Shown: piece by piece, positions 1 to 64,000 of the stretch
Layout: every line of letters begins with the position of its first letter
How positions within the stretch are numbered: position 1 is the stretch's first letter
Assembly: GCF_964213995.1 (NCBI RefSeq)
Contig: NW_027590138.1
Span: 310,001 to 374,000, forward strand
Source: Mustelus asterias
Taxonomy: Eukaryota
Direction of reading: 5' to 3'
Length of the DNA: 64,000 nt
Program-made: the position numbers and the translations under genes
Notes under the pieces: generated by a model
Database searches by the model: none
What the model saw: only the letters and a program-made list of their open reading frames with translations
Told to the model about the DNA's origin: nothing

Positions 1-1770
1 AGTGATGCTGGCTGCTTTGCTGAGGCTACGGAAAATGTAGACAGAGTCAATGGATGGGAAACTGGTTTGCGTGCTGGATTGAACTACATTAACGACCTTT
101 TGTAGTTACTTGCGGTCTTGGGCAGAGCAGGAGCCATACCAAGCTGTGCTACAACCAGAAAGAATGCTTTCTATGGTGCATCTGTTAACGTTGGTGAGAG
201 TCGTAGCTGACAGGCCAAATTTCCTTAGTCTTCTGAGAAAGTAGAGGCGTTGCTGGGCTCTCTTAACTATAGTGTCGGCATGGGGGGGCCCAGGACAGGT
301 TGTTGGTGATCTGGACACATAAAAACTTGAATCTCTACCCTTTCTACTTCGTCCCCGTTGATGTAGACAGGGGCATGTTTTCCTTTACGCTCCCTGAAGT
401 CGATGACAATCTCCTTCGTTTTGTTGACATTGAGGGAGAGATTATTGTTGCCGCATCAGTTCACCAGATTCTCTATCTCAGTAGACTGGGGCGATACTCA
501 TTGGAATTCAGAAGAATGAGGGGAGATCTTATAGAAACATATAAGATTATGAAGAGAATAGACAAAATAGAAGCAGGGAAGTTGTTTCCACTGGCGGGTG
601 AAACTAGAACTGGGGGGAATATCCTCAAAATAAGCGGAAGCAGATTTAGGACTGAGTTGAGGAGGAACCTCTTCACATAAAGGGTTGTGAATCTGTGGCA
701 TTCCCTACCCAGTGAAGCATTTGAGGCTACCTCATTGAATGTTTTTAAGGCAAGGATAGATACATTTTTGAACAGTAAAGGAATTAAGGGTTATGGTGAG
801 AGGGCGGGTAAGTGGAGCTGAGTCCACAAAAAGATCAGCCATGATCTTATTGAATGGCGGAGCAGGCTCGAGGGGCCTGATGTCCTACTCCTGCTCCTAG
901 TTCTTATGTTCTTATTCTTATGTTCTTATTCCTGAACTCTGTCTCATCATTGTTTGAGATCCGACCCGCCACGATGGAGTCGGCAGCAAACTTGAAAATC
1001 GTATAGAAGGGGAATTTGGCCACACAGTCATAGGTATATACGGAGTTATAGTAGGGGGCTGAGAACACAGCGCTGTGGAACACCTGTGTTGAGGGTGATC
1101 GGGGAGGAGGTGTTGTTGCCTATTCTTACTGATTGTGATCTATGAGTTAGGATGTTCAGGATCCAATCGCAGAGAGAGGTGTCAAGGCCCAGGCCACGGA
1201 GTTTGGAGGTGATTTTCGTGGGAACGATGGTGTTGAAGGCTGAGCTGTGGTCAATAAATCGGAGTGTATCATAGGTGTCCTTGTTATCTAGGTGTTCCAG
1301 AGTTGAGTGCAGGGCCAGGCAGATGGCGTCTGCTGTGGACCTGTTGCGGCGAAAGGCAAACTGTAGTGGATCCAGGTAGTCCACGAGGCTGGAATTGGTT
1401 CATGCCATGACTAACCTTTCGAAGTACTTCATAATGATGGATGTCAGAGCCACCGGCCGATAGTCGTTAAGACACACTGCTTGTTTTTTCTTAGGTACCG
1501 AGATGATGGTCGTTATCTTGAAGCAGATAGGGACCTCAGATTACTGGAAAGAGAGGTTGAAGATGTCTGTGAATACCTCCGTCAGCTGATCCGCGCAGGA
1601 TCTGTGTGCTCGTCCGGGTACCCCAGTCGCTTTCCAAGGGTTGACCTTCGAGAAGGCTGCTCTGACATCTGCAATGGTGACCCCAGGTACAGGTTCATCG
1701 AGAGCTTCCAGGGTAGAGGGCATGCTCTTGCTGACCTCTTGCTCAAAACGGGCGTAGAATGCATTGAGCT
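1..1770 (-). mobile_element. Degenerate non-LTR retrotransposon (Rex1/Babar-like RT), interrupted by a CR1 fragment at ~481-928
   Basis: Minus-strand ORFs with RT motifs [18 protein letters not shown]...[11 protein letters not shown]...[12 protein letters not shown] (1046-1384) and AQQRLYFLRRLRKFGL (106-318). Confidence 0.8.
481..928 (+). mobile_element. CR1 LINE 3' fragment
   Basis: SLEFRRMRGDLIETYKIM motif, CR1-type 3'UTR and (TTCTTATG)n tail. Confidence 0.85.
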
Positions 1771-1814
1771 CATCAGTGCGTTGGAGCCGACGATTTTACA
1801 TGCCTTCTACTTGT

Positions 1815-2270
1815 ATCCTGCAGCGAGTAACTCACCTGATTCCCCAAAATCTATCCACCATCTGCAAGGCACAATTCAAGAGTGTGAGTGAATACTCCCC
1901 ACTTACGTGGGTGATGCAGGAGCTCACCAAAGGCACCTTGGGCAGCAGTTTCTAAATCCAAGACCGCTATCACCTGGAAGTTCTCTTCCAAGCCAATCAC
2001 CATCCTGACTTGGAAATATATCGCTGTTCCTTTTCGGTCTCTGGGACAAGGTCCTGGAATAACCACCTTCCCCACCCCCCCCACCCCCCCCCCCCACCCC
2101 CCCCCCACCGGACCCCACCCCCTGCAACAGCACAATGGATATACCTACACTCATAGACTTCAGCGGTTCATGAAGGCAACTCACCACCACCTTCTCAAGG
2201 GAAATTACTGATGGGTAATAATTGCCGGTCGAGCCAGTGACACCCACATTCTCGTTAATGAATAAAAAGA
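1815..2270 (+). mobile_element. Old LINE 3' remnant (related copies at 5770-6490(-), 20080-20260, 40250-40440, 41230-41460, 59160-59275(-))
   Basis: KAQ..S..EYSPL motif; shared 3' end CAGCGGTTCA..AAGGCA.CTCACCACCACCTT. Confidence 0.6.
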
Positions 2271-2972
2271 AAGATCCAGCCAGCTGCCAGAACGGACAAT
2301 CATGGGGTCCCCTGAACAGGTGAATGGTGACGAAATGAATGTCCGCTTACATAGTCAACCCTTTTGAAAATATTTTTCCAGCGAGCATGCTGTGCTGATG
2401 GATTCTCTGCAGTTTGTGCTCAGGTTCTCAAACCAAATCCTATGTGAAACAATCCCGCCGGCTGCACCGGAAAGAAATGAGCAAAAACTGTGAATTAGGC
2501 AATAGGAAACAACATCATAGGGCTCTTTCGGGATTTCTCGCACACTTGACCTCAGACATCCAAAGCGAGAATCATATCCCAAGACCAACGAGCCTACACT
2601 TTGGGTCCTTTCATCGACATAAAATTCATTTGTTTGTATCCAAAGCAGCTTAGATACCTCTGGTAAAAGCCGACATTGTTGAAAAAGCTCAGCACGTCCG
2701 CATTTCTGGACTGAAAGCTCCAGGAAAACATCCGCCCAATATTGCTAACTCGACTGTTTGGCACTGGGAGCTTTTGTGAATAAAGTACACATATTACCCG
2801 CTGCAGGACACAAACAATGCCGAGTGCCAAGTTCAATGAATGTGAATATTTTCAGCATTCCAACAGCTTTGACAACTCATAACATATCTCGTGAAGCAAC
2901 ATACGTTTACTATCAGTGCTAATATGCTATTTCTGTTTCGACATTTGCCCTTTGAATTACATTTTTTTCATT

Positions 2973-3125
2973 TGGTTCATTGGCCATGCTAAATTGACCC
3001 TAGTGTCAGGGGTATTAGCGCGGTGGATGTGTGTGGTTACGGGAATACTGGGTGGGATTGTGACCGGTACAGACTCGATAGGCCGAATATCCTCCTTCTG
3101 TACTGTTGGGATTCTATGATTCTGT
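2973..3125 (+). mobile_element. HE1-like SINE, 3' part
   Basis: GATTGGCCATGCTAAATTG...GGGATTCTATGATTCT tail shared with the other SINE copies. Confidence 0.7.
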
Positions 3126-3269
3126 GAGTCTGTGAATATGGTTGCTAGTCGCTGTTGCGAGTCTGGAATTCGGACCGACACTTCCCTCTGCTGGCGGCGG
3201 CGTGGCACTACAAAGTGCAGCATTCTACCACCTGTGATTCTTCAGGACTCAACTTTGTGTTCAAACATT

Positions 3270-4094
3270 TGGATACAAAGCTGGGCTGAAAAATGGCAGA
3301 TGGAGTTTAACCCTGATAAATGTGAGGTGATTCATTTTGGTAGGACAAATTTAAATGTGGATTACAGGGTCAAAGGTAGGGTTCTGAAGACTGTGGAGGA
3401 ACAGAGAGATCTTGTGGTCCATATCCACAGATCATTGAAGGTTGCCATTCAAGTGGATAGAGCTATGAAGAAGGCCTATAGTGTGTTAGCTTTTATTAAC
3501 AGAGGGTTGGGGTTTAAGAGCCGTGGGGTTATGCTGCAACTGTACAGGACCTTGGTGAGACCACATTTGGAATATTGTGTGCAGTTCTGGTCACCTCACT
3601 ATAAGAAGGATGTGGAAGCGCTGGAAGGAGTGCAAAGGAGATTTACCAAGATGCTGCCTGGTTTGGAGGGTAGGTCTTATGAGGAAAGGTTGAGGGAGCT
3701 GGGGCTGTTCTCTCTGGAGCGGAGGAGGTTGAGGGGAGACTTAATAGAGGTTTATAAAATGATGAAGGGGATAGATAGAGTGAACGTTCAAAGAGTATTT
3801 CCTCGGGTGGATGGAGCTATTACAAGGGGGCATAACTATAGGGTTCATGGTGGAGATATAGGAAGGATGTCCGAGGAGGTTCTTTACTCAGAGAGTGGTT
3901 GGGGTGTGGAATGGACTGCCTGCAGTGATTGTGGAGTCAGACACTTGAGGAACATTTAAGCGGTTATTGGATAGGCACATGGAGCACACCAGGATGATAG
4001 GGAGTGGGATAGCTTGATCTTGGTTTCACATAAAGCTCGGCACAACATCGAGAGCCGAAGGGCCTGTACTGTGCTGTACTGTTCTATGTTCTAT
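3270..4094 (+). mobile_element. CR1 LINE, 5'-truncated
   Basis: WAEKWQMEFNPDKCEVIHFG...LVRPHLEYCVQFWSP...RRRLRGDLIEVYK; GTTCTAT tail. Confidence 0.9.
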
Positions 4095-4383
4095 AAACCC
4101 TGAATCCACTCAACAGCAAAACCTGAGCGTGCAATTAAAAAGCATTTGCCGACAAGACGGCGCCAAATTCAAACCCCAGCGTCACAACTTAAACCTGTAT
4201 GGATGGTAGGCTCGTGAGGTCACGATGGACTCCTCCCCCCCGCTCCCCCCCCCCTCCCCCCACCCCGCCCTCTCTCTCTTTCACACACACACTCACTGCA
4301 ATCAGCTGAACCAAGCCCGGGTTCTCTCTTTCTCAATCTCTGACTCATTCCGTTCCGATTCACTGAGAGGGATCCAATCAGAC

Positions 4384-4864
4384 ATGTTTCTGCTCATACT
4401 GGCGACGCTCTTGCACAGTAAGTACTGGAAAACGTTCACCAAGCCAGATAAACAGATTGATGGCAACTTAATTAACAATCTGAAATATCCATGTGATGCG
4501 TAGAATAGGTTCCTCAAACTATCGCAGATACAAACACATTTACATTAACTCTTGACATTTAATTCCTCTATCTTCACAGGCGGACGTGGCGCCGATCCAG
4601 TCACCAGTGACAATAACCGCATCAGAAGGAGGTTCGGTACAGTTAGATTGTAACTATACAGACAAGGGTATGTACAGCATGCAATGCTATCAGCAGAAAC
4701 CGGCACAACCACCGACATGGATTATTTCTAAAATATTAGCAATGAAGGATGATGAAGTTTCAGGACGACATCTGGCGGCTGCTGATAAGTCTAAGCAGAA
4801 TGGTTACCTCAATATAAGCGCCCTCAGTGTGGAGGACGGGGCGGTCTATTACTGCGCAGTGAGG
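4384..4864 (+). pseudogene. TRAV: TCR alpha/delta V segment 1 (leader 4384-4417, V exon 4580-4864); probable pseudogene
   Basis: Leader MFLLILATLLH + GTAAGT. V exon DVAPIQSPVTITASEGGSVQLDC...EDGAVYYCAVR. Conserved Trp replaced by Cys (MQCYQQKP). The phase-1 donor spliced to the acceptor at 4579 is out of frame with the V by 1 nt. Symbol is family-level only. Confidence 0.85.
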
Positions 4865-4902
4865 CACAGCGTTAGATTACAGCTAAACACCGTTCAAAAA
4901 CC
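4865..4902 (+). other. Recombination signal sequence (22-bp spacer)
   Basis: CACAGCG + 22 nt + TCAAAAACC. Confidence 0.9.
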
Positions 4903-5204
4903 TCAGCGAGTATTTACAGCTCCACTAAGTTTCCTTCTGCGCGAATGCAGTCAGGTCTATTTACCGGGTATTTTGTCCTGATTGAGATCGGCAGTGGAGC
5001 GGTTTGGGAAAACTAGATGCTAATCTCCATGCCGCGATTTATGTAGCAAACAGAAACAATGAGTATCTCGCTACCAGCTGAGGGATGCACTTAGAAGTGG
5101 AGTTAATATGGCAGAAATTTGCAGGCTGTTCTTTCTGAATTGTTAGCTCAAATAAGCCCACGGACACCTGTAAAAAAATGCAGAACGGATAAAAATCTAC
5201 TGTC

Positions 5205-5652
5205 GTATTTGGGAACCTGTCTCGGGGGCAGGGAACTCATATGGTGTTCGTGGAAGTGGAAATGACTAGGGTTGGGAAGCATTTTCCGATCGGGGCCATT
5301 GTGATCTCCTGGACTCGTTTCGATCGCCTCAGGGGGTCGGAGAGGAATTTCCCAGATTTTTTTTCCCCATATTGGCCCTGGGGTTTTTCACTCTGGGTTT
5401 TCGCCTCTCCCTGGAGATCACATGGTCTGGAATGGGGGGGGGGGGTGGGGGTGAGTTAATAGGTTGTAATGAACAAAGCATCGTAGCTGTGAGGGACAGC
5501 TCGGTGGATAGGATATTGGTATGTAGATAGGCTGGAAAATTGGGCGGGGATCCTGGATTCAGGATTCAATCCTGGACCGGGGAGCGGCGCGGGCTTGGAG
5601 GGCCGAAGGGCCTGTTCCTGTGCTGTATTGTTCTTTATTCTTTGTTCTTTGT
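5205..5652 (+). mobile_element. CR1-type 3'UTR fragment
   Basis: Ends GGAGGGCCGAAGGGCCTGTTCCTGTGCTGTATTGTTCTTT, as in the CR1 at 51700-52297. Confidence 0.6.
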
Positions 5653-6826
5653 ATTTAACAAATGAGATGTCGAATAGCCGCCACAGAGACTCACCCAGCA
5701 ACACGACTGTTATTATAACTCTGGGACACAGAAACTCACCCAACAACACGAAGATAGTCGAGTGTATTGTGTGGTGGTGAGCTGCCTTCCTGAAGCTCTG
5801 CGGTCCCTGAGGTGCAGGTACACCCACTGTGCTGTTAGTGAGGGAGTTCCAGGGTTTGACCCAGTGACGGTGAAGGAACAGCGATATATTTCCAAGAAAG
5901 GATGTGGAATAACTTGGAAGGGAACGTCTAGGTGGTGATGTTCCCATGTGCCTGCTGCCCCTGTCCTCCTAAATGGCAGTGGTCGTGTGTTTGGATTGTG
6001 CTGCCTGAAAAAGGTTTGCTGAGTTGCTGCAGTGTTTCTTGTAGATGGTGCACACGGCTGCCACTGTTCGTCGGTGGTGGCAGGAATGGATGTTTACGGA
6101 ATGGTGAGCAATCAAGCGGACTGCTTTGTCCAGTATCGTGTCGAGTTTATTGAGTTATTGGAGCGACACTGATCCACGTAAGTAGGGAGCATTCCATTTA
6201 CACTCCTGACTTGTACTTTGTAGATGGTGGATAGGCTTTGGGGAGTCACAAGACGAGTTACTCATCGCAGGATTCCTAACCTTTGACCTGCTCTGGTAGC
6301 CACGGTCCTGGGTCCAGTTCAGTTTTCAGTCAACTCCCAGGATGTTGATGGGGTGGGGTGTGGAGAGGGGGGGCGTGGGGGGGGGGGGGGGGCGGGTGTG
6401 GATTCAGCGATGGCAATGCCATTGAATGTCAAGGAAAGTTGGTTAGATCCTCTCTTTTTAGAGATGGTCAATGCCTGGAACTTGTGGGACGTGAATGTTG
6501 TTTGCACTTATCAGGCCAAACCTAAGTACTGTTCAGGTCTTGCTGAATTTGGGCATAGACCAAATGTCTGATTCGAGACAGTGGAATGTCATCCTTAAAT
6601 TGAAGAATTTGAATGATTTCCTCACCAGAAAGCCCACTCTCACTGAGTGACTGTTTCTTCAATCGGATAGGTTATGCCCTGACTGTCAATATGTCTGAGC
6701 AAAGTCGCTGTCAGGAATTGCAAAGCCCAGGGCAACCTCATGCTTCATTTCCTGCTCTCGTTCTGACATGTCTTGCCGGCAGTCTGCTATTTGTTTGATC
6801 GCTGCAGCAACTGTAAACAGGTGTGA

Positions 6827-7144
6827 GGTTTTTCTACAATGACTGCCGTTTTTCCTCTCAGTGTGGGCACTAATGCACAGCAGGATCCACGCTCTCCGTG
6901 TCTTCAGTAACCAACTGACCCAATTTACCCGCAGTGGAAAGTTTCAACTCGAATCAGTCATTTTCTCTTTGCCATCCGAGAATCTGCTTATTATCCACTT
7001 ACGTCCCTGATCGGGTTTTTTGTCTGTACCAATACATTCCATAAATACTGGACATGCCATAGCTGCAGTTTATCTGTGCCGAATCCCCGCTCTGGACTGT
7101 TTTCGCTGTGTGAGTTTGTGAAACTTGGTCCGAGTGACATCGAC
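6827..7144 (-). pseudogene. TRAV: TCR V pseudogene 2 (V exon 6866-7144; 23-RSS 6827-6865; possible leader ~7270-7344)
   Basis: RCHSDQVSQTHTAKTVQSGDSAQINCSYGMSSIYGMYWYRQK, then frameshift and deletions, ends CALVP. RSS CACACTG + 23 + AGAAAAACC. Confidence 0.85.
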
Positions 7145-8109
7145 CTATGAAAACATTCAGACAATGAAGCAAAATTAGTATAAATATACAGATTCACAAG
7201 TTATAGAATAAGTATCCTGCACTTAAAAGTTAGCATCACCAGAATGACAAGGAATAGATTCATTTGCACCGTGTGATACAAAAGCATTGTCAATAGGAAT
7301 ACGGGGCACAGCTCACAGCAGAAGGGCACGAAGTGAATCAACATCTTCAATATTCCGCTAATGTAAGATGCAACAGATAAAGTTCCAGACACTCGGTTTC
7401 TCTGCAGTTTGATGGGCTGGAATCAGTTTCTGCTCGTCCGGTGTAAGGATGTGGGTTGTTGATCCGCTGCTGCTTCTCTTTCGGGTCACGTGTGAACAGG
7501 CCAATTGTCTATAAACCAGGACGCTACTTTACTGCAGTAACTGTAAATTATAAAAGTGGTTAAGGATTAACTGTTCACCAATGAAGGCATTGATTTCAAA
7601 CTGAGTTTTGCCCTCATTTTAAAGTTATATATGATAAATGCATAATCAATGATATGTTGGAAATATTTTACTTGATTTACTTTTGCAAATTTAATTGATT
7701 CTCCTTGGTTTCAACAGTGCCATTTCCTCAAATCTCCGAGTCCCTCCCCATTTCATTTCTATTTGTGTAACTTGGACAGCAGCTGTTCAAGTCAGCAGCT
7801 CAGCGCCACATTCTCAAGAGCAAATAGGGATCCCCTTTTTCCCACAATCAATAACAATATCCCCACTTTAAGTCTCTAACGGACCAATATTACTCCTGAT
7901 CACCTTCTTTCCCTTTATGTAACTAATATTTCCTTATTGATCTCGATCTGCTTTGCAAGTTTCATTTCATAATCCATTTTACTAGCTCTTCTATGTTGCT
8001 TCATAGACCTTTGCAGGTCTTTGGGCTTTTCGGAGGTGGTTGAATTATCGCTCTTGCTTTGTTAGTGCGGGAGCGCATATTTGTGACATTAACTGGAAAT
8101 TTCGATGTG

Positions 8110-8425
8110 CAATTTTGTACCGAATCCGCTGTATCTCGGCAGCAATTTGGGGCTTAAGGCACAGAAATAGCGGTAGCGGATATGAGAGCTTTTTATATCA
8201 TTAATTCTTTAATGTCTGCTGCTTTACTAAGTATAGAAGCGTATTGCTGTGTAAAGCCGGGGTTCTGCTTTGCTGTCCCTCCCCAGAGCTGAAACACAGA
8301 CTGTAGAAATGCCCATGTTCTACTTGTACCGAACACATAAGGACTTGGTTTGTTTACAGGATGGAATTTGTGGTAAAATGATCCCCTCTTCAACCATCAT
8401 TTTCGGCACCGACTCCTCTATTGAA
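8110..8425 (-). pseudogene. Highly decayed TCR V relic 3
   Basis: Fragments MVEEG, YVF(W)YK*, NPGFTQQYASIL and YFCALSP, followed by degenerate RSS CAAATTG + 24 + ACAAAATTG. Confidence 0.65.
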
Positions 8426-9154
8426 CTGGGTAATGAATATTCATCACTACATCAGCACTTGTTAAATAAAAATGTTTGGGATACGGCAGCCGGGTTAGGC
8501 CGGGGCACTAAGGAGAGTTCATTTTACTGGGAAACATCTACTTAATCCGAAGTGATATAATAATTAGTGGTCTGCGATACTTCCACAGTCTGTTCCCTAT
8601 ATCTTCGCAATATGTGAAATTCTCTGTCAGGGTAGAAATATAAATCCCCTCTCCATTGGACTGCGGATCCAAACAATGACAAACATAAAAAATTGGCAGC
8701 AATCTCTCCAATAAAACAGGACAGGTGAGAAGGGTCAGTGTGAGAACAGCACAGGACAGTCTGGGCAGTGTTTTCACAGGTAGGATTTAACTACAAGGAA
8801 CTGAACTCAGTAACAAAGCAACATTGAAAAATTACATAACGTTGCCTCTCTGTAGCAAGTGTCGTTAATCTTCATTCCATTCTGCCGACCAATAGTTCCG
8901 TACCAACTTTGTTAGAGTCAGTAAATTATTCAATCCTAAACGAAATCTTCATCAGGCGCCTCACAAAAATCTTGCGTTGATTTTCCCGCTTATATATCTT
9001 TGAGATCCAGCTGCCTACACTCAGAAATCTTATTCTCTGATGAGCGGGATATGGCATTAATGTTTGCGTTCCCCTATATAAACACGTAGCCCTGGTTAAG
9101 AAACATCAGAGTGGTGAGGGGCAACTCCCACAGCTCCATCCGTGTGATATGCTG

Positions 9155-9169
9155 CAGGAAGTGACATCA
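9155..9169 (+). promoter_or_regulatory. Overlapping ETS site and TCR-V CRE-like decamer
   Basis: CAGGAAGT overlapping AGTGACATCA, ~100 bp upstream of the leader ATG of the intact V. Confidence 0.65.
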
Positions 9170-9265
9170 GAAATGTGGCTGCTCTGAGTCTGTGTTGTCC
9201 TGCAGCAGATGACATTTGCTCTTTTACAGTTATCTGTTCTGCACCTTTCTGGGACAGCAGCAGCA

Positions 9266-10273
9266 ATGCAGATCCACGTTCTCGTTGTGCTCTGGGCAGC
9301 TTTCTGTGTCGGTGAGAAATTTAAAACTTTTAAATGAAGATTAATTTCAGAGAATTAGATTTTAAAAGTAAATAGTCTATTTATCACTTGTATCGAAACT
9401 TGGTCAGACCACATGAGGAGTGTTAGGAAATAATGCCAGGGCACAGGAGAAAATGAGGAAAAATCTGTAAGAAGGTGATACCGCAATTGGCATGAGCTAA
9501 CTATCAGCAATAATTGTGCTGGCTGAGATTATTTGATCTCGCAAAGCGAGGTTGGAGGGACAGCCTGACAGAGGTCTTCAAATGTGATTGAAAGGTGGTT
9601 AATAGGTTAGTGCTGCAGAGTTCTTTTCACTTCTGGATCATTGATTATGATAAATGCAACGGTTCAAAGAGATGCAAAAGGGCATTGTGGACAGGCCTCC
9701 ATACCCAGCGTGTGTTTATATTCTGTACATCACTACCACAAGGGAAGCTAAATAAAGAGATGATGCAGAAAGAAATGGATGGAAATTCTGAGAGATTGAG
9801 ACGAAGTGAGGCGAATTACGCTCTCTAGGATTTAAAACAGACAGATCAATTTTGTAGAAAGTTTATTTTTCTAAGGTCTGTACTCCAACTTTTTGTATGT
9901 GATACTAACCACTAATTGTCACATTTCAGTTCAGTTGATTATTTGCACTTTTTTAACTGTGTGTTCCAGATCAGAGCGATGGAGATTCTGTTACTCAGCG
10001 GGAATCCTCACTCACACCGCCAGAGGGAAAATATGTCACTTTAAGCTGCATCTTTACCGACGATGCTGATTATTTATTCTGGTACCGTCAGTACCCAGGC
10101 AGACAGCCCGAGTTTGCCGTCCGCCGGGACCCGAGCGACAGTTATGAATTCAAGGCCGATTTCGCTCGGACACGGTTTTCGGATAGAGTCCAGCAGTCAG
10201 ACAAGTTGTACCGATTGACAATCTCGGAGCTGCGGCTGTCTGACACCGCGGTCTATTACTGTGCACAGAGTCT
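9266..10273 (+). CDS. TRAV: Intact TCR alpha/delta V segment 4 (leader 9266-9311, V exon 9970-10273)
   Basis: MQIHVLVVLWAAFCV/D-QSDGDSVTQRESSLTPPEGKYVTLSCIFTDDADYLFWYRQYPGRQPEF...LTISELRLSDTAVYYCAQS. In-frame phase-1 GT-AG intron; Cys, Trp and Cys conserved; no stops. Confidence 0.95.
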
Positions 10274-10312
10274 CACAGTGATGAGAACGAGTGAAATTCT
10301 CGTACAAAAACT
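10274..10312 (+). other. Near-consensus 23-RSS
   Basis: CACAGTG + 23 nt + ACAAAAACT. Confidence 0.97.
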
Positions 10313-11274
10313 GCCGCAGGTTTCTGGGTCACAGCTGCTGTCTGCTGAGGACTGTTTACAACAGCCAGTCACACACTGACACTGGAAAATATTCCTGTGC
10401 ACAAAGACCCAGAGAACAATCAGCAGAAACAGCATCAGAAACGGTACAAACCGAACATTCTTTCTGCCTGATTATTGCATTCACGTCGTGGCTGCAAAAC
10501 TGGCTGCCCACCATTGACAACACAAACTCCAGTTGGTTCCCTGAAACTAGCTCTGTCGATGCAGTGAAATAGGGTAAGCGGAAAGTAAGATAACACTGTT
10601 TAAAATATCAGTCTGCAATGGAGACAGGCTTACGCCAGGTCAAAATGTTGATAATTAAATGAAACGTGTTAATTGTCCCTCACTGTTACAGAGATGTGGA
10701 AATTTTAATCGAACGGACCGCTACAATATCAGTAGGTTCTGAGCGTTGCTGCCACCTTGTGGGAGAGTTCACAATTTCTACCTGTAATGTTCAGTTCCAT
10801 TCAGAGCATGATTGTTCAGGAATTATTTTTACAAGAAATTCAAAAGCTTACACCAAAATATCTTGTCAGTAAATATTGCGTTGTTCGGTGTAAATGCTGT
10901 ACTGAACTTTACTCTATGCTCTATATTTCCTATTGTAACCTTAAACTATGTTTCCTGTATTCATTTATGAGACAATCTCCTTGTTTCGATTACAGCAGGA
11001 TGGTTAACAACTGTCCAGACCGTATTTCTTCTCACAGGGCACAAACTAGTGTCTCAACTAATACTACACTGATCCCACATACCTGTTCATATTTCACTGG
11101 ATCCAGTGCCTGTTTACATGATACTGGCGCTGTCTCCTTCCTTCAACTTTATTTGCCGTGTAATCCATTAGAGACGTTGTCGGTTGTTACTGGTCTTAGA
11201 CCATGCTCATGTTTATATCGCAAATTTTACAAACTTGTCTAAATTCTCTAAGACATTTTGAATTAGATTTGAAT

Positions 11275-12062
11275 TCAGATTATGACCTGAATGGCTGTAA
11301 ATTGGGACAGGGGAGTGTGCAGCGGGACCTGGGTGTCCTTGTGCACCAGTCACTGAAGGTAAGTATGCAGGTGCATCAGGCAGAAAAGAAGGCAATTGGT
11401 ATGTTGGCCTTCATTGCGAGAGGTTTCGAGTACAGGAGCGGGGATATGTTGTTGCAACTATACAGGGCCTTGGTGAGGCCACGGTTAGAGTATTGTGTGC
11501 AGTTTTGGTCTCCCTTTCTGAGGAAGGATGTTCTTGCTCTCGAGGGAGTGCAACAAAAGTTTACCAGGCTGATTCCGGGGATGGTGGGACTGATGTAAGA
11601 GGAGAGATTGACGACGTCAGGATTGTTTTCACTGGAGTTCAGACGAAAGCAGGGGGGCGGGGGGTGGTTCTCAAAGAGACTTATAAAATTCTAACAGGTC
11701 TAAACAGGGTAGATGCAGAGAGGATTTTCCCGATGGTGTGGAAATCCAAAACCAGAGGTCACAGTCCGAGGATTCAGGGTAGACCATTTAAGACGGAGAT
11801 GAGGAGAGATTTCTTCACCCAAAGAGTGGTGAGCCTGTGGAATTCATTACCACAGGAAGTAGCTGATGCCAAAACATTGAATGCATTCAAGAGGCGGCTG
11901 GATAAAGCACTTGGGGCGAATGGGATCAAAGGTTATGGGGAGAAAGCAGGACTGGGCGATTGAGTTGGATGATCAGCCATGATCGTGATGAATGGCGGAG
12001 CAGGCTCGAAGGGCCCAATGGCCTCCTCCTGCTCCTATCTTCTACGTTTCTAGGTTTCTATG
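11275..12062 (+). mobile_element. CR1 LINE, 5'-truncated
   Basis: QRDLGVLVHQSLK...LVRPRLEYCVQFWSP; GTTTCTA tail. Confidence 0.9.
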
Positions 12063-12412
12063 AATTGTGCCCAAAATATATTTGATATAAATGGAATAAA
12101 TGGAACCTTCCCCAAATCTGTTACTCTCGGCTTGTAACTTATTGACATTTATTTGAAACCAACACATTCTGCTGATACGTTTAGAAAGAACAGAATTCCC
12201 TCCATTTTGCCCTATCCCAATCACCCTGTCACATTGCGGCAGTGTTTTTCCACCTAGCTCCCTCTGGTTCTTGTCACTCTGTCTCTCAGTCCGCAGTAAT
12301 ACACCGCGCTGTCAGACAACCGCAGCTCAGGGATGGTGAAAATCCCCTCACTTTTTGAACTGTCGAGGAATGCAGAAAATCGAGGCCCCACACCCTCTGG
12401 TCTGAAAATATC

Positions 12413-12511
12413 GTAAGAAGTCTCACAACACCAGGTTAAAGTCCAACAGGTTTATTTGGGAGCAGACACCATAAGCTTTCGGAGCGTGCTGCTCCTTCGT
12501 CAGATGGAGTG
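12413..12511 (-). mobile_element. 99-bp Penelope terminal-repeat insertion with hammerhead motif
   Basis: Matches ends of the GIY-YIG elements at 26230 and 61326; 9-bp duplication GAAAATATC at 12404-12412 and 12512-12520. Confidence 0.9.
12469..12507 (-). ncRNA. Minimal hammerhead ribozyme inside V5
   Basis: CCAT-CTGACGA-A-GGAGC-AGCAC-GCTCC-GAAA-GCT-T-ATGG. Confidence 0.78.
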
Positions 12512-12818
12512 GAAAATATCCCCAGCAGAAGGAATATAGATCAAGAATCTGGGAGCTTTGTCCCGATCCTGACGGTACAGGTGTAATAATTAGAAAGCAG
12601 CAGTGGTGGAATAGCTGAAATTGATTATCACAGAGTCGCCTTCGAACTGTGTCGCTGTAACCCGGCTCCTGTGAGACCGAGTCTGCAGCATGAACACCTG
12701 CAGAAATGAAGAAATAGAGAACATTTTGTTGCCATTTTATTGCAGCCAAGATTATCAAGTTAACAGAATATATTGCAAATGCAGGAAACACATGGTTAAA
12801 AGTAAAAATACTCTGTGA

Positions 12819-13152
12819 GCGGCATGGTAGCACAGTGGTTAGCACTGCTGCTTCACAGCTCCAGGGTCCCGGGTTCGATTCCCGGCTCGGGTCACTGTCT
12901 GTGTGGAGTTTGCATATTCTCCTCATGTCTGCGTGGGTTTCCTCCGGGTGCTCTGGTTTCCTCCCACAGTCCAAAGATGTGCGGGTTAGGTTGATTGGCC
13001 AGGTTAAAAAAAATTGCCCCTTAGAGTCCTGGGATGCGTGGATTAGTGGGTAAAATATGTGGGGGTAGGGCCTGGGTGGGATTGTGGTCGGTGCAGACTC
13101 GATGGGCCGAATGGCCTCCTTCTGCACTGTAGGGTTTCTATGATTCTTTCTA
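12819..13152 (+). mobile_element. Full-length HE1-like tRNA-derived SINE
   Basis: A box GGTAGCACAGTGG, B box GGTTCGATTCCC, CR1-derived TTCTATGA tail. Confidence 0.85.
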
Positions 13153-13439
13153 TGAGTAACGTTAACAAGTTGAAAACTGAGTAACTTGGGAGTTAACAAG
13201 TTAGGAGGCCAGTAGCTGTGAGGAATGAATAAAGGGTATCACCCAAAATGCTCACAGAGCTGATGCTGGATCTGAACTCAGTGAGTTAAAGCTCAATAGT
13301 TTTAGGTAAGAGTTGAGAAGATGAGCAGTGACATTCGGCCTGGCAACCTGATTGGTCTATTCCTGACAGAGCGACAAGTGACAACCAATCGGTTCATTGC
13401 TCCATTGTCCCACATTTCATCCAATCAACTCGCAGTTTG

Positions 13440-13447
13440 TGACGTCA
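13440..13447. promoter_or_regulatory. Palindromic CRE upstream of V5, with nearby CCAAT boxes
   Basis: TGACGTCA. Confidence 0.5.
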
Positions 13448-13954
13448 GTGAGCTGGGTAGATGAAAGACCAGCAGTGGCCACTTTGCCTTGCAAAAATGC
13501 TCCTACTATCTACCTGTCTATCTCCCACCATCTTCATGCACTACCCGAAGTCCCATTTTACTCTTAAAATCCACAAATGTATCATCATCAGTTCGAAATA
13601 AACCCAAAGACTGCACAATCACTGCTCTGTGGTGTAGAGAATGATAAGAGTTGCTTTAAACTCAATATGGCTTCATTAACAGGGTCAATATTTAAGTTGG
13701 AGGTGATGGGTAATTGTTAAAATGGTTCTATTATCATGGCCGGAGTTTCTCATTAAGAGAGCTGCTCGCTGAAAATGAAAAATAAAATACTTACCGCTGA
13801 TAGAAACAGGACTTTGATGTATAACGACACATTGTGCAGCACAGAACGTAAAAATTCTGGCAAATTGGTCTTTATATGATTTGGGTCATACTATAAAACC
13901 CTAATCCAGTTGACAGATCTGATTCAGTGAGAGGAGGCGAGAGTGCCCTTGCTG

Positions 13955-14424
13955 TTTTTTTGTGCGGGCTGACTCTGTAACAGTGCGGGGCTCAGCGCAC
14001 AGTAATACACAGCAGAGTCAGACACACGGACCCCGGTGATATTTAACGGAACTGTTTTCTTGTCTTGGTCCAAATCAGCAGAATACCGGTCCGGGAAATC
14101 GGGAGACTTATCCCCCTGCCGCTTCCCGTAACTCTTCAGTAAATATCTCGGAGCTTCACCAGGATTCTGGATGTACCAGAAGAGAGTTGGCATTACTTTT
14201 TTTGTAGTGTAGTTGCAGTTCAATATTCCCTCCTGTCCTTCCTGAACCGTGAATTCAGGCGCTGCTGGGAAGCTGAATCTTGGCCATTGGTTCCTGTAAC
14301 AACATATAGAATGTGTGAGAAATCTGTGAGTGAATATAACCCGTGAAACACACACTGAGGATTTGAGCTCAGACTAACCGGGCAATGTGACCATTATTAT
14401 CAGTAAAGCACACAGGGAACACAT
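13955..14424 (-). pseudogene. TRAV: TCR V pseudogene 6 (leader 14379-14424, V exon 13988-14293)
   Basis: Leader MCSLCALLIIMVTLP + GTTAGT; 1-nt deletion in FR1 (DSASQQ/PEFTVQEG); WYIQNPG...DSAVYYCALSP. RSS CGCACTG with only a 17-nt spacer. Confidence 0.9.
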
Positions 14425-15329
14425 GGTTCCTGATTGGCAGTAAACAGCGACACTGCTTAACATTTGTCGCTGTTTCCAGTCTTATATCACAGAGCGAACT
14501 CAGATCAGAGACAGCTTCAATTATAGGAAAGGGGGGGGGGCGTTTCTTAGTGCTACGATTGGCTAGTCTCCCTGAGGATCACCTTTGGACCTGGTAGCTT
14601 TGGACCAATCACTCTTAGTTGAGGAGGAAGTACAGCTGGCGATCTCCAATCAAATTGTAGCCCCGGCTGCGTGTGTCTTTCTCACTCTCACCTTCTCTGT
14701 CACAATATCAGTCATTCTTTCTCCGTTTAACTCGCTTGCCTTCGAACTCAATGTCAATGTATTTTTTTAGGTAGATCTTTCCCCCTAATTAAGGTGAAAA
14801 TTGAAGCAGATAATTTGAAATCCCTCTGATGCACAGTTTTTGAGTGCCGCCCAGTGCATGAGGATAATTAATAGATACCGTTTTAAGAACACTGGGGAAA
14901 AGTAATCACCCAGCTCCACATTGAGATGAGCTTCCACTGGGAAGGCATGGATTTCAGTCAGTCAATATTTTTAACCCAGCAACTTCAACATGTGGCAACT
15001 CTGAGTCTGCCTTTGATATTTGATCACTTCTGAAATGTGTGATCTGTCAGACAGTCAACTGATTAGGAACATTCAAAATACAGCTTGATGACGTTTTTCA
15101 CTTGGGAGATTTGCAGATTTGTGTGAATGTGATATGGGAACGATTGGACTTGATCTGGTAGTAATATGAGTAAAAATGTCAAACTTCCCAACAGTGACAA
15201 TCATTGACCTCAGTGAGCGAAAACCCTCAGACGGGACTGTATTGTCACCTTCTCTATGGTTGCATGCTCTCTGAATTTTCAACCCCATGTGTTGCCCTGA
15301 CAATGAATCATTGATTTTCGACCTGTGCC

Positions 15330-15505
15330 AGTTTTTGTATGAGGCCCGCGGGATCCTCATTCACTGTGGGCCTCAGTGCACAGTAATACACGGCGCTGTC
15401 TGTCATCTTCTATCCTTTCACTGACAAGTGAAAAGTGCTTTATTTCAGGTTGTGATTCCCGCTGAGGTGTTCAAAGCCGGGAGCCGTATCGGTAAACCCA
15501 TAACT
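15330..15505 (-). pseudogene. TRAV: 3' half of TCR V segment 7 with near-consensus 23-RSS (15330-15368)
   Basis: SYGFTDTAPGFEHLSG...(2 stops)...TDSAVYYCALRP; CACAGTG + 23 + ACAAAAACT. Confidence 0.9.
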
Positions 15506-16640
15506 CCCAAACCAGATCCTTGCGGTACACCACTAATAACTGAACTCCAGGATGAACATTTCCCATCAACCACCACCCTCTGTCTTCTTACAGCTAGCCA
15601 ATTTCTGATCCAAACCGCTAAGTCACCCTCAGTCCCATGCGTCCGTATTTTCTGCAATAGCTTACCGTGGGGTACCTTATCAAACGCTTTACTGAAATCC
15701 ATATACACCACATCAACTGCTTTACCCTCATCCACCTCTTTGGTCACCTCCTCAAAGAACTCAGTAAGGTTTGTGAGGCACGACCTACCCTTCCCAAAAT
15801 CGTGCTGACTATCCCTAATCAAATTATTAATTTCCAGATGATTATTAATCCTATCTCTTATAATCCTTTCCAAAACTTTGCCCACAACAGAAGTAAGGCT
15901 CACTGGTCTATAATTACCAGGGTTGTCTCTACTCCCCTTCTTGAACAAGGGGACAACATTTGCTATCCTCCAGTCTTCTGGCACTATTCCTGGAGACAAT
16001 GACGACATAAAGATCAAAGCCAACGGCTCTGTAATCTCCTCCCTAGCCTCCCAGAGAATCCTAGGATAAATCCCATTCGGCCCAGGGGACTTATCTATTT
16101 TCACACTTTCCAGAATTGCTAACGCCTCCTCCTTATGAACCTCAACCCCGTCTAGTCAAATAGCCTGTATCTCAGTATTCTCCTCGACAACATTGTCTTT
16201 TTCCTGTGTGAATACTGACGGAAAATATTCATTTAGCGCCCCCCCTATCTCTTCGGAATTCCCACTACTGTCCTTGACTGGCCCTAATCTTATCCTAGTC
16301 ATTCTTTTATTCCTGATATACCCATAGAAAACTTTAGGGTTTTCCTTGATCCTACCTGCCAAAGACTTATCATGTCCCCTCCTGACTCTTCTTAGCTCTC
16401 TCTTTAGGTCCTTCCTGGCTAACTTGTAACTCTCAAGCGCCCTAACTGAGCCTTCACGTCTCATCTTTACATAAGTCTCCTTCTTCCTCTTCACAAGAGA
16501 TTCAACTTTTTTTAGTAAACCACGGTTCCCTCGCTCGACCACTTCCTCCCTGCCTGACAGGTACATACTATCAAGGACACGCAGTAGCTGTTCCTTGAAC
16601 ATTTCAATTGTGCCCGTCCCCTGCAGTTTCCTTCCCCATC
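15506..16640 (-). mobile_element. CR1 LINE internal ORF2 fragment, 3' end lost
   Basis: KSPGPNGIYPRILWE...NYRPVSLTSVVGK...YMDFSKAFDKVPH...SGVPQGS, then abrupt junction to V7. Confidence 0.9.
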
Positions 16641-18260
16641 ATATGGTCCAATCCAGCTCCTGTTCCCTATTCTCTGTTGTTCTTCTGTCCAGTTCATTGT
16701 TCTGAGAAAAGAATCAACTGAATGAAGAATTCCAGAAGAAGAGATAAATATCTCATAATGTAACTAGTACATAATAAGGAATAGCGTGATTTCGGAGAGC
16801 TGCTTGTTCATCTAGAATACTAGACAGCAGCATATCCACAATGCTATTGCTCCCGTAATCGTTGCAGCAAACATACAAACTTGGTGAGGCAGCTCCATCC
16901 GGTGGCAATCTGAGGTAAATGACCATTTCCTGGAAAATCACAGAATTCATAAATTACTGAAGGCTGTTCGTTTAATATTATTATGTCACATTATTCCTGA
17001 AAGTATTATTACTATTGCAATGCAGTGAACATATCCACCAGAGCTAATTCTACCTTAATTTGAAATCCCGGTGAACAGTGATAGGGCTAGTAGATGAGGG
17101 GAGGAATAGTCCCTCTTCGTATGAAAAAATATTTCGGTTACTATTGCTCACAAACTCAAAGTATCCAGAAAACAACGGGACCCGCAAATCTTGTCACTCC
17201 ACTATGACGGTCAAAGTGACAACTCTTTCTGGCAGAGACCCATAAGACCCCGTGTCTTCTGTATAAATAATGTTTCTAACAACATTACAGCGGCAACACT
17301 GGAGATCAATTTCCATAGTGTGTAAAGTGCTTTCAAATGTCCAGGGTGCTGGACCAGTAGAAACTCTTCTTTCTCTTGTCGAGTAATAGTTCGTTCCAGG
17401 GGTTAAATTTATTGTCCGGCTGTTTCCACCGGGCCCAGTAATGTTTTTTTTAAATTTCCGTTTTTTAAATTTCGATCCAGCTTTTCCATGATTGGGTTGA
17501 TGAGCAGTCACCACTTTCAGGAATTCCAAGTATTAGGTATCCAGTCTGTTCCGAGATTCTTTCCTCTCCACAGGAGTGCTTCAGGAAAAACAACCTGAAT
17601 AGATACTTGGGTGACGTTGATGGAAAGTGACCGAAGCACTGAACGGCTGCTTGCTATCTATCTCTCAGTTCTGATCCTGGTCACCTCGATTAAAGGTTTA
17701 CACTAATCTACCTTCATGTGTAAATATAAACTATATATTGATTGTTAAAGCGGTGCAATATCCAAAATTAGCAGTACAAGCGCTAATCTACAAACGCCGC
17801 TCCCCAGGTGAGGTTCAGTTGTTAGCTCTATCGTCTCTGGAGCAGATGTTTTCAGAATTCCACTCTCTCTACAGAGACTCTCCTTACAGGACCCATTCAG
17901 ATGCGGCAGTGCAGCCCAAGGGGAATGGTGAATTGTCCGGGGTGCCGAATGAGATGTTAAATGGACGGCACCGACTCCCCTCTCAGAGGGAGGTGATAGT
18001 TCAAAAGGACACGATTGTGAAGAAGAGCAGTTGAATTGCTCGAGTCAATTACTACCCAAAATAAACGTTCTGAAACAAGCGATCCATTAAAATGTTGCTG
18101 TTTGAAGGATCAACCGGGGATCAAATTGGCTGCCGTCTCTTCTCTACTCATTGTAACAGTGACGGTGAACACTCTGTGGTACATCAAGGAAGGCGCCATA
18201 TAGATAGTTCATTCTTATTCACTCAACGACCCAAGTTTACATGCTGAGTGATATTCTAAG

Positions 18261-18299
18261 AGTATTTCGACAGCTTCAGCGCAGCTCTGCGTCTATGTG
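18261..18299 (-). other. Divergent 23-RSS
   Basis: CACATAG + 23 + CGAAATACT. Confidence 0.75.
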
Positions 18300-19054
18300 G
18301 GTCTCAGTGCACAGGAATACACCCTGGAGTCTGTCAGCTCAGTTTTAGATATCTTCATTGTGCTCTTCACAAAATCAAACTCCGCAGAGAAACGGTCCCC
18401 TCGGAATCTCTCTGTGCTCCCGCTGTATGTATATCTCTGCAGCAGAAACTCCATCGACCCGCCGGGATGCTGACGGTACCACAATATGTTAGGATAGTCG
18501 CTGGTTGTAGCTGTAAAGTTACAGAACAACTGAACATCCTTCCCTGTACTCACTGTGACGGCAGCCGGTGTCTGTGTAACAGAGTCTCCTCGACAATGTC
18601 CTGCAAGTGTCCAGAGGGACATCAAACCAACAATATCAATTAACTACGTTTGGCTTTTTGACCCGAATTAAAGCCCGGTAAATAAATAGATGCCGCTAAA
18701 GTGAAAGATATTTTCCACAGCTCAGGATCTGTCACTGGAAGGCGTTTGGATCGAATATGCAAACTTTTCATGAACGCACATTTGGCGCCGTCTATCGAGA
18801 TCAGTTCCCCAAACGCATTTCCTGCTATTTGAAGGGAAAACTGAAAACTGCCCCCAGTTTTAAATTCCAGTGTTTGTCACAGGCTGCGTGGAGACAATGT
18901 GGGTAGGATTAATTTACGGTTCTCTGATCAATCCATTGTTAGCTATGTATTAATGTAATGTGTTAAAGATGTCAAACAAGTTTGTGCAACTTGGGAACTT
19001 ACCGATTAACAGAGCTGTCGCTGTGAGGACTGAACACAAAGTGACAGGAGGCAT
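18300..19054 (-). CDS. TRAV: TCR V segment 8, open reading frame (leader 19003-19054, V exon 18300-18600)
   Basis: MPPVTLCSVLTATALLI/G-HCRGDSVTQTP...LFC...WYRQHPG...DSRVYSCALRP; in-frame splice, no stops; non-consensus DSRVYSC. Confidence 0.88.
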
Positions 19055-19461
19055 TTTCCAGACACCTCCCGGCACAGTTAACAGCAATGAGCTGAAGCTG
19101 AAGTTGTTTCACTCAAGTCTTTAGCTGAGTAACACGCACGACACTGCTGATTGGTTCATTGCCGGCTGAGTCATCAGTTGACATTCAATCATCTTAAAGC
19201 GTCTTCTCTTCAATCAAATATATCAAATTCCTTGGATATTTAATTCCTACCATCGGAATGGGGCGAAAAGAACAAAGGGTTTCTGTTCAAATCTAAGCTG
19301 AGTATTTTCTGAGGAAATACTCCAAGGTCGGTCCTTTCACAGGTTCAATCTGTCAGGGGGAGACAGAGAAAGAAAACAGTGAAAGTTGTTCTGGTCCTAA
19401 AGCCGGATTCCCCAATTGGGGGAGCTGCTCTCTGACTACATTACATTCCGCTTTCGGTCCG

Positions 19462-19720
19462 GGGCGGTACGGTAGCACAGTGATTAGCACCGCTGCTACA
19501 CAGCAGCCGGGACCGAGATCGATTCTCAGCTGCGGTCACAGTGTGTGTGGAGTTTGCACATTCTCCATGTGTCTGGGTGGATTTTCTCCAGTGCTCGCTT
19601 TTCCCCCCACATTCTGAAAGACGTGCTGTTAGCGGCATTGACCCGAACAGGCACCGGACTGTGGCGATTAGGGTAATTTCGCAGTTACTTCATAAGCCTT
19701 ACTTGTGACTTTAAAAAAAA
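19462..19720 (+). mobile_element. tRNA-derived SINE
   Basis: GGGCGGTACGGTAGCACAGTG head; AAGCCTTACTTGTGAC tail. Confidence 0.8.
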
Positions 19721-20551
19721 ACTTACAACAATGAATGGAATAGAAGCACCAAATGTTTTTAATGAATTATATAGCGGGGGTTGTATGTGGAGGCGACTGT
19801 TTAATGGATTTGAGCTGAATGGGAGTGAGGAGACACGCATTGACTCAGTGATCTTGGATTAGTTGATCATCAGAAATATTCGCAACACACATACAATAAA
19901 AATAACGTTTTCCCTGTAATTTATTGCTTAACCGTCAGAAACACAGGCGTCCATCGTCACCGATTTCCGAATTTAATATCATTAAATAAACAGGTTGAAC
20001 CTTTATTGACAGCACCTCCCAAACCCGCAATCACTTCCACCAGATGATGCATGGGAACATCAGCACCGATATGTTCCCCTTCAAGCAATGCGATATCCTA
20101 ACATATTGTGTTCATTTCACTGAAGCTCAAAATCATGGAAACCCCTCCCTGACAGTACTGCGAGTGTCGCCACATTACGTGGAATGCGAAAGGCAGCTCA
20201 CCAAGATCTTTTCATGGACAATTAGTGGTAGGTAATAAATACTGGTCTTGATAGCAACGTTCACTTTTATTAAATGTTTTAAAAACACTCAATCTGTAAC
20301 CAATCCTGAGCATCAAACCAACAACTGAACAAATCTCCTCCTGCCGCCTGGTGGCGAATGCTTGTAAAGTTTCTGAAACTAATTCAGAATCGGTGGATGA
20401 CTCGGGCTAATTTTCACCAAGCAAAGACAAAGGAAGCTAAAATCGTGAACTAACACAAACAAATAACAGATTGTACGAATCAATGTTATTCACAATTGAT
20501 CTGTTCTACAACAGACGTCAGCTGCAAGAGTTTCTATTGCACAAAGAGGCG

Positions 20552-20863
20552 AGATTTTCTTTCCGAGATTTAACTGTTTTTATCACTATAAGTCTCACGG
20601 AGCAGTAACAGCTCAGAGATTGTTCAAGTGAAATTTCTTGTCAAGATGTTGAGTTGTTCCAAAAATGGTCTTTGGCTTGAATGCTGAACCGCTCGGGTGT
20701 TTTATCAGAATAAACTCTGGCTGTATTTCAGAGTCTTGCCAATAGCAGTCTAATGCTTAACAGTCGCTCCATGTATTGTTAGAGATTCATTTTAAAGTAA
20801 CCGCGTCTCCTTCCGTCTTAACTGCTGAGGGTAGCAGCTGGTGGCAACCTCCACGAATTAGAT
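20552..20863 (-). pseudogene. TRAV: TCR V pseudogene 9 (last V before the ZNF domain)
   Basis: SAVKTEGDAVTLK*...QPEFILIKHPSG...TISEL..YCSVR; TATAGTG + 23 + AGAAAATCT; candidate leader donor GTGAGT at 21133-21138. Confidence 0.8.
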
Positions 20864-20944
20864 CTAAAGGACATGTCACCATGGTGAAAGATAAAACAAG
20901 CGGGAGTTTAAAACTCAGATTCAAAACACGTTGGAAATATTAGC

Positions 20945-21015
20945 CATGATGTGGAGTTGCCGGCGTTGTACTGGGATATATCTGGACTTTACCCTGATGT
21001 TGTGAGACTACTTAC
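20945..21015. mobile_element. 71-bp mini Penelope insertion made of two inverted terminal pieces
   Basis: 13-bp duplication TGGAAATATTAGC at 20932-20944 and 21016-21028. Confidence 0.8.
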
Positions 21016-22555
21016 TGGAAATATTAGCAACATCTTTACCCCGCAAATACCGTCATTATTTCCATTCTACAAACAATAGTGTGCCGCTTAGTGCAACCAA
21101 GGGGGAGAATAGATTTTTAGCCGGGAGAAAGTACTCACTGAGATGTCATAGGAAAAGCAAGAGGTGGTCACAAATGTCTCCGCCCTTGTCTGTAACTGCA
21201 GACCATGAACTCCTCTGTCACAGCAAATACAGATCCCCACCCACAGCACTGCTGACCCAACCGTTGGCAATGATGGAAGCGGAACAACAAGGTCTCCACG
21301 AGCAGAGATCAGGGCAGGCGGGTCAAAGGGAAACTGTGTGAGACTCGATAACTAGCGCTCTTGTCCAACACAGTGTCAGTCTGTGATAAATTATTACACT
21401 TCTCTCACTTTCTAGCTCTGTGATCCCTTCATTCTTTCTGTGAAATAAATTCCTCAACAAGACAAATTCCAGCCACTGTGACCCGCTACAGAAATTACAC
21501 ATTTCCTTCAATCACAACCCGATCCAACTCACCGAATGGCGCCTACAACAATATCAGATGCTGCAGTCTTAAATCATATCCTGCAATTTTAATCCAAATT
21601 GAATTGTTGAGACTTACACCGAGAGATGGGTTTAAAGTATGAAAAATAATTATCGGATAATATCGAGACATCCATCTTATATATCCTGGAAAGTGTGAAA
21701 TGTGTGAAATAAGTTTCCTGTTGGAATGGAAGAGGAGTAGACATTGAGATAGTTTAAGGAGGTGTCTGGAGGAACGTTGGGAAAGGAAGTTACTACATTT
21801 CCGGATTATTCATACAAAATTTGTCGCATGACCTCCCTCATTCCCAGTGGTCACATGAACCGGAATACAGCAGGAGAGGCTAAATAGTGTCTAAAACGTC
21901 AAAGCACAATTCTGGAATTGTTCAAATGGACTGGCTGCAGCTTTGAAGACAGAAATAGAGCGAACATTTTAAATGATTATGCTTATCAGAACTGGGGAAA
22001 ATGTTGTTGATGCAACAGGTTTTAAGCATTTGGAGTGGCAGCTAAAGACGAGAGGGCAGAATGAAAAAGGGGCAGGTCAGTAATTCAGTGGAAGACAGGT
22101 AGCCCTAAATGATGAAGCCGATGATGGCCCAAGGGGAAGATGTGGTACTGGGACAGGTGGACAAACAATTAGTAATTGTGGCAGCGTTTTACTTATGAAA
22201 AACAGAACCATCACCCCAAGGTGCCGTCTAAAATACAAAGAGAAAACAATGTAAACTGTTGTACGGTGGAGAATCAGTAAGTGTTGAAAGCAATCTTGAT
22301 TCCGGGAGGTGAACAAATCTGTTTTTTTTTTGTAAATGCTGCCGCCACCAGAGAGTAGTGAGAGGTTGCTTGGGTTTAATGTTGGGACGAGTTTCAGACT
22401 CACAACAGTGTTCAGTTCTTTGTTATATTAAAACAAATGAAACGAGCAGCTGTGGAAACACACTATTATTGACAGAAATAGGATGTTTATATTTAACGTA
22501 ATGTATTCTTGTGCGTGGTTAATGTTGCGATTGATGTTACAAATATTCGACATTA

Positions 22556-23090
22556 TGGCCGCGATTCTCCCATTGCGGCCCGCCACTTTTCTGGCGGGTC
22601 GGGCTGGGAGATGCGCGTGTCGGCCATTTAGTGGGTTCCCCAGCAGTTCTTTTCGACCCGCGCGCATCTCCAAGCCAGAGAAAAATGGCGCCGCCGGGAA
22701 CCCGCTGAAAATCGGCGGGCCGTTGTTTAGCATGAGTTTATATACTTCTGCATGCTATTATCGGAGTCCACATGGCAATCTCCGCACACGTCTGCGTCTC
22801 CCAATTCTTTGGCATGATGTAATTTTGGCACGAATCAGAATAGGTATTTAAAAGTTGCAACCTGGCGTGGCAGCCTTGAACTGGCGTGAGGAGGTAAGTG
22901 CTGCTAACAGGGCACGAGGGGGGTTGCAGGCACGCCCTGGAGATGTCTGGTGGCCTTCCTCCTGCTGCCTTTAGGTTTTGGCCCATTGACGAGTGACATC
23001 TGTGGGAGGCGTGGGGGGGGGGGCTTCCATTTCCTCACAGATCGCTGGGTGATGTTCCATCAGGGAGTCCCGCTCCCCACCGCCCCAATC
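22556..23090. mobile_element. GC-rich DNA-transposon end (PIF/Harbinger-like), single terminus
   Basis: Abrupt CpG-rich block starting GGCCGCGATTCTCC, with internal inverted repeat 22603-22617/22661-22675; family call from recalled TIR pattern only. Confidence 0.45.
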
Positions 23091-23093
23091 TAC

Positions 23094-23720
23094 AAAGATA
23101 TAAAATGAAAAAGTGTGGCTAAAGTAAACATTGGTCCTTTAGAGGACGAGAAGGGGGATGTAATAACTGGAAATGAGAAAATGTCTGTGGCATTGAACAG
23201 GTATTTTGTGTCGGTCTTCACAGTGGAAGACACAAATAACATGCCAAAAATCGATGACAGGAAGGCTATGGAAGGTGAGAACCTAGAAACTATCAATCTC
23301 ACGAAAGGGGTAGTGGTGGGCAGTTTAATGGGGCGAAAGGTAGACAAGTCTCCTGGTCCTGGTGGAATGCATCCCAGGGTACTAAAAGAGCTGGTGGGAG
23401 AAATAGCAAATGCACCAGTGGTAATTTACCAAAATTCACTGGACTCTGGGGTTCAGAGTTAAAGATTTCAGAGAAAAGGGAGTTGAAAGCAGGTCCCATG
23501 GACAAGATGAACAATCAGAGGGTTTGATGGGAAATAGGAGAGAGACTGGAGAAAGATGTGAGTTCAGAGCTTGGACACAGAGGAGCTTTACAGACAGTCT
23601 GGCCCAGTGGGTGAGTGGAAGGGAAGGAAGCAGCTGATCAGATTGTCTCAATCTTAGTGACAGAAACTCATCAGCTCCTCACACTTTGTTGTTGGAGGTG
23701 AGGTTGGAGGAGACAAGAGA
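23094..23720. mobile_element. CR1 fragment (+, 23094-23450) fused to L2-type remnant (-, 23450-23720)
   Basis: LNRYFVSVFTVED...KSPGPGGMHPRVLKEL; L2-like segment also seen at 28240-28740 and 49420-49920. Confidence 0.7.
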
Positions 23721-23888
23721 AAGGGAGAGTCCTTCAAAAGGAACTAACTTGTGTTAGAGATATTAGAAAGGCTCGACACAGCATGTTTAAATCAAAGACA
23801 ACATATTTGATTTTTGTCCAGAATATTAGTCTCTATAACTGAACTGAAGTTTATTAACATCAGCAGAAACAGACCCTAATGGACATAG

Positions 23889-24799
23889 CTCAGTTCTCAA
23901 TCTGATTGACAACACAATCCAATCTCTGGAGTTGACTGTGAATTTGCTGGTGTCTCAGCAGATTGGATGACTGAGTAAATCCCATCGCACACACAGAACA
24001 CGTAAATGGTCTCTTCCCAGTGTGAACTCACTGGTGTGTCAGCAGGTTGGATGACCGAGTGAATCTCTTCCCACAATCATTGCAGGTGAACAGCCTCTCC
24101 CCAGTGTGAACTCGCTGGTGTCTGAGCAGTGCTGATGATTGAGTGAATCTCTTCCCACACCGAGAGCAGGTGAATGGTCTATCTCCCGTGTGAGTGCGCT
24201 GGTGAACGGTGAGATGAGATGATCGCCTGAACCCAGTTCCGCAGTGAGAGCACCTGAACGGTCTCTCGTCAGTGTGAACTTGTTGATGGTACATAAGTTC
24301 CTGAGAGGTTTTATAACTCTTCCCACAGTCCAGACATTTAAACGGTCTCTCGTCAGTGTGACTTCTTTGATGTGTTGTCAGGTTGGATAAATTAATGAAT
24401 CCTTTCCCACACTCGGAGCAGGTGAATGGTCTCTGCCTAGTGTGAATTCGCTGGTGTGTTAACAGCGTGGGTGACTGAGTGAATCCCATCCCACACACAC
24501 AGCAAGTGAATGGCCTCTGCCCAGTGTGTGTGCTGGTGTGTCAGCAGGGTGGATGACTTAGTGAATCCTTTCCCGCAGTCCGAGCAGGTGAACGGCCTCT
24601 GCCCGGTGTGACCACGCCGATGAGTTTCCAGCTGGGATGGATAATTGAATCCCTTCCCACAGTCCTCACATTTCCACAGCTTGTCCCCATCATAACTGCA
24701 TTTATGTTTTGACAGGGCAGATGATCGATTGAATCCCTGTCCACACACAGAACACGAGTAGGGTTTCTCTCCGCTGTGAACGGTGCTTTTTTCTTCCAT
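23889..24799 (-). pseudogene. C2H2 zinc-finger pseudogene A (10 finger repeats)
   Basis: [12 protein letters not shown] start; frameshift ~24530; TGA at 24028-24030; splice acceptor at 24909. Confidence 0.9.
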
Positions 24800-25099
24800 G
24801 TTTAAAATATGACAATATTCAGGTTACGATAAATTAGCCGACAGTATCATTCCCTAATGTGATGTTTGGTTTCAGTTTCCCAACTGCAAATCGTCCCCTT
24901 CTAAAACCCTGTGAAATTGATTTAAAACAGAAAAAAGGGAGTGAGAGAGAACCCACAAAAGCACAAAGACAGGTTGTGAAATTGAGCTGAATGAATCTGG
25001 TCACTTGTGGGGCCGGCACTGGGAAAAAGTGACCATGAAAACTGCTGGATTCAATTGATTCACTCATGTCCTTCAGGGAAAGAAACCTGCCAACTTGTC

Positions 25100-25352
25100 T
25101 GGACTCTGCACCCAGGTCCTATCCCCGGAGCCCCACATATCCTGTTACTTCCCCGAACCTACACATCTTGGGGCACTAAGGGGCAATTTAGCATGGCCAA
25201 TCCACCTAGCCTGCACGTCATTGGACTGTGAGAGGAAACAGGAGCACCCAGATGAAAACCCACGCAGACACGGGGAGACACAGTCACCCGAGGCTGGAGT
25301 TGAACCTGGGTCACTGGAGCTGTGAGGCAGCAGTGCTAACCACTGTGCTACC
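25100..25352 (-). mobile_element. HE1-like SINE
   Basis: Reverse complement of the SINE head and body. Confidence 0.75.
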
Positions 25353-25544
25353 CTTTTTCAAAGAACTGGAACAATTTTGTGAAATGTCTGGGACTATTTT
25401 ATTTTGTTAAAGACACAGTATGAATACAAATTATCTTCGCTGCCCTGATTTTGTTGTTCTGCTCATCAGTAAGAAATTGGAAGTGAAAGAGTGAAACAGT
25501 TTGATGGACAAGTTGTTCAAATTCTGTCACTGGGAAGAATTTCA

Positions 25545-25800
25545 AAACATGGCCCCTCACAAACATGGCGGCTACGCATGCGCCCTGCTGTTCCACCTCT
25601 TCAATTCCTCTCCGATCTCCCATCCGCCAAGGAACAGCAGCCGGGCAGAGCGGGCAAGAGGTGACACCAAGGAGAGCAGCAGCCGAGAGGGTTACAGCGA
25701 ACCCTGGTGGACTGGAGGGGAAACAGCAGCAGCACAGTCTCTGCGCAAAGGCTTCCGCAGTTCAGCTGCTCAAAGACTCTGAGAACCTCTTCAAATGTAA
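25545..25800. promoter_or_regulatory. Putative promoter/first-exon region upstream of ZNF-A
   Basis: CpG-rich; YY1-like AAACATGGCGGC (25561-25572); paralogous inverted copy at ~36020-36530. Confidence 0.5.
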
Positions 25801-25825
25801 ACTTCAGCTTCTCACATTCACATAT

Positions 25826-25940
25826 CCATCCCTTCCTCCATCCATCTCGCCCTCCCTCCCTCTCTCCATCCATCCCTCTCCCTCCATCCACCCCTCCTTC
25901 CATCCATTTCACTATCCCTCCCTCTCTCCATCCATCCTTT
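25826..25940 (+). repeat. (CCAT/CCCT)n pyrimidine-rich simple repeat
   Basis: Direct inspection; inverted paralog at 35926-36020. Confidence 0.85.
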
Positions 25941-26229
25941 CCGACAACAAGAACCATTCACTCTGCACAGCAGTTTCACCCTCATTCCTCCAGTCAGTAT
26001 TCCAGCCTTCATCACATCCACTCTGCTCCCAGATATTTTAGACCAATAGATATTACAATTCAAACTTCACAATCTCTACAATTTAATATTTGTTCAGTAA
26101 CCTTATAGACAGCAGAGAAATCATCAATTCCAAACCAACCCGAGCGAGAGGATATATTTATACATTTTCTCATTTCACAATAAAACCCACGCACTGAGTT
26201 TCAAATTTGCTTCTGTCATTATTTTAGTG

Positions 26230-27489
26230 ATGATGTGGAGATGCCGGCGTTGGACTGGGGTAAACACAGTAAGAAGTCTCACAACACCAGGTTAAAGTCC
26301 AACAGGTTTATTTGGTAGCAAAAGCCATTTGCTTTCGGAGCACTGCTCCTTCATCAGGTAAGTGGGAGTTCTGTTCACAAACAGGGCATATAAAGACACA
26401 AACTCAATTTACAGAATAATGGTTGGAATGTGAGTCTTTACAGGTAATCAAGTCTTAAAGGTACAGACAATGTGAGGGGAGAGAGGGTTAAGCACAGGTT
26501 AAAGAGATGTGTATTGTCTCCAGCCAGCACAGTTAGTGAGATTTTGCAAGCCCAGGCAAGTCATGGGGGTTACAGATAGTGTGACATGAACCCAATATCC
26601 CGGTTGAGGCCGTCCTCATGTGTGTGGAACTTGGCTATCAGTCTCTGCTCAGCAACTCTGCGTTGTCGTGTGTCTTGAAGGCCGCCTTGGAGAACGCTTA
26701 CCCGAAGATCAGAGGCCGAATGCCCGTGACCGCTGAAGTGTTCCCCAACAGGAAGAGAACATTCTTGCCTGGTGATTGTCAAGCGGTGTTCATTCGTCCG
26801 TTGTCGTAGCGTCTGCATGGTCTCCCCAATGTACCATGCCTCGGGACATCCTTCCCTGCAGCGTATCAGGTAGACAACATTGGCCGAGTTGCAAGTGTAT
26901 GTACCGTGTATCTGGTGGATGGTGTTCTCACATGAGATGATGGCATCCGTGTTGATGATCCGGCATGTCGTGCAGAGGTTACTGTGGCAGGGTTGTGTGA
27001 TGTCGTAGTCACTGTTCTCCTGAAGGCTGGGTAGTTTGCTGCGGACAATGGTCTGTTTGAGGTTGTGCAGTTGTTTGAAGGCAAGAAGTGGGGGTGAGGG
27101 GATGGCCTTGGTGAGATGTTTGTCTTCATCAATGACATGTTGAAGGCTCCGGAGGCGATGTCGTAGCTTCTCTGCTCCAGGGGAGTACTGGACAACGAAG
27201 GGTACTCTTTCCGCAGTGTCCCGTGTTTGTCTTCTGAGGAGGTCGGTGCGGTTTTTCGCTGTGGCGCGTCGGAACTGTCGATCGTTGAGTCGAGCGCCGT
27301 ATCCTGTTCTTATGAACAGGATTATGTAAATTATGTAAATTATTTTGTAAATTGACTGTGTGTCTTTATATGCCCTGTTTGTGAACAGAACTCCCACTCA
27401 CCTGACGAAGAAGCAACGCTCTGAAAGCTAGTAGCTTGTGCTACCAAATAAACCTGTTGGACTTTAACCTGGTGTTGTGAGACTTCTCA
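26230..27489 (-). mobile_element. Penelope-like retroelement, 5'-truncated, with inverted 5' pseudo-LTR
   Basis: GIY-YIG endonuclease ORF (NVVYLIRC...WYIGET...RQRTNEH...GLNRD); inverted terminal copy 27350-27489; 13-bp duplication CATTATTTTAGTG at 26217-26229 and 27490-27502. Confidence 0.92.
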
Positions 27490-28922
27490 CATTATTTTAG
27501 TGCCCAGCAGATTATTTGGACTGAAATTGGTCTCAGTCTGTCTCTGTGTTGTGAGTGTGTGTGTATTTGTGAAGTCAGAGTGTTTTTTTGTCTGCATGTC
27601 TGTGTGTGCGAGTTTGCCTGTGTCTGTCTGAGAGTGCATTTCTGTGAATGTGTTTGTCTTCGAGTTCGCCTGTTGCTATTTCTGAGGTTGGTTTCAATTC
27701 TCTAAATAGATTCGTCTGCGTTAATATAAAAAAAGGAACAAGAAAAATACAGCAGCACAATCCTCCTACGTTTCTATGTTTGAAAATGACCCTTCAGTAG
27801 CCTGAGGGTTCAGTGATCTCCCAGGCAGAGGCCATTTACCTCACTTCGCCACTAGAGGGAGCTCCCTCACTGTGATTGTGTGGAATGAAGGAGTCTTGTG
27901 TTATTGTCAGTATTTTCATGTTTAAAAGATGTTTTTGTTAAAAGCTCATTGTCCGTCCAGTGACTGTTCATCCACATTTCTAAAACAAAAAGGTCAAAGT
28001 TACGGTCAATTGAGCCAGAGTTTTATTCTGGGACCTTCCTGTCCAGAAGTAACATCAGCTGAGATTGTAACTTAGCAGCAGAAACCCATCTTCTGTTCTA
28101 TTCCCCCAATTCCCATGAAACAGTTTTTAAGATTTGGGTGAGTTTGTATAAAATTGACAAAGGTGGAGATTCAAGACACTTAACAAGTGAATAAAGGCAA
28201 AAGATTCCACAGATTCTGAACAAACAAATAAACTTTATACAGTGAGAAAGGGAAAACAAGTTACAATATGTGGAAGGTAAAACATTCAAGGACTTTAGAG
28301 AGGAAAGGGAGATGGGATGGTAGTTTACAAGGGCTTGTGTCAAAGATATTTTATTGAGAAGTGGGTGATGATATCGGATTTGGAGGAGAGGAAGATATTG
28401 GCAATATCAGCTGATATGGAGAAGTTGTGCTGTCAGTAGCTCAGTGGGAATAGGATTGAGGGATCAGGAGATGGGTCTCATGGGCAATATGAGCTCTAAG
28501 AGGACATGAGGGGAGGCAGGAGAGAAACTGCAGAAAGATGAGAGTTCAGAGCTCAGATAAAGGGCAGCGTTAGAGGAGGTTTGTTCCAGTGAGTTAGGGG
28601 AAGGAGGGAAGCAGGAGAGGCAGCTGATTGGATTGTCTCAAACTTAGTGACAAAGAAGATTGTGAGTTTTATTCCTAATGAGCACTTGCGGGGAAGTGAA
28701 GCTGGAAGAGGGACAAAGGGAGAGCAACTCAAAAGGAATTCAGTTGTGCTGATGATATTAAAAAGATTCACAGTACTGAACACAAAGATAATTGATTTGA
28801 CTTTTATTCAGAATATTAAACCGTATAACTGGCTGGAGTTCATTAACATCAACAAAAACAAACGCAATGAACATATTACAGTCCTGGATAGGATTAACAG
28901 CAGATTCCAATCACTGTGGTTA

Positions 28923-29621
28923 CTATTGAATTCTTTGGTGTCTAAGCAGGTAGGATGACTGAGTGAATCTCTTCCCACTCTCAGAGCAGGTGAATGGCCT
29001 TTCCCCAGTGTGAGCTCGCTTGTGTCTCAGCAGGCTGGAGGACTGAATGAATCCCTTCCCACACTCGGAGCAGGTGAATGGCCTCTCCCCAGTGTGAATT
29101 CGCTGGTGTACAGTAAGGTTATGTGAATGCTGGAACCCAATCCCACAGTGAGAGCACCTGAACGGTCTCTCATCAGTGTGAACACGTTGATGGGACATCA
29201 GTCCCCAAGAACTTTTGAAGCACTTCCCACAGTCTGAGCATTTAAAAGGTCTCTCATCAGTGTGAACACGTTGATGGGACGTCAGTTCCCAAGAACTTTT
29301 GAAGCACTTCCCACAGTCTGAGCATTTAAAAGGTCTCTCATCAGTGTGAACTCGCTGATGAGTAAGTAGGTTGGATGACTGAGTGAATCTCTTCCCACAC
29401 TCAGAGCAGGTGAACGGCCTCTCCCCAGTGTGACTGCGCTGATGAGTTTCCAGCTGGGATGGGTAATTAAATTCCTTCCCACAGTCCACACATTTCCACA
29501 GTTTTTCCATGGAGTGACTGTACTTACGTTTTGACAGGCCAGAGGATCGGCTGAAGCCTCGTCCACACACAGAACCCGTGTACAGTTTCTCCCCACTGTG
29601 AATAGTGCTTTTTCCTTCCAT
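28923..29621 (-). CDS. C2H2 zinc-finger protein B (6 intact + 2 degenerate fingers, no effector domain)
   Basis: Open [15 protein letters not shown]..., TGERPF linkers; acceptor at 29729. Confidence 0.88.
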
Positions 29622-30083
29622 GTTCAAAATCCACTGATATTCAGTTATGATAAATTGGACGACTCTGGCAGTTCCTGATATGATATTTACTTTCAGTTTC
29701 CTGACTGCAAATCGTCCCCTTCTAGTCCCTGTGAAACTGATTTAAAACAGAAAAAAGGGGATTGAGAGAGAACCCATAGAGACAGGTGATGAACAGAGTC
29801 CAGACCGAAGCAACAGTAAAAAAAAAACACGCAGGAGGCCAGGAACCGAGTTCTGCATCCAACACGCAGCCTGATTCAAACCGGCTCCTAACTGTGTTTC
29901 TAAATTCGAACCTATAAAACAATAACACAGAAAACTCTGTGGAGACGGTATCTTCGACAAAAAACAAATCCTCGAGATATTCAGCAGACTAGGCAGCCTG
30001 TGAGAGTTACAAACAGAATTGAGGGCTCAGATTGCTGACTTGCCTTCAGTCTTTAATGAAACATCTAGAGTCAGGCACTGACT

Positions 30084-30109
30084 AATGGCGGTCACAATTC
30101 CCACAATGC
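30084..30109 (+). promoter_or_regulatory. YY1-like plus ZNF143/SBS-like motif
   Basis: AATGGCGG then GTCACAATTCCCACAATGC (cf. ACTACAATTCCCAGAATGC); second copy at 31519-31537 near a minus-strand donor at 31434. Confidence 0.5.
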
Positions 30110-31058
30110 TCTGCGCCCCAGGAACCCCTCTATTCAAAAGTTGTTCACCGTAATTCACTAATCATAGAATCCTTCCAGTGCAGAAAGAGGCCATTTTACC
30201 CATCGAGTCTCTACTGACTCTGAGAGCATCTTTCCCAGGCTCACCTCCTATCCCAGTAACCCCACGCATTTACTCTGCTAATCCCCATCCTGACCTTTTT
30301 CTTCATCCTGCCTGCAACCGCAACAATATATTCTGTACCCTTACTGTGCAAACTCCACAGAGACAGTCACCCACCGCTGGAGTCGAACCCTGGCGCTGTG
30401 AGGCAGCAGTGCGAACCACTGTGCCACAGTGAAGGGAGTTTGCCGCAAATTTCGGGTGATAACAATGGGCTGGATGTTGCTCAGAATGTGGAGCACTGCA
30501 GCAAAGTACAGAGAGACAGAGCAGCAAACTGGACTGAGAAATGGAGTCTGCAGACTGGAACTGGCAGCATGAGGAGAGGTTATTTAGTCTAACACTCACA
30601 GCAATCTACAACCCACCCCCATTACCGAGACAGTGAGACAGAGATTACAAACACTCACCAACACAGCTCCACTGAAACGTCCCAGGAAAAAGGGGGAATC
30701 TGTGGCAGTTCATGTCCTGATATAGCCCCAGGACTGTCACTCAAACCCCCAACCTGGCCCAGTTCACAGCTCAGCCTCTCAGCTTGCAGCTTCCTGCACC
30801 TTGAGCCAACCCTGTCCAGGTGTGGGAGGGATGTGGAACCACAGAGTGGGGGGAGGGGTGACCTCCTGCTGTGTCCCAAATAGTTTCTCCTTCCCCTCCC
30901 CCTTGGCGCTCTAAGGTCTGAATGTGGATGTGTTGATGGACATTGCAGAGCCTCACTGAGCTGCGCCTGTCCCTTATCCTGGGTCACCCCCTCCCCCTGG
31001 GTTCAGTGTGTTCAGTTCGCTGCTTCTTTCCCTGCTGAGCTGAACCTTCAGTTCATCA

Positions 31059-31230
31059 AAAACAGAAAGTGCTGGAAAACCTCAGCAGGTCTGACAGCAT
31101 CTGTGATCATCCAGACTGGAAACATTAACTCCATTCTCTCTCCACAGATGCTGTCAGACCTGCTGAGATTTTCCAGCATTTTCTGTTTCTGTTTCAGATT
31201 CCAGCACCCGCAGTATTTTGCTTTTATCTT
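31059..31230. mobile_element. Short non-autonomous repeat as an inverted pair (family also at 31795-31950, 32288-32340, 55950-56035, 56238-56322)
   Basis: AAATGCTGGAAAATCTCAGCAGGTCTG.CAGCATCTGT in both orientations. Confidence 0.7.
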
Positions 31231-32339
31231 CATTTAAACAAGCATTCTTTGATGGCCTTTACCCTCCGTGCTCCTTTCCAGAGCTTCCAACCTTCTGCTA
31301 TTGTCCCTGACTCCCACATTAACTCTGTCATTCCTCCCCTTTACCCCGCTCACCCTGTCTAAAGTCAGGGTCAGAGTTTTACCGCCATCTCCCCCTCCCC
31401 CAGCTCCTACATCCCAACACCCGGAATCTCTCACCCAGCGGTTCCAGTTTGTCTGGTTTGAGTTCAGATTTGCCGCAGCACCGACAGGATTTCACTTCAA
31501 ACCAGCCGGAACTGACTGCTCACAAATCCCAAAATGTTTCTCCAGCAGCCCTGGCTTGTTAATGTTGTTTAAAGTCAGCGCCCAAATGCAGTTACTCTCC
31601 TCAGTTTAAAAAAACTTATCCGTTTAATCTAAAGTATTATTCGCACCAGACGCAAACACAAAATTGTGAACGTTACCCCCCCCCCCCCCCAGACCCGAGC
31701 TGGGGTGTCCTGAGTAAGAGACATCTGTTCCAGGTGTGACAATTCTTACACATTCTCTGGTTGGAAATATTCATGAATGAAAGCAAGTTGCTGCTTTTGT
31801 CAAAAGGGTCACTTGGACTCGAAACCACAGCTCTTTTTGTCTCCTTACAGATGCTGCCAGACCTGCTGAGATTTTCCAGCGTTTTCTCTTTTGGCTGGAA
31901 ATGCTCAACAAGTCAGGCAGCCTCTGTGGAGAGAGAAACAGACTGAATGTGACCTGTCATCGGAACTGGGAAATATAATATTATTTCCCGCAACTGAAAG
32001 AGACACTTTACAGCCTTCAGAACAAAACTGAGCTCAACAATTTTACACCACAATCTCTGCCCCCATTGTGATCTGTGTTTCGTTGCTGCTTTTTTCACCT
32101 CATTTCCCTCTTGTTTACTTTACATTCAGACTATCGCTCACCAGCTATTCACACCTCATCCAGAACATCTTTTGTGTCTTTACTTGTTCAATTACCACTC
32201 GTTTTGGTCTTGGGCCGTGAAAGTCAGTTTGCAGATCTTTCATTTTGTTCTTCTCCACCTCCCTCTCTCAATTCATCAGAGGTCAGTCTTTGACAAAGGG
32301 TCATCTGGACTCGAAACGTCAGCACTTTTCTCTCCTGAC

Positions 32340-32818
32340 AAATGCCCGTGACCGCTGAAGTGCGTCATGGGCATTCAGCCTCTGATCTTTGGGTAAACAT
32401 TCTCCAAGGCGGCCTTCACGACACACGACAGCGCAGAGTCGCTGAGCAGAAACTGATAGCCAAGTTCCGCACACATGAGGACGGCCTAAACCGGGATGTT
32501 GGATTTATGTCACACTATCAGTAAACCCCACAGCTTGCCTCCTGGACTTGCTGGCTGTCCTGTCTGGAGACAATACACATCCCTTTAACCTGTGCTTAAT
32601 GCTCCCTCCACTCACATTGTCTGTATCTTTAAGAACTGGTTGGCTGGAGAGATTTGCATTCTAATCAGTATTCTGTAACTTGATTTTGTGTCTCTTTGCC
32701 CTGTTTGAGAGCAGATTTCCACTCCATCTGACGAAGGAGCAGCGCTCCAAAAGCTAATGGTATTTGCTATCAAATAAACCTGTTGGACTTTAACCTGGTG
32801 TTGTTAAAACTGTTACTC
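32340..32818 (+). mobile_element. Penelope 3' fragment
   Basis: RRVAEQKLIAKFRTHEDGLNRD plus terminal repeat. Confidence 0.9.
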
Positions 32819-32877
32819 TGAATATATCCCCATCGCTCCGGGTGGGAGTGGAATTGATAATTTCTTGACTGTCTGTC

Positions 32878-33486
32878 TGCACTGCTGCCTCACAGTGCCA
32901 GGGACCCGGGTTCAATTCCCAGCTTGGGTCACTGTCTGTGTGGAGTCTGCACGTTCTCCCCGTGTCTGTGTGGGTTCCCTCCGGGTGCTCCAGTTTCCTC
33001 CCACCGTCTGAAAGATGCGCTGTTTAGGTGCATTGACCCAAACAGGTGCTGGAGTGTGGCGACTCGGGGAATTTCACAGCAACTTCATTGCAGTGTTAAT
33101 GTAAGCCTTACTTGTGACTAATAAATAAATTTAACTTTTAACTTTAATTTTGTGAACTCATAGAATCGTAGAATCTTACAGTGCAGAAGGAGGCCATTCA
33201 GCCCATCGAGTCTGCACCAACCACAATCCCACCCAGGCCCTATCCCCGTAACACCACATATTTAACCTGCTAATCCTCCTAACACTGGGGTCAATTTTGC
33301 ATGGCCAGTCAACCTAAGCAGCACATCTTTGGACTGTGGGAGGAAACCGGAGCACCCAGAGGAAACCCACGCAGACACAGGGAGAATGTGCAGACTCTGC
33401 ACAGACAGTGACCCAAGCCAGGAATTGAACTCAGGTACGTGGCGCTGTGAGGCAGTAGTGCTAACCGCTGTGCCACCATGCCGCCC
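32878..33486. mobile_element. Two tail-to-tail SINEs (+ 32878-33130, - 33160-33486)
   Basis: tRNA-like heads at the outer ends. Confidence 0.8.
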
Positions 33487-34407
33487 TCATCTCCTTGAAC
33501 AAATAGTAAATTGTAGAGATTATAACGTTTGAATTGTAATATCGAATGGTGTAAAGTATCTGGGAGCAGAGTGGATGTGATAAAGGCTGGAATACAGACT
33601 GTGGGAATGAGGCTGAAACTGCTGTGCTCAGTGAATGGTTCTTATTGGAGGGAGGGATGTAGCGGGATCTTCCTTGTTACTCCACTTACAGGCCGATGTT
33701 TGAGGGTCTGCCGATAGCTGCGAGTGTCTCTCCCTTACAGGCCTTGAAATTTCAAAGGCTGGGGAATGCTGCACTGGGGCAACTCCGCAGGAGAGAGCGC
33801 TGAACCAGGCTCACCGTTTATACCTGACCGGTAACCTCATACTTATATCACACAGCCATCCCAAAACCACCACCAAGGCCTGAGTGATTCTCTCCCTTGT
33901 CAGTGGGACAATGGCCACCCTGCACCCACTCCACTCGAGTAGGTCTCCAAGAGAGAGAACAGAGAGACTCTGTTCTTTATCTCCTGACCAGCAGTCTCCC
34001 TTGAGTGAGCGGGTTCGAATCACTCAGATCACCCTCGGTTCTAGACTCCGGATTTATGGTAAGGGATATTGAAACTGTGACCTCGTCAGAGTGCACTGAT
34101 GAGAGAACAAGAGGCAAGACAAACTCCAAATGAGTTTCAAAACTTACAGTGATTTATTTAACAATAAAATCAACCTCTTCAATACCCCACCACACATGAA
34201 TAAAACTTATACTTTATACTACACTATGGGAGAAATGCTAATGGGTACAACGTATTACTGAACTTTAAAATTACAATACACCACCCCATCCCTTGCCTCA
34301 ACCTCTATCCTATCCTCGGGAGCTTCGCAAGGTTGGCTGGGATACTCACAATTCTAAAAGGGGTTCCTTTGTGGTCGGCTCAAATGTCTTAGTGCAGGGT
34401 CGAAACT

Positions 34408-34890
34408 GAAGAGAGCTTGGTTCTGCTTGTCTGTGTCACTGCTTGCGATTCTGGAAGAGAGCTTGGTCCTGCTTGTCTGTGTCACTGCTTGTGATTCTGG
34501 AAGAGAGCTTGGTCCTGCTTGTCTGTGTCACTGCTTGCGATTCTGGAAGAGAGCTTGGTCCTGCTTGTCTGTGTCACTGCTTGCGATTCTGGAAGAGAGC
34601 TTGGTCCTGCTTGTCTGTGTCCCTGCTTGCGATTCTGGAAGAGAGCTTGGTCCTGCTTGTCTGTGTCCCTGCTTGCGATTCTGGAAGAGAGCTTGGTTCT
34701 GCTTGTCTGTGTCCCTGCTTGCGATTCTGGAAGAGAGCTTGGTCCTGCTTGTCTGTGTCCCTGCTTGCGATTCTGGAAGAGAGCTTGGTCCTGCTTGTCT
34801 GTGTCACTGCTTGCGATTCTGGAAGGGAGCTTGGTCCTGCTTGTCTGTGTCACTGCTTGCGATTCTGGAAGAGAGCTTGGTTCTGCTTGT
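34408..34890 (+). repeat. 46-bp minisatellite, ~10.5 copies
   Basis: Unit GAAGAGAGCTTGGTCCTGCTTGTCTGTGTCACTGCTTGCGATTCTG at exact 46-bp period. Confidence 0.97.
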
Positions 34891-35288
34891 TTGACTCTCA
34901 GCTCAATTTAACAAAAACACCTTCCCTGCCCCCGTAGGTGATTTTCAAGGACAATGGGGCTTTCGATCACCGGCAGTTTCAGTTTAATTTAGTCAAGTCC
35001 ACACACAAAAGGCTGGAACTGCCTTGACCCCCCGTGGGTCGTTATTTCAATGTCTTCTGTGGATGGGCCGATTTCTGTGGCCATAGACTCCCTGCTGGTC
35101 TGTTTACTGTCCTTTGTCCTTCTGATGATTCGATCACTGGTGTGTCTGCCTTTTTGGCCACTTGCATATTCAGGGGGCTCACACCTTTTTTTCTCTTCGC
35201 ACAGCCCACCGACAGGTTATGTTTGTCCTGCCGAGCCTTCTGGGAGGTTTTTATCAGCCAGCAGCCAGAGTTGGCCACTTTTAAACTG

Positions 35289-35859
35289 CTACGACAACAT
35301 GAATGAACACCGCTCGACAATCACTAGGCAAGACTGTTCTCTTCCTGTTGGGGAGCACTTCAGCAGTCACGGGCATTCAGCCTTGGATCTTCAGGTAAGC
35401 GTTCTCGGCCTTCACGACACACGACAGCGCAGAGTCGCTGAGCAGAAACTGATAGCCAAGTTCCGCACACATGAGGACGGCCTAAACCGGGATGTTGGAT
35501 TTATGTCACATTATCAGTAACCCCCACAGCTTGCCCCCTGGACTTGCAGAATCTCATTAGGTGTTCTGTCTGGAGACAATACACATCTCTTTAACCTGTG
35601 TTTAATGCTCCCTCCACCCACATTGTCTGTACCTTTAAGACCTGGCTGGTTGTAGGGATTTGCATTCTAATCAGTATTCTGTAACTTGATTTTTGTGTCT
35701 CTGTGCACTGTTTGAGAGCACATTTCCATTCCATCTGACGAAGGAGCAGCGCTCCGAAAGCTTATGGTATTTGCTACCAAATAAACCTGTTGGACTTGAA
35801 CCTGATGTTGTGAGACTTCTTACTGTGTTCACCCCAGTCCAATGCTGGCATCTCCACAT
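35289..35859 (+). mobile_element. Penelope 3' fragment nested in the LTR
   Basis: GIY-YIG C-terminus; 13-bp duplication CACTTTTAAACTG at 35276-35288 and 35860-35872. Confidence 0.9.
35731..35767 (+). ncRNA. Minimal type I hammerhead ribozyme (Penelope terminal repeat)
   Basis: CCAT-CTGACGA-A-GGAGC-AGC-GCTCC-GAAA-GCT-T-ATGG. Confidence 0.8.
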
Positions 35860-36128
35860 CACTTTTAAACTGTCAGGTTTCTCCTGAGTCCTTTTAAAAT
35901 ATGGAGGATTGCCCTGAAACTTACAGGGATGGGAGGAGATAGAAAGGGATGGATGGTGAGAGGGAGGGATGGAGAAGGGAGGGAGAGTGAGGTGGATGGA
36001 GAGAGAGAGGGATGAATGGGGGTGAATGTGAGAAGCTGAAGTTTACATTTGAAGAGGTTCCCAGTCTCTCTGATCAGCTGAACTGGGGAAGCTTTTGCGC
36101 AGACTGCACTGCTGCTGTTTCCCCTCTT

Positions 36129-36450
36129 GTAAGAAGTCTCACAACACCAGGTTAAAGTTCAACAGGTTTATTTGGTACCAAATAAACCTGTTGGACTTTA
36201 ACCTGGTGTTGTGAGACTTCTTACTGTGTTCACCCCAGTCCAACGCCGGCATCTCCACATCACTTTTAAACTGTCAGGTTTCTCCTGAGTCGGGTACACC
36301 TGTTCGGGTACACTGAGGGAGAATTCAGCATGGCCAATGCACCTAACCATAATGGTATTTGCTACCAAATAAACCTGTTGGACTTTAACCTGGTGTTGTA
36401 AGACCTCTTACCGTGTTCACCCCAGTCCAACGCTGGCATCTCCACATCAT
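36129..36450. mobile_element. Composite Penelope-end insertion with 96-bp palindrome and locally copied fragments
   Basis: See finding; flanked by TCCCCTC duplication. Confidence 0.8.
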
Positions 36451-36609
36451 CCCCTCCTGTCCACCAGAGGTCGCTGTAGGCCTCCCAGCTGCTGCTCCTC
36501 CCCCTCCCGGTGTCACCTCTTGCCCACTGCGGCGCCTCCAGTACACCTCACTGGAGCCCCAGGCCATTCTTGCCATCCTGCCAGGTCTCGGGTACTGAGG
36601 CCAGTAGTA

Positions 36610-37100
36610 ACGTTTATTTATGAGTCACAATAAGGTTTACATTCACACTGTAATGAAGTTACTGTGAAAATCCCCGAGTCGCCACACTCCGGCACCTGTT
36701 CGGGTACACTGAGGGAGAATTCAGCTTGGCCAATGCACCCTAACCAGCACATCTTTTGGACTGTGGGAGGAAACCGGAGCACCCGGAGGAAGTCCACACA
36801 GACATGTCCAAAGATGTGTGGGTTAGGTTGATTGGCCAGGTTAAAAATTGCCCCTTAGAATCCTAAAATGTGTAGGTTAGAGGGATTAGTGGGTAAAATA
36901 TGTGGGGGTAGGGCCTGGGTGGGATTGTGGTCGGTGCAGACTCGATGGGCCGAATGGCCTCCTTCTGCACTGTAGGGTTTCTATGATTTCTATGGGGAAA
37001 ATGTGCAAACTCCACACAGTGACCCAAGCTGGGAATCAAATCCAAATCCCTGGCACTGTGAGGCAGCAGTGCTAACCACTGTGTCACTGTACCACCCAGT
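36610..37100. mobile_element. Nested SINEs
   Basis: Minus-strand SINE interrupted by a plus-strand HE1-like 3' part (36805-36993). Confidence 0.75.
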
Positions 37101-38514
37101 GCTCTAAGGTTAAGTTTCTTCTTCAAACCGAAGAAGATTCAGTGTCACATCAGGACGGGGAAAAAGGAGTCCATTGGCTTCAGATGGATAATGGTAAAAG
37201 TTAATATCCCAATTTATTCACTTTATTCCTTCAAGCTGAGGTTTACAAAGTGAAAATTCCGCTGTTTATAGCAGTGACTAAATAAGCAATGACACTCATC
37301 CTATATTTAAATTAGGCTGTAATACACATCAATTTCACACAGGTTAACAGTTTTCAAGCATTTGGAACCCCAAATGTCTGCTGATGTGTCATCCAGAGCT
37401 GTTTTCCTGGCAGTTTGTGTCAGTAGCAGGCTGCCGTTACCATCCACTCTTGGGCAGGGTGAGGAGACAGCTCCGACACTGACCTCAGCTGGAATGGGAA
37501 TTGAACCATACATTAGTCCGCAGGCCAGCAATGCTGCAGGAATTGCAAAGGGGCTGCACAGAGGTCCAGAATTAGAAGAGGGGGTTGTGAAGATGGAGGA
37601 AGCGTCTGCAAGACATGGGGACATTTTGGATTATCTCAAAATTACAGAATGTGGGAGACCAGTCAGGAATGTGTTGAAATTGTCAAGTCTGGCAGTAATG
37701 TGTGGATGTGGGATTCAGCAGCAGATGAAGGGCTGCACGGTGGAACAGTGGTTAGCACTGCTGCCTGACAGCAGTGGGTTTCTGTGTACGTTCTCCCTGT
37801 GTCTGAGTTTCCTCTGGGTGCTTCCGTTTCCTCCTACATTCCAAAGATGTGCAGGTTAGGTGGATTGGCCATGTTAAATTATCCGTTAGCATCCAAAGAT
37901 GTGTAGGTTAGGGGGGGTTAGCAGGGTAAATGCACAAGGGTACAGGGCCCATCAAATCTGCACCGACTCTCCAACAGAGCATCTTATCCAGGCCTCATCC
38001 CCATAGCCCCACATATTTATCCCGCTGTTCCACTGTGTTACTTGTTCATTACAATAGGGACCAGAGTCTGAGGTTATAAATGGGTGAGTTTACTCCAATA
38101 GTAATTCTTTCGACATCTGACAAGTTTACAGCTATTAACATCCTGCCTATCAAATAGCTCCAGCCGACATATGAGAGAACCAACATTCAGAGCTTTCACA
38201 TCCTCATCCTGAAGTTACAAAACAGACTTTAGTCCTCGGCCTGCTGATACATCGGCACATTCACACAGGGGTGGATTGGACTGTGATCTGTTTATTGTTC
38301 ATCTTTAGTTCAATACAGTTTCTGAGTGATTTAAATTTAAAACAAGGTCTGCAGGCGTGAAGATTTATTGACACATGAATGAGAGATGCTGTGGGGCATT
38401 CTAAAAGTCCAACAGGGCCGATTTACATCAGAAAAACTCCAACTATCAGTATAAACGTAATTTAGTTGGGATGCAATTAACAGCAGCAATAACAGCAGAA
38501 TCACACCCCTGTGA

Positions 38515-39804
38515 TCACTGGTGAAGTCGCTGGTGTCTCACCAGGTTGTATGACTGGGTGAATCCCTTTCCACACATTGAACAAGTGAACGGCTTCTCCT
38601 CACTGTGAACTTGTTGGTGTCTCACCAGGTTGTGTGACTGGGTGAATCCCTTTCCACACATTGAACAAGTGAACGGCTTCTCCTCACTGTGAACTTGTTG
38701 GTGTCTCAGCAGAGTGGATGACCGGGTGAATCCTTTCCCACACTCAGTGCAGGTGAACGGTTTGTCCTCAGAGTGATTTCGCTGGTGTGCGAGCAGAAGT
38801 TTTCTGCTTTTAAAGCTCTTCTCACAGTCAGAACATTTGAACGGTCTCTCATTTGTGTGAACAAGTTGGTGTGAAGTGAGAGAGGATAAACAAGTGAATC
38901 CCTTCCCACACACAGGGCAGGTGAACGGCCTCTCCCCAGTGTGAATTCGCTGGTGTACAGTGAGGTCGCCTGATCGCCTGAAGCCAGTCCCGCAGTGAGA
39001 GCATGTGAATGGTCTCTCGTCAGAGTGAACACGTTGATGGTGACGTAGTTCCTCAGAACTTTTATAGCCCTTCCCGCAGTCTGGACATTTAAACGGTCTC
39101 TCTTCACTGTGAACTCGTTGGTGTTTCTGCAGGTTGGATGATCGGTTAAATCCCTTCCCACATTCAGAGCAGGTGAATGGCCTCTCTCCAGTGTGAATGC
39201 GCTCATGTGCCACAAGGTGGAATGATGTCCTGAACCCCTTCTGGCAGTGGGAGCAGCTGAACGGTGTGGAACCGGTGTGAATGTACTGGTGCTCCCGGAG
39301 TGTGCGTGGAGTTTTAAAACTCTTTCCACACTCAGTGCATTAAAACTCTCTCCTGACGGTGTGAACTCGCTGGTGTCTCTGCAGGGCAGAGAAATCTGTG
39401 AATCCCTTCCCACACTCAGAGCAGGTGAAAGGCCTCTCCCCTGTGTGAATGTGCCGATGTATCAGCAGGGCCGATGACTGAGTAAATCCTTTTCCACATT
39501 CGGAGCAGGTGAACTGCCTCTCCCTGCTGTGAATGCGCTGGTGAATCAACAGGCCAGCTGTCTGAGTGAATCCCTTCCCACACACAGGGCAGCTAAAAGG
39601 TCTCTCTCCAGTGTGAGTGCGTTGGTGATTTTGCAGGTCAACTGGATAATTGAATCCTTTCCCACAGTCTCCACATTTATACGGTCTCTCCCTGGTGTGA
39701 CTGCGCTTGTGTCTCGACAGGCCAGATGATCGATTGAAGCCTTGTCCACATACAGAACACATGTACAGTGTCTCCTCTCTGTGAACGGTGCATTTTTCTT
39801 CCAT
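38515..39804 (-). pseudogene. C2H2 zinc-finger gene C, 15 fingers, single in-frame TAA after finger 5
   Basis: ORFs 39340-40128 and 38515-39213 share a frame; only lesion is TAA at 39340-39342; acceptor at 39911. Confidence 0.88.
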
Positions 39805-40473
39805 GTTCAAAGGCCGATGATGTTCAGATCCTGATGAATCAAAGCTCCCTGTCTGATCTTGATGTGATCCTTGATTTACAATTTTCTGTAATTCCTCACC
39901 TTCTAATCCCCTGAAAAATGAATTGAAAACAGAAAGTGGGAAACATGAGAGACAAGCCATAAATATACAAAGACAAAATGTGAAACTGAGTTGATCTAAT
40001 CTGGTAAATTGTGGGATTGGGACTAGGAAATAGTGGATATGAAAGATGCTGGATTGTGACAAAGCCTCAAACTGTTTACCAATGCACTGAGGGAAAGGAA
40101 CCCTCCACCTCTTCAGAGCCAACAACAAGAATCCAGCCTTTATGCGTGAAGAGGGAGAGGTCGGGAGGAGGGTGACGGAGAGAGATTTTATACATCAGCA
40201 ACTCAACCAGGATTTTGGCAGAATCTCCTAAACCCACAATCTTCCCCACCTGGAAGTACCAGAGCAGCTGCGACATGGGAAAACCTCACAACTCCCTGAC
40301 TTGGACAAATATCACTGTCCCTTCAACGTGACTGGGTTAAAATTCTAATACTCTTGCATTGTGGGAGCACCTACGGACTGCAGAGGTTCAAGAAGAAGGC
40401 CAACTATCACCATCACAAAGGACAATTGGTGATTGGTAACATATGATAGTCATAGTCTGTGATAGTAATTCAT

Positions 40474-40833
40474 GATGTGGAGATGCCGACGTTGGACTGG
40501 GGTAAACACAGTAAGAAGTTTAACAACACCAGGTTAAAGTCCAACAGGTTTATTTGGTAGCAAAAGCCACACAAGCTTTCGGAGCTCTTAGCCCCTTCTT
40601 CAGGTGAGTGGGAATTCTGTTCACAAACAGAGCTTATAAAGACACAGACTCAATTTACATGAATAATGGTTGGAATGCAAATACTTACAACTAATCAAGT
40701 CTTTAAGAGACGAAACAATGTGAGTGGAGAGAGCATCAAGACAGGCTAAAAAGATGTGTATTGTCTCCAGACAAGACAGCCAGTGAAACTCTGCAGGTCC
40801 ACGCAACTGTGGGAGTTACAAATAGTGTGACAT
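40474..40833 (-). mobile_element. Penelope terminal repeat
   Basis: 12-bp duplication ATAGTAATTCAT at 40462-40473 and 40864-40875. Confidence 0.88.
40570..40606 (-). ncRNA. Minimal hammerhead ribozyme
   Basis: CAC-CTGAAGA-A-GGGGC-TAAGA-GCTCC-GAAA-GCT-T-GTG. Confidence 0.78.
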
Positions 40834-40954
40834 TTTATAGTAATAAAATTCATTACAGTAATTATAGTAATTCATTACAGATACCTGGGTCTTGTCAGTA
40901 ATGTCCACTTTCAAAGAATTTTTTGTTTATTTGCAAATCTGTATGAAACCTGCA

Positions 40955-42500
40955 AGTTCATACGTTCACAAGATATAGGAGCAGAATTAGGCCATTCGGC
41001 CCCTTGAGTCCGCTCCGCCATTCAATCATGGCTGATATGCTTCTCATCCCCATTTTCCTGCCTTCTCCCATAACCTTTCAACCCATAACCAATTAAAAAT
41101 CTGTCCAACTCCTCCTTAAATTACTCACTGCCCAGCATCCACCGCACTTTGGGGTAGCAAATTCCACAGATGAAAGGAAAACAAGGAAACAAAACCAATG
41201 ACCGCTGCAATCCAGGAGGACAAGGACAGTGGACAGATGGGAAAGCCATCACCTGGAAGTCCCCTTCCAAACCACTCAGCATCTTGATTTGGAAATATGT
41301 CACTGTTCCTTCACTGTCATTGGATCAAAATCCTGGAATTCCCTCCCTAATAACACTGTGGATGTACCTACGCCACATAGACTGCAGCGATTCAAGAAGG
41401 CAGCTCACCACCACCTTTTCAAGGGCAATTAAGGATGGGCAATAAATGCTAGTCTAGCCAACGACTAGAATCAATTGAACAATTTTGAAAATGACTTGGA
41501 ATATCCATGAGAAAACAATCCTGACAGTTACTCAAATAAATACTTCACTCAGTCACACCAGCTTCTGAGTTTATATTTGACTGAAGTGGTTGGATTTTGC
41601 TGTTGTTTGTGGAAAACTTTGGGGAATTTGCCCAGTCCATTACACAAACTAGCCTCCCATCCATTGTCTCCATCTACACTTCCCGCTGCCTCGGAAAAGC
41701 AGCCAACGTAATCGAGAATGTCACACACCCCGGACGTACTCTCTTCAACCTTCTTCTGGCAAGAAAAAGGTACAAAAGTCTGAGATCATGTACCAACCGA
41801 TTCAAGAACACCTTCTTCCCTGCTGCCATCAGACTTTTGAATAGACCTACTTCTTATTAATTTGATCTTCCTCTACAGCCCAACTGTGACTGTAATACTA
41901 CATTCTGCACTCTCTCCTTTCCTTCCCTATGTACAGTATGCTTTGTCTGTATAGTGCACAAGGAATAATGTTTTTCACTGTCCACTAATATATGTGACAA
42001 TAATAAATCAAATCAAATAAGAACCCCACACACTCCAAATGTGCGGGTTAGGTTGATTGGCCAGGTTAAAAATTGTCCCTTCGAGTCCTGGGATGCGTAG
42101 GTTAGAGGGATTAGCGGGTAAAATATGTGGGGGTAGGGCCTGGGTGGGATTGTGGTCGGTGCAGACTCGATGGGCCGAATGGCCTCCTTCTGCACTGTAG
42201 GGTTTCTATGTTTCTATGTTTCCAGACATACTCTCTTCCACCTTCTTCCATTGGGAAAAAGGATACAAAAGTCTGAGATCAGGTACCAACTGACTCAAAA
42301 ACAGCTTAATCCCTACTGCCATCAGAATTTTGAATGGAGCTGCCTTATATTAAGTTGATCTTTTGCTACACCCTAGATATGACTGTAACACTACATTCTG
42401 CACCCTTTTCTTTCCTTCTCTCCTATCTGCTCTATGAATGGAATGCTTTGTCTGTACAGTGCACAAGAAATAATAATTTTCACTGTAAACCATAACATGT
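40955..42500. mobile_element. Patchwork of CR1 3' end (-), LINE 3' remnants and SINE fragment
   Basis: TNRFKNTFFPAAIRLLN LINE C-terminus at 41620-42015 and a related copy at 42220-42500; SINE 42040-42220. Confidence 0.7.
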
Positions 42501-42649
42501 GACAATAATAAATCAAAATTATCCACCAGTTCCCACTTCTGTTCTTTCTGATGAATGAAGGATCTGTGCACAGCTTTTCCGACCCTCCTCCCAATCTCCA
42601 CATCACAGCAAAAAGATCACCAGTCAACAATAACGACTTTCAATGACGG

Positions 42650-43060
42650 AGGGTTTACCCAGCATTCGCCGCGGTGGTGAATGTCCCCTAGTGACACCTG
42701 AGGAAGGCACCGCGCAGGCGCAGAATTACCAGATTTGGCGCATGCGCACCGTCAGTTATGGCGATGGGGTGAGTCTCTCTTTTTGTCTCTTTGCCACGGG
42801 GAAGGCAGCGGAAACTCTGAAGGAGCGATGGAGCCGGCTCTGGATAGGGAGAGTTTCTAAACACCTGGTGGACGCCTCAAACCCCGATTGAGACTCTGCG
42901 CTTCCGTGTTTGCAGCTCCGGATCTTTTTCCGCCCGGAGGCCCAAGTCCAGGTTAACGGCCGCTATCTTGGATCAGCGAGAGGCGCATGCGCCAGGGTCT
43001 TCGTTGCGCAATAGTGAGGGCGGGGCTGAGATTTTACAGTTCCCACCGGGTCCTAGTTTC
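42650..43060. promoter_or_regulatory. CpG-rich bidirectional promoter between ZNF-C (-) and ZNF-D (+)
   Basis: NRF1-type GCGCATGCGC at 42738 and 42983; YY1-like GCCGCTATCTTG; GC box; donor GTGAGT at 42769. Confidence 0.75.
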
Positions 43061-43139
43061 CAGCACATTAGAGTTAACATTGATCTTTCGTGTCAGAAGT
43101 AGGTTTACATTGACAGGATAATGAATCTGTAGAGAAAGA

Positions 43140-43412
43140 TCAATTCGTGTCAGAAGTAGGTTTATATTGACACGACAATGAAGTTACTGTGAAAATCCCC
43201 TCGTCGCCACACTCCGGCGCCTGTTCGGGTCCACTGAGAGAGAATTTAGCATGGCCAGTGCACCTAACCAGCACATCTTTCGGACTGTGGGAGGAAACCT
43301 GAGCACCTGAAGGAAAGCCACACAGACACAGGGATAATCTGCAAACTCTACACAGACAGTGACCCAATCCGGGAACTGAAGCCAGGTCTAACCACTGTGT
43401 CACTGTGCCTCC
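43140..43412 (-). mobile_element. SINE
   Basis: Same family as 19462 and 52430. Confidence 0.75.
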
Positions 43413-44477
43413 CAGCAAACTGGGCAACAGGTGTCTAAACAGTTTCACCCGCTCCCAGCCTGCAGCTGATGTTTGCAGGAGTCCATGAACCATGTACATA
43501 TTCAGTGTGAGAGGTTGCAGTCCCTGAAGGAGCTGCTTCTCCACTTTTAGTTACACTTCTATTCTGCCCCATGCTCCTAATCATTGGCTTCCCATGTGGA
43601 GGAGGCTTGGGAGGTCAGAGGACCTTTTCCTGGACCTGCTCTCTTGGGGCTGGTTAAAACAGTGATTTGTAGATCAGCATGGGGTAACTAGGCTGTTGGC
43701 CTCTCTTCCGTGGTCTTGTCCATGCTCGTGTGGTCCTGGAGAAGAACCGTGCAGTGTCGACTGGAACACTCGATACCTCCCACAACTCAGGGTACAGAGT
43801 GTCTCATAGACACTGGAAACAAAGTTCTGGTTTAGTTGAGATGGAAGTTTGATTGGACCACAAGATTGGGGAAACAAAAGAGAAAAGAATATTCCATGGA
43901 AATGAGAATTGTCTGTTCTGACTTTCTATCCTGTGCTGACAATGATACTGACTCTGTCAATGTCTTTTACAAGGTCCACAAGGGCGATGAATTGCAGATG
44001 GGAAACTGAAACCAAACATCACATCAAGAGCTGATAGAGTCACTCAATTCATCAGAACCTGAATATCATCGACCTTTAAATGTGGAAGGAGAAATGTTTT
44101 TCTGTTTTGGCGGTGAGGAAAGATTTCAAACATCAGTGTGACTGGAAAAGCACCGAGACACACACACACCCGAGTCAGAGTGTTCCAGTGAACTGACTGT
44201 GGAAAGAGCTTTAACCGGTTACACAGCCTGATTTTTAAAAAGTGTCATTATTCACAGCAGAGAGCCAAAGGATGAGAAGATCTTGGAGCAGAATTAGGCC
44301 ATTGGGCCCATTGAGTCTGCTCCACTATTCACTGATCTGATATAATCCTGAACTCCACTTTCCAGCCTTATCCCCATGACCCTTGATTCCCTTACTGAGA
44401 AATAATACACAAGTTCTTTATGTGGACAAGGCTTGAACAGATTGTTTAACCTAGAGAGACGCAAGGACACCCACACC

Positions 44478-45302
44478 ATGGAGAAACCATGGAAATGTGG
44501 GGACTGTGGGAAGGGATTCAGTTACCCATCGCTGCTGGAAATACATCGCCGCAGTCACACTGGGGAGAGACCATTCACCTGCTCCGTGTGCGGGAAGGGA
44601 TTCATTCAGTCATCCCACCTGCTGACCCACCAGCAAGCTCACATTGAAGAGAGGCTTTTTAACCACTCTGACAGCGATAACAACTCTAAAAGCTCTGAGG
44701 ACCTGGTCAAGCACCAGATTGTTCACATTGCAAGACAGTTCAGTTGCTCTCATTGTGGGAAGCTGTTTAAACGATCACAGAACCTCATTGAACACGAACG
44801 CACTCACACTGGGGAGAGGCCATTCATCTGCTGTGTGTGTGGGAAGGAATTCACACGATCATCCCACCTCGCTACACACCGACTGGTTCACACTGATAAC
44901 AGACCTTTCAAATGTACTGAATGTGAGAAGAGTTATAAAACCACAAGTGATCTGCTGATACACCAGCGAGTTCACAATGGGGAGAGGCCATTCAGATGTA
45001 CAGTGTGTGGGAAGGGATTCACTCTTTTATCCAGCCTCCAGAAACACCAGCGAGTTCACACTGGGGAGAGGTCATTCGCCTGCTCCTTGTGTGGAAAAGG
45101 ATTCATTTATTTAACCAGCCTCAGATCACACCAACTTGTTCACTCAGATAAGAAACCTTTCAAATGTTCTGAATGTGAGAAGAGCTTTAAGACCTCAAGT
45201 GTTCTGCTGAGGCACCAACAAGTTCACTCCGGGGAGAGACCATTCACCTGCTCTGACTGTGGAAAGGGATTCACTCGTTCATCCAACCTGCAAACACACT
45301 AG
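44478..45302 (+). CDS. C2H2 zinc-finger protein D (8 intact fingers; TAG truncates finger 10; finger relics continue to ~45527)
   Basis: ACCATGG Kozak, MEKPWKC...; in-frame finger sequence beyond the TAG; acceptor at ~43973. Confidence 0.82.
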   Translation: MEKPWKCGDCGKGFSYPSLLEIHRRSHTGERPFTCSVCGKGFIQSSHLLTHQQAHIEERLFNHSDSDNNSKSSEDLVKHQIVHIARQFSCSHCGKLFKRSQNLIEHERTHTGERPFICCVCGKEFTRSSHLATHRLVHTDNRPFKCTECEKSYKTTSDLLIHQRVHNGERPFRCTVCGKGFTLLSSLQKHQRVHTGERSFACSLCGKGFIYLTSLRSHQLVHSDKKPFKCSECEKSFKTSSVLLRHQQVHSGERPFTCSDCGKGFTRSSNLQTH

Positions 45303-46179
45303 CACATTCACACCGGGGAGAAACCGTTCACTTGCTCTGAGTGTGGGAAGGGATTTTCTCACTCACCCCACCTGCTGAGACACCAACAAACTCACAATGG
45401 AGAGAGACCGTTCACCTTCTCTGAGTGTGAGATGGGATTCACTCAGTCAACCCATCTTCTAACACACCAGCAAATTGACAAGTGTCTGGAGGAATTGGAT
45501 TCTGCTGTTATTCACATCCAGGACTGAACAGTCTTCATTCTGACAGTTGGGGTGTGTTTTTGCTGATGTTAGTGATTACTATAACTGGGCTGGGGTTTAT
45601 TACTCTGGATAAATGTCAAATTAACTAATATTGTTTAAGACACAAAGCTGAGACCTTCATTTCTCCAGGATAAGAAAATATTAATCAATGTCTTGTTACC
45701 AATTGCTGCATTTTTGTGGCCTTTTCTCCTTCCTAGTTCTAGATTATTTCAGTTTTCATACCTTGTTACTCTCCTGGACAAGTCCCAGCTCCCCATACCT
45801 TCCAGAGTGTCTTTCCTGGCCTTGGAATCCATGGAAGGCATCAGTAACACATCCACGATCACCAAACACAAATCACAGTTGTTTGCACTGATCCACTTCT
45901 TTCCCCAGTCATTCAGGATGGTGATATTTGTGGAGCTTTCTCTCTCTGTGATTTGTTTAATTGTCCCCCACCATTCACGACTGGATGTGGGGGGACTGCA
46001 GCTTTGATCTGATCCGTTGTTTGTGGGATCGCTTGGCCCTGCCTGGAACATGCTGCCTCCACTGTTCAGCGTGCTTATAGTCCCATGTTACAGAGTAACC
46101 AGGTTGGAATCTCAGTTTTAGGGTGCCTAGTGCTGCTCCTGACTTGTTCTCCTACACTCCATGTTGAACTAGGGGAGGT

Positions 46180-46530
46180 GATGACTTGGTGGTATTATTG
46201 CTGAACTATTAATCCAGAAACTTCTCTCATGATTTGGGGACCGGGTTTCGAATCCTGCCACATCAGTTGGTGGAATTTGAATTCAATGAAAAAAATCTGG
46301 AATTAAGAATTTACTGATGACCATGAAACCATTGTTGATTATTGTAAAAAACCCATCTGGTTCACTAATGCCCTCAGGGAAGGAAATCTGCTCTCCTTAC
46401 CCAGTCTGGCCTACATGTGACTCCCTCTGAAATGGCCCCGCAAGTCACTCAGTTCAAGGGCAACAAGGCTGGGCCATAAATGCTGGCCATCCAGCAATGC
46501 CCATTTCCCACAAATGAATAAAAAAGAATT
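46180..46530 (+). mobile_element. SINE-like element with LINE-derived tail
   Basis: B-box-like GTTTCGAATCC; AATGAATAAAAAA end. Confidence 0.55.
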
Positions 46531-46619
46531 TCAAGTTGAGGACTCCCAGGATGACTCACTTGCACTGTACACCTCTGTGCTGCTCCCTCTACTCAGGTCT
46601 GAACTGCTGGGAGGACAGG

Positions 46620-47770
46620 ATATTCTGGCAGGAAGGATAAAAGGGAAGCAGATTATCTAAATGGTGAGAGATTGTAGAGCTCTGAGATGCAGAGGGATCT
46701 GAGTGTTCTGGAGATTGAATAAACTGGGATTGTTCTCCCTGGAAAGATGGAGGCTGAGACGCGACCTGATAGACGTTTATAAAATTATGAGGGGTGTGGA
46801 TAGGGTGAAGAGTTGGGAGCTTTTTCCCAGGGCAGAAATGACAATTACAAGGCGGCACAAGTTCAAGATAAGGGGGAAAGGTTCAGTGGAGATGTGCGGG
46901 GGAAGGTTTTTTACACAGAGGGTGGTGGGGGCCTGGAATGCACTGCCAAGTGAGGTGGTTGAGGCAGATACATTAGCGACATTTAAGACTTATCTTGATA
47001 GACACATGAACAGACGGGAATAGAGGGATATAAGTGGTTGGTCTCGAGAGGACAATGTGATCAGCGTAGACCGAAGGGCCTGTTCCTGTGCTGTTCTTTG
47101 TTCTTTGCATGAATCACAAAAAGCTCGTAAGCAGGAAAAGCAAGTAATTAGGAAAGCTATCATTTGTGAGGGGAATTGATTACATAAATATGGAGGTTAT
47201 GCTTCAGTTATCCAGAGCACCAGTGAGACCACATCTGGAGTACAGTGTACAGTATTGGTCATCTTGTTTAAGCAAGGATGTAAATACATTGGAAGCAGTC
47301 GATTGACCAGACTAATGCCAGAAATGTGTGGATTATGGGTAAAGCTTGGACAGGCTAGGTTTGTGTCTGCTGGAGTTTAGAAGAGTAAGATAAATTTGAT
47401 CGAAACATAGAAGATCCTGAAGGGTCTTGACAGGTTGATGTGGAAAGGATGTTTCCTCTTCTGTGAGAATCTCGAGCGAGAGGTCCCTGTTTAAAAATAA
47501 GGGTTCACACATTTAAAACGGAGATGAGGTGAAATATTTTCTTTCAGAGGGTCGTGAACCTCTGGAACACTTCTGAAAAGGCGGTGGAAGCAAAATCTTT
47601 GAATATTTTTAAGGCAGATGTAGATAGATTCTTGGCAAGCAAGTGGATGACAGATTGGGGGCAGGCAGGATGCAGATTTAAGGTTACTATCAGATCAACC
47701 CTGATCTGATTAAATGGTGGAGCAGACTCAAGGGGCCAAATAGCCGAATCCTGCTCCTTGTTCCTGTGAG
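46620..47770 (+). mobile_element. Nested CR1 fragments (younger copy 46705-47106 inside an older copy)
   Basis: LGLFSLERWRLRRDLIDVYKIMRG; two 3'UTRs. Confidence 0.8.
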
Positions 47771-50018
47771 ACATTGGCAGTAAGATATGATTCAAAGTAT
47801 GACTGTGTCAGCCTGTTGCTTGACTGGACTGTTCGACTGTAGGAATAGTCATATTTAATAGTTTGTAGCTTAGTTATGTGTAATCATCAAGTAATTGAAG
47901 CTTATTAATCAATTAACCTGATGTGCTATTCTGCTGAATTATAATATATTAGTATCATGTAACTGGCTTTGTCTGTAACTGCATTCTCATTTGACAAGTG
48001 AAATACATCACATGACCCTAGGCCGGTGTAAAGCTTCACTTTTATACTTTAATTACAGAGTCCTGTGGATCCCATCAACTCTGGATGAGCTGAGGTCTGG
48101 AACTGTTAACTCCTCAGCCATTGACAATAACAGTTATACTTGAGTTAGAGGCCATATTGTGTGAAGAAACCAGCTGTGAAGTTTCAAACCTTCAGCACTG
48201 TATCGTAAATTAATGTATCCTTTTAACTTGTAATATCTTAAAAGAAGCAGTCACTTTCCTTCAGACTTTATAACTATCTTTGATTTGAAAAATTAAAGAT
48301 TTTAGTTCTCCAATCAGTTTTCATAGCGTAGTGGTTATTCTGACTAATTAGTTTTGAACATTTATCAATTGAATGTATTATGCTGTATTTATATGTGTTT
48401 CCTGCTATCTCACCTTTTACACACTGATTTGATGCCACTTTCTTTGGATTTCAGATCTGAAGTAACTTTGTAATTTCTGTATTAGTTTAAGGCTGTGTGT
48501 CATTTTGTGTCCTTTTAATTAACTGTGTTCCAAGATCTGGCAACCACTACAAAAACCAGCAAGCACTTTCTTTAACCAAAATATATTGAGAGTCACCTGC
48601 CCCAATGAGAACTCTACAGGATTCCTACACATCAATTAGACATTTGAGACAATGAACCCAAATGTTAACCATTGGGATTTGACACCATAAACTTGCTTAT
48701 CTCAAATAAGTGACAAAGAAGATATCTTTAGGCCTCCATTATCTCAGTACGAAGCCATAAAATTTAATAAAATGACAGGAAAGGTTATAGCGTGAGGCAG
48801 ACTCTGAAAGTAACTGATACATTAGAGGGCCAGTCAGGAGGTTGCAGGAAATGATCGGTAGATGACCATCACCATGAAGAAACCAATCAGAAACTGATTA
48901 CACACCACCGACATCAATCAGGGACATCTTTCTTGTGTCCAACCAAATAAACAAAATCAGCTTAACTTCGGGACAACTCAAAAGGGGCAGCTCCCTAAAA
49001 GGAGGGGAACTGCCCGAAACAAAAACAAAGCGGAAAGGAAACTTAAAACATCAAATTAAAATGTGATTAAAGGGGTCAATAATACACCCCAGTCCCTGCA
49101 GTGCCCAGCGGGCATGGAAGGCTTCAGTGGTGCCTTCGGACACTGCATGCTCCCTTTCCAGGGACACCTGGCCACGAATATAGCTGCGGTAGAGGGGGCA
49201 GACAGTCAGGTTGAAGACCCCTTCGATCGCCCTCTGCCTGGACCTGTAGATGGAATTAAATCAATCAGAGACTGATCATGTGAACCAGAGTTCAGGAACA
49301 CCATTGATCATGTACAAGGGGCTGTGTCCAGAAAAAGTTAATAAGTATCAGCTTTCAGCTGCCCGGTTCACAGCTCAGAGAAGCTGAGAAGGAAGAAGAT
49401 AGACAACAGTCTATCTGTATTATGTCACCCAGTGGCGGCATGTAGATGAGAAACAGGAGGGGCAAAGGATAAACACTTGGGGGACACCTAGTTCAGGGGC
49501 TTTGGAGAGGAAAGAGAGTTTGGAGATGGGGTAGCAGTTGGCAAAGACTGTAGGATTGAGTGTTTTTTTAGGATTGGTGATGACAGTGGATTTGAAAGTG
49601 AGAGGGACAGTGTGAGAGAAAAGAGAACCGTCAACAATATCACCCAATGTGGGGAAGTTGGAATCATGCAGTTTAGTGAGAGTAGGATTGATGGAGCACA
49701 AGGTAGGTCTCATGGACAAGATGCAGAGGGCATGAAGGGAGATAGGAGAGAAACTGGAGAAAGCTGTAGGTTCTGGGCTTGGGCAAGACGGAACTTTAGA
49801 CATAGTTTGTCCCGGTGAGCTTGTGGAAGGGAGGGAAGCAGAAGAGGCAGCTGATCAGATTGTCCCAATCTTACAAAGAAGCTCCATGAGCTCCTCACAC
49901 TTGTTGGGAGGTGAGGATGGAAGAGACAGGGGAGCGGGGGAACCCTTCAAAAGGAAATAACATATGTTAAAGATGTTAAAAGATTAAACACTGTTAACAC
50001 AAAGCTAATTTATTTAAA

Positions 50019-51131
50019 TTACTTGTGAATTTGCTGGTGTCTCAGAAGATTGGATGACTGAGTGAATCTCTTCCCACACTTGGGGCAGGTGAACGGCCTC
50101 TCCCTGGTGTGAACTCGCTGGTGTGTCAGCAGGGAGGATGACTGAGTGAATCCCTTCCCACACTGAGAGCAGGTGAATGGCCTCTCCCCAGTGTGAACTC
50201 GCTGATGTACAGTGAGGTCAGATGATGTCTTGAACCCAGCGTCACAGTGAGAGCACCTGAATGGTTTCTCGTCAGTGTGAACACGTTGATGGCGCATCAG
50301 TTCCCCAGAACTTTTAAAGCACTTCTCACAGTCTGGGCATTTAAAAGGTCTCTCCTCAGTGTGAACTCGTTGATGGTGGAGCAGTTGCCGGGAACTTTTG
50401 TAGCACTTCCTGCAGTCTGGGCATTGAAATGGTCTCTTCTCATTGTGAACACTCTGGTGATTCAGCAGAGTGGATAATTGAGTGAATCCCTTTCCACACT
50501 CAGAACAGGTGAAAGGTCTCTCCCCAGTGTGAATTCGCTGGTGGGTCCGCAGGTTAGATGACCGACTGAACCCATTCCCACACACTGAGCAGGTGAATGG
50601 CCTCTCCCCGGTGTGAATTCGCTGGTGCTCAGTGAGTTGAGATGATTGTTTGAACCCAGTCCCACAATGAGAGCATCTGAATGGCCTCTCGTCACTGTGA
50701 GCACGTTGATGGAGTATCAGGTCCCGGGAACTTTTATAGCACTTCCCACAGTCTGGACATTTGAATGGTCTCTCGTCAGTGTGAACTCGCTGGTGCGCCA
50801 TCAAGTCAGAGGACCGAGCAAATCCTTTCCCACACTCTGAGCAAGTGAAAGGTCTCTTTCCAGTGTGAACTCGCTGGTGTCTCAACAGGTTGCCTGACTG
50901 AGCGAATCCCTTCCCACAGTCGGAGCAATTGAAAGGTCTCTCTCCAGTGTGAACTCGCTGGTGTTGCAGCAGGCTGGATGAGCGAGAGAATCCCTTCCCA
51001 CACTTGGAGCAAGTGAATGACCTCTCCCCAGTGTGTCTGGGCTGATGAGTTTCCAGTTCACATGGAGATCTGAATCCCTCCCCACATTCCCACTGTTTTT
51101 CCCCACTGTGAACAGTGCCTTTTCCTTCCAT
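50019..51131 (-). CDS. C2H2 zinc-finger protein E (12 intact fingers + 1 degenerate)
   Basis: Uninterrupted [15 protein letters not shown]...HQQIHK; acceptor at 51241. Confidence 0.92.
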
Positions 51132-51699
51132 GTTCAAAATTCACAAATATTCAGCTTACAATAAATTGGGTGACTCCATCTGATCCTGATGGGATGTTTG
51201 GTTTGAGTTTTCTGATTGGAAATCCTCCACTTCAGATAATCTAAAATTGATTTTAAACAGAAAAAAGGGGATGAGAAAGAACTCACAAAGGCAGGTTGTG
51301 AAATTGAGCTGAATGAATCTGGTCATTTATGGGGCTGGCACAAGGAAAAAGTGACCATGAAACCTGTTTGATCCTTTGTCAGAAGTGAAATGGTCACTAA
51401 TGTCCTTCAGGGAAGAAAGCCTGCCTCTGGTCTGAGTCTACACAAGGTTCTGGCCTCTGCAAGAACACAAGAAATAGGAGCAGGAATAGGCCATTCAGCC
51501 TATCGAGGCTGCTCTGCCTTTCAACCACATGTCATCATCATATTCAATGATGTAGCACCCTGGGCCAGAGAAATCTATGTTACAAGAGAGACAGAGAGAG
51601 AGACAGAGAGAAAGTAGCAAGAGACAGGGGCAAATGGGAGGCATTCTCTCGACCTAGAACTGAACCACAATCTCATAATCCCTCAACCTCCACCACCTG

Positions 51700-52297
51700 G
51701 ATGGACCTGGAGTATAAATGTTGGGGTCTGATGTTGCAGATATATAGAACGTTGGTTCGGCCGCATTTGGAATACTGCACCCAGTTCTGGTCGCCACACT
51801 ACCAGAAGGATGTGGAGGCTTTAGAGAGAGTGCAGAGGAGGTTTACCAGGATGTTACCTGGTATGGAAGGGCTTAGTTATGAGGAGAGATTGGGTAAACT
51901 GGGGTTGTTCTCCCTGGAAAGACAGAGGATGAGGGGTGACCTAATAGAGGTGTATAAAATTATGAAAGGCATAGATAGGGTGAACGGTGGGAAGCTTTTT
52001 CCCAGGTCGGTGGTGACGTTCACGAGGGGTCATAGATTCAAGGTGAGGGGGGCGAGGTTTAACACGGATATCAGAAGGACGTATTTTACACAGAGAGTGG
52101 TGGGGGCCTGGAATGCGCTGCCGGGCAAGGTGGTGGAGGCGGACACACTGGGAACGTTTAAGACTTATCTAGATAGCCACATGAACAGAGTGGGAATGGA
52201 GGGATACAAAAGAATGGTTGAGTTTGGACCAGGGAGCGGCGTGGGTTTGGAGGGCCGAAGGGCCTGTTCCTGTGCTGTATTGTTCTTTGTTCTTTGA
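51700..52297 (+). mobile_element. CR1 LINE 3' fragment
   Basis: LVRPHLEYCTQFWSP...RMRGDLIEVYK; TTCTTTG tail. Confidence 0.9.
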
Positions 52298-52429
52298 CCA
52301 GGGCAGCAAGAGTATGTGGACACCATCACCTGCAAGTTCCCCTCCAAGCTACATAGCATCCGAACTTGTCTGACATCCAAGGCTGGATGAGCAGAAATGT
52401 CCCCCATTTAAATACTAAAGTTAAAGCTA

Positions 52430-52705
52430 AAGTTTATTTATTAGTCACAAGTAAGGCTTTCATTAACACTACAATGAAGTTACTGTGAAAGTCCCCTAGT
52501 CGCCACGCTCCGGCACCTGTTCGGATCAATGCAGCTAACCAGCATGTCTTTCAGACTGTGGGAGGAAACCGGAGCACTCGGAGGAAACCCACACGGCCAT
52601 GGGGAGAACATGCAAGCTCCACGCAGACAGTGACCCAAGCTGGGAATCGAACCCGGGTCCCTGACGCTGTGAGGTGGCAGTGCTAACCACTGTGGCACCC
52701 ATGGC
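52430..52705 (-). mobile_element. SINE
   Basis: tRNA-like head at the 52705 end. Confidence 0.8.
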
Positions 52706-53239
52706 ACATATATTGACAAATGCTGATCTACAAACAAATGCTCACTGATCTACAATGCTTCATTTTAAGATGCACCAAGATTGTAAATTTCTTATCCTTG
52801 TTTTCCTCCATGGTTGCAATCATCCCAATCTCTGTAATCTCCTCCAGGCCCACACCCTCCGAGATCTCAGCACTCATCTAATTTTGAGCATTCCCGATTT
52901 TAATCGTTCCAACATTACTGATTTTGCCTATTTCAGAAGCTCTGGAATTCCCTCCTTAAACCTCTCTGATTCAGCACCTCACTTTTCTCAGTTAAGATTC
53001 TCCTTAAAACCTAATATCTCGTCATGTGACTCAAAGTCAATTGTTATTTCATAACATTTCTCTGAAATGTCTTCAAAAGTTTAATTCTATTCATGCACAA
53101 TATAAATACAAATAATGGTGACTGCCCTGGATATATATCATTGTTCTGCCTCATCAGTCAGAAACTGGAAGTGACAGAGTGAAACAGGCTGATAGAGATT
53201 CTCACTTGGAGATAATCAAAATTGTTGCCCCCAACAAAG

Positions 53240-53790
53240 GTGGCGGCGATGCGCACATTCTGCTGCTCCTGCCCCGAACAAAGATGGGGCCGCGCATGCG
53301 CTCTGCTGCTAATGCCTGGATAAAGATAGCGGCCGCTAAACCCAGCTCTGTGAGAAAGCTGCGGCCCCTGCTACAGGGAGGAGGCAACGGTTCACGGGAA
53401 ACGGTGGGGTATTTTTCCGCATTTGCGGTTTATGTAACGTGTTTACGGAACGTATCCAGTCACACCTGATCCGTGGTTCCCTTCGTCTCGCCATTCTCTC
53501 CGTTACGGATGGCAGATCCAAGGAACAAAATCTTGTCTCCGTCGCCATTAACTGGACTGCGCATGCTTCACTCACAGCCAAGCCCCGCCCCCTCATTCAC
53601 TCTGATTGGTTGGAGGACCAGCCGCTCCGATCGGTCCTCCAGTCCCGCCCTCTCTCCCTAATGGTCCCAAGCAGCTGTCAATCACTCCCTGGGCATTGTG
53701 AGGTCCCCGGGAGAGGGCAATGTCGGTGGGCGTGTTTAGTGCAATCTGGATTCTCAGCATTGGCGCGGGAGTGGGGACCTGACTGAAGTT
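53240..53790. promoter_or_regulatory. Bidirectional promoter between ZNF-E (-) and ZNF-F (+)
   Basis: NRF1-type motifs at 53292 and 53557; YY1-like AAGATAGCGGC; GC boxes; ATTGG; CTGTCAATCA at 53675-53684. Confidence 0.8.
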
Positions 53791-54649
53791 TACCAATTCT
53801 GAGGGACATGTTTTGCAGGAAACCTTTCCTCTTGTTAGAGGGGTCAGTAACCAGGCGGTTTGGCTCCTCTCAGAAAAACTCCACGCAGTCAGTTCTGGAC
53901 ACAAGGTCTGTTACTCTAGAATCATAAAATCCCTACAGTGCAGAAGGAGGCCATTTGGCCCATCGAGTCTGCACCCAGGCCCCATCTCCACAACCCCATG
54001 CATTCACCTTGCTCGCCCCCCGCCCCTCCCACCCAACACCAAAGGGCAATTTAGCATGGCCAATCCACCTAACCTGCACATCTCTGTGGACATCATTCTA
54101 TACCAAATTTGTCAAAAGCATACAGAAATAATTATCCATAACTTTATTTCGATTTCAGCCCAGGGAGGAGGGAGTGTGTGTGGGATGGGCATTTACAGAT
54201 TTGGGGGAACAACAGACAGAAACATATTCCAGAGAAGCTAGAATTGTCGGTTCTGCATCTTAATACTGGACTGACACTGGTTACATTTTAAAATTCATTT
54301 TACAGGAAAGGAGAACATTTGCATACAGGAAATTCAAATCAAACATCACATCAAGATCTGATACCCTCATATTATTCATCAGGATCTGAATATCATCAGC
54401 CTTAGGATGGAGAAAAACTTCATTTTCTAGATTCAATCTGTGGAAAAACCTTCCAAACATCAGTGTGATTAGAAAAAGCATCAAGATATACACCTGAGTG
54501 TTGCAGTGAAGTGAGTTTTGACTAGTTTCACAACCTGAAAAAAAACATTGTTCCAGTGACAGCGGGGGACTCGATAGTAAACTTATTCTGGATGTGAGCA
54601 ACGCTTCAACTGACTGTCCAACCTGAAGAGGCACAAGAGCTCTGGCTGT

Positions 54650-55404
54650 ATGGAGAAACCATGGAAATGTGAGGATTGTGGTAAAGGATTCAATTATCCA
54701 TTCCATCTGGAAATCCACTGACACAGCCACATTGGAGAAATCGTGGAAATGTGAGGACTGTGGTAAAGGATTCTATTCCCCATCCCTGCTGAGAAATCAC
54801 CAATGCATTCACACTGGGGAGAAGCCGTTCACCTGCTCTGTATGTGGGAAGGGATTCACTCAATTAGCCGGCCTCACATTACACCAGCGAGTTCACTCAG
54901 GAGAGACCATTCATCTGCTCCGAGTGTGGGAAAGGATTCACCAATTCATCCCACCTGCTGACACACCAACTTATTCACACTGAGGAGAAGCCATTTATCT
55001 GCATTCACTGTGGAAAGAGGTTCAGGTCCTCAGCCAACCTCACTGCGCACCAGCGAATTCACACTAGGGAGAAGCTGTACACCTGCTCCGTGTGTGGGGA
55101 GGAATTTGCCCAGTTATCCAGCCTCCAGTACCACCAGGAAGTTCACACTCAGGAGAGGCCATTCAACTGCAGTTCTTGTGGGAAGAATTTCAGATCTTCA
55201 TCCAACCTCATTGAACACCAGCGAGGTCACACTGGGGAGAGGCCAGTTATCTGCTCTATATGTGGGAAGGGATTTACAAAGTCCTCCAACTTGATGATAC
55301 ACCAGTGAATTCATACCGGGGATAGGCCATTTATCTGCTGTGTGTGGGGGAAGGGATTCACTGAGGCAGCTAAAGAGTGGAGACATCAGCGAGTTCACAA
55401 GTGA
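54650..55404 (+). pseudogene. C2H2 zinc-finger pseudogene F (~9 finger repeats)
   Basis: [10 protein letters not shown] start; TGA ~54719; frameshift ~54900; TGA ~55306. Confidence 0.88.
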
Positions 55405-56844
55405 CTGAAGGGATTGGATTCTGCTGTTGTTATTGCTGCTGTTTATCACATTCAGGATTGATAATCTGACAATATCTGGTTTGATTTTGCTGATGTTAAC
55501 AAACCCTATGGCTGGAGTTTAATATTCTGGAGATGTCACTGATTTTTGGGGCTGCAATGTCCCTTTTTAAACGCACGTCCTGTGATCTTTCTCCTAAATT
55601 CAAGAACTCAGGAACTGGTTTACAATAAAATAAAACTTTTACTTCAATCCTAAATTGATACAAAATCCAGAAGTCAATGTTTAAAAGGGTCCATTCATTA
55701 ACATCTCCAATTAGAAAGTGTTGATTAATCCTTGCTGACAATTACTGATTTACACGTTCTTCACAGTGACATTCCCATTCTGAAATGAAATTATCAAGGA
55801 ACATTGAACAAAATAGTGAAATATTTTACAGACACATCAATTAAAACTTTAACAATCAACATTGATATTGATGCAACTGGAAAGTCGCTGAGTTCAATAA
55901 TTTCTGACAGCAGCAGCAGCATTTGGTAAAGGTGGAAAACCCAACAAACCAAAAGAGAAAATGCTGGAAAATGTCAGCAGGTCTGGCAGCATCTGTAAGG
56001 AGAGAAAAGAGCTGACATTTCGAGTCCAGGTGGCCCCATACACAACAAAGACTGGTTTGAGACCCATTCAGCAGAGATGACGTGTCATTGAAGCAAAAAG
56101 CAAAGCCTACTTGATGGTACAACATAAACCCAACAGCTGGAACACTGTGTCACTTGAAAATAGCCAGGAAAAATGTGCAAAAACAGCGCGATACTGTGCC
56201 AATAACTCTGGATCTGCTGATAACAAGAAATTCAAAAACTGACAATGCTGAAAAATCTCGGCCGGTCTGATAGCTTCTGTGGAGAGAGAATAGAGCCAAC
56301 GTTTCCAGCCTGGATGACCCAGCTAGAAGAGAAGTGAACAATTGGTATTGAATCTAAAATGCTGCCAGCTGCTGCGCTGAGAAAAGTGAAATGTTCTAAT
56401 TACTGAGTGAAAAATGTACTTGTACCATATTTTACATTTAGTCTTGCTGGAAGCTCAAGGGTTTGTATTGCTGATTCTGATCATTCGAGTAGTGATGATA
56501 TGTAATCAAGAAATTAAAACAAGCTTGTAGTTTAGGAATGACTGGGTTAATCAGAAATCATTTGTGAGAAGTGAATAAGGATGGGGAAATCAGGAAACAA
56601 TTGCCACTTAATAAGTCTTAAATGTGTTGAATTTCTCAGACAGTGTAGACCGTTTATCCCAGCCAAAAACGCGTCTCTAGCACAGATCTGAAACAAGACA
56701 AACTTGATAGGGTGGGGTGATCATGGCCAAGACAAGCTTGATCGGGTGGGGTGATCATGGCCTCTGTGTAAACTCACTACATAAAGGTTAAACAGGATGT
56801 CGTAGCAAGCAATGAACCACAAAGTGACTGAAGAGACTTCCAAT

Positions 56845-57660
56845 GGGCTGACGAAAGGCAGATGGAGTTTAATTTAGACAAATGTGAAGTGATGCATTTT
56901 GATAGATCGAACCAGGGCATGACTTACTCAGCTAATGGTAAGGCATTGGGGAGAGTTATAGAACAAAGAGATCGAGGGGGACAGGTTCATAGCTCCTTGA
57001 AAGTGGAGTCACAGGTGGACAGATTGGTGAAGAAGGCATTCAACATGCTTGGTTTCATTGGTCAGAACATTGAATACAGGAGTTGAGACATCTTATTGAA
57101 GTTGTACAAGACACTGATAAGGCCATACTTGGAATACTGTGTCCAGTTCTGGTCACTATTATAAAAAGGATATTGTTAAACTAGAAAGAGTGCAGAAAAG
57201 ATTTCCTAGGATGCTACTGGGACTTGATGGTTTGAGATATAAAGAGAGGCTGGATAGACTGGGACATTTTTCTCTGGAATGTAGGAGGCTTAGGGGTGAT
57301 CTTATAGAGGTCTATAAAATAATGAGGGGCATAGATCAGCTAGATAGTCAATAATTTTTCCCAAAGGTAGGGGAGTCTAAAACTAGAGGGCATAAGTTTA
57401 AGGTGAGAGAGGAGAGATACAAGAGGGTCCAGAGGGGCAATTTTTTCACACAGAGGGTGGTGAGCATCTGGAACAAGCTGCCAGAGTTAGTAGTAGAGGC
57501 GGGTACAATTTTGTCTTTTAAAAAGCGGTTACATGGGTAAGATGGGTAAAGAGGGATATGAGCCAAATGTGGACAATTGGGACTGGCTTTGTGGTTAAAA
57601 AGAGGGGCGACATGAACAAGTTGGGCCAAAGGGCCTGTTTCCATGCTTAAACCTCTCTGA
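56845..57660 (+). mobile_element. CR1 LINE 3' fragment
   Basis: QMEFNLDKCEVMHF...RRLRGDLIEVYKIMRG. Confidence 0.9.
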
Positions 57661-58149
57661 CTCGAATGGAAATAGCAGGGAATTCACTGAACATCTGTCC
57701 CTTGCAAATGATAATTAAATAAATGATTGACATAAACACCAACACCAGCCACCAGCCCCCCCCCCCCCCCCCCCGCCACAGAAATAAGCTACTTAAATGG
57801 AATTTTGTGTGGGGAAATCACTTCAAACAACAAAGAGCTTCTCAAAGTGGGTAAAGGTGACTGAGACAGGAGATCGGCATCCTTCTAATCCAGAATCAGG
57901 AAACCATTCCGAGGAGAATATCACCTCCAGACACAGAGATCAGTACTTTCTTCATTTGGGATCTTACCTATTACAGGTTGTATGTCTTTTATGTATCATA
58001 TCTAAACTGTTGCTTCTTAATAACTGAGTGAAAAATCACCGGTGACTTCTATCCATTTTGTGGGTATTTCTGGTCATCTATAATCCCCCCAGACTAAAAC
58101 CTTACACTTGTCCATGACAGTAACTGAAATAATCGAGAGTAATGATGAG

Positions 58150-58590
58150 TTAGTTGTGGCTCAGTGGTTCCATTCTTATCTCTGAGTCAGGAGGTTGAGG
58201 GTTCAAATCCACATCCAGAAACATCAGCATCAAATCCAGGCTGATATTCTGATGCAGTTCTGAGGGAGCACTGCACTGTCACAGGTCCCATCTTCCAGAT
58301 GAGACCTTCAACCATGGCCCCATCTGCCCTCTTAGTTGGGTGTAAAACTCCCCAGGATGTTATTCCAAAGAGCAGAGAAGTTTATTGCTTAATATTTATC
58401 CCTCAACAATCATCACTGAACAGATTCTCTGCTCACAATCACATGTGTGTGGGATCTTGCTGTGCACAATTTGGGGACTGCATTTCCTACACTAAGGCAT
58501 TGATTACATTTCAAAGAACTTCATTGGCTGTAAAAGCACTTTGGGACATCCTGAAGTTGTGAAAGGCGCGATTATAAATATAAATCTTCC
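58150..58590 (+). mobile_element. Old SINE, probably Deu-domain (SacSINE1/AmnSINE-like)
   Basis: tRNA-like head; GGGATCTTGCTGTGCACAATTTGG core; GCACTTTGGGACATCCTGA...GTGAAAGGCGC L2-type tail. Confidence 0.6.
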
Positions 58591-59564
58591 ATTAAGGGGA
58601 AAAGACCCAACAATGGAACAATCAGTAACAGGACATCAATCAGTCTCCTCTTAGTGAAATCAAGGACTCCGACACTGAGTTTGTCACAAAGCTGATTTAA
58701 TTATATACAGATTATTAAACTCCAGCCCAGTTCCAGGGATTATTAACGTCAACTGAGAAAAAAAACTCCAAATGTCAGAATGAACACAGTTGAGTCCCGG
58801 ATGTGATTAAAGCAGAATCCAACCCCTGGAATCACTTGTTATCTCACTGGTGTGTCTGCAGGGTGAATGAGAATAAATTGCTTCTCTCTCACACTGCAGG
58901 TGAAAGGCCTCTCCAGTATCTGTGGGTTGGTGTCTCAGCAGATTACTATTTTCATATTAATTTACAGGATGTGGACATCTCTGTCCACATCCCATTCCGA
59001 GGAGATTATCACCTCCAGCGATCAGCGGAGATCAGTATTTCCTTCATCCGGGATCTTATCTATTACAGGTTGTATGTCTTTTATGTATCATATCTAAACT
59101 GTTGCTTCTTAATAACTGAGTGAAAAATCACCGATGACTTCTATCCATTTTTCAAACGCTCAGGCCAGCATTTATTGCCCCTTCCTCATTACTCTGTGAA
59201 GGTGGTGGTGAGCTGCCTTCTTCAATCACTGCAGTCCCTATGATGCAGGTACACGTGCTGTTAGGGAGGGAGCTTTTAAACCTCTTCTCACAGTCCAACC
59301 ATTTAAACAGTCTTTTCTCATTGTGAACAAGTTGATGTTCACTGAGATACAATGACTGAGTGAATCCCTTCCCACACATGGAGCAGGTAAACAGCCTCTG
59401 CTCAGTGTTGTGCTTGTGTTGCAGCAGATCCATTGCACTTTTAAATCTCGTCACAATCAGAACATCAAAACCATTTATTTTTCGGTCTGAACAAGTTGAT
59501 GTGAAATAAAGCTGCTGAACTGATTGAATCCCTTGTCTCACACGGAGCAGGTGAACATACTCCC

Positions 59565-60731
59565 TCAGTGGGAGTGCACTGGTGTTTTAGCAGGCTGGAT
59601 GACACTTCCCACACTCAAATCAGATGAATGGCCTCCCACCAGTGTGAACCCGCAGGTGTTCAGTGATTTGGGATGAAGTAGTGAATCAGTTCCCAGATGA
59701 AGAGCAGCTGAACAGCCTCTCTCAGTGTGAGTGGTTTGGTGTCTCTGCAGATTCCCTGCACTTTTAAAGCTCTTTCCACAGTCAGAGCATTTAAATGGTC
59801 TCTTATCAGTGTGAACAAGCTGATGGTTGCTGAGCTGTGATGACTGAGTGAATCCCTTCCCACACACAGAGCAAGCAAACGGCCTCTCCCCTGTGTGAAG
59901 AGGCTGGTGTTTCATCAGTTCATTTCTGCTTTTAAACCTCTTCCCACAGTCAGAACATTTACAGGGTCTCTCATCGGAGTGAACAATTTTGTGTCTTCTG
60001 AGGTAGGATAAACATGTGAATCCCTTGCCACATAGGGAGCAGGTGAAAGGTTTCTCCCCAGTGTGAAGACTCTGGTGTTCGCTGAGGTGAGATGTCGTAG
60101 TGAATCTCTTCCCACACTCAGCGCAGGTGAATGGTCTCTCTCCAGTGTGGATGTGCTGGTGTCGAAGAAGATGGGATGATTTAACAAATCCTTTCCCACA
60201 AAAGGAGCAAACAAACGGTCTCTCCCCAGTGTGAACACGCTTGTGTTCAGTGAGGGTGGAATACTGCCTGAAATGTTTCCCACACTGAGAGCAGCTGAAT
60301 GGTCTCTCCCCAGTGTGAACACGTTTGTGTTCAGTGAGGTGGGAAGCACAAGTGAATCCCTTCCCACACATGGAGCAGGTGAAGGGTTTCTCCCCAGTGT
60401 GAACACGTAGGTGTTCAGTGAGGTGAGATACTTGCCTGAAGTTCTTCCCACATTGAGAGCAATTGAATGGTCTCTCGCCAGTGTGAACCCGTTGATGGTG
60501 AATTAAACCCTCAGAACTCTTAAAACTGTTCCCACAGTCAGAGCATTTAAACGGTCTGTCCTCAGTGTGAACTCGCTGGTGTGACACCAGGCTAAATGAC
60601 TGAGCGAATCCTTTACCACACATACAGCAGATGAATGGTCTCTCCCCAGTGTGACTGCGTCGATGAATTTCCAGCTGAGATGGGGTTTTACACACTTTTC
60701 CACAGTCTTCACATTTCCACTGTTTCTCCAT
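59565..60731 (-). CDS. C2H2 zinc-finger protein G (12 intact fingers; frameshifted tail; relic fingers to ~59270 and at 58830-58945)
   Basis: ACCATGG Kozak; 388-aa ORF; acceptor at 61091. Confidence 0.88.
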   Translation of the reverse strand: MEKQWKCEDCGKVCKTPSQLEIHRRSHTGERPFICCMCGKGFAQSFSLVSHQRVHTEDRPFKCSDCGNSFKSSEGLIHHQRVHTGERPFNCSQCGKNFRQVSHLTEHLRVHTGEKPFTCSMCGKGFTCASHLTEHKRVHTGERPFSCSQCGKHFRQYSTLTEHKRVHTGERPFVCSFCGKGFVKSSHLLRHQHIHTGERPFTCAECGKRFTTTSHLSEHQSLHTGEKPFTCSLCGKGFTCLSYLRRHKIVHSDERPCKCSDCGKRFKSRNELMKHQPLHTGERPFACSVCGKGFTQSSQLSNHQLVHTDKRPFKCSDCGKSFKSAGNLQRHQTTHTERGCSAALHLGTDSLLHPKSLNTCGFTLVGGHSSDLSVGSVIQPAKTPVHSH

Positions 60732-61325
60732 GGTGCTGGTGTCTTTGTGTCTCTCCAGGTTGGATGATCTGTTAAATCCTCGTCCACACAGAACACGTGT
60801 ACGGTTTCACCTGACAGTAAATGGTGTGATGTTTTTCAGGCTGTGTAACTGGTTAAAGCTCTTTCCACAGTCAGTTCACTGGAACAGTCTCACTCCAGTG
60901 TGTGCATGTGTCTCGATGCTTCTCCAGTCACACTGATGTTTGAAATCTTTTCCCACAGGCAGAACAAACATTTTTCCTTCCACGTTCAAAGGCTAATAGT
61001 GTTTAGGTGCTGATAAATCGAATGATTGTAAAATATTCATATGAAATTTGATTTGAGTTTCCAGTCTGTGAATCTTCCCCTTCAAATATCCTGCAAAAGA
61101 AGAGAACAAAACTCCTGTCAGTCCAGGATCAAAATTCTGAACAGACAATTCTAGTTTCTCTGGAACATTTTTTCCGCTTGTTCCCCCAAATCTGTAAATC
61201 CCCGTCCCACACACTCTCCCTCCTCCCTGGGCTGAAATCCAAACCTATCTCACGATCTCCAACATTCTTTTCCTCCATTCCCAGTTTTCTCCCTCCCTCC
61301 CTCTCCTCTGTCTGGATTCAGTTCT

Positions 61326-62209
61326 GATCAATGACATGTCATTGATGAAGACAAACATCTCGCCAAGGCCATCCCCACACCCCCACTTCTTGCCTTCAAA
61401 CAACCGCACAACCTCAAACAGACCATTGTCCGCAGCAAACTAACCAGCCTTCAGGAGAACAGTGACCACGACACCACACAACCCTGCCATAGCAAACTCT
61501 GCAAGATGTGCCGGATCATCGACACGGATGCCATCATCTCACGTGAGAACACCATCTACCAGGTACACGGTACCTACTCTTGCAACTCGGCCAATGTTGT
61601 CTACCTGATACGCTGCAGGAAAGGATGCCCCGAGGCATAGTACATTGGGGAAACCATGCAGACGCTACGACAACGGCTGAATGAACACCGCTCGACAATC
61701 ACCAGGCAAGACTGTTCTCTTCCTGTTGGGGAACACTTCAGCGGTCATGGGCATTCAGCCTCTGATCTTCGGGTAAGCATTCTCCAAGGCGGACTTCACG
61801 ACACACGACAGCGCAGAGTCGCTGAGCAGAACTGAGAGCCAAGTTCCGCACACATGAGGGCGACCTAAACCGGGATGTTGGGTTCATGTCACACTATCGG
61901 TAACCCCCACAGCTTGCCTCCTGGACTTGCAGAATCTCACTGGCTGTCCTGTCTGGAGACAATACTCATTTCATTAACCTGTGCCTAATGCTCCCTCCAC
62001 TCACACTGTCTGTATCTTTAAGACCTGATTAGCTGTAAAGATTCGCATTCTAATCAGTATTCTGTAACTTGATTTTCTGTCTCTGTATGCCCTGTTTGAG
62101 AGCAGATATCCACTCAATCGGACAAAGGAGCAGCGCTCCGAAAGCTCATGGCATTTGCTGCCAAATAAACCTGTTGGACTTTAACCTGGTGTTGTTAAAA
62201 CTCTTACTG
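61326..62209 (+). mobile_element. Penelope element, 5'-truncated, in the ZNF-G intron
   Basis: GIY-YIG coding remnant; 13-bp duplication TGGATTCAGTTCT at 61313-61325 and 62210-62222. Confidence 0.92.
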
Positions 62210-62429
62210 TGGATTCAGTTCTCCAGCTCCTGTCTGCAGACTGACAGTAAAACCAATGGGTCTTATTGGGGGTGTTGGGGCCTCCAGCGGGTGTTTGTGA
62301 ATCCTCCCCGCCCACCTCCCAGGGTTTCCTTCCTTCCCAGAGATCAGAGTCCTCATTGATTTGAGGCCAAAGTGTAACCTCTTATTTATTGTCCCCCTCC
62401 CCCATCCTCTGATGTGAACCATCCTCCAG

Positions 62430-63180
62430 TGGCTGAGCCAGGATGGGGCCGTTAACCTGGGCCTGTTCCCGGGAGGGAGGGAGGGAGAAGCCCCGCAGCT
62501 GCAAACCAGGGAGCTGACAATGATTCTGAAGGGTTTGCGGATCCACAAAGTGTTTCCAAATCCTCCCAGCCACCGCCTAACGCTGACTCCGCTTCTCCGG
62601 GACAAACAAGCGCCAAGGACAGCAATGACACTGCGCATGCTCCGCATCACAATGCCCAGGGGACTGATTGACGGCAGCTCCGAACCAATCGGAAGAGGGG
62701 GCGGGACTGGAGGACCGAGCGGGAGCGGCTGGTCCTCCAACCAATCGGAGTGAATGAGGGGCAGACCTGAAACATGCGCAGCTCCGGACCAATCGGAAGA
62801 GTTCCCTGTTCCACGCATGGGAGAAGTGCGCATGCGCGGTAAGCAAAGGCGTTTGCAGCACGCGCAGTGCGGGTGACAGCGACTGGAGAGAAGTTCCTGT
62901 GTCTCATCAGCAGCCGGTAAGGATGCAGAAACATAGAGGGAGCAATGGAACCGGCGGATGGACGTAGAGGGTTTCTAAATACCTGTTGAAGGCCTCAAAC
63001 ATCGAATATGAGCCCGTAGGTCCCGTGTTTGCAGCTTCAGGTCTTTTTCCCGAGACAAAGCTCAGGTTAACAGCCGCCATCTTGATTGAGCAGGGAGCAG
63101 AGCGCATGCGCTGGTGTTTTGGTGACGCAACCGTGAGGGGGCGGGTCTTTGTGTTTCTGCTCCCACCGGGTCCTAGTGCT
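62430..63180. promoter_or_regulatory. Bidirectional promoter for ZNF-G (-) and a predicted + strand partner
   Basis: TGATTGACGG-N10-CCAAT; further CCAAT boxes; GC boxes; NRF1-type motifs at 62828 and 63102; YY1 GCCGCCATCTTG at 63073-63084. Confidence 0.8.
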
Positions 63181-63334
63181 CGGAAACATGACTAAATTTG
63201 AGCAGCAGATTTTCAAACAGCTTCACCCACTCCCAGGCTGCACCTCACGTTTGCAGCCGAGAGAAGTTAATGGGTCATGTACATATTCAGTATGAGAGGT
63301 GGCATCCGGAATACTTACCTGAAGCGGTTACACG

Positions 63335-64000
63335 GCTTTTGTACTTGTTGGAGTTTAGAAGGTTGAGGAGGAATTTATTGAAACTTACAGGGTACGGCGT
63401 GGCCTGGACAGAGTGGACATGGAGAGGATGTTTCCACTAGTAGGAAAAACTAGAACCAGAGGGCACAACCTCAGACTAAAGGGATGTTCCTTTCAAACAG
63501 AGATGAGGAAGAATTTCTTCAGCCAGAGTCATCGAGGTTTACAGCATGGAAACAGGCCCTTCGGCCCAACTTGTCCATGCTGCCCTTTTTTTTAAAACCC
63601 CTGAAGCGAATCCCAATTGCCTACATTTGGCCCATATCCCTCTATTCCCATCCTACCCATGTAACTATCTAAATGCTTTTTAAAAGATACAATTGTACCC
63701 ACAGCTTGTTCCAGACACTCACCACCCTCTGTGTGAACAAATTGCCCCTCTGGACACTTTTGTATCTCTCCCCTCTCACCTTAAACCTGTGCCCTCTAGT
63801 TTTAGACTCCCCTACCTTTGGGAAAAGATATTGACTATCTACCTTTGGGAAAAGATATTGACTATGCCCCTCATTATTTTATAGACTTCTATAAGATCAC
63901 CCCTCAGCCTCCTACGCTCCAGAGAAAAAAGTTCCAGTCCATTCAGCCTCTCCTTATACTCAATCCATCAAGTCCCGGTAGCATCCTACTAAATCTTTTC
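63335..64000. mobile_element. CR1 fragments (+ 63335-63525; - 63525-64000)
   Basis: LEFRRLRRNL motif; reverse complement of the CR1 3' end seen at 57200-57660. Confidence 0.85.

Follow-up and report, generated by a model that had tools for sequence, protein, structure and literature searches.

How a shark genome comes to hold zinc finger genes in back-to-back pairs, and whether the products of these genes carry a silencing domain, are the questions raised by the 64,000-nucleotide stretch of Mustelus asterias DNA analysed here, called the window below. A sequence-only reading had proposed that genes C(-)/D(+) and E(-)/F(+), as well as gene G(-), diverge from CpG islands. This arrangement was recovered, and G was in addition found to be paired with a gene H(+). 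The islands are located at 42640-43060 for C/D (feature 42640..43110; GC 0.58, o/e 0.89), 53220-53790 for E/F (GC 0.57, o/e 0.77) and 62540-63180 for G/H (GC 0.57, o/e 0.80), and only two other stretches (4141-4440 and 61581-61960) passed the same CpG cut-off over 300 bp. The proposed paralogy of the islands also held: 53557-53701 matches the inverted 62647-62781 in 117 of 147 columns, 42790-43060 matches 62900-63180 in 198 of 287, and 43441-43523 matches 63221-63307 in 66 of 90. Self-BLAST retrieved the island homologies with E-values of 9e-33, 9e-27 and 1e-12. The arrangement characteristic of bidirectional promoters, two genes diverging from one common CpG island, is present.

In the C/D island, exon 1 of D likely ends at 42867 with a donor GT at 42868, and on the opposite strand a donor at 42864 is used by the gene model P0121. 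Motifs that we take to be NRF1-like lie at 42712, 42738 and 42983, and one that we take to be YY1-like at 42960; the CCAAT core present in the E/F and G/H islands is missing from this one. The E/F cassette consists of an arm (53261-53479), comprising the predicted exon 1 of E and its donor GTAAAC at 53446, and of a CCAAT/GC-box core (53557-53701). At G/H, the left mirror arm (62372..62617, minus strand) comprises the predicted exon 1 of G, whose donor GTGGAT at 62546 was assigned by homology to the D-type donor. The core (62647..62830) bears three CCAAT boxes, a GC box and NRF1-like sites, and this part recurs on the left side of the hAT cargo described below. The right mirror arm (62918..63149, plus strand) comprises the predicted exon 1 and the intron start of H, with what is presumably a YY1-like site at 63074; its homologous donor position reads TT, and GT candidates occur at 62839 and 62917. 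CAG/GTTAAC was considered as a splice donor and rejected.

The cassette is a directional module, likely made of a non-coding exon 1 followed by an intron. At each of the 17 loci where fingers are encoded on the side of exon 1, the array lies in the sense of the module. The divergence ratio of CpG sites to other sites was 1.35 in 16 C/D cassettes and 5.8 in the next intron, a slow CpG decay that fits the expectation for germline-unmethylated islands. The shared CpG-rich stretch is likely the promoter of the back-to-back genes. Vertebrate bidirectional CpG-island promoters carry NRF1, NF-Y, Sp1 and YY1 sites, and the same motif set is found here between divergent genes. The shark cassette differs from them in that a single paralogous module recurs at hundreds of sites and, for the G/H type, in its mirror-image first-exon arms.

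Clean frames were found in the window only for B and E. Gene B (28923..29741, minus strand; array 29010-29492) is an open frame of 6 fingers, upstream of which the comparison within the window revealed no promoter cassette. The finger exon of E (50019..51240, minus strand; array 50025-51011) holds an intact 370-aa ORF of 12 fingers, its acceptor being followed by two in-frame stops and then by the ATG at 51131. Frame damage in A, C, D, F and G had been overlooked in the earlier reading. Gene A (finger exon 23889..24914, minus strand; array 23938-24670) has 9 fingers spread across two frames with one stop, and an E-type promoter arm reduced to a stub lies upstream at about 25560-25590; within the window, neither a CpG island nor an arm match was retrieved upstream of A and B. 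Gene C (38515..39910, minus strand; array 38521-39759; 15 fingers in all) displays an acceptor AG at 39912-39911, an open 35-codon linker and an ATG at 39804, and a premature stop at 39342-39340 ends its product after 154 aa. In gene D (43974..45400, plus strand; array 44496-45395; 10 fingers detected), the acceptor AG at 43972-43973 is followed by a leader with stops and an ATG at 44478; the stop at 45300-45302 falls within the second-last detected finger, and 11 of the 19 copies of the D family are intact. Gene F (54306..55400, plus strand; array 54668-55314) is frameshifted over three frames with two stops, and none of the 5 copies of its family is intact. Gene G (59323..61090, minus strand; array 59323-60713, extended to 60966 by one decayed finger) has a leader with stops made of decayed fingers, an ATG at 60731 and 12 in-frame fingers, followed by a frameshift and an out-of-frame tail. 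Its partner H (plus strand) lies just outside the window, at the equivalent of 67890-69044.

As in KRAB-ZFP genes, the tandem C2H2 array occupies a single last exon. No KRAB, SCAN or BTB exon lies between the islands and the finger exons of C to H, as had been anticipated: none of the 140 sense-strand stop-free stretches (at least 34 aa) in these intervals gave a Pfam match over the cut-off, two weak matches remaining below it. Upstream of A and B, the domain scan covered one 275-aa ORF among 118 stop-free stretches. In 119 of 135 arrays, and in every copy of 37 of the 41 families, in-frame stops lie between the common splice acceptor and the first finger, so that an upstream domain, such as a KRAB exon in frame, cannot be joined there. 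Genome-wide, the KRAB profile PF01352, a short profile used without a positive control, gave 0 matches among 76 candidates scored; the SCAN profile, with 604 candidates, matched at 146 of the 150 places scored, and contigs C106 and C71 held none of these matches. When the whole E protein was used as query, generic zinc finger proteins dominated, with two from cartilaginous fish in the best 120 of 7,890. In a contig of run X2, which is from another organism and guessed to be RNA, positions 42869 and 43981 are brought together with only 5 letters separating them. This fits the register of a GT-AG intron at 42868-43973 and leaves no room for an additional exon, the splice being that of one contig of a relative and possibly of a paralogue. 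Runs X1, X4 and X21 gave no exon joint among 15 listed of 500 joints, and uncovered intron bins in X1, X2 and X4 were set aside as evidence. Evidence from transcripts bears on the D side alone, through the relative's contig, and the opposite side is represented only by the gene model P0121, the contigs providing neither strand nor start.

These genes belong to a shark family of finger genes that is very large and often decayed, lacks a known silencing domain and is mostly arranged back to back, and the proposal that finger-only genes sit on a paralogous promoter cassette is borne out. Exact matches to one family start motif number 2,641, and 62 of 137 arrays are broken. Amplification as head-to-head pairs, also proposed, stands in part: of 40 loci chosen for their resemblance to the C/D and E/F cassettes of the window, 34 are divergent, most of these being block duplicates, and among loci picked by motif 11 of 20 are divergent, while G/H-type loci are tandem in 5 of 12 cases. 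These loci were chosen from ranked lists rather than randomly, and some of the unplaced contigs may represent haplotypes that were not collapsed. Copies have spread as multi-gene blocks, with near-identical blocks on many contigs: 12 of 22 E/F matches have a G/H match 7-10 kb away in the order of the window, and cassette identity follows that of D (rho 0.89, n=18) and not that of C (rho 0.26, n=18). T-cell-receptor V-like segments occur in both orientations on the contigs that carry the cassettes, and the family also clusters on the large contigs C12, C16 and C23.

Cassette copies unlinked to zinc finger genes, which the earlier reading would have taken as the mark of a mere repeat, do exist, but they look like a capture from the genes. 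The whole cassette was found at about 38 places inside a non-autonomous hAT transposon with terminal repeats and 8-bp target duplications, and none of the 8 places checked had a finger gene near it. Among 30 loci, 20 of the 21 complete elements showed the 8-bp duplication, either perfect or with a single mismatch, and the duplications are distinct. A longer, interrupted copy (L192) matches Dimer_Tnp_hAT at 23.9 bits (cut-off 21.4) and another interrupted one (L198) matches it weakly; short terminal inverted repeats (TIRs), 8-bp duplications and a relative with a transposase match are features of hAT elements. A TIR-less locus inside a zinc finger cluster (L151), 87% alike to the hAT-borne cassette, is a candidate parent. 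Like multicopy Pack-TIRs, the element combines captured host sequence, a TIR-less relative and several insertions with distinct duplications. The same ends carry at least 4 other cargos, three of them CpG-rich. Cargo 2 was considered as a second zinc finger promoter and rejected, a finger array being found within 5 kb in 0 of 14 TIR-less relatives. A DNA transposon has likely copied the cassette and spread copies to dozens of unrelated sites.

We favour, with reasonable confidence, a birth-and-death cluster of two-exon C2H2 genes in which a CpG-island module likely gives a non-coding exon 1 and finger-only products are predicted. The short first exon would be spliced onto the finger exon; since it is likely non-coding, intact copies are predicted to yield finger-only DNA-binding proteins, which would work by occupying DNA or through finger-bound partners. 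Back-to-back pairs, in which the island is probably common to both genes, may have arisen when one directional promoter/exon-1 module underwent mirror duplication or became joined to a second gene. Blocks of several genes would then have increased in number and recombined with one another among T-cell-receptor V segments, and a non-autonomous hAT element would later have captured one cassette and transposed it.

Several known systems resemble parts of this picture. According to excerpts of PMC10547255 and PMC10547256, the KRAB-ZFP clusters of sarcopterygians consist of tandem C2H2 fingers in one last exon, with gene or segment duplication, varied fingerprints and many dead copies. The shark arrays are likewise clustered, duplicated and varied, with many dead, but lack a KRAB exon, have a likely non-coding exon 1 and, in 119 of the 135 arrays, stops that bar an upstream domain, and show no positive selection at contact residues. 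The earlier statement that KRAB-ZFPs often use bidirectional promoters found no confirmation in PMC10547255, where neither 'bidirectional' nor 'head-to-head' occurs. In the excerpts of PMC10547256, the FiNZ-ZNF family of cyprinids is under positive selection, its FiNZ exon, which codes for 28 aa, is conserved, and the zebrafish members lie in a region rich in transposable elements and immunity genes. The shark genes are similarly lineage-specific, number hundreds or more and lie among T-cell-receptor V segments, but their exon 1 retains DNA motifs and not a frame; comparison of the arm frames between families gave no conserved short upstream coding exon of FiNZ type. Pack-hAT-N8_XT of Xenopus tropicalis is a multicopy Pack-TIR with three copies, one of four such cases in a survey of 100 genomes whose main text, as excerpted, does not mention sharks (PMC8277862). 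It shares with our element hAT ends, distinct target duplications, a captured GC-rich 5' gene region and a TIR-less parent elsewhere; the shark element differs by its roughly 38 places and its other cargos. Finally, T-cell-receptor alpha/delta-type V exons are dispersed across a long region in the elasmobranch antigen-receptor complex, and the excerpted main text of PMC12227049 leaves zinc finger genes unmentioned; the dispersed V exons recur here, on contigs shared with the cassettes. The literature searched, which comprised neither subscription journals nor supplements, gave no account of the shark family, of the promoter of its genes or of a Pack-hAT from sharks; counts of shark zinc finger genes may be present in the data files of PMC10547256.

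The structure of the transcripts bears on whether alternative exons add an effector as a short N-terminal peptide or C-terminal tail, which we consider improbable. The linker is open in 16 of 135 arrays (14 of 15 copies in the C family), and in P0121 a peptide of 33 aa encoded by the arm continues in frame into the open linker of the C family, so that an N-terminal extension is possible for some members. However, the frame from the YY1-site ATG is not constant across arm families, with lengths of 93-125 nt, all three phases represented and stops present, by which a conserved N-terminal peptide was rejected, and C in the window has ATA where a P0121-type start would be. A search with the 46-aa linker against 5.8 billion proteins matched P0121 alone among proteins of 239-762 aa; being identical to loci L058/L060, it is not independent. 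That the hAT element seeded the zinc finger promoters instead of capturing one is highly improbable. The copies inside hAT ends would suit it, but element copies are 88-97% alike whereas cassettes linked to zinc finger genes differ by up to 30%, the element aligned to such loci at internal positions 112-549 alone among the matches listed, and hAT ends were found at 0 of 20 motif-picked cluster loci and carry the other cargos as well.

Selection on the fingers bears on the two remaining alternatives. A shark counterpart of KRAB or FiNZ-ZNFs, binding young transposons, recruiting a repressor in trans and expanding in an arms race, would agree with the abundance of start motifs, the fast turnover and the diverse contact residues noted earlier (357 fingers bear 269 different combinations at -1/2/3/6). 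It would also agree with the correlation of zinc finger and retroelement numbers across animals, accessory domains aside (PMC10547256, in excerpt), and with the loss or absence of KRAB families in cartilaginous fish (PMC8455134). We nevertheless hold it to be rather unlikely. The dN/dS ratios at helix positions -1, 2, 3 and 6, which the sequence-only reading had put forward as a check, revealed no positive selection: omega was 0.60 pooled and 0.70-0.83 without CpG sites, from parsimony counts on recent paralogues, and exceeded 1 only in the family with fewest changes (3 replacements). The transposon-targeting idea therefore gains no support. Conversely, the genes could be a passive by-product of a duplication-prone antigen-receptor region that carries zinc finger blocks, most copies being dead or redundant. 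The broken arrays and the near-identical blocks beside V-like segments speak for this, but we give it little credence. Purifying selection acts on the zinc ligands: across 87 arrays from 7 families, omega was 0.17-0.27 at Cys/His, the Phe/Leu positions giving 0.27-0.35, with 22 Cys/His replacements observed against 81-97 expected, a signal that may be partly past in view of the broken arrays. Moreover, the islands retain their CpGs and clusters also occur on the other large contigs.

The birth-and-death cluster that we favour bears on what may replace the KRAB-ZFP system, which is missing in cartilaginous fish. With one acceptor and one promoter module, this very large family could be targeted whole, like the zebrafish FiNZ-ZNFs. 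If bare arrays repress transposable elements, tandem-finger defence would predate, and not require, an effector domain. Repeated multicopy capture of CpG-island DNA, as in this hAT family, is rare among vertebrates, and the insertions of the family offer a natural experiment on whether a promoter remains active after a move. In the furthest-reaching version, which is unlikely, more than 1,000 finger-only regulators or transposon defenders would depend on one two-way promoter module exported by a promoter-collecting hAT to dozens of loci; if true, these distant loci would be under the same control as the zinc finger genes.

The window (C106:310001-374000 of the 3.68-Gb genome G000) contains seven C2H2 zinc-finger arrays, A to G, and three CpG islands, whose positions and three mutual homologies agree with the sequence-only reading; H(+), the divergent partner of G, is located about 4 kb past the window end. 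The absence of KRAB, SCAN and BTB domains was likewise borne out, none of the 140 intronic stop-free stretches of C to H matching Pfam over the cut-off. At least 146 SCAN-like matches, many with stops, are dispersed across the large contigs of G000 and are probably LTR-retrotransposon gag. Decay had been overlooked, clean reading frames being found within the window in B and E only. Of the 137 complete arrays found in the window, in its flanks or at 92 fetched loci, 75 are intact over the finger span.

Omega was calculated from parsimony counts on 87 arrays of 7 families, excluding the F family, which has no intact reference. By this crude method, in which dead copies draw every value towards 1, omega over all sites was 0.17 for Cys/His, 0.27 for Phe/Leu, 0.60 for contact positions and 0.60 for other finger positions; without CpG sites the values were 0.23-0.27, 0.29-0.35, 0.70-0.83 and 0.55-0.65, respectively. 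Judging from these substitutions, the zinc-finger fold has been maintained by selection. An arms race at the DNA-contact positions, for which a dN/dS test had been proposed, was not seen at this depth.

One homologous splice acceptor begins all seven finger exons of the window. Of the 135 arrays in which an acceptor could be recognized (2 more arrays have none), 119 have in-frame stops ahead of the first finger, and in 37 of 41 families every copy is closed between acceptor and first finger. Open linkers were seen in 14 of the 15 C-family copies and in two singletons. The new start of most frames reads MEEK/MEGK or MEKPWKC. An exact search for the 22-nt MEKPWKC motif gave 2,641 matches in the genome, including dead copies, two-motif arrays and perhaps haplotypes, versus 0 for the reversed control. 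The predicted gene model P0121, the one protein found to match the C-type linker, is assigned by its source to Mustelus asterias, which marks the window as shark DNA; its first exon and linker are identical letter for letter to loci L058 and L060.

The G/H cassette is made of two mirror arms flanking a CCAAT core, the E/F cassette of one arm and the core, and the C/D cassette of one arm without the core. Twelve arm types could be aligned across an NRF1-like site, a YY1-like site and a conserved TGTTT/TGCTT. In E-type arms the latter motif, read outward from the core, falls within a GTAAAC/GTAAGC donor; in C/G-type arms a GT is found 9 bases beyond this position. A contig of sequencing run X2, from another organism and presumed to be RNA, brings 42869 next to 43981, separated by five letters, which matches the register of a GT-AG intron at 42868-43973. 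Because of the donor motifs and this joint, exon 1 is likely the core-proximal arm, with the YY1/NRF1 sites contained in intron 1 and facing back. In P0121 the arm, read the opposite way, serves a C-type gene as its first exon, and the arm's reading frame is not preserved among families; such usage, if the model holds, would make the two opposite transcripts overlap. Positions 42860-42869 of the window form a near-palindrome with two back-to-back donors, one on each strand, of which one is used in the X2 joint and the other in P0121. In the C/D cassettes (n=16), divergence was 0.134 at CpG sites versus 0.099 at other sites, and in the adjoining intron 0.281 versus 0.049. The low CpG excess of the cassettes fits germline-unmethylated islands.

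The proposal that the genes were amplified as head-to-head pairs came with a suggested genome search, in which 40 candidates were scored per cassette out of 1,983, 345 and 1,502. Among the fetched loci, divergent arrays within 5 kb of the cassette were found for 18 of 20 C/D, 16 of 20 E/F and 1 of 12 G/H; other G/H-type loci have one array directed outward (5) or tandem arrays (5). At 20 loci picked at intervals among exact motif matches on contigs C71 and C87, an exon-1-side finger array was present in 17, in the sense of exon 1 in all 17, and 11 were divergent pairs. The amplified unit is a multi-gene block. A G/H match is located 7-10 kb onward from 12 of 22 E/F matches, and an E/F match accompanies 5 of 33 C/D matches. 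At loci chosen along the identity ranking, cassette identity tracks D (rho 0.89) and not C (rho 0.26), and the pairs therefore recombine. The left arm at window 62200-62600 is 94-99% identical among loci, the adjoining core only about 77%, and the arm is repeated at window-equivalent 89.5 and 104.7 kb beside other finger exons, a pattern that may be read as recent arm swapping or conversion. The same ZNF family also clusters on large contigs (C12:54.3-55.3 Mb, C16:92.2-93.0 Mb, C23:3.3-4.7 and 11.1-12.4 Mb); of 11 arm-bearing loci fetched from C12, C16, C23 and C75, 6 were linked to ZNF genes.

Exact matches of the arm motif number 276 in the genome versus 0 for the control, and 23 of the 30 at the head of the list, on large contigs, belong to one element of ~570 bp with ends TAGGGAGGCCA...TGGCCACCCTA and 8-bp duplications (with one mismatch or none in 20 of the 21 complete elements that 30 loci yielded). 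Longer hAT copies at L192:1627-3568 and L198, whose matching duplications are 3.5 and 6.4 kb apart, hold transposase remains broken up by LINE pieces; L192 codes for a Dimer_Tnp_hAT match. The element interior comprises core, exon 1 and arm of the ZNF cassette, and a search with it yielded at least 38 places at 88-100% identity (40 of 993 candidates scored). Thus the objection that cassette copies might be unlinked to ZNFs applies in part, none of the 8 element copies checked having a finger array within 5 kb. A TIR-less copy on C71, 87% alike, is flanked on one side by a linker exon, and on the other a 7-finger array lies ~8 kb away.

The left end has 49 exact matches. Among 40 such loci examined, 11 carry the ZNF cassette, 15, 6, 3 and 2 carry four other cargos and 3 carry none; the 9 remaining are matches of the interior search, giving 20 of 49 with the ZNF cassette overall, and three copies on C8 with a common duplication were counted as one insertion. 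CpG o/e is 0.9-1.1 in three of the other cargos and 0.19 in one. Cargo 2 (L121, L136, L150) contains a YY1-like site, and its TIR-less relatives belong to another multicopy family. In cargo 3 (L122, L126, L129, L131, L132) TGACGCAA-like repeats abound, cargo 4 (L124, L205, L206) is CCAAT box-rich, and cargo 5 (L128, L195) lies between the same hAT ends. The stretch at window 25600-26110, in place of A's promoter, has a translation resembling by eye ORFs adjoining the cargo-2 relatives L212, L213 and L223. Either the hAT seeded the ZNF promoters or it captured the cassette from the genes; capture appears the likelier, because the element is young, differences among cassettes linked to genes reach 30%, and none of the 20 motif-picked loci shows a hAT end. 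A known parallel to such capture is Pack-hAT-N8_XT of frog (PMC8277862), with three copies and one of four multicopy cases across 100 genomes.

A 92-bp unit (units 96-97% alike) forms a tandem array at window 34408-34893. The stretches at window 26265-27400, 32364-32823, 35288-35827 and 61334-62211 are copies of a single repeat, 83-90% alike and presumably Penelope-like; a Pfam scan of the 275-aa ORF in one copy gave no match. Three TCR alpha/delta-like V segments matching Pfam V-set were found in the ZNF region, at window 4556-4981 (+), 9957-10379 (+) and 13924-14373 (-). Their relatives (150 scored of 1,669) occur in both orientations, mostly on cassette-bearing contigs, and five others among them are at 98-100% identity. 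V exons are already known as dispersed in sharks (PMC12227049), and the main text of that paper makes no mention of a ZNF link.

The shark cluster is built like KRAB-ZNF and FiNZ-ZNF clusters, but neither of their defining traits, a domain exon and positive selection, was found in it. It was therefore classed with neither, and it seems unlikely to work as they do. The main text of PMC10547256 does not contain 'shark', 'chondrichth' or 'cartilaginous', and no description of this family was found in the literature searched. The family is real and, in that literature, undescribed.
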